Shown in pieces: positions 1-64,000 of a stretch of 64,000 nucleotides of DNA. The DNA comes from Thalia democratica. Taxonomy: Eukaryota. The stretch spans positions 84,072,001 through 84,136,000 of the forward strand of contig OZ241829.1 in the NCBI GenBank assembly GCA_965202585.1, in the 5' to 3' direction. The notes below the pieces were generated by a model. It saw nothing but the letters and a program-made list of their open reading frames with translations. It did not search any database and was not told the origin of the DNA. Every line of letters begins with the position of its first letter. Positions within the stretch are counted from its first letter, which is position 1. The translations under genes and the position numbers were made by a program.

Positions 1-534
1 GGGCTAAAGCCTCAGGTGGGTCAGGTTGACTTTCTATGGGTAGATTGTCAACCTGACCTTTTTGTTCATACTTTACTTGCAAGTGGGGTGACCTTCTAAC
101 AGGCTTATGTTTAGGACCCGCTGCGGACAACTTATCTAAGTTGGACATAATAACTACTTTAAAGTGCTAACTTGTAAATTATCAGTAGACACCTGGGACG
201 TAGCTAGCTCAAAAAAGTTACGAATCTGCAAAAATTAAAATATCTGAATAAACACGTGCTAGCGGGAACATAGAAATTTAAACTACCTCTAATGTTATTG
301 AACTTAATCTGAAAATATGCAGTTATGTTAATACATCAAAAATGGAATGTTGAGGTACGAGTGATAACTGTATACAAGGCAATTTAATTTGATCCACACC
401 CCCTATGACTCTTTATGTCTTGCCACTTGTGTAAACCAAGAAAACATTCATTAAACGGTAGGAATTTTTATAGGTAGTTTTAAATATTGGGTACTTTCAA
501 TTGCATCAATAATTCTGGTTCTATTGCATCAATA

Positions 535-800
535 ATTCTGGTTCTATTGCATCAGGATCCGTGCGATTGTGTAGTTCTGCAAACTAACTCACAATATCTT
601 GTCCAAGCTGTTTGTATTTCAGATTATATGGAATACAATATTTTGTCTAAGCTGTCTGCAAAATTTTTCATTGGATCTTTAATGCATAGAACTTTATTGT
701 GTTTGTCAAATATAATAAATATCCAGTGTTTCTGCACATTTACAAATCTATCTAAATCCTTGTCAGAGTCCAAAATTAACCAGTTTTTATCTTCATTAAA
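535..800 (-). pseudogene. Ulp1/C48 SUMO-protease-like fragments (two abutting pieces)
   Basis: The minus strand reads FVNVQKHWIFIIFDKHNKVLCIKDPMKN (His codon 726-728) and QLGQDIVS*FAELHNRTDPDAIEP. Homologous to 30524-30960. Confidence 0.65.
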
Positions 801-1699
801 AGGAATATTTCTATTGCTTTCCTCTTAAATTAACATTTTTTATTGTTTTTTACACTTGTTTCTAACTGAAAAATTTTACCGCTATCACTGCGACCATTTC
901 TTGTTCTCCAATTTTTATTGGTGTTTTGTTAATTTCGCTGTCCCGTTCTTGATAACTCAATTCTATTTTATTAATTTTAACTTTCCAAACAGTGTTACAT
1001 TCATTGACCGAGCACACTAAGGTAAGTGAATAGAATTTAGTTATAAGCTTATAGTACGTGCCTTTAAATGCATAACAATTGCAGTGCTTTATTTCAGGGT
1101 GGAATTTTTGTGTGACATCTGTAAATAAAAAAACACAAATATTTTAAACTTTATCTAAATTTAGATCATTAATGTGGCTGATATATTCTATACTTTTTAC
1201 TTTTGTATTATTCAAAGGTAATTTTGTTGTATAACATTTATCTTCTAATTATCTGTGTTAAAATATAAAATAAAACTTGTCTAGTTAAATAAATGGTGAA
1301 ATGTTAACAACTTTCATTTGCATCTGAACATTTAGACAAAGATAAGATATCATCTGTTATTAAAACCATATCATCTCCTTTACACTTTCTTATTGTCTTT
1401 GTAACAGTTTTTGCTAAGCTATCTGATCTATTTCTCCAAATGTATTTAACCTTTTACAATTTTTAAGTAGTTAACAATTATGGTTTAAATCAAAAGCAAG
1501 TTTATACAAAACAAAAACTTTCAAGTTCTTCAGGTTGCTGAGCTCCATGCGGTTCCTACTGTTAAAAAATTAATATATTAATCTACAATATATAAATACA
1601 AGTCGTGAAAGCTTTTTTGATTAATTTCAATAATAAACAACTGTTTTCAAAGTAGTGCATATTCTAAATAGAACATTAAAACTTCTTAGATCTTCTCTA

Positions 1700-2260
1700 T
1701 CTTTTCAAACCTATTCAATGTGCCTTGCACAAAATTTCTAAAATATATTTGAAAGTTTAAAATTAAACTTTTTCGTTTCGTATACCTTTTTTTTATTCCA
1801 ATTTTTTGTATTAAATTAGAAGGTCTTATTGGTGTATTTATCTAAGCTATGTAAAATCTCATTTTTGTTTATAATTCAAAAAAATCCCTACTCAAATATA
1901 CCCAGTGGTCACTAAGGTTTTATGACGTCATAATGTTTCTGCTTTCACCAGGGAGAATGTTTGTGATGATAATGTGAGCTTTTTTTCTCAGCTACTTTTT
2001 ATTTATATTACATTCAACAGGCATACTAATATTATTGACATTTATACTGTATTTTTGTTCAAGCCTCGCCTCCACAATGATTTTCACACAAAGATGCAAT
2101 TTTTCTCTTCAAATATTGATTCAAATATTCAATCTTTTTGGAGTTGTAGTATTTACCACACTAATAATAACAGTGTCCTTGTGCGAAAGAGCTCATGAAT
2201 GTTACTTCATTAATAATAAATTAAATTATTGTAAAAAATTTCTGTTTCTCATACAACGTA
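1700..2260 (-). mobile_element. Degenerate coding relic, possibly a LINE APE endonuclease; ~345 bp duplicated at 40645-40984
   Basis: AHIIITNILPGESRNIMTS.NLSDHWVY resembles the DHIITN...SDH end of APE domains. The duplication itself is clear. Confidence 0.35.
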
Positions 2261-5048
2261 ACCATCATCTTTAAGTTTAAGTAAAAACAAATTTAGTAAA
2301 AATATAAGTAAAAGGACAATGTCAAAAAAGAAAACACGGCTAAACTAGGAACCAGATCCATAGTCATACAAGTCCTGCCTAGTCAGGTCCATTGCAACTT
2401 TTTAACTCCCAGACCCATTAATACAGGTTAATTGTTATATTTTCTATTACATAAACTTATCATGTATGTAATATTCTATCAAAAGTATATACTATTAACT
2501 ATATTACTGATTTTCGTCTTAACTTGTGTTATTTTGTTTAAATTACTTTTTTACAAACAGTCTTCAAGTTATAGCTAAATAGTTCGCAGAAACTTGGGCA
2601 ATAAGATCCAGATTAAAGAGATTACTGCAACATTAATATAGGTATACTGTTTGTATTTTCTTTTAGTAATTGTACTAATGATATTAACTTTTGTGAGTAT
2701 TTGATAATTAAAGTATATTTATGTAATAAAATCTTTTATGAAATTTTAAATAATTGTTTTTGAAATGTATTTTTAATACCTTGATATCTCAAGTCTTTAA
2801 TTGAAAAAAAAGGACTTATTAACAAAATAACTGGAAAGCTGTTATTAAACTGAGTTTCTTTTATTTTCACTATCTTTTAAAACAATTTTGAGAAAAATAA
2901 TATTTTCAAATATTTAAATGAAACTTGTCTCTACATCGTAAAAACATTATTTTTCAAGTTTAATCATTAATATCTATTAATTTTAAATTAAGTTTTTCCT
3001 TAAAAATTAAAATTAAAAAACAATTTTATTGTACGTGTAGTTAAGTTTAACCTTTATATACTGTTATTAAAAACTTGAAAAATTTAAAATTTAGAACACC
3101 TAACACCTAAATTTAATTTAAACATAAGTATACATTAATTTGAAAATGTATTAAAAGCTTTCCAAGTTTTTAGCAGTAAAAGTTTATTAATCAATATTTC
3201 TTTAACAGGTTTAAGTCCAAATCAGTAATTCTCAAGAGACCAATGAAAGTTATGATATGTTTTACCGTTTGTTATATTAATTTTAATTTACGATTTTCTT
3301 ATCTTTTTTAAACACTTGGTGTGTTAAAAACTTGCTTCTGTGTTAACAAATCATTGAATTTTAATAAAAATTGTTTATAAAAATATTTAATTTAATCAAT
3401 TTCGTGTATGAAAATTTTTTTCTTTATTAATAGTAACCTATCATTACTGCAATTGTTTTTTGTACAATTTTTTTTTTTAATACATTAAAATATTAGTAAA
3501 ATCCACAAATAAATTTTTTAACCATTGTGTATTGTTTTACGTTGAACTATTAATCAAACTTAATAAATCTCTATGAATATTTATACGCTTACTACAAAAC
3601 TTTTTCATATTGTTAAAAATAGTTTTAGTATACATATTTTGACTCAGTATTTGTATAAACAAAGATTCCAACAAACTTAGTTAATTTATCTAAATTTAGT
3701 CAAAAGAAATTAAAATTTAAACTTAAAGTAAAGTTACATAACAATAAAACATTTTTTTTTAAATGTGTTTTATGTATTTATTATTTTATAAAGATGATTA
3801 TTGAAAGACTTGATATCTTCATTGTGAGTTCATTTTATTAGAATCAGGATTCAGGTATATTTTCGTCTTTGAAATTTTTAAGTCAACTTTTCGAAATTTC
3901 GTTTTTAACTTTCGAATTATGATAGATACACTAAAGTTTAATATTTTAATTTTCATTTAATAAAAAACTTGGAAAAGTTTGTTAAGACACTCCATAGATT
4001 ATAAAAACTTTATTCTTAGTTTTTATATTGTTTTATTTTTAAGGTTTATTTATATAACCCTGTTATTGTAGTATTGTAGCTAAAACACGACTATTACTTT
4101 TAAAATGGTATTAAATTGATCATATTATTCCAAGGATAAAAAATCTTTATTCCTAGTAACATAGTTTATAATTATTCATTAAACTAGTACTTAGTTTTAA
4201 TATTAGGCTATGTTATTCTAACACGTCTACTTATGTTTTTAGTAGAAATACGAACTTATACTATATATAAAAGCCGTAAATTGTTTAACTTTTATGTCAA
4301 GTTTAAGGTAGGAGTATAAATGATTTATATTAAACTATGTTGTTGTACATGAGTATTTAAAACAAGTAAACTTTAATAATTAAAATTAAATTTGGGAGTT
4401 TTTTTTACATAACTATACTTTAAATATTAAAAACATTTTATACAATAGTTTGAAATATATATTAAGTTTATGTACTTAAGTTGAATATAAAAACAGTAGA
4501 GTACATACTTTAATTATTTCAAGTAAAACTAATTAAAGTATGTTATTGAAAGCGTGTTATTTGTTCATTTTTAAGACAGTGGAAGCAATATTGTACTCAT
4601 TACAATAATTTTGTTATACCTATAAATTATTATCTACTGTCTTAACAAAGGAGTTCTCATTCTCTTTGACACTGGAAAAAATAAAAAACGGTTTTAAATC
4701 TAGTTCAAGTAAGTAATGAAAGACATTATTAAAAGAATAATTAAATTTTTTGTGAGTATAATAAGTTATAAGATTTTTTATGTTATTTAACTTTATTTTT
4801 GACTTTTTCTTTTTAGTTTAAAGTGAATCATATATTTATTCATTTAAAGCATATATTGAGTTGATTTGCCTTATTTAATACTTTTTAAAAATTTAAGTTA
4901 AATTGTTATTTGATTAATATTGTTTTCTATTTTTTTTTTAAGTTGATTATAACCTTATAAAGTTGTTATAGTTATTTTTAAACTGGGCTTACCACTATTC
5001 TTAGAACTATTTTAAGTATATATTGATCGAGATAGATGGTCAATAAGT

Positions 5049-6520
5049 ATTGTATCAAAATAACTGTTAAATATAAAGACCGAATAGATGAGATAAAAGT
5101 TTTGTTATAAAAAAAAGTATTATCAATAATTCAAAACATTTGTCCCTGATAGTAGTCCTTAAAACTAATTTTTGAAATGTTGAAAAGTTTACATCTTAAA
5201 CAAATGTTTTAAAGTTTAGTCATTTGAAAGAAGCCAGCTTCAAGATAACATCTAAAAAAGTGTTTAATGAGTATATATGTTATAAGTATATTTTAATTTT
5301 CATCTGTTATATTATTTACACTAACATATTTATTTCTATTCTATTCAAAAATTAAAACAAAATAATTTTAAAACTAAGTATACTATTTTTCTAGCGTTTA
5401 GTTATAGTTGTAAAAAAAACATGCAAAATAGAAATTAGTATTATTATACAATGGTCTTAGACACAAAAAATCTATTGTATAGATTAAAAAAGTGTGAACA
5501 TAAAGAATATTATAAAAAAACACATTTACATAGATTTGAAATACCTTTTTTATGCCTTCCTACTATTTCACACAGTTTTATACATTAAACTTGGATTTGA
5601 ATTAAATTAAGACACTAAAACGTTTAACTTTTAAATACTGAAAGAATTTTTGAAAACCTTGAAAAAAATTGCCAAAAATACTTGGCAACTGTGATTGTAT
5701 CAAAATAACTGTTTAATAAAAAGACCGAATAGATGAGATAAAAGTTTTGTTATAAAAAAAAGTATTATCAATAATTCAAAACATTTGTCCCTGATAGTAG
5801 TCCTTAAAACTAATTTTTGAAATGTTGAAAAGTTTACATCTTAAACAAATGTTTTAAAGTTTAGTCATTTGAAAGAAGCCAGCTTCAAGATAACATCTAA
5901 AAAAGTGTTTAATGAGTATATATGTTATAAGTATATTTTAATTTTCATCTGTTATATTATTTACACTAACATATTTATTTCTATTCTATTCAAAAATTAA
6001 AACAAAATAATTTTAAAACTAAGTATACTAGTTTTCTTGTGTTTAGTTATAGTTGTAAAAAAAACATACAAAATAAAAATTAGTATTATTATACAGTTAT
6101 CCTAGACACAAAAAATATATTGTATAGATTAAAAAATATTTTTTCAATGCCTTCTTACTATATCACACAGTTTTTTTACATTTAACTTGAATTTAAATTA
6201 AAATTATACTTTAAAACGTATAACTTTAAAATACTTTAAGAGTTTTTGAAAACCTGGAGAAAATTTTATATAAATACTTTGCAACCGTGACTGTATCAAA
6301 ATAACTGTTTAATAAAAAGACCATATAGATGATATAAAAGTTTTGTTATAAAAAAAAGTATTATCAACAATTTAAAACATTTTTCCCTGATAGTTGCCCT
6401 TAAAACCAATTTTTCAAATGTTTAAGAGTTTACATCTTTAATAAACGTTTTAACTTTTAATCATTTTGAAGAAGCCAGCTTAAAAATAACATCTAAGAAT
6501 TTGTTTAATAAATTTATCTG
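5049..6520. repeat. Local tandem duplication, ~600-645 bp unit, ~2.4 copies
   Basis: The motif a(t/c)tgtatcaaaataactgtt restarts at ~5049, ~5694 and ~6290. Copies 1 and 2 are near-identical over the first ~340 bp. Confidence 0.9.
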
Positions 6521-7224
6521 TTTTCTGCTGAAATAATTATCGACCCTGATAGGCTAAATTGCTGCAAAAGGCCCGATTATGATTATTTTAGAAACCCTGG
6601 TTTAAACTACCACTGTTAAATACACCAAATATATATTTAACTTATTTAAGCTACTAATTATTTTTAATATCTTCTAAAAGGCTAAGAGAAATTTAAACTA
6701 GATTATATAATTAGTTTTTAGTTTTATTTACACAAGAACTTAACTGTTAGACCATTTTAATTAACAATTAACTTAAAATGACCCAATATAGTTTTGTAAA
6801 AATGTTAATTTAAATATGTTTATCACTTTTAATGCTTTTAAAAAGATAGCTTCATGGAAAAATTGTTTTTGTTAATTGTAAAAAGGTTTCATAAAAACTA
6901 TTATTTTAGATGTAAAGATCTCAAACTTTTTAACTTTACGTTTTTTATTATATATTTTGTAATCTCATAAGTTGCCTTATTATTGAGTAAAATAAATCAT
7001 GATCTTATGGAACTACTAAGCAGAATGTATATAAACTTTGTAATTAAACATTTAGTAAAACAAACTAAGTTAGTTAAAATAATATAAATGGTATAAACTC
7101 TTTAAGTAGTTTTTTATACTTAAATATTTCATTACGACAAACGTACTCATTAATTTTGTTGCCTCAAAATTTATTATTATTTAAATTTTTTAGATTTTTA
7201 AAAGTAATAAAACAAAACTTGATT

Positions 7225-7318
7225 ATGAGTCCGAACCAAAAACAGACTGATTTCAATGTCGAAAATGATGTTAATGAAAAAAAAGCAACTAAATCAACAA
7301 ACTCTAAAATGTTTTCAG
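7225..7318 (+). CDS. PAPOLA: PAP candidate first coding exon (MSPNQKQ...KMFS)
   Basis: ATG at 7225 and a phase-1 donor G|GTAGTT that fits the next exon. Alternatives are an ATG exon at 7742-7769 or an 18-nt micro-exon at 7752-7769 (A|GTAAG). Confidence 0.45.
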
Positions 7319-10300
7319 GTAGTTCACTAAATCAACATTCATTCAACTATTGATTATTTCAATATAATGTATAATATTACAGTTAATAATGTCTAAAAAT
7401 TAAATTTATGTTTCGTACAGTAGTTTCATTCTTTAAAAGTTTGTTATTTTATTTTATAGCATTGCGCACAACTTGGTTTAAATCTATGTGTTTTTGTGAC
7501 GGTTGTAATCGTTATACAATGAAAAGTAATTTATATTATGAAAAACATTTTAAAAGCGAACAGAAAAAGTTAAAGTACAAAATTTATTTTGGTTTTATAA
7601 AAATAAAAAGTTTTGGTTAGTATGGTCTGTGACTTATTTTTATTCTTGTAAAAGTTTATTTGAAACATAAACTGAGCTTTTTTGAAATATGTTTTAGTAC
7701 AAAGTTGTTTTTAAATACTTTCTGTCTGTTTATTTTGCGAGATGACTACAGAAACTGCTTTTAAGAAAAGTAAGAAAACTGGCATAAAGTATACAACAAT
7801 CGTAAAGTAATAATATTCAATGAAATATAAAAAATCTACTTATTTTATGATAATTAATTTATTGCTAATTAAATACACAGAGCTAGACTCACTACAAACT
7901 AAGCAATTGTGCAAGCATTTGAGATCAACTTCGGTGTTTGAAGATAAAAAATCAACTGAAGCTAAAACAGTTATATTGCAAAAACTCAATAAAACATTAG
8001 TAAAGGAGTTTGTGAAAGACATGTCAAAGAAAAGGGTTAGTTTTTTGATTAAAAATTATTTTTTAATAAATAGTTTTCAGACTTGTTTCAAGCGCATTGT
8101 CATCAATTCCATATACTATTTAAGGTGTTTTAAAACATTATAACTATAAAGTGTTAAGTATCTTGTCTAAGTACTTGACTATTAGCTTTCGTCACTTCTA
8201 AAGGTAACTTTTAGATATTTTTTAATTTCAAATACTTGGTATATTTTCTCTTAATACAACCTTCTTGTTTCCCTAACAGATCACAACAGAAAGCTCAGAG
8301 GAGCCAATTGAAGGAAAATTGATACCGTTCGGTTCGTTCAGGATGGGAGTTTCAGGTAAAAGTTCAGATATTGACGCCATTCTCGTGGTGCCGAAGCACA
8401 TTTGCAGGAAGGACTTCAACACAGAGTTCTTACAAATGCTCGAAAAAAGACCTGAAACCACCTCGATCACTGTAAGTTGTTATTAAAAAGTTTTACTATG
8501 AACAATATAAAAAGGTTCTAATTAAACAGTTTAATTTCATATTTCTTAAAATTGTTTTTTAACTATGAAGTAAAACAAATGAATTAACAATTAAAATAAT
8601 TGATCCAATATGAGTAAAATTAGATAAAAGTTATTTTTATTTTAATTAAAATTTAAAATTAATCACTAGAATATTTTTTGACTTATAAAAAATTAATACA
8701 TTAAAACTTTAACAGCTTTTAGCAAGTGCTTTTGTGCCAATTATAAAGACTGTGTTCGACGGAATTGAGGTTAGATAGTTTGTTTGAATTTATTTAAAAA
8801 GTTATAAATTGTTAATATATTAAACTACTTTCATATATAAAAAAATAATTGAGAACTTTACTCTAATTAAAATCGTTTTCATTTTTAAAATTACATAGTT
8901 TTATAGTCTTTTTTTAAATTTTAATAATCTGAGACTTGTACAAAGTAATTAACAAACTTTACTACTTTTTTTCATTTTTTATTTCGTTGTAATACAAAAA
9001 ACGATTAAACTTTTCATGGAATTAAACTTTTGTATTGCATTTTCATAATAACTATAATTTTACAGCTTGATATCCTGTTTGCGCAAACTGACAAAACCAC
9101 GATAAGTGATAATTTGAACCTTAAAAGCAACGAAGTATTGACTGAAATGGATAAAACGTGCGTCAACAGTCTAAACGGACTGAGAAACACTGAAGAAGTA
9201 CTGAATCTTGTTCCCGACAAAGAACAATTCAGAACAACTCTGAGAGCAATCAAGCTATGGGCTAAAAGTTTGTACTTTATATAAAAATTTAGTAATATTA
9301 GGTCAATTGAGGATTAAAATTTGAATTTTATACAAAATTAGTAGTAATAAAAATAAAAAGGATTAAATTAAACCAAGTTTTCAAACTTTCAAACTCCAAA
9401 TATTAGTTCAAGCAAGGTATCAAAACACAACAAAATATTGATAAGTTATTATTTTTACTGTTTAGCTAGAATTTGTTGAATATACATGAAGTATATTTCA
9501 GTTTGCACATTTTTTTCGTTTAAAGAAAGTAATTTTATAACAAAAGCAAGGTGGTATGTTAGCTACATGTTAAAAAAAATTCTTATTTATTTTCAAATTT
9601 AATAATCAAATAAATTCAACATAATATTTTTTTCTATATATAACAAAAATTTATAAACATATACATTTAGCTACAAAAAAAAAAACTTTAAAAAGCAATA
9701 TGTAAATAAATGTATTAATATTACACAGACAGAGGAATATACAATAATATGATGGGATACTTAGGAGGTATTCAGTGCGCTATGCTTGTAGCGAAAATTT
9801 GCATGAGTTTTCCAAACGCTGCTGCTAATGTACTCTTGTTTCAATTCTTTAACATCTTCAGTAATTGGTGAGAAATTTAAAACAATTCATTTTATAGTTG
9901 TTCATTTAAACAAACCTTAATTTAAATAGTAACTTTGTTCATATATTTTTACAAATAATAAACTAATGTGTTTAATGGGTTTTTTTAGATGTTTTCAAAA
10001 CGATTAGAATTTAAAATAAACTCAAATAATGGATAATTCAAACTTTAAGTTCTTCTAAAACTTATTAACATTATTCAAAGATCAGGTACTATCATAGTAT
10101 TTACTGTATGATTTTTTATTTGGTCGACATTTTACTAGTACAAATATAACAGGAAATGGCCAAGACCTTTACTTTTGAAAGAATTAAAAGACGAAAATTT
10201 GGGTTTCAAAGTTTGGGATGGGTTTGAGGGGGTTTTGCCCATAATAACACCCGCCTACCCCCAAATAAACTCCATGTACAACGCTAGCCACTCATCGAAA

Positions 10301-13300
10301 AAAATTATTTTAAAGGTCAGTTTTAAAGTTCGAGAACTATAATATAAAACAATTTCAGACGTCCTATCTATAGATATAATTCTGTTGATAGTTGTTTGTG
10401 TGTAAATAATCTACAAATATGATTTTAATTGATTCTGTATGATCATATATAAATACATTTTACTAAAAAAAGTGTAATGTACAAATTTGTATTTTATTTT
10501 AAAAATTATAAATTATCACAATTAAAAAATTAACAAAGTTTGACCATTTTAAATTTATTTGCTTTAATAGTAAATTCTACAACCAGCACAACACGTCTAT
10601 ATTTATAAAAACTTCATAAAGCATTTTAAATACAGGAATTCAAAAGAGGACTTGAAGTAGTAAAAGAAATATTATTAACACAATCTAATTGGAAAAAACT
10701 GTTTCAAAAAGCAGATTTTTTTACCAACTATAATCACTTCATTGTCATCAATATATCTGCTAAGGATGAAAAACGTTTTGAGTCTTGGTAAGATTTCGTA
10801 TTTTTAAGAAAAATATTTATGCGAAAATACTTAACATTAAAAAAACTAATGCAAGATTTTAAGGGTGTTGTCTAAAAATAATTTATAACTTAACGTTTGT
10901 TGTTTGTAGAGTTCTTACTTTGATAAACTTATTTCGTAACATATACAACCATCTACTTTATTTAAGTGTTAATATAAAATCACTGACCTTATGCTTTAAT
11001 TAATTAAATGATATGAGTTGTAAGAATGAAATAAAATTAAATATTAAATCATTTTAATCTTATAGTTATGTATTTTCGAAGGAAAAAAGTAATTTTACAA
11101 AAAAAAAATTGTTACAGGAAAGGATATGTAGAATCAAAATTGAGGACTATAGTATACTACTTGGATGAGTTGCATGATATAGTCGACGAAGCTCACATTA
11201 ATTTGCATTGCAATCCTACGTCTTACGATAAAGAGTTTGTTTATTTCTTTTAGCTTTATTATTATTTAACGGTTTTTTTAACTTTAAAATACTAACAGTA
11301 GTTTTTCAACAACACGAAGAAAAGTATAAAGTCAAAAATTTAATAAAAAAATAAAAATAAATTTGTAGTTTTTTATTACATTAAGTATATAGTTTGAGTT
11401 TATTAAAGCTAGAAGAAAAATGTTAGAAATCTAAAGGAATAATTAATTATTAGTTCTGGATGGCAGTCAAAGAAATGGTTTATGGGAATCAGGTTCAAAA
11501 AAGGGATAAATCTTGCGCGTGTAATAAAAATCTGCATGCAAAAAATTACTTCCGGTTACAAAAGAACCAATGAAAACGGCGGAACTGAGTTTTACGACCC
11601 GTGTCAAGTGAAGGTTTGTTGGTAAAATATTCATTTTGTGTTTTAACATACTTCAGCTAATAATAAACTTTGCTAGTCTCAATGCTTATTAAGAATAAAA
11701 ACTAGTTTTTTTAATTCGGTTATTTTCAGTATTGCTAAGATGTTTTCATAAAGTAAAAAAATATATCACTAAACTGCATGAATATCAGAAACATTACCCA
11801 CTATAGACTAAATTGTTGGTTTTGTCTTATAAATGTAGATAAGGTAGACATCACAAGAAACTTAACTTAACTGCAAGGCTTAAATTTACAGCACAGCTTG
11901 TATAGAACGCTTCAACTAAAACAGTACTACTATTTAAACTCGGTCTAACACTTTTACTGACAATTTTTCAGGCGTTGAGCTCTTATGATAGCTAACATTT
12001 TTTTTATTTTTGACTAATAAAGGTTTCAACATCAAAGTACTCGAAACCATTAGGTTTAAACGCTTCCAATGAAAGTTTTAATTACTTTATGCCAGATAAT
12101 GAGTTCTTATAAATCGAAACCAGGGTCGGAATATAGATTTTAATGGATCGTTTATTTTTATACATACATAAATACGTTTTAAATTTTTATTCATTTCTGA
12201 AAAAAAAAAATTTATGACAATTATCACAAACAGATCAGATGTGATCAATGTAGAAAAGAACAAATTAGAGATCATTTACCTGAAGAGATTGCTAAAAAAG
12301 TAGAAATTATCAACGAAAATGAAGTATGTTTTAATTTAACTTTTTTACAATCATTTATATATAATAAAACAAACCATTGTTTTTCATACGTTTTCTTGTA
12401 GTTTTTCTACTAAAAACTTTCATGAGATCTAGTAATTTCTTATAGAGTAAAGTAACCGCCTCAAAACTTATAAAATTGAATTTATATATTGTGATATGCC
12501 AAACAAGTTTAATAAAAAACTAGTGAACTTTTTTGTCTAAACAAACTATACTACCTAGGGTGAAAACAATTCTCCAACTTCATTACTTGAAGTGAAAAAG
12601 TCTTTCGAAGAATACTTAGAGCTAGTTGAAGCCAGCAAGTCTGAAGAGGATAAACCAGGCAGTCCTACCAAGTTGAAATCATCTCCACAAAATGATAACT
12701 CACCTGTTCAAGCTCCTTTGAAACGTGGAAGTCTTGATGCTACGGAAACCAGTCAAATATCAACTGTGGTTAGCAACAGTGTACAGGTCTCTAACAACAA
12801 TGTGAATGGCAACTGTGTACAGATCGCTAACAACAATGTTGGTAGCAACAATGTACAGATCCCTTACAACAACGTATCTGCATTTAAAATCAACCCAAGC
12901 TATGTTCAACAAAAACAAATGGTTGGTTTTTTGTTATTTAAAAGATTTTTAACATCATTGTATGATTATTTTTAGATTTTAACAAACGTATTTAATGTTT
13001 CAACTTTTTCAATCGCTTTCAAAGGCTAACATGAAACTAGAAATCCTTACAATTTGTTTACAGCATTTTAATTACTTATATTACTGTTTAGTCAGTTCTT
13101 TTTAACGCTGCCCTTTCCTATGCTAAGTTATTTATTCAAATAATTACTTATACAGGTAAATGAAGAGCAAGTTTTGTACCAGCAGCAACTGCATATGTTG
13201 CAAAAACAACAACAACAATTGCAGAACTTCTTCAGAACCGTGCCTCCACCAAACTACAACCAACGTAAAATGGATTATTTTTATGATAGTGAGGAAGGTA

Positions 13301-13392
13301 GGAGAAAACATTCTGATAACAGTAGGAAGCGTAAAAGAGATACTTATGATCACAGTAGAAAACGTAAAAAAGACTCTTGTGAGGACAAATAG
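7225..13392 (+). CDS. PAPOLA: Canonical poly(A) polymerase (PAP alpha/gamma family), divergent, 13 coding exons, ~705 aa
   Basis: Hand-spliced exons 7225-7318, 7881-8035, 8280-8471, 8716-8769, 9066-9267, 9729-9867, 10153-10315, 10636-10787, 11118-11234, 11454-11613, 12234-12323, 12559-12921, 13156-13392. All introns are GT-AG with compatible phases (2118 nt). Motifs: FGSFRMG..SSDIDA, AFVPIIK..FDGIE/LDILFA, SLNGLR, LRAIKLWAK, GYLGG, PIITPAYPQINS, GYVESKLR. The first exon is tentative; PAPOLA is only the family name. Confidence 0.92.
7881..8035 (+). CDS. PAPOLA: PAP exon (LDSLQTKQL...VKEFVKDMSKKR)
   Basis: Flanked by cacag and gttagt. Resembles the PAP N-terminal helices (ILGKLNNLVKEW). Confidence 0.85.
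8280..8471 (+). CDS. PAPOLA: PAP exon with the nucleotidyltransferase GS and DxD motifs
   Basis: FGSFRMGVSGKSSDIDAILV, with Asp codons at 8367 and 8373. Flanked by cag and gtaagt. Confidence 0.95.
8716..8769 (+). CDS. PAPOLA: PAP exon (LLASAFVPIIKTVFDGIE)
   Basis: 54-nt phase 0-0 exon carrying the AFVP.IK..FDGIE motif. Confidence 0.93.
9066..9267 (+). CDS. PAPOLA: PAP exon with the third catalytic Asp (LDILFA...LRAIKLWAK)
   Basis: Lies within ORF 9030-9284. Flanked by tacag and gtttgt. Confidence 0.95.
9729..9867 (+). CDS. PAPOLA: PAP exon (RGIYNNMMGYLGGIQCAMLVAK...FSNW)
   Basis: Central-domain motif. Flanked by cacag and gtgaga, phase 1-2. Confidence 0.93.
10153..10315 (+). CDS. PAPOLA: PAP exon (KWPRPLLLK...PIITPAYPQINSMYN)
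   Basis: Contains the PIITPAYP motif. Flanked by aacag and gtcagt. Confidence 0.95.
10636..10787 (+). CDS. PAPOLA: PAP exon (EFKRGLEV...WKKLFQKADFF.NY.HFIVI)
   Basis: Matches the EFKQG...WSKLF..PNFFQKYKHYIVL pattern. Flanked by tacag and gtaaga. Confidence 0.92.
11118..11234 (+). CDS. PAPOLA: PAP exon (KGYVESKLRTIV...AHIN)
   Basis: Matches GLVESKIR...AHVN. Flanked by tacag and gtttgt. Confidence 0.9.
11454..11613 (+). CDS. PAPOLA: PAP exon (SGWQSKKWFMGIRFKK...CQVK)
   Basis: W..G..FKK motif of the RNA-binding domain, phase 2-0. Confidence 0.82.
12234..12323 (+). CDS. PAPOLA: PAP exon (IRCDQCRKEQIRDHLPEEI...)
   Basis: Resembles HVKRKQLHQLLP. 90 nt, phase 0-0, flanked by cag and gtatgt. Confidence 0.78.
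12559..12921 (+). CDS. PAPOLA: PAP C-terminal S/N/V-rich exon
   Basis: In frame with ORF 12592-12975. Flanked by cctag and gttggt. Confidence 0.72.
13156..13392 (+). CDS. PAPOLA: PAP last exon, Q-rich then R/K/D-rich repeats, ending at TAG 13390-13392
   Basis: tacag acceptor, in frame with ORF 13174-13392. The frame stays open past the TAG to TAA at 13720-13722. Confidence 0.7.
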   Translation, partial: VNEEQVLYQQQLHMLQKQQQQLQNFFRTVPPPNYNQRKMDYFYDSEEGRRKHSDNSRKRKRDTYDHSRKRKKDSCEDK

Positions 13393-15767
13393 GAACATAG
13401 GAAAAATTATTTTACTCATAGTAGAAGATTTAAAAGAAGTTATTCTGATGACAATGAAGAAGATAGGAGGAGTTCTTTTAATAACAGTAGGAAGCGTGTA
13501 AGAGATTGTTCTGATAAAAATAAGAAACATAAAAGATATTCTTCTGATAAAAATCAAAAAGATAACGAAAAAAAATCTCATAGAAATCTGCAAACTTCAA
13601 GCTTATTTTCACACAGCATTCAGCAATTAAGCAGGAACGAACATCAAAATAAAGAAAGCAGTTCTGATGTTAACCGTCGCAGCAAAAAATATCATTCTTT
13701 TAACAAGAACAAGAAGCGTTAAAGGCAACAAGAAAAATACAAAAATTATGTTTTGTCGGTAATTCTTTTCTAATGTAACCATTGATTTAATATATATTTG
13801 TTTTAACAATTTAGTTATGATTTAAGATGACTAAATTGTTAATTTATGTAATTAAGTTTGTAAGAAAACAATTAGATGGTATTTATTGATATTTAGTATG
13901 TTGTCAATTCGAAATATAATTATTTTGTAACTTTATTTTAAAATTGTTTTAAATTAAAACTGAGTTTATATTTTAATCATAAAGTATATTGAACTTTCGT
14001 ATAGACGTTATAAAATCTTTATTTATTTCCTCAAAAAAAAACAAACGTTGTTTAATAGCAAGCTGTTATTTCTTTATTTTATTACTAGTGCTTCATACAG
14101 TTTCAGATTAATTTTGATAAATGATATTATAATTAGTGTTTTATGTCGGAAGCAACTATTCAAAAAAAAAAGAAAAGTCAACAAAAAATCAATTTTGTGT
14201 AATATTCTATAGACTTTAATATCTTTTATTATGTTCTCCTAAAAAACTTAAAATAACGATTTTTTTAACACTTATAATTAAATATTAGTAAGCTGTTTTG
14301 ATTTTTTGTTACTAATAGTTTATTATATTAAATCAGGTTAGGGTAACTAAATTTAAAAAAAAATGTTATCACAGAAAAAAAAAGTTTTAGTTCAAATGGG
14401 AGTCATCAAAAAAAAAAAAAAAAAGAGAAGAATCACAAAAATAAATGTGCAGTTGTACAGTTCTAAGAAAAAAAATGTTATTGTCCCGGGTGAAGGTTGC
14501 ATGTGCGATCCCTAAATAGTTTATTATGTTTTGTATTTTTAACTCGTTTTATTGTAAGTGTTCGCAGTATTTAAATAATAAATTAGAAAAATTAAACCAA
14601 GTTGGTATTTGTATATTTTAGCTCGTATAGCTTGTTTGGTTAATTTCTAAAATTTACGTTAGTAATCGAAGATTTAATATTTTTTATTCAAAAACTATTT
14701 TACTAAGAAACAAAATATTATTCAATGAGTAAACCTAACTGATCTAGTCAAGTGCTTAAATGATAAATATTAAATGAATAAAAAAAAGTATTTCGATTAT
14801 GGTTAATATTTATATGTTTAATTTGTAGAATAACAAATTTTCGTTTACTTATAAAACTAGTTTTTACATAGAACAAAGTTGAAAACAACTTTATTAATTT
14901 AATTTTTCCCTACAAACACATTGTTTTAAAAGAATATAAAGTACGTGTAACTAAAATTTACATTTTTATAAATCAAAAGTTAGAATGTAAAGCATCAAAA
15001 CGTGTTTTGATTGGTTTCCTGTGAATAAAAATATTAAACAGAACAGAGGCTTTGGGTTATTTATGGAGAAACGGACCAAATTTATTAAAATAAAATATTG
15101 TGGGGAAATTTAAACGAACAAGTCCAAACATAATATTTTATGTTTTTCAATAAACAAAAAATGTAATCAAAAATGTGTAATAAAAAAGGATAAAATAATT
15201 CACCACAAGTAGAAAGAGCATACTTTTAAACACTTGTACTTTAAATTTTTTACTACTGTTATAATTTGTAGATAAAATTATTATTTGGCGACACTATTGG
15301 CCTATGTGCCAGAGTTTGCTGACCCATTGAATAAATATAATAAGACGTAAAAAGTGTACATAAACATTGAAAAATTAATTTTATTTTTCAAATTAACTGT
15401 TTATTTCATGTAACGATCTAAACATTGTGTTAAAATTAAAAGGCAGAGTTAAACAGAAGTAATTATAATGTAAAAGTTTTATTCAAAACTGTTTAAATAA
15501 CAAAAATTCATGGATGTTTTTTTTCAAATCGAATAATAACAAAAACTCAATCATTTTTTTTATTAATTTAACAAAAGTTTCGAATTCTTCTTATACTTTT
15601 TACCGTTATTTCTTAAGAAAATTCTTAGTATATAAGTTTAAGTTAGCTATAAAATTGTTTTTAAACAAGCCTATATAAAGTATTTATTCACATTACAAAA
15701 TTAGTTTTATTTTTCAAATTAAAACTGATTATTTCATGTAACCACCTAAACATTGTGTTTATAATAA

Positions 15768-15881
15768 GTCCTGGACAAGAAATTAAAAGGTATCTGTGGT
15801 GTGCGACTCGATAACCGAAAGGTTCTTTGTGCACCAGGTTCTAGGGCCAAATATTTTAAACGTCTTTTCGTTTAATGGTTT

Positions 15882-15919
<38 letters not shown>

Positions 15920-16220
15920 TATCACTAAATGAGATTTTAATTTTTTCGTTATAACAAAATTAACAGCAACAAACATAATGTAATAATTTTAATTAACACT
16001 GTTTAAATAGCAAAAAATCTTAGTTCAAGCATAACGTTTTCTGAAAACAAATAATAACAAAAACTTATTCAACTCTTTTATGTTGTTTTACAAAGTTTTT
16101 GCTTTTTATTTTTTTTTACCAGTGTTTTCTAAACCGGCATATTTAAAATATAAGTTTGAACTAGCTTATAAGTTTATCGAGTCACACACCACAGATACCT
16201 TTTAAAGTCTTGTCCAGGAC
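15768..16220. mobile_element. MITE-like element with 47-bp terminal inverted repeats
   Basis: 15768-15814 (gtcctggacaaga..aaaaggtatctgtggtgtgcgactcgataa) is the reverse complement of 16174-16220 with 3 mismatches. It contains a (TA)n tract at ~15881-15917. No clear TSD. Confidence 0.7.
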
Positions 16221-16540
16221 AAATCACTAAGTTTATTTATAGTTAGTTTAAAACTTACCACTATTCTTATAATTATATATATTATATCACGTTCGACAAT
16301 AAAAATAAATCATGTTTAAATATTCTTTCCTTTTAAGTATAAAAATCTTATTGTTATCAAAGACTAAGAACATAAAACAGCTTTAAAGCTTTACTTTTTT
16401 GAATTCTAAGGCTGCTTAAAAATACTGATAAACTAATTTTTGTAGCTTTAACTTGTTCAGATAATTAATTCAGGTAACAAAACCCATAAAGTGTAACTAA
16501 GTATTTATAATTCTTTTTTGAAATACTTACACACTGAATA

Positions 16541-16813
16541 CAAAATCATGAAAAATCAATTTTAATAGATTTATTGTTGTAAAATAAACAATTACCCTTA
16601 AACTTAAAAAAATCCAAGGTAGCTTAAAATTACACCAAATGAAGTTTTTATATTTTTTAATTTTAACTAAATTTTTTTTTTTGAAATACATACACAGTAA
16701 CCTCAAAATCGTGAAAATAAACTTTAGTAGATTGATTGTTGTAAAATAAACAATTACCCTTAAACTTAAAAAAATCCAAGGTAGCTTAAAATTACAGCAA
16801 ATGAAGTTTTCAT
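16541..16813. repeat. Direct repeat pair, ~110 bp, period ~163 bp
   Basis: The core gttgtaaaataaacaattacccttaaacttaaaaaaatccaaggtagcttaaaattac is present twice. Confidence 0.9.
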
Positions 16814-18724
16814 AATATATTGTTATTAAACGATGAAAAAAAAACACTAAGAAAGTTTGGTCTAACGACCTGGTGTACAAAACCTTCCGGTTATCAAGTA
16901 TTAATAAGAAAACCACGTATTTTCTAAACGGGTCAGCTGCAGAAGTAAGAATTTTTTTCATTCTTAATATAATGCATGATATAAGGTATTTATACAGCAT
17001 TATATAACCTTAAACTCCTATTCAAAATGTATTTTACACACAAATTTAAATCAAAACTAATACTTCTAACCCACCTTGTAAAAGTATGTAACAAAAATGA
17101 ATATTTCTTAACAAAAAATAATATAAAAAGAAGTAAAATTAAAATCAGTCATAAGCGCCTTGATTTTGCAGCTAAAAGGTTTATTTTGTTATACAAACTA
17201 CCTTACTGCTAAAACAGTTAAAGTACCTAAAACGAAACAAACCAAAAACATTTATAATTTTTTGATTTTTTTTTATTGAATGTTTTGAATAGTTTATCTT
17301 TTATTTTTATAGAAGATTTAGAACAACGAAGTTAAATAAATTTAAGAGACAAGACAAAACTTGATTATTAAAGCATAGGTCAATTGTTAATATTAACTAT
17401 CCTTTATTGTTGGAAGTATTTAGTTAAAATGGTTCTATAATAAATATCTTTATTTGTTAGTATATAATAACAACCATTTTAGCTTTTTATTAATGTAAAT
17501 TTGTCTGTAAATGATTTTTTATTACTTTATCAAATTTACAAAATATCTCTGCCTGCCAAGCACAAATCTCTAATCAAGACGTTAGTTTTGAAACTGGTAT
17601 TTTTTTAATGTGTTTTATACTAGACTCTCAGTAAACGTTAATACTTATCAAGTGATCTTTTTCTATATATTTTGATTTCTTTATTTTCAGACAAACTTTT
17701 CAGATTTTTGTTTGGCCTCAAAAAACTAGCCCATAACTGATAAACTTTATAGTCCCTTAATGAAAAACTTTTCACGGTATAATTAAAATTTATTGATACT
17801 AAATATAAAAAACTGATTTCTCTTTGATAATTCTAAATAGATTAAAATTTACAAATAATAAATGTAAGTTTAAGTGTTAAATAATTAATAATAATAAATA
17901 GCAAATATATTCCGAATAAAAATTTTAATTTTTGTTTAAAGTTTGCTTTCAAATTACTCTATTTTAAATCTGACTTTTTATTTTACAAAACCAACTTTTA
18001 AAAACGTTTTTTTACTGTTAAGTGCATTAAATAATTTCAAAAATTAAACAAATAAAAATAAAACGTTTTAAAGAAGTTTATTAGATTTACAGTATGTTTT
18101 AAATCACTTAATAAAAAAATAATATTTAACTGTAGTCATTCAAAGGACGTTTAGAAATATAAACGCTTAATAACTAAAACTACTTATTTGTTTATTTTTA
18201 ATTAAATCAATAAATATTAAATTTAATTAAAGTTTGGTTTTAATAAGCATGGTATCTGTGTTTTCTAATTATATATACATGCACCTACAATTTCTTCTGT
18301 AGAGTAATGCTAATAGCCGACTAAAACATTCCAGTTTGTAAAAATGTTTTTTAAAATTCAACAAGTTTGAACATTTAGTTTTATATTCACTTATTTAAGT
18401 TTTATTTTGTTTTTGGTTGTTAACTTTGAGAAAAGTTAGATTTACAACAATTTGCCTCGGAGAAAATTAAACTTAACGTCACAATGTACTTTGTCATTTC
18501 GTATTTTATCACTTTGTTTCATATAACTTAAATTGTGAATATCTAACATTAAGTAATATCAAGAAAATTTAACAGCTTTCATAAAAAAACAAGCATTAAT
18601 TGTTATTGAAAGCTTTATGAGTATATGTTTTACAGCTTGTGAATATTTTAATACAAAAAGAATTATTATGATATAAAAACAAGCAGTAATATAATTACTA
18701 ACAAATTATTAACCTAAAATATAA

Positions 18725-19077
18725 ATTGTTACTGAATACAAAGATGATGATGAAGAGATGGAAGTAGATGAGATCGCGAAAAGATCGGCTGGCTTCATGG
18801 AGCGATCGTTTTTGAAAAAAGCGTGTAAAGTTTTGAGAGAGTCTCGCTACTGTCTGATGCAATCCTGCATATACGCCTACAATATCACTGATGAAACTCA
18901 AAAGATAAACTTTAAAATAATTACCGATTACTTGCAGTTCTCTGTTGAAAAGATCAGTAGTGTTTTTGGAAAACGACGTCCACAAGTTGTCTGATGAAAA
19001 GATAAGGAGGGAGATGAATGGAGCTGTTGACTTTTGTGAAAACCATCGCAATCATTGAGTATATCAAAGAAAATTAA
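18725..19077 (+). pseudogene. ARIH1: Ariadne domain of an ARIH-type RBR E3 ligase, two frameshifts, no RING-IBR-RING seen
   Basis: ERSFLKKACKVLRESRYCLMQSCIYAY resembles [27 protein letters not shown]. Homology continues in a shifted frame (LENDVHKLSDEKIRREMNGAVDFCENHR) and again as AIIEYIKEN*. Confidence 0.75.
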
Positions 19078-21014
19078 TTTTGCAAGTTTTAGATAACTTA
19101 CAGCAATCCTTTAGTGCTTTCATAAGTCATTGATTTTAGTGCTGAATAAACTAGTGTATTTTAATTTGCTTAGTGTTATATAATATTTAAATTTTTAACT
19201 AAAAAAAAGTTATACTTTCACATTAAAATTATGTGATTAATAAAAGTAAAACTTAATTTATTCATTGTTTAAAATTAAAAATGACTGTAATTATATTAAC
19301 TAGTTTAAAGTCTATAAAACCAAATATTGTTGTTTTTAATACTACCCTGCCAAAAAGTAACAACCCATTTAACTTTGAAAAAGTCAAAATCGCACTGTTT
19401 ATTTAAAAGGATGAAATACCTAAAATTGTAATAGAAATATTTTTCTACATTTTTAAACTATAATAAATAAAGCTAAAGGTTTATCAAAAATAATTCAAGC
19501 TTACTAAAAATGAAGGACTTGAGTTGTAATAGTCTCTAAAGCTATCTTTTATGTTTTAAACTACAATATAATTCTTTTTAAACTATATCATGGTAAAATT
19601 AATAATTAAATTGTTTTAGTGTTTTAACAGACCTTAGTTAATTAACATTTTATGTATATAAAACATGATAAACCTAATTAAATATAAAAATGCCAACCTT
19701 TATACAGGGTATACAACGACTAAAACTGGACAGAGTGTATAAATAAAGAACTAATTTATAAAACGTAATTACAGTAGAGGTACCAAAAAAATTACCCATC
19801 TCCAACTTTTGCATCAACTGAAATGAGTTTTACAGTAAAAGTAGCAGCAAAATTTAACAAAACTTTATTTACAAATCAATAAAAATGAAACCATTTTTCC
19901 AAAAGAAAAGTGCCTTTTTCTAAAGGTTGATAAAAAAAAATCTCAAATTTGATTTTGAAAAAAATACGGAATTTTTTATTAAGTAAGAAGCCCAATATTC
20001 ATAAGTTTTAATTTTCCGAATACTTCAAAAAAAAAATTAATTGCATAAAGTGTGTTACATCATAAACAATTTAATTTTTCTCATTTCACAAATCGTTTTA
20101 CGTTTCTTTATTTTTTGACAAATGAAGTTTAAAGGATATGTCAACTAAACTAAAACTTCTGCATCTTAAATGCAACTACCATAACTAGGGGATAAATTAA
20201 ATTTAAGTTAAATAATAAGTTAATTAAAATTATAGATTTCAAATCTAACAGACTTATTCTTTAATTAAGTCCTAAAACATATACATATAAAATATGTAAT
20301 TAAAACAAATAATACAGTGTTTATTAGATTTTTCCATAATTTTCATAATCTAGCAGCTATAAATACTTTAGTTAATCAATCTCGAGTTCTATTAAAATAA
20401 ATATGAAGAGTAGACTTTTCAAATCACCAATGGATTTTTTTAACCTCTCTGCTTTAAAAAGTAAGTGACAATATAAATTCGAAGTATTTTGAACTAGAAA
20501 TGAAAGGTTTATTAAAACGTTACGAAAGTAAAAGCTATAAAAATTATTTAGAATAAAAGATAAGAAGTTAATTTAAATAAATGTTCAAAAAACTCTTGTT
20601 ATAAACTGAATGTATAAAAGCTTCTTTAAGAATAACATTTTTAGTTTTTTATATGTGAGGTTTTTGTTAAAACAGGTAGTATTTAAATTTTTTTTTTTGA
20701 AGTCACTAATAAATAACATTGTTGAATATAAATACTTGTAAGCTAGTTTTTTTTTTATTACTACCATTTACTTTCAATTTAAACATAATTAGTTAAAACT
20801 AATTGCTTCACATTTATGAACGATTGTTTTGTGATATACTAAGTTTAATTTCGTTTATTTTTTGGTGTTTTAAAAATTGACGTTAAAGTATTTAAAACTT
20901 TTAAAATATAAAACGACTACAGTTAAAAATAGAGTAGCAAATTGCTAAAACTCATTTCATTTTAAAACTTTCATTGCAAGTAAACAGAAAACAAGATTGA
21001 AATAGACACTAGTC

Positions 21015-21238
21015 AAGGGTTTTACAATGTTGGCGGTACCGCACCCCTGGGGGCAATTTTATTAAGCTGGGGGGGGGGGAAATAACTAGTTGAGGGGCGA
21101 AAGGGGTAATATTAAAATTTTGGGCGGTTTAAAAATAAAAGGCCTTAGGTGTTTTTAGTGGTATTCTTGTTGGAGGGGTCAATAGCCATTTTATTTTCAT
21201 CAAAGGATGCAATTAAAAAAAAACCTTGGGAAACACTG
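21015..21238. mobile_element. hAT-type MITE
   Basis: Right end ttgggaaacactg, degenerate left end aagggttttacaa, flanked by cactagtc and cacttgtc (8 bp, 1 mismatch). Confidence 0.55.
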
Positions 21239-22349
21239 CACTTGTCGAACTTTGAGTTTTTAATGCATATAAGAAAAAACACCAAATTCTAAACTTTTCA
21301 AATGTTGATTGGAAAAGCACTTTTTTAAAATCAAGTTGTTACATCATAATCATTTTAGTTTTTCTCAGTTCACAAACTGTTCTAAAATTCTTTAAATCTG
21401 ACACAGAAAGTTTATCATATTTTTGGAAGCTTGCAGCTAAAAATTATTAATCTGTGAAACAAATAAAAGTGATTTTAATTTTCCATAAGTATTTCTGCTC
21501 AAAAAAAAAACCTTTGCCAACAGAACAAATTTTCAAAATACTTGATAAAAAGTCTAACTTAAAAAAAAAAAACTACCACAGTAACTAATTATTCATATAC
21601 ATACTGAAGATGGACAATATTTAGTTAATAGTTAATTGAATGATTTAGGCTTATAATAACTAGGTGTGAGGTTAATAGAACTAAATTATTTGTTAATTCA
21701 TGTTTTCAACTCACTTCAGCTTACTCAAGTAACTCTGTATAGTTTATGTTTTTCAAAATTCCTAGGCTGTTCATGATACACTTTATTTTGTTGTTAAGAG
21801 TTCTGAATGAATATCATAAAGCAATATTTCTGCTAACATTTATAAAAAATCTTTTAAAATCATATTTAATTTTTTGTTGATCCAAAAACTACTGATGACA
21901 TCACAATAAGTTGTTTTGGCTATGAACTTTAAGTTTGTCAAAACTTTTAAACTATAGCTAAAAACAATTCTCTAATTTAAGCTATTTTATTAAATATTTT
22001 ATATTTGTATAAATTATTTTAAAGAATTAATGAACAGTTATTAATTTTGTAACTTAAAAAAACTTATTTTTAGCTAGTTTTTTGTCACTAAGGCTCCATT
22101 TTTGCTTGAATGAGCCCTGTAATAACTAAAACTGAATTTAAACTGCAAAATGATAAATACTAGTTTTTTTTATTAATTTATTCAACCAAAATATTTTCTC
22201 AAACACCCTTCTCATACAATTATGTCATGTACTTCTATACTTGGAAATCTGTTAATTTGTTGATAACTCTCAAGACTGATTAAATGACCAATGAACAGAT
22301 AATTTTTTACTTAAATAATTAGTCAGACTGGAAAATTCTGTTGTGTATC

Positions 22350-25300
22350 TTTGGAGCATCTCTATTTGTTTGGATCTAATCTTCTGGTTGGTGATTTAAA
22401 AATATTTTCATTCTAAAATAATATAAAGTCTATTTCTTCATTAATTTATACTATAAACTTAAATAGTTCATAGTTATAACATATAATGTAGTTTAAAACT
22501 AGTTTCAAATAAAAAATATTTCTTCTTAAATTTACAATAAAAACTTAAATAATTGATAATTTGAAGTAATATTGTTGGTTAAAACTATTTTCATACTAAA
22601 AAGTTTTAGACAAAAATTATAGGTGTTTCTTCATGAAGATAAGCTAAGAGTTTTATTAATTAATAATTTTCATCATATAAACAGCTACAGTATTATCAGG
22701 GTTGCCACAAAATTTGGAATCCTGGAAACACCTGGAATTTGAAAAATTTTTATAAAAAGGAAAAACCTGGTATTTCAAACAACATTAACATTTTATATAA
22801 GTATTAAAAAGTTGAATTGACACCAATAATCTTTCATAATGATAAAAATGTTTTGTCATCATCAAACAATTTTTTTGTTTATAATCATAGTTAAAGTGGC
22901 TTTTACAGTAACTTTTTAATGTTGTTATAACATTTTACACAGTTTTTAACTTCTACCTAAAAATAGACCAAAAAACATGTACTTTCAAAAACCTTGAAGA
23001 AAATCAGAAAACCTGCAAGAAAATTTTTAAAAACCAATGACAACGCTGTATTATACTGAAACCTAGTTGCAGTTACAACTTGTTATAATTTTTTTAGGGT
23101 TTGTATTTAATGTATACTGGTAAATTGTTGAGTACAAAGGAAGGGGTGAATTGTTTTTTAAAAAGTCAGTTCACTGTTTTATAACTAAACTGGTAGACTC
23201 ATTGTTATGATTTTTAAAAATAATTTAAAAACATTGACTAAGTAGATATAAAAACTATTTCTCCTACAGTTTTTCAGCAATAAATTTTCAAATTTTTATG
23301 TTTCATTTATTAAACAACTAATTAGATGGATTTTAAAATATCTGATAGTAATAAGTGATAATAGCTACTAGAAATTAAATATCCATATTATTTAATTGCC
23401 ATTAATTCAATTAGAATAAATAACTTACTATTTAAAAAAACTTCTGAAATTTCAACGTTTCATTAACTAGGAAAAAAAAATATTTTTTCCCTCTATTTTG
23501 CTTTATTAATTAAGAATCTTTTGAATACTTAAATTTTAATCTACTAAGTCTCTTAAGTTACTTGAAAATTAAATATAAATAAAAAAATTTAAATAAATGA
23601 AAATAATATTGCTTTAAAAATTAAATAAAAAAGAAGATTTTTAAATAAATGAAAAACAGTCTAATTGAGTTTTAATTTTGAATAGTAACATATTTTCAGT
23701 TGAAAATTTTAAAATTTCTCGAGATGAACTTAATTATTTTTAAAGATTAAACTGATTTTTAAAATTGCTTCAAAATTGGATTGAAATAGGTTTTTAATAT
23801 CGCCATTATATTTCATTTGTAGTCCATTAAAAAGCTCTGAAACTCTTCAAAAACTTGATCATTTATATTGAAAAAATAAAATTAATGTAAGTGGCAGCAA
23901 TTTTACTAAAAAAATAATAAGTATTTATGGCCCTGTAATGGCCTTGATGTATAAGTTTCTCTTCCAAGGTAGTACTTGAAGTTACTAACGTTTAGAACCA
24001 ATTAAGCAGTATAAATAAGTAATGTACTTATGCTTAATTGTTCATTCAAAACAAAAAGAGATAATGACTAAGCCTTGTACCTCTCCCAATGACCAGCGAA
24101 ATAAAGCCCCTTTAGCCAACAGTTTTTTCCAATTCATACAAACATAAATGTTAAGCAAGGAGGGTAATCCCTGTAAGTTTCTAAAAATAATCAGTTAACT
24201 GAGAGAATTAACAAACATTTCATAAAACATGAAAATTTTACAACAAAAAAGCAGTTGATATGAAAAAATGTCAAAAAGGAAATTAATATAAATGGTAAAT
24301 TGACTGAAAAAATAAGATAGATTTACATCAGGGTTGCCAAAAACCTGAAACTGTGGAATTTGAGAAGTTTTGGTTAAAAGTCACTAAAAAACCTGGAACT
24401 ATTTTGATCAAAAATCACTAAAAAACCTTGGAAAAACCATATGTTATTTAAAAAACTTTAACATTTAAGTAGTAAAATTTCAATTTGACACAAAAAGTCT
24501 ATTGTATAGATAAGTTTTGTGTCATCACTAAATTTTTTTTATTAAAAACACATTTAAAGTAGTTTTACAGTATGTTTTCAATGTGTTTACATTATTTAAC
24601 ACAGTTTTTATCTTAAACTTAACTTTAAATTAAGTATAGACCCTAAAATGTAAAATTTTAAAAACCTAGAATAATTTTTGAAAAACTGGTTAACATTTGC
24701 TAAAAACATCTGGCAACCTCGTAATATTTATAAATAAAAAATTCAATTTTACTGTATACAATGATAAATTTTAAATATTTTTCTATAATATCACTATGTT
24801 TTTTGTATTTATAAGAGAATATTATAAACTTAATTATTAGAATTTATTTACAACAAAAAATATACACACAATTTAAAGTAATAAGATTTGCATTACACTA
24901 AAGTTTGACTTTGAATCATACCAAGTAATAATAAAAAATGAGGTTTAATAACTTTTTAGGGGAGAAATGAAGGCCTTGCAAAACTGCCAAGAGCGGGTTG
25001 TCAACTTCTGAATGACAAACCTTAAATCAGTGGATTCTATTTGGTGTGTATTGTTAAAATATATATTTGAATTCATTCTTTAAACAAAAAAATAATTAAA
25101 AGAACCTATATAAAACGTTAAACGTGAGATGTTGTTATAAAGTGAAAATTCTGTTAAACTTAAATTATTAAATTAGTATAATGTATTGAAGAGTCCAGTT
25201 GAACACACCCATTGATATTTGAGTATATTTAAAGTATATATTTTAATTCATAAAGTTCATGTCTACTATTACTGATGACATAGCTTGCAATGCTTGAAAA

Positions 25301-26340
25301 TTTGGGGTTTGTGCACAAATATGAGAACTGGCAAGGTAAGACTTAGAGTTTCCAAAATAATTGTTTTCAAATTGAACTTGATTTATTTGATAATTGTTAA
25401 TAGTAAATCTAAAAAAATTCCTCTTAGTAAAATTTAATTAAGCTGTGTTAAAGAGTTGAACTTGAAAGTTAAATAACCTTTAGCATGCTTAACCGAATGG
25501 TGTAACAAAAAATTATATGAAAAGCATGCATATAACCTAATTTTATGTTTTGGACTAGATACATTTTATGTTCTAAGTTTGCATCTAGCCAAAGTATTTC
25601 TAGATTTTGTTCACAACTAGTCATGCTACTTGTAAAAGTACATACCATTCAAAAAATTAATATTACTTACTTTGCAAACTTTGTCTTGCATTCTAACATG
25701 TCTGTATGGATATTAATATTAAATTTATTTATTTCAAAGGCAACAATGTTTAACCCAAAAGGGTTCTCCAAGCCTGCAAAATAAAAAATTAAGAAGATGA
25801 ATAACTAAAAAAAAGTTTTTAAATAGCAATTTTACAAGTAATGATATGTTTTATACAGTTTTAGATATAGCTTATAACAACACAAATCAAAATTTGCATT
25901 TAACAAACAAAAGAAAGGTAAAATTTAATAAGCATAAACAAAATTAACAGCTATAAATGCAATAAGTTATAAAGTAGAATTTTGTTAAGTGTGGACAGGT
26001 GTAAAAAGTTTTTGTCTTTGATTTAAATTTTGTTTTTTGTCAGCAAGTGATATCTCAATTATTTTCAGGTTAGAGATCTTACTTACGTTCTTAAATTCTC
26101 CAATCTTATGCATAATTTTCCATTAAGTTAGTAGCATTGTTATTTAATTTCCAAATGTACTTGAAAAGTTCTGTTAAAAATAATTTTCATGCTCTAGTTT
26201 TTAAAATGTTAATCAATTACATCCAAGAAATTTTTCACAATTTTAGCTGATTGTTTTAACTGATTAGCATTGGGGATTAGTATTGGGGGCTTGAAGAACA
26301 TAACATTCCTTTAAAAAAGGTTGGGAACAGCAATCACAAT
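22350..26340 (-). CDS. Possible unidentified multi-exon gene (best exons 25671-25773 and 24081-24170)
   Basis: 25671-25773 has acceptor ttttattttgcag and donor gtaagt and reads LENPFGLNIVAFEINKFNINIHTDMLECKTKFA. 24081-24170 has cag and gtacaa and reads GLPSLLNIYVCMNWKKLLAKGALFRWSLGE. No family recognised and no full model built. Confidence 0.3.
22697..23048. mobile_element. MITE, CAGGGTTGCCA-type termini, 6-bp TSD (tattat)
   Basis: cagggttgcca...tgacaacgctg with tattat on both sides. A related copy is at 24329-24721 and a right end only at ~49580-49663. Confidence 0.65.
24329..24721. mobile_element. MITE, CAGGGTTGCCA-type termini
   Basis: cagggttgcca...tggcaacctcg, with internal similarity to 22697-23048. 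Confidence 0.6.
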
Positions 26341-28699
26341 GTTAATTTGAATGTACTTTTTAATTTCTCTAACTATTTGCATTGTACCCGGGGACTACAA
26401 CTGTATCCCTTTAATATTTAAATGTCTTTCTTATTTTTCGAATCTGTCCCTTAATCTTTCAAGTATATTATTGAAGCTGGATTTGCTAGTTCTGTCTTTT
26501 CATCAAATTTCATATTGAAAGTAAAGGTGTGGTTTACAGGCTGTTTTCCATCGTATGAACAAAAAGAAAAACCTAAATTTGATATACCTAATTATTGTAC
26601 TTGACTAAATAAATTATTGACTAAATACTAGTTCATGATTATAGAACTTGAAATTTTTTATGAAAAAAGTTTTCATAGTTTACCTATCATTTTTAATACA
26701 ATTATAATTTTGGACCTTAGAAAGACTTGTTTGTATAAACTCTTGTTGGAAGGACTCTATTAATTTAAAACTTTAAGATTTCTGTTAAAATAAAATAATA
26801 ATTTAGATTGATGTGTTAATGAACTTTTACATTGACTGTTTTATTTTTAATGCATCCTATGTAGATTAGTTAGCGATAATTTTGGTAACGTTATCTTTTG
26901 TTTGTAAGACTTTTTTATTAAAATTAATTAAATTAGATTTCAATTTATATTTGAATTGGAACCTACTTTCTTACAAATCATGAAATAATGAAACTTGCAG
27001 AAACCTACTTAAAGTCTTTCAAGATACGTATTTTTAGAAATTTTCTCAGTTAAAAAAACGAAATGATTTCTTACATAATTCTCTTATTGACTAGTGAATG
27101 TAGACATTGTTATAGTGTCTTGTTTTATTTTGATAAGTTACTAAAACTTACTTGAACTATTTTGGCAGAGAACTATCTCAAAATTTATATTTTCATTATT
27201 CACTACTCATATTATTATTGTCGAAGTTTATTGTCAAACGAAGGACCTAGGCATTAATATTGCCACTTGAACTGAAAGACACTAACATAAAAAGAAAAAA
27301 ACAATTACAGTTTTAAAATTAACATATAACTATAAGGTATAAACTGAAAAAACTTTTATAACTAAAATATTCAAACGATTCCAAAGCTATTAATTTCAAT
27401 TATATATTCAAAAACAATAGTATTATGAAATAAGCACCTCTTTTCAAATTTTTTTAGAACCTGGCTCGAAATTCTAGGAAGTCAACCATTCTTCATCTAA
27501 CAATAAATTATAGAACGGTATTTATTTTAAGATAGATATTTTTATCTTGTAGAATATTGATCTCAACAATTATTCGTTATTCATCATTTTTTCAAATTTA
27601 ATTTTATTTCAAATGTTTTTTGCTCCACCTCATTCAGAAATTCTCATTCAGACCAGGTCATTTAATCTAAGAATTAATGAGTAAATACAAATTACATTTA
27701 AACAAATAAAAGTTAAACATCTCCAGCTCCTCTTCTTTTGTTTCCCAACTTTCCGGTACATGGTTGGGGTAGAACGTTTCAAACCGAATGTTGAAACTAA
27801 AAGGCGTTTCTCGTACTTGCAGTCCAACTTGAATAAAAAATAATTCACGTTTTTCTAAATCACGGTGCTTGCTGTGTCTTATTGTGTTAGTAGATTTCAT
27901 AATAATTTGTTTGGCTCATCTCTACATGCCACGTATTTGTCTCATGAGCTTAACTATTATTTGTTTTTTATATTCTTAGACTACATTGTATTTAAACTCA
28001 TAAAGTGTCTTGTCTTTATTGCTGAAATAAATACCAACTTTGCTTGTAATAAAAATAACAAGTAAGTCTTCAACATAATTGTTATGGCGCACTGGCAAAC
28101 TCTATTTTTTCTCAACTGGTAAACATTGCTTCTGTATTTGTAAAGTTGTAAACTCATTTAACTTCATTTTCATCATCTTCAGAAGAAGGTTTTGTTATTT
28201 CCTGTTTAGTTGTGTAGTTTTGGGTTCATAGGCATCTTAACATAGTTGGTCAAGTTGGGTGCAGCTTTTTTGCTGAACCTTTTTACATATAGACAATTCT
28301 CATTTAGACCAGCTTCTCTTCTTTTGTTTCCTAACTTTCCAGCACATTGTTTGGGGCGTAGAACGTATAAAACCAGAAGTTAAAATCAAAGGGGGTCTCC
28401 AACGCCTGCATTCCGACTTGAATAACAAATAATTAACGTTTTTCTCAATCACCGTGCTTGCTGTGTCTTCAGATTTGCATACTAATTTGTTTGGCTTATC
28501 TCTCCATGCCACGTATTTAACCCATGAACTTTATTAAATTTCGTTTTTATACAACAAGTATTTTAACGAAGTTGAAGGCTTTTGTCAACCTAAATGTAGG
28601 TTTTGTGGTTAAAATTAATTTATTTTCCATCCAAGTTTTCAACTATGTAAAAGGTCCTTAATGAATTACTTTTCTTGTTTTTGACTTCAAGTTGATTGT

Positions 28700-29200
28700 T
28701 AATGGAAAACTAGTTAATAGAGATGTTATTTTATCTAAACCTAAATGGTTGCAAATTAATAAATCGAGCATGTTTCCATTTTTGTGAGTTGGTTTTTTAA
28801 GTTGTGAAATTATCTGTGCAGAAATCAAGAAAAAAATTATTAAAGATTTATTAAAGCTTGTACAAGGAATTTTCTAGTTTAGGTTTGGCAGATTGAAATC
28901 CTCAAGAATAAAAAAAGAATAGCTATCCGGCAAAAACAAGTTAATCAGTTTAATTACATTTTTAACAGTTAGGGCGCATTTTGCAGCCAGTGGAGGAAGG
29001 TAGATACACAAAAATCTTATTTAAGTCTATTTTAACATCACATCTATAAATAAATATTCAAAGCCAAGGATATTAATGAAGTTAAAACTTTTTTAACACT
29101 AAAAACTTCAAATCATTCAGAATTCATGTTAAAGATTTTGTAGAGTTAAGTTGATTTCAGAAAATGTTTGTTTAGCAGTTTTAGGTCTTAACTGATTCGC
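28700..29200 (-). mobile_element. CR1/L2 LINE endonuclease (APE) relic
   Basis: FVYLPSS, FILEDFNLPNLN and KPTHKNGNMLDLLICN appear across shifted frames. Confidence 0.7.
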
Positions 29201-29302
29201 AAAAAGGTGGGTTATAGTATATGCATTATATTTTTCTGTTTTTTTTTTAATTATTTTTTGAAAGTTTTCATTAATCTTTCTAAGTTGCTTATGTCCAAGT
29301 TC

Positions 29303-29752
29303 TTATAATAATAAGGCCCGCTATCAGCCGAGATCGGCTATGCGTGTTGTGCACAGAGAAAAAAATAAAAAAATTACATGTTTAAAAAAAATTACATGTT
29401 TAAAAAAAAAAAAAACATACACAGTGATGCAGTAAACAAAACACAAACACACAAAAAAAACAATTAAATTCATTCTGCTTCTTATTTCTTCATCTTCTTC
29501 TTCGTTTTTCCAAAACATTCCTTTTCTCTTTCTTGCAGTCTTTTGTGTATAGTTGATCTCCATTTGGCACGGTCATTTGCAAGCAACTCCCAATCATCAG
29601 TTCCAATGTTCAAGCTTTTTAGGTCGCGCTTGCATACATCCTTAAAACGTAATTTTGGACGTCCTCGGCTTCGTTTGCCAACGACCAACTCGCCATACAA
29701 TAGAAACTTTGGGATCCGCTCAGTATTCATTCTCAGGATATGACCGAGCCAG
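29303..29752 (-). mobile_element. RTE-clade LINE 3' end (RT C-terminus, 3'UTR, short TAT-repeat tail)
   Basis: ORF 29482-29730 reads RIPKFLLYGELVVGKRSRGRPKLRFKDVCKRDLK...DRAKWR. ~90 bp are near-identical to 57962-58052. Confidence 0.88.
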
Positions 29753-29876
29753 AATCCAAGTTCTACTACCTTACAATTTATGCACTGTGTAAAGTGAAAG
29801 AAACAACCTTAAGCAATATTATTGAAATTTTCATTAATGGCAGCCCTTTCAAAATCAGTGTGTCATCCAACAGGAG

Positions 29877-30466
29877 TTAGACTTACATTATCAAGTAGTA
29901 AATTAATCAAACTCCTATATGTTGCTTAGACTTACATTATCAAGTAGTAAATTAATCAAACTCCTATATGTTGCTTAGACTTACATTATCAAGTAGTATT
30001 TTAATCAAACTCCTATATGTTGCTTAGACTTACATTATCAAGTAGTAAACTAATCAAACTCCTATATGTTGCTTAGACTTACATTATCAAGTAGTAAACT
30101 AATCAAACTCCTATATGTTGCTTAGACTTACATTATCAAGTAGTAAATTAATCAAACTCCTATATGTTGCTTAGACTTACATTATCAAGTAGTAAATTAA
30201 TCAAACTCCTATATGTTGCTTAGACTTACATTATCAAGTAGTAAATTAATCAAACTCCTATATGTTGCTTAGACTTACATTATCAAGTAGTAAACTAATC
30301 AAACTCCTATATGTTGCTTAGACTTACATTATCAAGTAGTAAATTAATCAAACTCCTATATGTTGCTTAGACCTACATTATTAAGTAGTTAATTAATCAA
30401 ACTCCTATATGTTGCTTAGACTTACATTATCAAGTAGTGATTCAATCAAAATTCCTAAATGTTGCT
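29877..30466. repeat. Minisatellite, 49-bp unit x12
   Basis: The unit ttagacttacattatcaagtagtaaattaatcaaactcctatatgttgc restarts every 49 bp from 29877 to 30416, with no unique spacers. Confidence 0.97.
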
Positions 30467-30523
30467 TACCTTTTATTAGGAAACAAACAATAAACTAATG
30501 GAACCACTGACCCTTAGCTTTTT

Positions 30524-30960
30524 CTAATAATTAAAAAAAATAAATAATTCCTCCATTAAAATCTGTATGTTTTTTTCCCAACCCAAACTTTCATTTTCAT
30601 CGGCTTTAATTTCAATTTCTGCAGATAAAATACTAATATTTTTTAGTTCTTCTATTGCAAATTGTATGCAGAGCAAGCCACAACTGGTGTCATCTTGTAG
30701 AATAGAATGATCAATAGTTTTTATTTCCCATTCCTTATCAAATACCCATGTCCTTTTACATTTGGGTTCTATTGTATTATGCTCCGTTTGATTATGTAAT
30801 TCTGCAAACCAATTCACAATATCTTGTCCAAACTGTTGATCTGCAGAATTTTTCATTCGATCTTAAATGTATAAAATATTTTTGTGTTTGTCAAACATAA
30901 TAAATATCTAGTGTTTCTGCTCATTTGCAAATCTTTTTAAACCCTTTTTATAGATTGTGT
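30524..30960 (-). pseudogene. Ulp1/C48 SUMO-protease-like gene, most complete copy, with nonsense lesions
   Basis: EQKH*IFIMFDKHKNILYI*DRMKNS...W.IKTIDHSILQDDTSCGLLCIQFA gives the His...Asp...Gln-x-Asp-x-x-Ser-Cys-Gly order (Cys codon 30680-30682). Confidence 0.72.
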
Positions 30961-31179
30961 TCAACTAGTTTTTTTTTTTAAAGGACTATCTCTATTATCA
31001 CCTCACAAATTATTATTTTTATCTTTTAACATACACATGTTTCTTAAGATTTTCTAAATTCAATAAATGAATTGATTATCTGTTTATTTTTAGTAATGAT
31101 TTAAGTTTATTTTCTAATCACTTGCACAAACTGTATTTTGGTGTTCCTATGGCTGATAAGACTGGTTGTTGTAGAGGGT

Positions 31180-31540
31180 AAGGACCAACGTCTTCATTGT
31201 ATATTGATAGGTCGCTCATAAGTAATATTCTGCAAATTGGTCCAAGCGTGTTTATCACGACCATAGTTGCCTTTTTACATTATAGCGTTGCAGATAAATG
31301 TGCGACTCCAGTATTTTCATCTATCAGGTGGTTGCTTCCATTCATATTTCCATGAATGACTTGCTGCAAGACTACCCTGACTTCCGTCTGATGTTTGTTT
31401 TTCTTGAAACAATTATCCAACTGGATTTCGAAGATTTTCTTAATCCTAATTTGAGACGATAAACTGTTGTTGTTTGTAACTGGGAGGTTGTTTGTGTCAG
31501 CAATAATCCACATAAATGTCAATTAAGAATATAAAATAAG
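31180..31540 (-). mobile_element. hAT-like (ZNF862/C17orf113-type) transposase N-terminal relic
   Basis: QTEVRVVLQQVIHGN...SATL*CKKATMVVINTLGPICR aligns with 54167-54450. Confidence 0.55.
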
Positions 31541-31759
31541 CAGGTTGCTGTTGCCCATACATCACCTGGTTTACTTATTATATATTCAATTATTTTACTA
31601 CGCTTCACGGTGTCTCGCTGCTCTCATAAACCTTTAACCTACACTTTGTTTCCTCGTCTATCGACGCTTGTCAAGTTCGACGCTTTTATTGCCAAATAAA
31701 ATTTAGTATTACAATTTAATTTGTTTTAAATTTAATCAATTTATGACGAAGCTACTTTT

Positions 31760-32450
31760 TTAATCTCCATCTAACTGATGGATTCAAGATAAATTTCAAT
31801 GACAAATGGGTTAAGAGATTTAAAGCTACGAGGTCGCATTTTTCAGCGCCGTGGAATGAGTTGACGTGGACGTCAAAGTTGTAATTGCCGTTGGTTTTTC
31901 TATTTTCAAACTTTCTAAACTTTAACTTATAAAAAAATTATTCTACTTGTTTGACTATTGGGACGATTCGTTCTATTCCCCGGTACCGTGTACTCAATGT
32001 TCACGTAGCTAACCTTCACCTTGTACAACCTCGTTGTTTGGAATTCTCTTTTTTTAATAAATGTTTGCCTCATTAAAGTTGCTACACTGGAACCTTAAAA
32101 GTTATAAATAATCTTGAATATTCTCTATCTTCAATTTTTTTAGTTTTTTATACAACAAGTATTTCAACGAAACTAAATGCACTGCGTCAATCTCTTTGTA
32201 GCCCTTATGGTTCAAATCAATTTAATTTTTCATCCACGTTTTTAACTATGTAAAAGGTAACTTCTTTCTCCTTTTAGTTTTATTGTTATGGTTATTGACT
32301 CATTGACAATTTATTTTTGTGAGCAAGTGAGAGTCAAACTTAATTGTTCATAATTTTAAAATATATGTAGCAACCAAATAAATTCCTGATGTCTCTCTGC
32401 GACTATCGCTTGTTGGAAACAACTTCCGGGAGAATTGGGAACTCAACATT
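31760..32450 (-). mobile_element. Penelope-like RT relic (same family as 38400-39215)
   Basis: NFDVHVNSFHGAEKCDLVALNLL resembles FDVPMGSYDGAEVCELVGLYLL. DNA similarity to 38790-39215 and 51830-52130. Confidence 0.65.
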
Positions 32451-32500
32451 TGAGGTAAATGACCATAAGGTAATGCTTTCTTTTAAAAGAAGATAGAAAC

Positions 32501-35500
32501 TACGGGTAGGGAGTACAGCACATTTTTTTGGTCATGTTGTAAAATCTATATGAGGAGTCTTGATTTGGATGTGTTTTGGTATCATTAAAAAGAATTAAAA
32601 AAAAAATTGAAAAAATTTCTAAAAAACAAAATTGCACCCCAAAAAACTGATCTGGACCCCAAAAATCACATAATGTTTGATTTTTTGACTTAAATAGTTA
32701 TAAAGTCACTCATACACGTCCTAGACTTATATTTTATATCTTAAATGAAAGCTAATAATTATAGGCATACACTTAATGACATTTCAACTGCTTTTGGAAT
32801 ATTATGACGTCATAATTGCACAAAATATGTAAATTTTATCTCTAAAATGGTGCATTTTGAAAGATTAAGAAGCATAGCTGGTTGTCTAATCTAATTAAAA
32901 TAAAATATTTTAAAATAAAACTTTGTAGATATACTTACTTACGTTTAAAGTTTAGGTGATGTTGTATGTATATTAATGGGATATTTGATGTCATAATTCA
33001 TTTAGCTATAAGTATTTAAAAATAAACCTAAGAATGTTATTCAATTTGCATTACAACAACATAACGAATTACAAAAAAATTATAATTTATTATAGGCAAC
33101 ATAATGTTGTATGGCATTAAACATTAAGTTAATGATTGCAAAACAAATAGAGACTAGTATAATAAAGAAATAAAGAACATTGCATAATAAAACGAACATT
33201 GCACTGTATCATTTAGTATTAACACTTAAGATTACTGCAAAATGACTGATAAAATACTAGTATAAAATAACTGTCAAATGATTGATAAAAATCCAACTGA
33301 CTATATGTACATAATACTCATAAAAATACATAAAAACTACTTTTTAACTTTATGTAAAAGACATCTGTTCTACTATTAAATCTATTTGGACATGGTTTCT
33401 CAGTGAAAAAGTAATAGATCTTTCATTAGAAACATCCCATTTCCCATCAACTTTATAATCAAGAATAGAATCTAAATGCAAGTTTAGCAAATCACGTTTA
33501 GGTGGGTGTTTCGACTTCGAATTTCTTCTGTCTTGAACTCTCATGAGGTGGTCCATCTTATAAGTCCCATCATCATTTTTTCCTTCACACATAGCAATAT
33601 ACCATGTGTCTGATGACCCTTCACTAATTAATGTGACATAAAAATTCCCTTCCATAATATCTTCATTTTTTTCTTTCTGTATATTGGGGGAAGAACCCCC
33701 TACATTTAATAATGCATCAGTGTTTGTTGGTAAAGAACATAGAGAGCACTCATCATTTCTGCAACAAGAGCACATAAGTTTAGAAGTCTTTCTTCCTGAG
33801 TATTACCATTAACTTTAAAAAGTTCAGAATTGTATAACACTTCAGATTTGTGAGACTCTCTAAAGTATATTAACTCATTACGAACAATAACTTCATTTCG
33901 ATCAGGATGAAATTTTAAAATAGAACGCAGCTCTTCCACGCTCACTACAGGCCCACCCCATTTTTTACACAGTTTGAGACGTTTCTGCACATATTGATCC
34001 CTTTTTTTCCCTTTTTCACTTTTTTCATTAATCTGTTTGAGCTTTAAATTTTTTTGATCTGCTACCCACCTTTGCTCCATCTCATTCAGAAATCTAACAA
34101 CTTTATTAATTTTTTTTTTCATTTAAAGTTTGAAAAGAATCAGATATAAGTAATGTACAGTCATTTCTTATCCCTTTTGCTGTGAATTGTTGGTTTCTAA
34201 ACTTTGCACTGCTGCTCGCCTTCCAAAACCAGCAAGGTGTCTTTCAGATTCCAAGTTGTTTGTTGGGAGTCCAACCAGTTCTTCATTACTTAATAGGTTG
34301 AGCTCAGTAGCACGTGGTGGATTTGAAAAACAAAACATTCCAAAACCATATTCTCTACCTGTTTGGCGATCAAAAACTTGAGCGGCATGGAGACACATCT
34401 TCTTAAGAATTTTACAACATATCTCAGAAGTTGGGTTTAACACTTTAATATGTGGATAATGTACAACATAGGCATCCAAAGTATTCATTATTCCATTGCT
34501 AAGATCTTCGTATAGTTTAGGAAATACTTTAAGAAGGTCTTGTTAAGAGCTAACCTCAACAAAGTGTAGAAATGGTAGTGTTACCTTGTGAGTTAAGTAA
34601 GAAAGTGCCTCAAGTTCAGTCATTAGAAATTCAGAGTCAAGCAGTCGTTTGACAACTTCCACATGCTGGTTGCTTAGGTGCGTTTCATTTATAAGCATGC
34701 AAATAAACGGAAGGCTTTGCAAAATAGATGAGGCAGAATACCCAAGTTTGGTAAACCTGCGTTCGTGATAGATTGCAAGGCGGTTAACTTGGTTTTCTCT
34801 GTTTAAAATGTAGTCAAAGAGATCTGCTTGATTTGTACTGTGCGCTGACTTTTCATGACTGACCAAACTTAATATTGATGAAATTGCACACTCAGCTATA
34901 CTTTTTTTTCCTCGCAAAAATGTTTTAACCGATGGATTTAAAGCTTGAAGCTTTTTTCGAAAATCTAACTTTGATTCTATTTCAGCCAATATTGTCAAGT
35001 TAGAACAATCAAAGGCCTTCACTGGATGGGATTTGCACAACAAATGAGTTGGTGGTGGAACAGTTGATTTAAAAACTTTAGAAACTTCCTCCCCAATGGT
35101 TAAGTTTTTGCTAACAGAATCTGTCATGATCAAAGTTGTATTTTGTCAAAGCTGAACAGGCTTAACTGATTCTTGGGAAGAAACAGTTAAACCAGACAAA
35201 ATTTGCATATTTTGTGCAATTATGACGTCATAATATATCAAAAGCAGTTGAAATGTCATTAAAGGTATGCCTATAATTAAAAGCTTTCATTTAAGATATA
35301 ATATATAAGTCTAGGACATGTATGAGTGACTTTATTACTATTTAAGTCGAAAAATCAAAAATTATGTGATTTTTGGGGTCCAGATCAGTTTTTTGGGGTG
35401 CAATTTTTTTTTTTAGGAATTTTTTCAATTTTTTTTTAAATTCTTCTTAATTAGACCAAACCACATCCAAATCAAGACTCCTCATGTGTCTAGCAAACAT

Positions 35501-35523
35501 CACCCAAGTACTCCCTACCCCTA
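32501..35523 (-). mobile_element. 3.0-kb DNA transposon with ~335-bp TIRs, 7-bp TSD and a decayed, 5'-deleted DDE transposase (hAT-like)
   Basis: TIRs at 32501-~32840 and ~35194-35523 (TA[C/G]GGGTAGGGAGTAC...). tagaaac lies at 32494-32500 and 35524-35530. ORFs 34543-35133, 34168-34488, 33706-34122 and 33350-33775 carry MTDS, HLLCKSH, ERRFTKLG, PTNNLESERH and CKKWGGP. One in-frame stop and several frameshifts. Confidence 0.85.
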
Positions 35524-36149
35524 TAGAAACTTGCAAAATTTTACATTAAAAAAAGGTTTTTATTCTTTTCATCATTAAACTGGTTATGACCACCATAAAC
35601 TCTGCTATATTCCAGATTTAGGTACATGTCGTAAGCTTTATTTTCGCGGGCTTTTTGATCACTTTAACTTTTGTAAGCCTTAATAATTAAAAAATTCTTC
35701 TTCCAATCGTCTGTATCAACGTGAAGCGTGTGAATCACAATTTAATAAAACAAATGTTAAGATATAATGAGTATATTACAAAATAGATATTTTTTCTTAA
35801 TTTTTATGATTGGAACTCAATAGTCACGTTTTCATCTTAGATCACCATAATCCAGAGCAACAAAATTTACAGCTACATATCTTTATTATATTCACTTAAA
35901 TTAAATATTAAACCAATTAACCACTGATGTTTGCCAAGTCACTTCTTAACTGTTGTAGCTCCCATTAGTTTTCATCTGATACGACAGGAACAAAACTTAT
36001 GGTGACAAATCTTTCAATCCATTCTTTGTCGTCCATGTTATTTGTAAAACAAACTTTTACATAAAATACGTATATATTCATCTCTTATTTAATAAGTACA
36101 TGTTTGTTAGTTTTTTTAGATTTTTTGGTCGGTGTCAAGCAGAAATTTT

Positions 36150-36425
36150 AGTTTGTACTTTTATTACAATTTGCATTGAATTGTGCAGTAGGATCATATC
36201 ATTTGATCAGTTTCTATTTCTGTGATTCAAGCTTTTCATCGTAACTGTCACAGTACTCTAGAACAAAATTTGATGCCAATTATCTTTCGGATTATTGTTT
36301 GCCTGTTTGATGGAAAATGCTGTTATTTAAAATCTGTGGTTTGTTAAAATTCGTCGTGCGTAAAACAAGTAGTTTTCTCCTTTCTGCGGCTTTTTATATT
36401 TTTGCAGGTCACGAAGTTGTTCCTT
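36150..36425 (-). mobile_element. Possible retrotransposon Gag-like relic
   Basis: LRDLQKYKKPQKGENYLFYARRIL resembles the Q..GE....Y..R Gag motif. Short and degenerate. Confidence 0.3.
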
Positions 36426-36449
36426 AAAAACATTTTTAAGCAAAAAGTA

Positions 36450-36770
36450 TTGCAAGTTCTATGCAGAGTAGGCCACAACTGGTGTCTTCTTGTTGATGAT
36501 TTTTTAATAAAAAACACATAACAATAATAAACTTGAATAATTTATGCAATGTCATCGTACTCAACACCAGTATTGTTGAAACCTTGCAAATTTTTCCCGC
36601 ACCTGGCATGTATTCCGTTATTGTCACTATCAAATACCCATGTGTTTTTGTGTTTGTGTTTTATTGTATCGGAATCCATTTGATTATGTACATCTGCAAA
36701 CCGGCTCACAATATCTTGTTCAAGTTGTTGGTTTGCAGAATTTTTCATTGCATCTAAATGTATAAAACCT
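36450..36770 (-). pseudogene. Ulp1/C48-like fragment
   Basis: DAMKNSANQQLEQDIVSRFADVHNQ...WVFDSDN and QQEDTSCGLLCIELA (ORFs 36542-36748 and 36436-36633). Confidence 0.68.
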
Positions 36771-36849
36771 TAAAGTTTGTTTTATTATTATACGTTTTTA
36801 TACAACAAGTATTTCAACGAAACTAAATGCACTGCGTCAATATCTTTGT

Positions 36850-37015
36850 AGGTTGAGCATTTGTATGAAGCTCCATAAATTAGGATTAGTTCCACTTAAC
36901 ACTCAGTAAAGAGTGCGATGAGCCGCTTTAGCGTAATTGTTGTTTCTCTGACTTCTTGACAGAACACTTTCATGTTGATTCCAAATTTAAATAAGAAAGG
37001 TAGGCTGACTTCTGG
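36850..37015 (-). mobile_element. MULE/Mutator transposase C-terminal relic (copy at ~61110-61230)
   Basis: IWNQHESVLSRSQRNNNYAKAAHR.L...L...NPNLWSFIQML matches the WN....RTNN..E..H...HP.LW.FI motif. Confidence 0.68.
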
Positions 37016-38399
37016 AAGCTATAATTTATTATAAATTTGTATTTTTTTTATTAATACAGTATACGCATTTTTAAAATATTCTTATAAAATACTAGGTTAA
37101 AAAATTTAATACTCTATTTTATGTATAAACTGTTGAATATGAAAACTTCAAAAGGATTTAGGACAGTTTAAAACTTCCGGATTTTGTTGACATACTTTAA
37201 TATTTTGCAAAACTATAAGCGTAAATAATAATTTTATTTCAGCATACAGACTAGTGTCTTAAAAACATAAATATTCGAATTTGAATGACTGTTAAATGAC
37301 TTACAATTAGTCTTGGAATTCTTCCCCTTACCAGAAGGGTTTTTTTTTGCTTCAAGCATTTGTTCTATTTTATTTTCTAGTAGGTTCTCAGTATATTTTT
37401 ATTATCAATTTTTTTTTTATGAGCAGCTATGACACATTTATCTAAAAAAATATTTTTTAAGGGTACTTTTTGAAAAACTTTTACTTGTTTAAGTTACATA
37501 AAAGTAATATTTAACCTGGGTTTTTGAAGTTTTTCAAAAAATGTTCTGCAACTATAGGCGTCACTTTATTTGAATTCTTAATTGATATAAAGTCGAAATG
37601 CCTTAGTATTGTGTTACATTTACACTAGCAGTGACTGACGATCCTTCACATTTCCACAAATGCTCTCTCTGAAATTCAAGTTTTATTTAATCTGATCTTC
37701 TAATTAGTTCGTAAATTTGAATTACTAACAGTTATAAGCTCCATATTCCTCTGTGAGTTCCATTGGCATAGTTCCTCATTTTCCTTGTCATTCTCTCTTT
37801 TATTAAAAAACTTAAAAAACATACCATCTGTGTTCAATGGTTGCTTCTGGCTGAGACGTTTTTCTCAGTCACGGTGAAATTTGTGTCTCTTTGTCTGCTT
37901 AGTAGTTTTTCAAATAATTTGTTAGACTCATCTCTACATGCCATGTATTTGTCTCATGAGCTAAGTATGGTTTTTAGAACTGATGCATTTTAAGAAAAAG
38001 CGCTTATTTTATACTAATTCAAACGAAGTTTTACTCTTAAAAATAAAAATAAGTTTTTTAACAACTGTTTTTTTAATACTGGAAAGCACCTTATTAGAAC
38101 TGTGAAAAACACTTAACAACATTCGCTTTAAAATAATTTCAAATAATCGCTTTGAATTTTAACAATACTCTTCTCAATACTCTTACTTTTCTCATTATAC
38201 TCAGTTTTTAATCTACAAATATCAGCTTGGAGTGAATTGAATTCATTGTCTTTTTTACATCCAAATGCAATCAATTTTTCTATTTTGGAACTTTCAATCA
38301 AGGCTTTGATCTCAGCTTCCATAGACATTTACTTTCCTTTTTACAATAACTTTCTTTCTTATTCAAATAGAAATTTAGTTTAACATTAAAGAAAACCTG

Positions 38400-39215
38400 A
38401 GGTTATTCTCTCAAAAAAGCTCAAATACCTATTTGCTTTTCTAATTTTTTGGTAGATGTGTTTTGTTTTATCAAATGAGACTTTATATTTGTAAGTTTTG
38501 AAATTCTTTTTCACTAAATTTTGAAATATTTTTCTTATTCTTTATAGAGTGAATTAAGTTGATATAAATAGTTTTTGCACTTGATTTGATGTATGGGCAG
38601 TAGTCATCAGTTAGAAGGTTAAATTGTATGTCCAAGAAGTTAGTAGAGGTTTCACCTGCATTGATTGTAATATTGAATCGCATGTCTGATAGCTTTCTTG
38701 TGATTTGGTTTTTTATCTTGTAAATATTATACTTGTTTGTTTGATGATGGCAAGTCTATTATCTCTATTAGAGTCGGTATCGATTATCTTATACAAATGG
38801 TTCAAGAGATATAAACCTATGAGGTCACATACTTCAGCGTCGTGGAACGAGCCCACTGGGACGTCGACGTTTTTATTGATGTTTTTTATTTTCCTCGTTT
38901 TATTTATATATATTTTTAATTTAAACTTTCACTAATAAACGTCTTGTTTGACTATTTGGACGATTCGTTCTACTTCCTCCGGTACCGTGTGCTCAATGTT
39001 CACGTAGCTAATCTTCACCTCAACCTCGTTGTTTGTAATTTTATCTTTTTTATAAATTTTTGCTTCATTAGTTACTACACTGAAACCTTAAAACTTATAA
39101 ATAATCTTGAATATTCTCTATCTTCAATTTTTTTAGTTTTTTATGCAACAAGTTTTTCAACGGAACTAAATGCACTGCGTTCAACCTATTTGTAGGCCTT
39201 GTGGTTCAAATCAGT
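38400..39215 (-). mobile_element. Penelope-like RT core relic
   Basis: DVPVGSFHDAEVCDLIGLYLL...ITINAGETSTNFLDIQFNL..DDYCPYIKS...YIN. The catalytic YRDD has decayed. Confidence 0.78.
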
Positions 39216-39229
39216 TTAAATCAGTTAAA

Positions 39230-39520
39230 AACAAACAAACCCGCGCTTTGCATTTTTGATTAGTTTTGAATACGATTCCTTGCAGTTCCAATGTTTGACA
39301 CTAGTGTTGTTTGTTTTGCGTTTAACATTGTACTATTGGTTTTGTACCTTATATGTTATAAATGATACTTATAAGCTTGTGGAGGGCCACAAAATATCCA
39401 AATATTACCTTTAATTTCATTTTTAAAGGGGTAATTTTTATATCTATTTGTTCAGTTTTTGACAGATGTTACTATTGTCACAATAGCAAGTAAATTGGTA
39501 TATAACCATTTTATCAAATT
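39230..39520 (-). mobile_element. FLYWCH-like Zn-finger relic (MULE-type); copy at 43125-43430
   Basis: The 43k copy reads YYNVKRKTNNTSVKHWNCKELCSKTGQKCKARVC. The DNA duplication is clear. Confidence 0.55.
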
Positions 39521-40099
39521 TTGATATCTTTTCTTTCAGGTATCCAGGTACTATCATTGTAGCTGTTCCGTCAGTGCCTTTAAACTACATACTAAATTTT
39601 AATAAATCTATGTTTTATATTTCTAATACTTTCTAAACACTTCCTCATTAATATCATTCTAATATCATTAATATAAGGATAATTAGCATCTTTTTTTCCT
39701 AGATGCATACTAAATCTCCTATGTATTTTCTTCTTTCTTTGTTGAGTTCTTTGTTTTCAAAAGTATTTAGGAAAGTTAAAAACTTATTGTTTTTGTTGAA
39801 ACACTGAAAAATTTCGCTAAACCATAAGCGTAAATAATATTTTTAGTTTAGCATACTAACTTTTGGCTTCAAAACATGAATATCCGAATTTAGATGAGTG
39901 TTAAATGTCATCTCACCAGTATTGTAATTCTGCCCTTTACCAGAAGGATTGACACCTTCTTACCATTCCTTTTCTGCAATGTTTTGTCTAATGGTGAGAA
40001 GATGTTGTCTAATGGTGTTTTGATTCAAATATATTGAATAAGATATAAAATATATTGAATAAGACACAGCAAACAGTCAAATGACACAGATGATCACAA

Positions 40100-40500
40100 A
40101 GATGACACAGAAGATCACTGTTTTGTATTATATGCAATACGTACTTTTACTCCAATGTCTTCGAACATAGCTTTTATGTTTCTGGAGAATTTCTCTGACG
40201 TCTTTTTAACATATGGTATTGTATTGTAATGTTTGTTATCATCTGTATTTCCATTTAGTTCTGACTCAAAGTTGTTTTCGTAGTATCTGGTCATTGATAA
40301 ACTTGGTCTTTTTGCCACTCGTTATTTTGTAGATCTTCTGAGACGAGGTTTTTGTTTCTGTAATACACGTTTTTAACTAAATTTCTCTTCCACGACTGCG
40401 GTGCACACAAGTCCAAGTTCTTAAGCACGCCTGTGCTTGTTGGTTTTTTGTATATTGATGTTATGATCTTGTTGTTTTTTATTGCCACCTGTGTGTCAAG
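40100..40500 (-). mobile_element. Penelope-like RT thumb/linker relic (second family)
   Basis: TSIYKKPTSTG.....CAPQSWKRNLVK and IPYVKKTSEKFSR (ORFs 40291-40488 and 40115-40318). Confidence 0.72.
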
Positions 40501-40999
40501 ATATGGTAGTTAAACCTTCTTGGCAAGTTTGAATTACAAATTTCGTATCTTTGTGAATTTTGTTAAGTTTTTAATATGTATATGTATATATATATATTGT
40601 TTCTATAAAAGATTCAAAAACGTATGCCTGAATAAAGGTTTTTTTTTCAGACCTATACAATATGCCTTGCTTAAAATATCTAAAATAAATTTTGATAGTT
40701 CAAAATAAAACTTTTTTGTTTCATATGCCTTTTTTTTATTCCAATTTTTTGTATCTAATTATAAGGTCTTATTGGTGTAGTTATCTAAGCTATGTAGAAT
40801 CTTATTTTTGTTTTAATTCAAAAAAAATCCCTACTCACATATACCAAGTGGTCACTAAGGCTATATGACGTCATAATGCTTCTGCTTTCACCATGGAGAA
40901 TAATTGTGATGATAATGTGAGCTTTTTCTCTCAGCTACTTTTAATTTATTACATTCAACAGGCATACTAATATTATTGACATTTTAACTTATCATTTTT

Positions 41000-41150
41000 A
41001 AGTTCACTTTCTTTTGATTGTTTTTGATTTCTGCAACTTTGCAAACAGTTTTTGAGTTGTAGTTCCATCTAGTTTTGCATCCAGAAGACACATTCACTTC
41101 AAATACACGTCTTAATTCAGGTGACTTAAGACAATAAGAAGAATGTGATC
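41000..41150 (-). mobile_element. hAT (ZMYM1-like) transposase relic
   Basis: KSPELRRVFEVNVSSGCKTRWNYNSKTVCKV carries the hAT TRWN motif. Confidence 0.5.
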
Positions 41151-41661
41151 TAATTTAGGAAAAAAATAAGTTTTGTTAAGTCAGATTAAACAATAACTGA
41201 TTTCAGCTAAGTCTGTAAGCAGTTGATCAAGTTCTAAAGTGTAGTTATCTTCGTGTATGGGAACGTAATTGGGTCCGACGAATCTTTCAAACCATTTGTC
41301 GCACGTGAGCTCTCCCTATTCTATTCCAATACTTGACACAATTGTACCTATTCCATAGGGTAATTCAAACACCTATTTTTTACCACTTAATCTTTCATGG
41401 GTGACTCTTCTGCAAGTGTTCAACGGGCCACAAACAGCCTGTTTCCTTTGCAAACTCCCTAAGGGTAATTGGATCTTTTAGAAAATAAACAATCCAAAAA
41501 GCATCATATTTACTGTTTCGGTGATTAATAAAAATTATATCTCATATGTCATTGTCTCTTAGCTACCCTCATACTTAAAATGTAGCTGCACTTATATTTA
41601 CATTATAGAGTCTCTAATCCGTACTTTCTACATACTTAAACACTTCTTGCATTCAAAGATT

Positions 41662-42060
41662 TTAATGGTTACCTCTTGTTGTTTTATCATCACATAAGTC
41701 TAGATTTTCACGAGGTATGAAAGCCTTAACATTTCCAATAGAAACTTTCTTTACTCTATTTTTTATTAGTATGTGCATACTATGTTCGGAGGTGTCGAAT
41801 TCTTCGTATGGTCCGTGAAATAAATTATTATTATCTAAAATAAGTTTTTCATCAGACGACCTTGTAAAGAAAGGAAGTTTGTCATTTATTGTGACAATTT
41901 TTTCCTTCATGAAACATCTCGAAATTAAGTTAAATACCTTCACTAGTCTGTTAAATCTTCGGACAAATTTCTGATACAAACTCAAGCCGTTTTGAAATAG
42001 CAGCTAGTGCAGCAATCAACCCGCAATTTTCTATTAAACCTTGCGTAGAATCTGTTAATG
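41662..42060 (-). pseudogene. Calpain-like (C2/CysPc) catalytic-domain N-half relic
   Basis: DSTQGLIENCGLIAALAAISKR (Cys codon 42023-42025), EGI.LNFEMFHEG, then the shifted frame VTINDKLPF...FHGPYEEF. Compare QG.LGDCW.LAALA, V.IDD.LP and HGSYE. Two stops and one frameshift. Confidence 0.65.
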
Positions 42061-44399
42061 AGATGTTGTTCGTTGTATGTTTTTGTTAACTTATTTATTA
42101 TAATCTTAACGCTTTGTTTCCAACTTGCGTCTGTTGACATGTTCGTCCCTGCTTTTTTTCTCCTTGGTGTCGTGCCCGCTTGACGCTTTTAGTCTTTCTA
42201 AAGTATATACTGATTGATTTTTTGAAACAATTGAGTTTTCAAAACTTTGTATTTCTAATATTAGTTTTCTGCAAATTAGATGTTAAACGTTTAACCAAGC
42301 TAAAAACTCTGAACTGGCTGTTTAAAAAGCTTCATGAACATACCATCTGTGTCCAACCTCTTAATTTAAACCCGTGTCCATCCAACTTCTAAGGGATTTT
42401 GAAATATGTTGGTCTCTTCTAATATGAAATCTTTGGGACTTACTGCCAAGTTAATCAGCAGGACATGTAGAGCTTCCAAGAGCAACTTGACTTGAAGCTA
42501 GCTCTTCTTCTTCTTCTGTTTCCCAGTTATCAGGTATATAGTTATTTGTAAAACGAGCGTTCCTGAGCCTTCAGGTTGGGAACAACAGACCATTGTTAAC
42601 TTAAGTGTAATTTTTGAACTATTCGCAATAAACTCATCAGGGTTTTCAATTGTGTCCCTTTAATATTTAATGTCATTTATAATTTGTGTCTTTCAAAATC
42701 TGTCCCATGTTCTTTCAAGTATCTTATTTAAGCTGGATTTGCTCTGTTTCCTCGTTGAATTGCATGTTGAAAGTGTAAGTGTGGTTTACAGGCTGTTTTC
42801 CATCGTATGAACAAAAAGACAAACCTAAATTTCTTATATCCCGTTATAGTGACTTATAAATGTACAAATCTAATTAATATTAAAGTTGAAGGGGTCTATA
42901 TCATGTTGTAAAAGAATAAAATACTAAATTTTAGTATATTTATGGTGGCAATATGGTCTAAATACTATTATATGATTCAAAACTTGTAAATTTTTATGAA
43001 AACAATTTTAATAGTTTACTTATCGTTTTTTAGCTTTGTTTAGCTAAATGTCGCATTATTTCTAAAGGCGTTGATTTCTAGTTTTTCCATTTACAGTTTT
43101 AATAAATATGAATTTATTAATAAAAACAAACAAACCCGCGCTTTGCATTTTGACCAGTTTTTGAACACAATTCCTTGCAGTTCCAATGTTTGACACTAGT
43201 GTTGTTTGTTTTGCGTTTAACATTGTAGTATTGGTTTTTTACCTTGTATGTTATAAATGATATTTATAAACTTGTGAAGTGTCACAAAATATCCAAATGT
43301 TACCATTAATTTCATTTTTAAAGGAGTAGTTTTTAAATCTATTTGTTAAATTTTTGACGGATGTAACTATTGTCACAATAGCAATTAAATTGGTATATAA
43401 CCATGCTTTTATCAAGTTTCTATATCTGTGCTGTTCTTTTCTTTCAAGTGTCAATAAAAGATTTGAGGTAAAAGCTTTTCATGATTTGACAACAAAAAAT
43501 ATAGTACATACTTGTCAGCTGTTTAATTTGTTTAAACAGCATATTTTTCATGTATGATATTTATAAGTTAAACACTCATAAAGCATTGAATATTTACACT
43601 ATCAGTGACTGATGATCCTTCACATTTCACAAATGTTTTCTCTGAAATTAAATTTTTATTTTAATCTGAGCTTCTAATTCGTTACGTTATGTGCTCTGGA
43701 TAAAATATATGCGTCCATGAATTCTTATTTATTATTCTACCTTGAGATGAACTTTGATGATAACAAGTGATTTCTTTGCATTTTGGCCTTATAAGACTGT
43801 TATTTTCCTCCGCTATGTTGATTATTAGACCAACTATTTTCATCTCAAAATACACAAACATTTAATTTTAAATATTGCAAACCATTGAGTTTGTTTAACA
43901 AACCATATTTTTCTACTTCTTAAAATCACTAAACATACATTTACGTATTTAAAGTAAATTTATTTTAAACATCTATAAAATATATTTAAATATATAATAA
44001 AGTAATTTAGGAAAGTTAAAAACTTCTTGTTTTTGTTGACATATTGTAAAATTTTGCAAAACTATATAAGTAATAATGATTATATACAAACATTTAATTT
44101 AAAACCAATTTCTAATCAGCAGGCTCGTATAAAATTGCTAAAAGCCACTTGGCTTCCTCCAGTTCATTACACTTTACTATTATGTTTACCATACTTATTC
44201 CTTTTTGCAATGTTTGGTACTCTTGGTGACCTACTCTGTTCACATCTTATTCTTTTTTTATTTATTGCAATCAAAACATTCCTTTGTGGCTCGCTTGTCA
44301 ATAATTTCTAGACCTTAAAATTAAATAAACAGTAGTATTAACAATTTCTTCTTAATATCAACAATATAGTTACTTACTCGTTTTTTATAAAACTTGATT

Positions 44400-44580
44400 T
44401 GTACGTCCACTTGTAGCCCTTAATTTTTGCACCCTTTCAATCTTACTCAACTCCAAACAGAAGCTAAATCCGTATAATATGGTAATAAGGGACTTTGATA
44501 GCTTTGGTGCACAAAACTACTTGTACTTCCTCTTCCTTGTGGTTGTCTCTCACATTATTGGAAAATACTTCAAGTATAAA
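44400..44580 (-). mobile_element. CR1-type RT 3' relic (copy at 49320-49510)
   Basis: ELSKIERVQKLRAT resembles DI..LERVQ.RAT. The DNA duplication is evident. Confidence 0.5.
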
Positions 44581-44789
44581 TGACTTAGATTTTAACAAAC
44601 TTAAAGATAAACTAACAAACATTTTGTTTTTTCAATAGACTGAATTATTAAAACTTTCATCACTAGCACAGTTATCTTCATCATCTAAAACCTGAATAAT
44701 GTCACCTTGATTTTTAAGAATGTCTTTGGATTTTCCATCTTGAAAATCTATTGATTTCAGATAAATTTCTGCTCTAGCTGAGTGGTAGA

Positions 44790-45370
44790 TGGATTTATTT
44801 ATTTCCGCCAACTCACAATATCCTGTCCAAGCTGTCTGATTCTGTATTGTATGTAAAGTTGTCCTCATGGTCCTTCAAAGAAATGAATGCGTTGTTATCG
44901 CAGAATTTCAATTTTTTTCTTTGATTTTATATTTTGAAGTTATTCCTGCTGCTTTATTGTTAATGTTGTTTAAGATTTTAGTTTGGACCTTTTTGTAAAT
45001 TGCAGCTATACTATCCAGTAGTATTTTGTTGTTGAGGTCGATAACAACTAAATATATGTTAGATGTTTTGTCAGCTTTGACTATAACTTGATTTTTCTTT
45101 TATTTCGTTAACCGATTTTTTTTTTTAATTTTTTTAGTATTCACATCTACTTTTCTTAAATTTTTAGTTCTTGCAAAACTTAAATAAATCGTTTTCAAAG
45201 CTTACAATTTTACTTGATATAAGAGCATTTCTCTTTGAGGAGAATATTTATTTAATAACATAATTAAACTCACTAACACTGAGCCAGCGAGTTGATCCCG
45301 AAAATCTGAGCTTTTTAGGAATTCGCTGTGGATTATTTTGTAATATTTTTTTTATACAAAACCCGCATGT
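44790..45370 (-). mobile_element. Penelope-like ORF N-terminus joined to an Ulp1-like segment (copy at 56240-56830)
   Basis: ADKT...YKK..KILNNINNKAA...AFISLKDHEDNF followed by QLGQDIVSW. Confidence 0.6.
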
Positions 45371-45800
45371 GTGGTTTGGGGTTGTAAAACTACGTCAAAG
45401 CTAATGCAGTAGTCACCATCTTTACTTTCGTATTTGGAGAGTGTTTCTAAAATTTTTTTACTGTTTTCTACACAATATTGTTTTGGAATATGTTGTTTGA
45501 TTATTATATCCAGATATATTGCTAGCTTGTATGACGGTGTATTTAACATTGATACAATAGGTTTTAATGATTAGTGTTTTTTATGAACTTAACATGTTCC
45601 ATACAATTTACCACCTGTAGTTAAACTATTATATGTCTTTTGTCTATACGAGGCTTAAGTCTTTGTTTTATCATTTCTCTTATGTGTTCAATTCTTCTTA
45701 TCAGCGGGTGTCTGGAGTTTTTTCTTTTGTCTTTTTCTACTAATTTAAACCTAGTCTTATCTTTAACAATGGTATAAGTTTATTTAGATAATGATCGTTC
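45350..45800 (-). mobile_element. Penelope-like RT N-half relic
   Basis: ORF 45352-45549 reads TPSYKLAIYLDIIIK...YCVENS...CISFDVV. Confidence 0.7.
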
Positions 45801-48075
45801 GACATCAAGCATCTTTCTAAAAAGTTTCTAATTAATTATTTTGATTTGTTAATTTAAATAACAAAACTGATAAAATCATAATAATTTTGTACTACAAAAT
45901 TCAGTAATGTAAGCTTAAACCTTGTTTTAATACAGAAGTAAAAATTTTAACAAAAAACATTGATTTAAAAAAATTTGAAGTCTGTTAAAAGATATAAAAT
46001 CTTTTGACTGATAAAGCATTTTTTTACATTGCTTTTGAGTTAATATCACAAGGTAAGAACTGTAATAAAATAACAAGTCTGATGCAGCAGTATGTGTATA
46101 CTACTCAACCTAAATGAGTACTTCATTCAAATATATTTTGATAAAGTTTTGCGTGGTTTCTGTGGCGATTTCCATTTATATTATTATTTTCTCAATTTCT
46201 TTCTGCTGCACCATCTGGTTGGCGGTTTGGCTGAACTCACCTTTTTTTTTGCAAGATTTGCTTCAAAAAAAAATTGAATTTTGTGTTTGTCCACAAATAA
46301 AAAAATTTAAAATTAAAACAGCCTTATCCTGTTTAAAACGTTTTGGAAAATGTGTTTTGCGTTATCAAATGAAACCTTGGTTTTATATGTTTTGAAATTA
46401 ACTTAAAATTATTTTGGAATATTTTCCTTAATGTTTCTAAGGTGTTTTAAGCTTAAGTTTTTATTACTTAACGAGATATGCATTGAGTAAAGTGAAGGAA
46501 ACAGCTTTAAGCGGCCCTTTCGAAATCAGTGTGCCATTCAATAGGAGTTAGACATTATTAAGTAGTGCATTAATTAAACTCAAATATGTTGCTTAGACTT
46601 ACATTATCAAGTAGAGTATTTATCAAACTCATATATGTTGCTTCTCTTTTATTATGCAACAAACAATATACTAAGGGAACAACTGACCCGTATCATTTTC
46701 AAATGATCATAAGTCTTTTTTAATTTCTTCAAAAATAAAGCTGTATGTTTTTTTTCTCAACTCAGAAATGCCATTTTATATCATCATAGTTATATCATTC
46801 TAGCGACTTAGTATACATTGTTATGGCTGCAAATCATTTTATGATAACCTTCTGCAGTCGTTGCCGCTAACCTCATAAAGGTTGAGATCTATCGGCTTGT
46901 TTTGTAAACCATATTTCCTTGTGTTTTTAAGCAAAACATATTATAACTTTCTTCTGTTGTTTTTACTTTTTCCTCATCGCAATTAAACTGTGGTCATTTG
47001 TGGTGTTAACCATATTCGGCATGAATTCAACGTGTCAACTTGCTCGCCATTAACTGTAAACTTCGACTTGCTGGCATCGTGCCAGAGGCTGTTTTCGTGG
47101 TGATTGCGAAGGTACGCTGCTGTTCACTTCGTCGGCTTGAGCTTCAAGCCGTAAGGCTTCACTTAATCGGTCTATCTTATGCTGCAGCTTCTGGCCCGTA
47201 CCGGCAAAAAAAATTTTTCTTACGCCTATTCAATTTACTTAAAAGCTTGCGGTGTTTGTCGTCAACATCTTTTGTCTTTAAAATTCTGTCCCATGTTCTT
47301 TCAAGTATCTTATGGAAGCTGGATTTGCTGGTTCTGTCTTTTCGTCGAATTGCATGTTGAAAGTGTAAGTGTGGTTTACAGGCAGTTGTCCATCGTATAA
47401 ACAAAAAGATAAACCTAAATTTGATATATCCTAATATAATTCTTGAGGAATGTACAAATTTAATTAATATTAAAGTTGAAGAGGCCTATAGCAAGTCGTA
47501 GAATAAGAAAATATTTAATTTTAGTATATTTATAGTGAGAGTATACTTTGACTACTTTGACTAAATACTATTATATAGATCAAGAACTTTTAAACTTTAT
47601 GAAAACTGTTTTCATAGTTTACTTTACATTTTCAATACGATTATAATTTTGGACCTTTGAAAGATTTGTTTTTATGTGGTGGATGGACTCTATCCAAAAC
47701 TATGAGATTTCTGTCAAAATGAAATATTTATATAGATTCATGTGTAAATAAACTTATACATTGACTGTTTTATTTTTACTGCACTCATGTATATTTGTTA
47801 GCGAGAATGTTGGTAACATTATCTTTTTTGTAAGACATTTTTCTTTAAATTAATTAAATGAGATTTTTAATTGAACTGGGACCTACTTACTAGCAAATCA
47901 TGAAATAATGAAACTTGCAGAAACTTACTTAAAGTCTTCTAAGACATGTATTTTTTTTTAAATTTACTAAATGGCTTTTTCCTTGTAGGTTTCACCTCCC
48001 TTCACTTCATTGTCTAGCCAACTGAGTGGCTTCTCTCCGTAAATTGACCGTCTTACGTAGCTCACAAGGTTGACC

Positions 48076-48900
48076 TTAACACAGTCTCCCTTGTACAGTC
48101 CCCTCCAAAAAACTTACGTGCCCTCCGAAAAAAAATGTAGTTCTCTTAATGTAAATTTCATAGCTCCTTTGATTTTCAACAAGTGATTTACTTAAAGCAT
48201 TTTTCACATTTTCAAAGTAAACGTAACCGTGGTTCAGTTTATTAGTTTTTCGCTTAATAATAGCTTCGCCAACATTTCCGTACTTACCAAAATGCTCCTT
48301 AACCATTTCTTTAGTTAGCGAGTATTTAACGTTTCCTATGAATACTTTGTTGTCCCGAGGATAATAAATTTTGTCTTTTATGTGTTTAAAAGATGCAGAA
48401 TAAGCAAGTTGAGCAGTTTTGTCATTTCCCTCTACAGAAAATAGTTTTAATTCTTTCTTGGGCTGGACAAATGTTGAGTTGAAGTTTAAAATTTGGACTT
48501 TTTTATTCTTTTTCGCTTCAGGAACATCATCACGTTTTTTATCTGAATTTTTGGTGTCCTCTGTACCCAAATGCTCTTTTCCGACCTTTTCAACAGCAGC
48601 CTTTTCTTGACTTTTCTCTTCTATCTCAGCAGGAGTTGATCTCTTCTCTAGAGAAGGAATAGGTTTGGCAAGTTCAAGAGCAGAACTGGGTGCTTGTTAA
48701 GTTTTTTTATCAATCTTTTAACATCATTTTTGAATTAAACTAAGTTATAATATTTAGATAATTATTTTTTTTGACAATTTCATGTTCAATTTTTTGTTCT
48801 TTAAGAAAATTTGTTGTTTTTTGGCTATTATCTTAAACAGGAGATGTGTTTAAATTTTCCAGTAGAAAGAATTCGCTTTCCTCACTAGAGCTGGCAATTG
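48076..48900 (-). pseudogene. RRM-containing RNA-binding protein with a low-complexity N-terminus, probably disrupted
   Basis: ORF 48076-48570 has RNP2 KVFIGNV, the helix TKEMVKEHFGKYGNV and RNP1-like HGYVYF. The frame extends upstream (SSALELAKPIPSLEKR...). Confidence 0.7.
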
Positions 48901-51900
48901 AACGTGGAACTTCATTTTCAGACATCTTGAACTCTTTCCATTCCATCTACCTTCAACTGATGTGTAAATTGTTGCTTGGTAAAGGGTAGCGTGTTGTTAT
49001 TTGAGTGTAAAATAATATAAATTCAGTGTACGGCATCTACCATTCTCTTTTACTAGAGTTTCCTTTATCTGCATCACGGTTTTGTTGTACTCCGTATTAA
49101 CTTTGGTTTCCTCTCTCATTGTCAGAATTGTTCTGTAGAAAGTTTGTTACTTAATCTAACTTTTTACAGGTATATATTTTTGATATATTTATAAAATAAA
49201 AAAGGTACCTTGACGTAACGCTTTAATGCATTCTGCAGGACTTGAAACTTTTTTTTTCTAAAATTTTTATCTTAAGTCTCTGACAAAAATTTCTTTCTAT
49301 ATTTACCTAATCCAGTTTCTGCGGATGCGTTTGTGGCCCTATATTTTTTTGCACCCCTTCAATCTTGTTACACTCCGAAGAGGAGCTAAATCTAATAAGA
49401 TATAAGGGACTTTGGTTGCTTTGGTGCATAAAACATATTTGTACTTCTTACTTACATATTTGTTTCTTGTGGTAGTTTCTCACAATTTTGGGAAATACCT
49501 GAAGTATAAATAATTTAAATTTAACCTTTATTAAAAATTATTATTTTATTAAACTAAGTGAACAACTTGTATAAGTAAAACTGATTTAGAAAAGTCAGGA
49601 AAATTTTGGTAAAAAGTTAGGAAAAGTCAGGAAATTTTTCTCAGCTCGATCAGTGGCAACCATGATCAAGTTTTAACTTTTAAAACGAACAATAAATTTG
49701 TTAACACGATACTAGTTTTATTGGTAAAAAATTTAGAATATCTAAAAAGAAATTATGGTTTAGTATTTTTTGAACTCCTGATAAACAACTTAAACGTTTA
49801 ACAAAAAGCGCAATAATCAACTAAAACTTACTTAACGAAACTAAAGTTTAATATTTCTATTTAGAAAATAATTAGAAATAATTATAAAAAGAAGAAAACT
49901 TTAACTAAATTTGTTATTAAGGTTCATTATTCTTAGAAAAAATATTAGGAAAATAGCATACTATGTGAAAAACAAAAGTTCATTTAAATAAGCACACAAA
50001 ATAAAAATACTATTATATCTAAATAGTTTCTACTTTTTCTTTAATCGCTTGAAGGCTTATTGTATAATGTATTCTCATATTTTAATTCCTATCCTCTTCA
50101 CTTCAATTAGAGCATTCAGCGCTTCGGCCAATTTATACCGCCAACAATCAAACTTGGCTGAATCCAGAATCGGCTTCAGCTTGTGAATGAACCTGTTGAC
50201 TACCAACTTGCCCTGAAGCAGTTCATCTACAGTGAATTCCACCTTTTTTGGAACTGATGTGTTTTCGGTATCTTTTCCCACATCGTAGCCAACTTGCACT
50301 ACCACGCACGCAAACCTTCGTTCTTCACCCTTTTGCACCTCAGCTTGATTGTTGAAGTCTATCATTCTTGCTCCGGTCGGACCAACGCGTGCGGTTAGCT
50401 CAAAAAAGTTACGAATCTGCAAAATTTAAAACATCTGAAAAAACTCGTGATAACGTCCTAGCGGGAACACAGCAATTTAAACTACCTCTAATGTTATTGA
50501 ATTTAATCTCAAAAAATGCAGTTATGTTTATACATCAAAAATGGAATGTTGTGGTACGAGTGATAACTGTATACAAGGCAATTTATTTTGCTCAACACCC
50601 CCTATGACTCTTTATGTCATGCCACTTGTGTAAACCAAGAAAATATTCATTAAACGGTAGCAATTTTTATAGGTAGTTTTAAATATCAGGTACTTTCAAT
50701 TGCAGCAAATTTGCAAAAGAAAAAAAACCAGATTTTTTGATGACGTCATTAACTTTGCTTAGGGTAGTTTTGAAGCTTAAACTTGTAAAAAAAAACAAAA
50801 TTGCTGTCTAAGCCTATGACAAATTCACTTTTTAATTTTCTAAAATGTAAATAATCATATCTGAAATAAAACAATATAATAGTACTAAACATTTCCTTAT
50901 GTTAACAAAATTATAGAAAAATTTTTTTGTTATCATAAAGTTACAATTTTAAATTCAAACACAAATTAAAAAATTATTTTTGAAATTTCTACAGTTTAAT
51001 GTATCTGTGTCTGGTCATAGTTTTTTTAGTTTATTTTATAAAGTGTTGCACATTGAAGCTATTTGGGTCACCAACTGTCTTTTTTATTTTCTTACTCTTA
51101 ATATTAAGTTTAACTTTTACTTTTTTTATAGATAATGGATATTCCTTTATCCTTATGAAGTTTTTAGACTGTTCTTCTTTATATTGAAAAAGAACTTTCT
51201 TGAATTCTTTAAAGTAAATTGCTGTTACTAATCTGGTATAATTTTTATCTAGCATGTGTTTTAAGCTATAACAGATGACTTTAATTAAATTACTTTTTTC
51301 AGGTTGAACAGCCAATTTTATGAATTCTCGAACAGATTTTTTTTTGTGCTTTTTAAGCATTATTTTTTAAAATATTCTGCTCGTGTCATCTTTAGGTGGT
51401 TGGTGACAACATAGTTTTTACTTTTGTAGTCCCACTGAACGCAATCTATATAGAAATTTTTTCGCCTTCTGAACTAAAAATTTTGCATGTCAACTACAAA
51501 TTGAATTTTGTTTTTCAACATTTTTAGCACACAACCTTACACTGCCTTACAATTTTTTAACATAGAATAAATGTCTTTTGTCTTGCCAAAATATTAATAA
51601 GGCTTAACATACAAATTTTGGTCAGGAATATCAATTTTCGTACTATTTCAAAATTTAATTTCTTTATCATGTTAACAAATATTTCTTTTTACTATTAACA
51701 CTTCAATTATTAATTGAGTTATTCTTTTTATTGAATAATTTATGCTGAGGTAACTTAAGACACGCTGCTTAAGTTGCTACATTTGAACCTTAAAACTTCT
51801 ACATAATCTTGGATTTTTTACTAACATGAACCATTGTTCGTTTTTTGTACAGCAAGTTTTTCAACGGAACTAAATGCACTGCGTCAACCTTTTTGTATGC

Positions 51901-52876
51901 CTTGTGGTTCAAATCAATTGATTTTTCATCCACGTTTTCAACTATGTAAAATGTAAGGCTTTCTCCTTGAAGTTTTTTTGTTATGGTTATTGACTTCTTG
52001 CAATTTTCTTTTTGTGAGCGAGTGAGAGTCAAACCTGTTTGTTTATAATTTTAATAAATATGTAGCAACCAAAAAAATTCCTGAAGTCTCCAGGCGAAGA
52101 TCGCTTGTCGGAAACAACTTTTGGGACAACTCTTACTTATCATAAAATTTTTTCTCTGTTCTTTTTAAGAAATACTTCTTTTTGAGGTTTGCTTTTAAGA
52201 GTTTGAAAAATGTCCGATATAGCTCCTTTCACAGAAGCAGCTGAATTTGTATACTCAGCAATTTATGTCTAACTTAAGTATCTGGCGTTCATATCCTATT
52301 TACTATGTAATGGTGAATGATAAACCTAATAAATTTTTTCCATATTTCGCTTAGTTCATCTGTATATTCTATCGTAACAATTTTCGTACGGTGTGGTGAG
52401 CTGGAAAACCAGTTATATACAATGGAAATTAGATCATGAACCTATATTTAAATTTATTAATTTATTTTTATAGTTCCATAAGGTATTGATTTAATAAAGT
52501 TGAGCATAAAATATTTAACACGATTTCCTAAAGTGCTTGAAATAAAATAGCTTAAGTTTAGCATTTTATACCACTGAAACAACACCTCTAGCTGTAAAAA
52601 GTAAAGGGCTGACTTTTCACAAGCGTTTTGTATCCCGTGGTTTGAGCAATTTATATGAAAAATATTCTTAAATTTCCATTCTTGCAGCCCATTTTGTTTT
52701 CCGACTGTGGAAGCCGCTCTATCTGAACCTGGTTATGAAAGTAGTTGAAGCAAAAAATGTTGTTTTTACCAAAAAACATTGTTTTTTTAAAAATTTTAAG
52801 TCTATAATTCATAAATATTAAATATTTTGATTGATAAAACACTTTTTACATTGCTTTAGAGTTAATATTTTGCTGT

Positions 52877-53116
52877 TTAATTGTGGGCTAACGATGTTGG
52901 TGACCCAACATCTAAAGCCTCAGTTGGGTCAGGGTGACTTACTGTGGGCAGATAGTCAACCTGACCTTTTTGTTCAGACTTTTCCTGCAAGCGGGGTGAC
53001 CTTCTAACAGGCGTATTTTCAGGACCCACTGCAGGCAACTTATCATTAATATTCTCCAAGTTGGACATAGTACTATAACTAATTTATAAGTGCTAATTTG
53101 TAATTATTAGTGGACA
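52877..53116 (-). mobile_element. Start of an element ORF (MSNLEN...VRRSPRLQEK); copy at 4-191
   Basis: 52912-53116 aligns with 4-191. Family not identified. Confidence 0.45.
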
Positions 53117-53507
53117 ATATATATAAAACACTTAAATCTACTCTAGACTACTTAATATAAATCAGACAGATAGTTTAGTGATGAATCTTTTATATAAAAC
53201 ACAACAAGAAATAATAGCATATACAAACTATAAATTACTATGAAAAACTTTTTAGAAACTACAATCTATTTAAATCTCTTTAAAATACTTCAAACAATAA
53301 ACTAAAAATTAAACAAAACTTTTAGTAAAGAAGAAACTGTAAAAGAATAAACTATTAACTATACCTGGCTTAAATATTAAAACAATTAAATACCAGTTAA
53401 AATATTCACTTTTAACACCAAACAATACTTACAATACACAATCACAAAATCAATACAAGTTCAATATCTTGTTGCTTCCAGCTGCACACCAACCCACCAA
53501 CTGCTTA

Positions 53508-53584
53508 CAAATACACTGACTGTCATTTTCTGATATTTAGTTGCATCAGAATTAGTTTGAAACACGTCAGATGATTCTCATTGG
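53508..53584 (-). promoter_or_regulatory. Possible minus-strand promoter (CCAAT, TGACGTG, Inr-like TCAGT)
   Basis: ATTGG at 53580-53584, CACGTCA at 53563-53569 and rc TCAGT at ~53515-53519, upstream of the ATG at 53068. Short motifs only. Confidence 0.25.
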
Positions 53585-54195
53585 CTAGTGCAATGAAGCG
53601 TGTCAAACTCAAAATATTCTCTGAGCTCAACTTTGAATAATGAATAATGCACGTATACATTACATAATAAATATTATAATAATTAAATCATTCTCCTTAT
53701 TAGCAAAAATAAAATCAACAATATTTTGACATATTTCTTAATCTAAAATAAAAGTCAACACAAAAATCAAATATATGTTAGAAATGAAACTGACTTAGTT
53801 TACTAGAACGAGTTTACTGTATAATTATTAAAAAAAAATCATAGTAATTCTAACTTTAATTTTATGTAAATTTTAATTTATTAACCTATTAAATTCTGTA
53901 AAATAAAAACTTTTTCCTTTAACTGTCATTAAACCTACTTACATCTGAGTAATCAAACAATGTCCAACTCATTGCATAAAAAAATATTTTCTTTTACAGC
54001 TAACGTGTTACAAGAATTATTCTATATTAAAAAAATAAAACAAAGAAAAATGTGTTTAAAGCTTATTTCATGTTTGAAATTTAAATTTAATAAGCTTTTT
54101 GTATTAAAATACTTTTATATTCAACAGAATGTATGTAAATAAATAACAAATTTAAACTTAATTAAATTAACAAAGCTTAAAAGTAATTTTCTTAC

Positions 54196-54909
54196 CTAGA
54201 AAACTTTGTCCAGCAGTATCTGTACTCTCATCCAGATAGAAAGAACAATGCTTCACCATAAAATCAGCTATGATTAGTCTTCTGCAAATTGGTGCGAGAG
54301 TATTGCATACAATCATTGTTGCTTTCCTCCTTTTAAGCGTTGCTGATTCGTGAGCTGTCCCAAGTGTCTTCATGACATCTATCTGGTGTTCGCCTGCTAG
54401 CAAGTTCCCGTGAAGAGCTTTTTGCAATGCTAACCTGACTTCTGTCTGGCGTACGTTTTCTTAAAGGAAATTGTTGAATTGCTGTTTAAAAAATTTTTAC
54501 ATCCTAAACTGATTTATTGAGTTGTGGTTATTTTCGACTGGAGATGCGCGTTTATGTCGGTCAGAATAAGAATGAACTTTTAAGTTGCTCTTTTTTGCTT
54601 GTAGTTCTACATTGCACCACTTGCAATAAGCTTTAGTTTCACAATTTGTTGGAGCAATCCAATCTAATAAGTAAAACAGCATTACACATAGTTGACATAA
54701 CAGATATAACTAATAAAACATTAAACACTATTTATATTAAATTTAATTTTAACTATATAATTTAAATTTATATAAAAAAAAAAACCTTTTAACTCATAAA
54801 CAGATTCCCAAGATTTCTGGTACCTCATCTTTTTAGGTGGTGGAAAATCTAAAGTTGGTAAATCTTCTTGGTCTGGAATTTCATTTAAAATAATTTCAAC
54901 GGTTCTTAC
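54196..54909 (-). mobile_element. Intron-containing hAT-like (ZNF862/C17orf113-type) transposase 5' relic
   Basis: Exon 54786-54909, a 122-nt GT-AG phase-1 intron, then exon 54196-54663 give YQKSWESVYELK/DWIAP...AYCKWC...H....H and FYLDESTD. A gtaag donor follows 54196. Internal frameshift. Confidence 0.65.
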
Positions 54910-55509
54910 CTACGAAAATGTAACTGCTAAAGTAATGTGTTTAGTGTGTAACTTTATAACTATTTGTAAATCCAAGAAAAAAAAACCTAAATGAGTACTT
55001 CATTAAAATATATTTTGATAAAGTTTTGCGTAATTTTTGTGGCGATTTCCATTTATATTATTATCTTCTCCATTTCTTTCTGCTGCATCATCTAGTTGGC
55101 GGTTTGGCTGAACCCACCTTCTTTTTGCAAGAATTGCCTCAAAAACTTTGTCCACGCAATTAAAATTAAAACAGCTTTATCCTATTTATTGTTGTCGAAA
55201 TTCTGGTGTTAGCGTTTTGTTTTCTAGTAAATCAAACGTTTATGTACTGCTTCGTTTTATTACCTGGTTTCGGTGAGCGTTAGCTGACCTGAAAACATGG
55301 CCTACCCCCTATGGCCTTAATCAAACAAATATATGTTGCTTCCCTTTTGTTAGGCAACAAACAATACACTAAGGGAACCACTGACCCGTAGCATTTACGA
55401 ATGATCAATAGTTTTTTAAAATTAATTCAATAAGAAAGCTGTTTGTTTTTTTCTCAACTTAAGAACGCCATTTCATCTTCTTTAACTTTAATTTCTGCAG
55501 GTATAACAG

Positions 55510-55665
55510 TGATATTTTTTGGTTCTTTTTTATTGCAAGTTCTATGCAGAGCAGGCCACAACTGGTGTCATCTTGTTCAAGAGAATGATCAAAAGTTTAT
55601 ATTTACCGTTGTCACTATCAAATACCCATGTGTTTTTATGTTTGTATTGCATCAGGATCCGTTTG
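55510..55665 (-). pseudogene. Ulp1/C48-like fragment
   Basis: The reverse strand caagatgacaccagttgtggcctgctctgcatagaacttgca reads QDDTSCGLLCIELA. Confidence 0.65.
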
Positions 55666-56239
55666 ATTTGTTAATTTAAATAGAAATACGAATGAGTACA
55701 TGCTCCTTGATACGTGTTTTTAAATTTCTTGAAGTTTGTCCGATATAACTACTTTCACAGAAAATTATGTTTGTAAAAAAACTTGTTGACGACCACAAAA
55801 TATCCAAACATAACCTTCTATTTCATTTTTAGAGAGGTAATTTTTATATTTACTTCCCTTATAAAATTTTCAAATAAAAAAATCAACCCAGTTTTCTTAA
55901 TTAAGTTTTTATTTGTCGAATTCAACCTTAAAATAGTTTGATTAATGATTCAAATTTTCAATCAAACTGGGTTTCCCCACATACTTGAAATTTTTTTATC
56001 TTTCATCATTGCAAAAATACTTGCTACAAGTTAGTTGATGCCATACCCTTGACGTGTTTTATTTTTAATTTGACTTGAATAAAGACTTGAATAACTTTGT
56101 TACTTTTGCATTTGATATTTCATTCGCATTGTTTTTAGAATTGTTTTTCTCCCAATTTCTCCTCGTTCATTTTTCATTTACGTTGGATTTATGAATCTGA
56201 TATTTTTCTAGTAGACTCTCGGTATTCATTATTATTTGT

Positions 56240-56830
56240 ATTACCATACTTTTATGTTTGGCTTCTATTGTATCAGGATCCGTGTGATTATGTACTTATG
56301 CAAACCGATTCACAATATCTTGTCCAAGCTGTTTGCATTTTAGATTATATTGAAACTTGTCCTCATGGTCTTTGAAATAAATGAATGTATCGTTGAATTT
56401 TATAATTGTTCAACATTTTTTATTTTTTATTTTTTTGCAACTATTCCTGCTGCTTTATTGTTAATGTTGTTTAAGATTTTAGTTTGGGCCTTTTTGTAGT
56501 TTGCAGTTAAATTATCCAGTTGTATTATGTTATAAAGGTCTGTATCAATTTTATATATGTTTTGTCAGCTCTGATTATAACATTTCTTTTTCTTTGTTTC
56601 ATTAATCAAAACATTTAAAATCATTTAAGTATTCACATCTACTTTTCTTAAATTTTAAGTTCTTGCATAATAAATCGTTTTCCGAACTTGCAGTTTTACT
56701 TGATATTGGAGCACTTCTATTTGAGGGGAGTATATTTTTATTACTATCAATTAATTCACCAACACAGAGCCAGCGAGTTGATCCCGGAGATCTGAGCCTA
56801 ATAGGAAATTCCCTTGAGATTTTGTTGTAA
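56240..56830 (-). mobile_element. Penelope-like ORF N-terminus joined in frame to an Ulp1-like segment
   Basis: SENDLLCKNLKFKK...ADKT...NYKKAQTKILNNINNKAA...FIYFKDHEDKFQYNLKCKQLGQDIVNRFA*VHNHTDPDTIE. Confidence 0.62.
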
Positions 56831-57955
56831 TAATTTTCCTATAAAACCCGCCTGTGTTGTGAACTGGAAAACCAGTTATATACACTGAAAACTAGATTAT
56901 TAACCTATTATTAATTCAATTATCAATTCAATTATTAATTTTAAGTTTCATAATGTATTGATTTAACAAAATTGAACAAAAAATATTTAGATTAATAATT
57001 GAAAAAATTATTGCTCATCTGAGAATTTTTATTAGAGCTCTTATTACTAGCTTGGAATTTTTAGATCAATTTCTAAGCTTAGTTAGTGCAAAGCACAACA
57101 ACATCTAAAGAAAATTTTAAAAGTGCAATGCACCAATATAAAATTTTTGAAAGTAAAATTTTTTGCTTCTATTTTTTTAGCTCCGGCATTCTTTCAGAAA
57201 CATTGATCATATGTTCAACAAAGTGCGTCATTAAGGGATGTTTCTTTGTTGCATCACGATCTTATCTTTGCTGCTGAAGTTCTATTATGTCGCTGGTCTT
57301 CAAATAGAAGAAGTTCTACCATCGTTTAGCCGGAACGAACAACTTCTACTGAGAAAACTGGACACGTACGTTCCGGTTGGTTGATTCTTCAAAAATATTT
57401 CTGTTGATCAAGCGTCATCTGTACTGCAGTATATTGATACCGTAAACACTTTCATAACATTCTAATTACATTCTCTTGTATCCTTTTTTCTTCTGAATCA
57501 AATAGTTTTTTTTCACTCTCCGTTTCGCACATGACTTTAAAGTTTTTTTAAAAATTTTTCTTTTTTCTATGCTTGCGTCTATTTTTGTCTTCAAATCTTT
57601 GGTAAGATGGCTTAAATCTTTCTTTTGTTTGAAATATTGTTCTGGAAGATTATAATTCGTAGAGATATTTCTGATAGACTTACGAAGTATTTAATCATTG
57701 GTGTATCATTTTTGAAATAAAATTAAGGATGTCTCTGTTGAAATAATTTTATTCCTGATTTTCCTCTTTCATTGCCAGTTTTGTGACTTTGGTAACTTGT
57801 CCTTTTTTAAGACGCTTTTTATTAATTGATTGATAGAGATTTTTAGGGTCATATCTCGAAAATATAGTTTTAATTCAGTCATTTTTTTTCGAGCTCTTCT
57901 TCTATCTCCTTATTATCAGGCACATAGTTTAGAGAAAAAAAATTCAAACCAAAAT

Positions 57956-59115
57956 TCAAAATCCTCGGTTTCGTTTGCCAACGACCAACTCGCCATACAA
58001 TAGAAACTTTGGGATCCGCTCAGTATTCATTCTCAGGATATGACCGAGCCAGCGAAGCCTGCGCTGACTGAGGGTAAAGTACATAGTGGTAAGACCAGTA
58101 CGTCTCAATACTTCCTCATTGGTGATCTTTTGCTGCCATGTAATTCCAAGGATGCGACGAAGGCATCGTAGGTGGAAGGTATTGATTTTCTTCTCCTGTA
58201 CGCTAGGTAACGTCCATGTCTCGCTACCGTAAAGCAGAGTACTGCAGACACAGGAACGGTAAACGTTAGCCTTTGTTCGAATGCTTAGCTTTTGGTTATC
58301 CCAAACTCTTGCAGTCAAGCGAGCGAAAGTGCCTGATGCTTTGCCAATGCGACTATTTATTTCTTTGTCCAATGATGCGTTTGACGCAACATTTGAGCCA
58401 AGGTATACAAAGTTATCTACATTCTCGATATCCTTACAATTGATCTTGATTGATGGTAAAATATTTGTTACTTGACTTAGAATTTTAGTCTTCTTAAGGC
58501 TTATAGTAACGCCAAACAGGATTAGGCTTATCACCGGTAACTGCCGTATTCCGTGTTGTGTCTTCGCGAAAAACCTGCGAAGCTGGAGTAAACCTCTCCA
58601 AGCACAAAGCCAGGGCATAACATTGAGATTCCAGCTGTTGCCCATGCAGCAGGATCTCACTCTCCACAGTGAGAAGAGCTCAGCGAAACAGCAAAGCTGT
58701 TACAGCCAAGATTCATCATTGTCGCAGGAGCTGCCGGAATGACATTGAATACAAAGTCAGACCGCCTACGTGGCTCCGACTACGGCTTTTTGATCAGAGT
58801 TTTGCATCTCCTAGAGGAATAGAAGTACAGTTCATCGGAGTTTCCTTTACCCCCGTGTTTAAGTCTTTACCATGTCTGATTTTTCCTCAGGGTTTACTCC
58901 CGAAGCCTTTGCTTAGCCAAAAGCAACCACAAGGCAGTGGTGGTCGGCAAAGGTTTTACAGAGCTGATGCTAAATCAGCTCCAACCCCAAGGGGAGATCA
59001 TGAAAGTTCTTCAGGGATCTTCTGTGTCATCTTTGTAATCTTTTGTGTCATCTTTGTGAACTTCTGTGTCATCTTTGTGATCATCTGTGTCATCTTTGAT
59101 AAGTGTCATTTTTGA
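57956..59115 (-). mobile_element. RTE-clade LINE, internally deleted (putative 5'UTR fused to the RT C-half) and 3'-truncated
   Basis: ORF 57956-58660 has FGVTISLKKTK, FVYLGS, RIGKASGTFARL, STLLYGSETW, FHLRCLRRILGI and RLRWLGH. A GC-richer leader lies at 58660-59115. Confidence 0.88.
59020..59103. repeat. 21-bp tandem repeat x4
   Basis: Unit ttctgtgtcatctttgtgatc with variants. An inverted partial copy is at 40078-40116. Confidence 0.9.
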
Positions 59116-59186
59116 TAAGTTTGTATATAATTTGACTATTTTCAAATCTTTCCTTTCTTATTCAATGTATTTGAACTTATTAAATA

Positions 59187-60543
59187 CTACAGATATATTA
59201 ACTCATTTACTACAGATGTATTGTAAGGTTTAATACAAGTTTTAAATTTCCATTGAGCAAAGTCTTTCAGAAAATAAAACACGCACGTGTTATGCTTTCT
59301 CCTTTTTTGCTCTGCTTCTGACAGTTTTGTTGTTTTATTTCCTACATTAAAATTAGTGGCTACATACTCGGTGGAAGTAAGTTTTGGTTTTTTGTTTGGA
59401 AGGTTTAAAATTTCATCTTGTTTCGAATGTTGCCGTTTGTCACACAATGAAACTTTGTTTTTTGTTTCCTTGGCAGTTTCAAATTCAAAATTGCCAAAAC
59501 TTGCTTCGAATGAAGTAAGTTTGGGTATTTTGTTTGGTAATTTTGAAATTTCATAATTTTTTAATTGTTGATTTGTAACACATAATATCTTAAGAGTTTT
59601 TGCTTTCTGGGTAGTACATATACATCCTTGTCCATGTGGAACAATAGAATAATTGTGCTCTTCATGAACACAGGAAAAACACTTAGGCTTTTCTTGATCT
59701 ACGTTAAACTTTTTGTAAAGTTCAATCAGCATGTGCTGTGTGGAAGCAGTCGCTTCCTGCGGACTTAAAAATTTCCAATCTTGTTCTTGACACAATTTAA
59801 GGAACGGAATTCTCGTGTCCATCAAGTCAATGTCAACTTCAGGATCAGTGTCTATTCTTCGTGCTCCGTCATTGTTAAGTATGACAACGAAGTTGTTCTG
59901 TTTTGTGTCCTTGAGATACTGACGTGCCTTACTTAACACAATTTTGTTCTTAGTGACGTCATACTGTGTATTTTTTGATGAATTTGTTGTTGTTCTTCTT
60001 TTTGGTATCTTTTGATCCAAAACTTTTTCCATTATATCCGTCCAGAGATCTCTTTCAAAGTATGAATGTTCTGTGACCGAACAGATTTCATCATTCTGCT
60101 CTTGATATCCTTTTATCAAGCCACGATTTTCTCCTTGTTCCAACCCTTTTTTGTACCAGAAGTTAAGCCTTTGTTGATCTGGTACCTTTTGGCTCGGTAA
60201 TGTTAAACAAGTAATCGTCACCTTTCTTTGGAGGACACGACCATATATGCCCAAAACGGTATCCTAGTCTGCCGCAGTATTCAAAATATCCAAGTATAAG
60301 CTCCATGTAAACCTCGGAGCGTATCCGATCATTAATTATTTTAACGGAGTCCAGGTAGCCTATGTAGACTCTGTCGTTGTTTGGCGATCCGCAGTCTTTG
60401 TATTCTTGAGAGTGAAGTCCGAAAAAGCAAATTTCCTTGCCATCTTTTTCTTGAAATGCAAAGAAAGCTCTTGCTCTGTATTTAATTTCTTCGGGGAAAG
60501 CTTCTTTAAATCTTGTTTCCATGATGTATATGTTCTCCTTCAC
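59187..60543 (-). pseudogene. CREBBP-like: Stand-alone p300/CBP-type histone acetyltransferase (KAT11) domain, intronless, one frameshift at ~60200
   Basis: ORF 60163-60543 reads YRARAFFAFQEKDG.EICFFGLHSQEY, RVYIGYLDSV, RSEVY and GHIWSCPP..GDDYLF. ORF 59187-60254 continues QKVPDQQRLNFWYKK, YFERDLW, NFVVIL and DPEVDIDLMDTRIPFL...STQHMLIEL, colinear with the p300 HAT domain. Confidence 0.92.
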
Positions 60544-62010
60544 TTTTAGATGCTTTATTTGTTGTAACTAACTTTTAAAACATACCAACTTTTAAACTAA
60601 AATACATTCTTAAACAATATCTAAAATGTTAGCCATTAAAACAGCTATAACAAAATGAAAATGTATGAAAATAAATATTGCTTTACTTAAAGTATTGCTT
60701 GTTAAACTGCATTGTAACAAAAGCTAACACTAAATTGCCTAGTAAAACTGCTCTACATAATAATGAAATACATATAAACACATTGATTTATTTTAAATTT
60801 ATTTGCGGGTAGAAGAAGCTTGAACTCTGCCATTGACAATTTTTCTTGAACATTATAATTTATGTCTTTATAGAGGCTAGTCTTTCCAACCTCCTCTATC
60901 ATGCTTTCAGTAATGGAAAATTTCGGCAACAAAATCCCATGGCTTTGCAAGTTGATCTGACAATATTAAAGTTTAATTGTGGAATATTGCTTTTCAATAT
61001 TAATAACAATTATTTTTCATCTGTGTGGATAGTAAAGTATGAAATTTTTGATAATACAAACTTATGCAAACTATTAACATAACAATATAAGTGTTAAACT
61101 TTGTTACTTTATTTTGAGCGATGAGCCGCTTTAGCGTAATTGTTGGTTCTCTGACTTCTGGATAGAAACCTTTCATATTGATTCCAAATTTGAATGAGAA
61201 AGGTAAGCAAAAAAGTAAATTTAGATTCTACTTTACATTTTCTCAATAAAGAAGTATAGCTAGTATTTTTACTGTAATGAACAGTTAAGTTACATACCGC
61301 CATTGATAGTATCATCATTTGTTTCCTGTTGTTGCTGATCTTCTGAATATATTGACTTTTTAGTACTTTGAATACCAAAATTACCTATAAAATAACAGGT
61401 TATTAAACGAAGTAAGAAAAGTAAAATTACATTGCTAACCTTAGCAGGTATTTAAACCTTAAACTATTCAAAAGAATGTTCGTATAATTAAAAATAGGTG
61501 ACTGAAAAATTGCTGTTACTAACCTGGTATAATTTTTATCTAGCATGTATTTTAAGCTATAACAAATGATTTTAATTAAATTACACTTTTCAGGTTGAAC
61601 AGCCAATTTTATGAATTCTCGAACAGATTCTTTTCGTGCTTTTCTAAGCATTATTTTGTAGAATATTCTGCTCATGTCACTCTTAAAGTTGTAGTTGACA
61701 ACATAGTTTTTATATTTGTAGTCCCAAAGACTTGTTTAAAAACCCAAACTTTATCTATTTAATTTTTGACAGATGTTACTATTGTCACAATAGCAATTAA
61801 ATTGGCATGTAACCATGCTTTTATCAAGTTATCTAATATTTTTTTTAGGTTTCAATCAAAGACTTGAGGTAAAAGCTATTCATGGTTTAACAAAAAATGT
61901 AGTACATACTTGTCAGCTGTTAAATATTCTCTAAACCATTCAAGTTTTTCTAAAAAAAAAAAATCATCTTTGTGAAAATGCATTTACCAGTTTTTTTTAA
62001 ACCTACTTGT

Positions 62011-62367
62011 TCACAAAAAAAGCATGTGTTCTGACATTTTATTCGTGCTGGTAAATGGAAATCTGCAGTAAACTAGTAACTGCGCTTCACCAGAAACATC
62101 AACACTCTCATCAAGAAACTGATTACACAAACGTAAATTTTCCAAAAGCTGTTCTTTCACATCTTTAGCTACAAGCGTAGTTGTTCTGGCAGACAAAAAA
62201 ATGGTATCAATTTGTTTAGCAGCATCTATGCCGAAAAAACGTTCTACACATCTAAAGAAAAGTAGTTTTAAACCTTCAGCATCAGTATAAGGTTTTTTAT
62301 TCTGCATTGTGTAATAAGCTGCATCTTTTGACGATAATATTGCAGGACTACATTTTGTTGGTGTCAA
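62011..62367 (-). mobile_element. hAT Buster/ZBED8-SCAND3-type transposase relic
   Basis: KKPYTDAE, LSARTT and LDESVDVSGEAQLLVYCRF. Confidence 0.8.
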
Positions 62368-63129
62368 TGGACATTAAATCAATCATCAAAAAAATTAAAT
62401 TAATCTGTCAAGATATAATTTTTTGCTGTTATTATTAGGTACGTTGCTTCCTTTTTTAGCTATATAACTAAATGAGCAACTGACCTATACTACTTGATTT
62501 TGTGAAAGATGTTTTTGCAAGTGGGAATAGTTTAAATTGTCGTATCCACCTAAAACCTTAAGATCCAGAAACATTCTCCAATTTGCATCATTACAATACA
62601 AAATCTGTCGTAAGTTGGTGTTGCTAACAACCTTAAGATTATCAATAAAACACTCTTAACAGACGTTTACACTTAAGGAGCCTTTATACAATTAAGACAA
62701 AAGTTAAATTGTTTCATGCTAGATCGATGATCACAAGTAAGAAAGTAAACTAAGTTTCTGAAAGAATGTAAATATGTTAAAAAGCATACTGTTGCACTAC
62801 TTGATAAAAAATACCTATTTTGACAATTTTCATCTGAATACAGCAACATTCTTGTCCAAAAAGGAGTTACAGGCATATAAAATACAACAAGAGTTCTTAT
62901 GAAACCAGGCAAATAGCGTTTATTACGATTTTTGCTAATTACTTGTATATTCAAATTTGTATATTTTTTAAATAACATCCCAAAAGGTGATTTTTCTGCC
63001 ATTGTTTTTTCCTTTTTTTTTTTCGTCCACTTTTTTTATCACGAATCTTAATGTTGAAAAATTATCCGGTAGAATTTATTATTAACGTCGGTATCAATTT
63101 TATGTAGGTTAGATGTTTTGTCAGCTCTG

Positions 63130-63960
63130 ACTTTAAATTTTTTAATTTGGGATTGAAATTGGATGCTACACATTTAGTTTTAAGCTTTTTCAAACTCTCA
63201 TAATAATCTTCTTTTCTTTCATTTTTTCTTTTCATTATTCTGTCCTCACCTGTAATAATATCTATAAAGATATCCAGTGGGTGGAAAGATTTTCCGTCAA
63301 AAAGGTAGAATTTACAGCGGTAGCTTTTGTAAAAATATGGTATAGAAAAAACTTTTATTGTTTGCTTCAGTAAGGATGTGCTCAATATCTAGGAAAGGCA
63401 ACTTATCTACTCCATTTTCTGCCGACATTATTGTCGATGTCTAATCTAGATCGTACTCTTTAAATGTTTTCTTGAGATATTTACTTATTTCTTTTAATAC
63501 TGAAATATCGTCAATGTAACGTCTTACAAATAGTGATTTATTTAATTTAGAAGCTTTCGTCATTATATAATGTAATGAAATATTAGCTATGACAACGGAG
63601 TTGTTATCACCTGTAATTATACCCTTCTTTTGTTTAAAATATTTTTCCTGAAAAACTAAAGTTATTGCGTTTTCTAGTAGACTTTTAGTGATACTAGGGT
63701 AAAAATTGATAGTATAGAACTTAAGTAAATTATATTTTTCTTATTCTATGATTTTAAACCATTTTAAAACCTCGTCAGAGCTTATCCGTTGGTTAAACTC
63801 TTTTCTACTTCGTATTTGTCTGTTTATATTAACGCTTATTGTTATACTAATTACTCCTATTTCTGATCCAATCGGGTAGGGCTGTTGGAAGAAATCTAGA
63901 AATTTTTAAAACTTTTAGAATTCTGTCATAATGAAAAAAGTTGAATTGATATTTTCAACT
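63130..63960 (-). mobile_element. Penelope-like RT relic with an intact YIDD
   Basis: GDNNSVVIANISLHY...FVRRYIDDI, LPFLD and YLFDGKSFHP. Confidence 0.78.
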
Positions 63961-64000
63961 TTTTGCAATATTTGTTACTCTTGGTGCCTTACTTTGTACA

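Follow-up and report, generated by a model that had tools for sequence, protein, structure and literature searches.

The analysed stretch of DNA (64,000 nucleotides, hereafter the window) is divided by an AT-rich gene island (2060-26317), which holds a nuclear poly(A) polymerase gene and separates two parts of a mosaic of transposon and gene fragments (Table 1). The original prediction had placed this mosaic at 26390-64000 and again at 1-2.3 kb; both parts were recovered, with their limits moved to 26318-64000, running off the window, and to 1-2059. Matches to pieces of the main block at 30.8, 36.7, 40.6, 50.4, 52.9 and 56.3 kb account for 57% of the smaller part, all of them direct and with their order changed. 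A candidate further plus-strand exon lies at 18725-19055 in the gene island.

Table 1. Positions of the features discussed in the text, in window coordinates.
Feature	Position	Strand	Remarks
Second mosaic part, other side of the gene island	1..2059	-	
Ulp1-MULE copy in the left mosaic part	535..863	-	His-region motif KHWIFIIFD
Nuclear poly(A) polymerase gene	7814..13719	+	Exons collinear with the PAP_NTPase, PAP_central and PAP_RNA-bind models
Main co-oriented mosaic block	26318..64000	-	Continues past the window end
3' end of the LINE family of 57950-58699	29305..29752	-	18-bp tail repeat
Ulp1-MULE copy A	29840..31044	-	TSCGLLC motif at 30685
hAT-type DNA transposon	32501..35522	-	3,022 bp; ~340-bp terminal inverted repeats
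Ulp1-MULE copy B	36448..36792	-	
Relative of a 21-bp microsatellite	40022..40120	.	Low-complexity; inverted match to 59012-59175
Repeat family adjoining the GIY motif	43121..43537	-	Others at 39226-39544, 61747-61936, 55762-55855
Penelope-like RT-region piece	44795..45375	-	77% identity to 56288-56860, 67% to 63063-63226
Ulp1-MULE copy C	46107..46779	-	MULE motif YGSVVPLVYCLLHNK
Open frame with one RRM domain	48079..48696	-	206 aa; best solved relative a Nop4/RBM28-type RRM
Ulp1-MULE copy D	54984..55676 (lower part), 56249-56354 (upper part)	-	
GIY-YIG endonuclease piece	55679..55822	-	YIGQT..R..KEH
Penelope-like RT-region piece	56288..56860	-	Joined to Ulp1-MULE piece at about 56354
LINE, C-terminal part of ORF2	57950..58699	-	5'-truncated
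p300/CBP-type acetyltransferase (KAT11) domain	59190..60567	-	Divergent, intronless, one frameshift
Internal hAT-family transposase fragment	61938..62358	-	FAM200/ZBED5 RNase-like, DUF4371
Penelope-like element RT core	63063..63803	-	YIDD at 63518; Pfam RVT_1; profile

The Penelope-like RT core matched a profile of RT plus GIY-YIG proteins (E = 1e-22 and 5e-15), and the full-length members among its 92 relatives carry RT plus GIY-YIG. Both RT-region pieces share one junction to an Ulp1-MULE piece, at 44861 (the lower end of the first) and at 56354. The GIY-YIG piece lies in a 573-bp insert (55676-56249) that interrupts an Ulp1-MULE copy, about 45 bp of which are duplicated on both sides; the insert resembles a nested insertion. 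The repeat that adjoins the GIY motif has copies at 39226 and 43121 with a common 3' boundary and differing flanks, and the internal hAT-family fragment is truncated at 61938, the exact start of this repeat. Both LINE copies are 94-99% identical to copies elsewhere: the one at 58 kb, which lacks its last ~360 bp, matches ocean and other metagenome contigs at this nucleotide identity, while the 3' end at 29 kb lies directly downstream (in the minus sense) of Ulp1-MULE copy A. In a single related metagenome contig (28% GC; n = 1), the LINE runs opposite to a repeat whose orientation it shares in the window; the families thus have no intrinsic linkage. The closest relatives overall come from ocean metagenomes.

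Ulp1 and MULE belong to a single element, whose five copies all overlap the same ~500 bp. In copy A, a piece of MULE coding sequence has been amplified to 12 repeats of a 49-bp unit (29877-30468). The sole Pfam match of copy D is a weak one to MULE (E = 0.085). The hAT-type transposon is flanked by a perfect 8-bp target-site duplication, ATAGAAAC (32493-32500 and 35523-35530), and arrived by ordinary transposition; no database match was obtained for the run of four minus-strand frames inside it (33353-35145, ~610 aa). A 358-aa frame (59190-60263) runs from KAT11 into a 55-aa piece (59199-59363) with 76% identity to an unrelated metagenome protein. The labels supported by the analysis are Penelope-like RT, GIY-YIG, two LINE 3' fragments, a hAT-type fragment, KAT11 and RRM; MULE is weak, and Ulp1 is assigned from motifs alone. 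No calpain was found, and the division of LINE relics into three CR1 and two RTE was not reproduced.

The orientation of these pieces was assessed by three tests (repeats, frames and AT skew) that are independent of family naming. Self-blastn gave 74 intra-window repeat pairs, 72 direct and two inverted. Collapsed to 29 families, these leave 48 informative copies beyond the first, 45 of which are direct (binomial p = 1.3e-10, within the 64-kb window). Of the three minority copies, one comes from the two terminal inverted repeats of a single hAT element (at 32.5 and 35.5 kb), one is a pair of 47 bp lying outside the block, at 15.8 and 16.2 kb, and one is the microsatellite match between 40022-40120 and 59012-59175. 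This last had been reported, at 40078-40116, as the only opposite-orientation piece; since it matches a 21-bp microsatellite, it is low-complexity rather than coding. Among stop-free segments, self-blastp found 96 same-strand pairs and two on opposite strands. Minus-strand stop-free frames of at least 100 aa in 26390-64000 number 18, against 0.72 expected from 300 block shuffles (maximum reached, three), and fall into at least ~12 unrelated sequence families; the plus strand shows no excess (three against 2.2 expected). AT skew is negative in 62/75 500-bp bins of the block versus 14/48 in the gene island, and every domain match lies on the minus strand.

The co-orientation of the mosaic is therefore real and far beyond chance. 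The description of a uni-strand mosaic stands, cut-and-paste elements included, since the bias extends to the hAT element, the second hAT-type fragment and MULE-Ulp1. None of the Penelope-like pieces (at least five) is inverted; such elements normally give inverted and tandem arrangements and target palindromic (TA)n (PMC8557442). The youngest and clearly independent insertions, namely the two LINE copies and the hAT element, are co-oriented as well.

Truly independent orientation choices are much fewer than copies, conservatively about 7-12 founder events. Ulp1 and MULE form one element, copies share the ~500-bp core and, in some cases, chimeric junctions, and mismatches between copies lack 3-base periodicity, which indicates neutral decay after copying. 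Many relics are thus not independent insertions, and the ~30 first counted were inflated by scoring Ulp1 and MULE separately and by duplicates of one short fragment. One rival reading is a neutral origin without selection on orientation, in which a few chimeric retro-copies, each uniform in internal orientation since sense RNAs are what reverse transcription copies, underwent local direct duplication, deletion and shuffling. Ectopic recombination cannot invert a region whose repeats are all direct, and such a region would stay co-oriented; landing in A/T-skewed DNA might add to this, as the skew mildly favours same-sense target-primed insertion. Apart from the neutral divergence and the Ulp1-MULE core, several observations agree: dispersed direct self-repeats cover 37% of the main block versus 8% of the gene island; all five copies of a repeat family at 31.8 kb overlap one short core; the Penelope RT/Ulp1 junction recurs at two loci; 46107-46779 runs parallel to 54984-55476; changes from X-Y to Y...X order are as expected from tandem duplication followed by deletion; and long T runs outnumber A runs on the plus strand (14 vs 8). 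However, the repeat offsets show no periodicity, and a skew-driven bias of roughly 60:40 cannot yield zero inverted copies. Co-orientation of at least ~12 unrelated coding families has p of about 5e-4 (about 0.01 with chimeras merged). The hAT insertion, cut-and-paste and with its own target duplication, is left unexplained, and the young LINE copies are independent insertions, still co-oriented. We consider such an origin somewhat unlikely.

The original prediction also offered a Terminon-like, Penelope-driven assembly, the whole array being built in situ by RT joining sense RNAs end to end. The gene and DNA-transposon pieces are indeed intronless internal stretches of coding sequence that lack inverted repeats, unrelated coding sequences meet at sharp junctions (61938; 59363, in frame; 56354/44861), and at two places (60.6-57.9 kb and 31.0-29.3 kb) a LINE 3' part comes after a fragment of non-LINE origin, as in L1-type template-switch chimeras. 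Its testable predictions nonetheless failed. No CUGANGA...GAAA hammerhead core occurs on either strand, nor any hammerhead at the Rfam gathering score or E <= 1; telomeric repeats and a recognisable pseudo-LTR were not found; and no second, multi-module copy of any multi-kb chain was retrieved from the collections searched, which lie outside the source genome. The Penelope-like elements are endonuclease-bearing, with GIY-YIG, unlike Athena, and the hAT element and the insert with its ~45-bp duplication are ordinary insertions. Furthermore, the 58-kb LINE lacks the 3' end at which priming must start, and separate chimeric insertions would still be expected to be random relative to one another. 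In this strong form, we consider the Terminon-like assembly highly improbable. A weaker version, in which individual chimeric retro-copies arose by template switching and were later duplicated locally, may apply: it accords with gene fragments that lack introns, sharp junctions between coding sequences, one of which recurs at a second locus, and LINE 3' parts immediately preceded by gene or MULE fragments.

Selection on orientation might instead act through a plus-strand protein-coding gene, with the block in its very long intron, read-through or 3' region and no piRNA role. Insertions in the sense orientation would be purged because they bring splice and termination signals that disrupt the transcript of the host gene, and an antisense bias of transposons in transcribed regions of animals is established. 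Such removal would make no distinction between element classes or gene fragments, matching the class-independent bias, and the neighbouring genes (the poly(A) polymerase and the possible exon at 18725-19055) are on the plus strand. However, no plus-strand coding exon was seen in the 37.7 kb of block, which argues against an ordinary intron; its higher-GC plus-strand frames all shadow longer minus-strand frames, and the composition boundary at 26318 matches no exon. Plus-strand AATAAA is not depleted (77 observed vs 57 expected). Because the part at 1-2059 is located 5' of the poly(A) polymerase gene, this model would have to invoke another host gene or nesting. The antisense biases known from introns are modest, about 55-80%, against about 100% here. 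We hold a genic host to be unlikely.

Our preferred, if tentative, reading is that relics were kept only where antisense to plus-strand transcription, most likely that of a uni-strand piRNA precursor. The block is an old, decaying nest of Penelope-like, LINE, MULE-Ulp1 and hAT insertions with carried-along gene fragments, partly re-duplicated locally. Its co-orientation, conventional insertions, local duplication and neutral decay are shown by the sequence, whereas selection on orientation, transcription of the plus strand and piRNA production are inferred. Only relics antisense to that transcription would have been retained, and processing of the long plus-strand RNA would yield piRNAs antisense to every recorded element. 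The block's anatomy fits the piRNA source that was originally proposed. In favour of this reading, nothing in their mechanism would make the hAT element (which has inverted repeats and its 8-bp duplication), the second hAT-type fragment and MULE-Ulp1 co-orient. Counting against it are the undepleted AATAAA, the protein-coding gene between the two parts, the small number of founder events, and the KAT11 and RRM fragments, whose antisense placement would serve no defence unless retroelements had carried them in; in the block, no sequence signs of plus-strand transcription were seen. The neighbouring poly(A) polymerase gene runs in the plus direction as well. Precedents exist: cnidarian piRNAs are described as deriving from uni-strand loci complementary to transposons (PMC9923473), most major clusters of Hydra are single-stranded (PMC3592418), and antisense piRNAs mostly map with mismatches, hence originate in loci other than their targets (PMC7161359). 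In Drosophila, the strand bias of transposons alone predicts flamenco-like clusters, in which it is limited to Gypsy, the elements the cluster controls (PMC10643416, PMC11400887). If our reading is correct, the block would be another uni-strand piRNA source locus of an already known kind.

Among known systems, the Terminons or Athena chains of bdelloid rotifers are likewise co-oriented multi-module arrays of tens of kb, combining Penelope-type RT with foreign coding sequences. Terminons, however, have an endonuclease-deficient Athena RT, chromosome-end location, telomeric repeats, hammerhead motifs and intact ORFs, whereas the block carries GIY-YIG, has neither telomeric repeats nor hammerheads, and consists of decayed fragments throughout. 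Chimeric retrocopies made by template switching of LINE RT, known in mammals and fungi, similarly join an unrelated 5' RNA fragment to a LINE 3' part in the same sense, intronless and with sharp junctions. Such chimeras are built from two or three parts, measure from a few hundred bp up to a few kb, and leave the single orientation of many separate insertions over 40 kb unexplained. Intragenic antisense bias shares the class-independent excess antisense to a host transcript, but is usually modest in strength, and no host exons were seen in the block. Cnidarian uni-strand piRNA clusters resemble the proposed locus in their single strand and in precursors described as complementary to transposons (PMC3592418, PMC9923473), and the block would belong most naturally with them if its source is a cnidarian. 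The published Hydra clusters, however, are described as unique non-coding regions (PMC3592418); we found no published study of how the transposons within them are oriented. Drosophila flamenco and flamenco-like clusters share with the block tens of kb of transposon fragments, a near-total strand bias and adjoining ordinary genes (PMC10643416, PMC11400887). Only ~40 kb of the block is in view, known from sequence alone, and its elements are of the Penelope-like, LINE, MULE and hAT kinds, not Gypsy retroviruses, with a bias that spans classes and gene fragments where in Drosophila only Gypsy is biased. Like flamenco, the block is old and decayed, yet still gaining young insertions.

The window (28% G+C, with zero N bases) falls into three parts: an AT-rich gene island at 2060-26317, and mosaics of transposon and gene fragments at 26318-64000 and 1-2059, which lie on either side of it and are together called the block here. 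Relative to the island, the mosaic parts have a higher G+C content, are T-rich on the plus strand and contain many pieces that recur within the window. The island holds a canonical nuclear poly(A) polymerase gene, whose exons are followed by a Ser/Arg-rich tail reaching ~13.7 kb. An additional exon-like frame at 18725-19055 on the plus strand had no family match, and a tandem duplication of ~640 bp (5049-6522, 86% identity) upstream of the gene has relatives among the repeats at 22.7 and 24.4 kb, every copy being direct.

Features of the window, with strand and supporting matches
Feature	Position	Strand	Details
Nuclear poly(A) polymerase gene	7814-13719	+	In gene island, between both mosaic parts
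Poly(A) polymerase exons	7814-8140, 8277-8483, 9009-9281, 9719-9868, 10139-10339, 11041-11250	+	Collinear PAP_NTPase, PAP_central and PAP_RNA-bind matches
LINE 3' fragments, one family	57950-58699; 29305-29752	-	
hAT-type element, complete ends	32501-35522	-	3,022 bp, ~340-bp inverted repeats
Repeat adjoining GIY motif	Copies at 39226, 43121, 55762, 61747	-	
Penelope-like reverse transcriptase (RT)-region pieces	44795-45375; 56288-56860	-	
GIY-YIG piece	55679-55822	-	Penelope-like; profile and weak Pfam match
p300/CBP-type acetyltransferase (KAT11)	59190-60567	-	Pfam E = 7e-28; PDB 5kj2 E = 3e-14
hAT-family transposase fragment	61938-62358	-	75%-identical relatives: FAM200/ZBED5 RNase-like and DUF4371 models
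Penelope-like RT	63063-63803	-	E = 1e-22, profile of 9 RT+GIY-YIG proteins

The co-orientation of the relics, as claimed in the original prediction, is real and statistically strong in three tests that use no family names. Of the repeat pairs returned by a self-blastn of the window, 72 are direct and 2 inverted. When these were collapsed into 29 families, with each copy counted once and the first copy left out, 45 of the 48 remaining copies were direct (binomial p = 1.3e-10). The three exceptions are the terminal inverted repeats of one transposon, a 21-bp microsatellite (40078-40116 versus 59012-59175) and a 47-bp pair located outside the block. The piece at 40078-40116, previously taken to be the sole one in opposite orientation, is this inverted microsatellite match. 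At the protein level, comparison of all stop-free segments paired 96 on the same strand and 2 on opposite strands. Stop-free frames of at least 100 aa in 26390-64000 numbered 18 on the minus strand, against 0.72 expected from block shuffles (maximum 3), and 3 on the plus strand, against 2.2 expected; from base composition by itself, it is the plus strand that would be richer in long frames. Of the 75 500-bp bins of the block, 62 have a negative AT skew.

All meaningful domain matches in the mosaic likewise fall on the minus strand. Among 50 minus-strand and 20 plus-strand stop-free mosaic frames, Pfam, whose sensitivity is too low for short, decayed pieces, matched only RRM_1, KAT11 and RVT_1, together with weak GIY-YIG and MULE hits; the 20 plus-strand frames, the longest on that strand, had no Pfam match. 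A profile HMM of nine Penelope-like database proteins, used solely for detection, gave matches of E = 1e-22 and 5e-15 in the window. An exhaustive protein search with the RT recovered 92 relatives, the full-length members of which carry YxDD and, ~260 residues on, GIY...YIG, with RVT_1 and GIY-YIG confirmed by Pfam. The elements are of the endonuclease-bearing Penelope-like kind; RT and GIY-YIG are never both intact in one copy. The copies of the GIY-adjoining repeat at 39226 and 43121 stop at the same base (...GCAAAGCGCGGGTTTGTTTGTTT) with unrelated flanks, and a complementary AAACAAACAAC lies ~70 nt upstream; a non-autonomous derivative may have its genuine 3' terminus, stem included, at this shared end.

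The LINE copies are young, as judged from their 94-99% nucleotide identity to metagenome copies, and their closest DNA relatives range from 85 to 99%; that of the hAT fragment stands at 84%. These relatives (compared with 57943-58516, 29303-29752 and 61938-62355) belong to metagenome or transcriptome assemblies, Tara Oceans among them, on metagenome contigs of 1-7.5 kb; the source may be a marine animal, or different species may have both elements in common. A perfect 8-bp duplication of the target site (ATAGAAAC) stands on both sides of the hAT-type element with complete ends, the whole covering 32493-35530. The ~610 aa of minus-strand frames in this element have no Pfam family and no solved-structure match, and may belong to a lineage of transposases not yet described.

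The MULE (x4) and Ulp1 (x5) relics, originally counted as separate, appear on their motifs to be one element: the copies at 46107-46779 and 54984-55676 each have a cysteine motif (TSCGLLC) with the MULE motif YGSVVPLVYCLLPNK downstream of it. The sole Pfam match of this Ulp1-MULE piece is a weak one to MULE (E = 0.085), and the Ulp1 call is based on motifs alone, that part having no Pfam or PDB match; no inverted repeats were seen. PDB sequence searches with the Ulp1-like, hAT-element and 50-kb frames gave no match. The stretch 29877-30468 consists of 12 repeats, 96% identical, of a 49-bp unit that was amplified from MULE transposase coding sequence (matching 46552-46643). A non-coding repeat at 32134-32201, with copies at 28544, 36784, 39127 and 51833, has a ~70-bp core containing the B-box-like GGTTCAAATC on the plus strand; this family had no tRNA or Rfam match, as was the case for tRNA and Rfam scans of the window.

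Two gene relics named previously, KAT11 and RRM, are borne out, the latter by a frame resembling the Nop4/RBM28-type RRM, while motif scans and Pfam found no calpain. From 60567 to ~59700 the KAT11 stretch contains almost all of the p300 acetyltransferase domain, intronless and with a single frameshift, and its divergence is too high for a recent copy of a canonical CBP gene. Its 358-aa frame extends into a 55-residue piece with 76% identity to a metagenome protein of an unrelated family, and then comes a LINE 3' fragment; G+C is 39% here, against ~30% around. A homologue search with this frame, under a length filter that leaves out full-length CBP, gave a single short, unrelated match. Instead of being a decayed host copy of CBP, the relic could have been brought in as a gene fragment by a mobile element.

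How many independent events the bias represents is a separate matter. The ~30 relics of the original prediction share one orientation, and their independence is lower than was supposed. Dispersed copies of itself make up 37% of the block, against 8% of the gene island. The five Ulp1-MULE copies all overlap one stretch of ~500 bp, the 31.8-kb family keeps one core of ~70 bp in each of its five copies, the junction between Penelope RT and Ulp1 piece is identical at 44861 and 56354, and 46107-46779 runs parallel to 54984-55476. Copy counts thus overstate independence; on a conservative tally some 7-12 unrelated founders remain, every one of them pointing the same way. Such sharing would follow if chimeric fragments had been duplicated locally and neutrally, which we regard as a somewhat unlikely account of the block. 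Mismatches between copies are evenly spread over codon positions, so that the copies diverged by neutral decay rather than as active lineages; this flat periodicity is compatible both with local duplication and with independent insertions that later decayed. A simple tandem array was rejected, since repeat offsets show no period and the order of pieces is shuffled. Some features are plainly ordinary insertion events: the young LINE copies, the hAT element, with its own target-site duplication, and a 573-bp insert carrying a GIY-YIG piece, which splits a Ulp1-MULE copy and is flanked by a ~45-bp duplication of that copy. The length of this last duplication is within the range of tails described for Penelope-like insertions (PMC8557442).

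The cut-and-paste and nested insertions speak against the second model offered originally, a Penelope-driven concatemer in the manner of the bdelloid Terminons, in which RT joins sense RNAs by template switching. At the scale of the locus we consider it very improbable, its hammerhead, telomeric and Athena-RT predictions having failed in the window. Firstly, Terminons carry hammerheads in their pseudo-LTRs, whereas a scan of both strands found none at the Rfam gathering score or at E <= 1, nor the CUGANGA...GAAA core; some Penelope-like clades do lack canonical hammerheads (PMC8557442). Secondly, telomeric repeats stand at or between Terminon units, and tandem TTAGGG or TTAGG occurs on neither strand of the window. 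Thirdly, the Athena RT is endonuclease-deficient, whereas the relatives of the RT found here carry GIY-YIG and the block itself contains such a piece. No second copy of a multi-module chain was found in the reachable collections, which do not include the source genome, and metagenome scans with one protein and one 20-mer gave no match.

A weaker form of this model, in which single chimeric retro-copies were made by template switching, survives. The pieces of DNA transposons and genes consist of internal coding sequence and have no introns, junctions are sharp at 61938, 59363 and 56354, and a foreign fragment lies directly upstream of a LINE 3' part twice. Template switching may link some modules in this way, but it leaves the common orientation of separate events unexplained. 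That the whole patchwork arose by switching among sense RNAs of Penelope-like elements, LINEs, DNA transposons and host genes, with the chimeras re-copied within the locus, seems to us very improbable. The same low expectation attaches to the block being a new kind of self-growing one-strand array which, unlike Terminons, would be chromosome-internal, endonuclease-bearing and hammerhead-free.

Penelope-like insertions usually include inverted arrangements, and cnidarian Penelope-like clades target palindromic (TA)n (PMC8557442). A palindromic target gives no orientation; target preference was accordingly rejected as a cause of the co-orientation, and the mechanism itself predicts mixed orientation. 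The Penelope-like pieces of the block show no inverted arrangement. Long T runs outnumber long A runs on the plus strand by 14 to 8, a skew which could bias target-primed insertion only mildly, and in a related metagenome contig of 28% G+C (n = 1) the LINE lies opposite to a repeat with which it is co-oriented in the window. Mixed orientation being expected and none seen, a filter on orientation is the best explanation.

Transcription through a region is, to our knowledge, the only generic filter of this kind. It would act on the relics from the plus strand, which is also the direction of the neighbouring gene, and could take two versions, an ordinary intron or a uni-strand piRNA source. Under the former, the block would lie in a giant intron of a plus-strand gene, or in its read-through region; 37.7 kb of the block show no exon on the plus strand and known intronic antisense biases are much weaker than the one observed, and we judge this version unlikely. 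The latter, in which antisense content is selected in a plus-strand piRNA precursor, agrees with the first model of the original prediction. PIWI proteins are general across animals, so it does not depend on Hydra as source, an origin that the searches, which returned no named protein of the source organism, did not bear out. We tentatively read the block, from its sequence, as a plus-strand-transcribed transposon graveyard and a candidate uni-strand piRNA source. Cnidarian piRNAs have been described as arising from uni-strand loci complementary to transposons (PMC9923473). In Hydra the majority of major clusters are single-stranded (PMC3592418), and the mismatches with which most antisense piRNAs map point to source loci other than their targets (PMC7161359).

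If this reading is correct, the block would be a sequence-defined example outside the insects, in which LINEs, Penelope-like elements and cut-and-paste transposons are stored antisense in one locus, and the trap model of transposon immunity would gain a concrete locus on which it could be tested in this species. A neutral block would show instead that chimeric fragments, duplicated locally, can imitate the strand bias on which cluster prediction relies, a caution for finders of piRNA clusters that use sequence only.

In Drosophila, transposon strand bias alone has been used to find flamenco-like clusters (PMC10643416, PMC11400887). Like these, the block combines dense transposon fragments over tens of kilobases (26318-64000 and 1-2059) with a strong strand bias. 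The piRNA reading has against it that the bias is independent of element class. AATAAA, too, is in slight excess on the plus strand, with no depletion, although this count says little about a plus-strand precursor. Bias in flamenco-like clusters is confined to the class that they control, Gypsy in Drosophila (PMC10643416, PMC11400887), whereas in the block it extends to all classes and to the KAT11 and RRM gene fragments; limitation to a controlled class may perhaps be specific to the somatic clusters of Drosophila.
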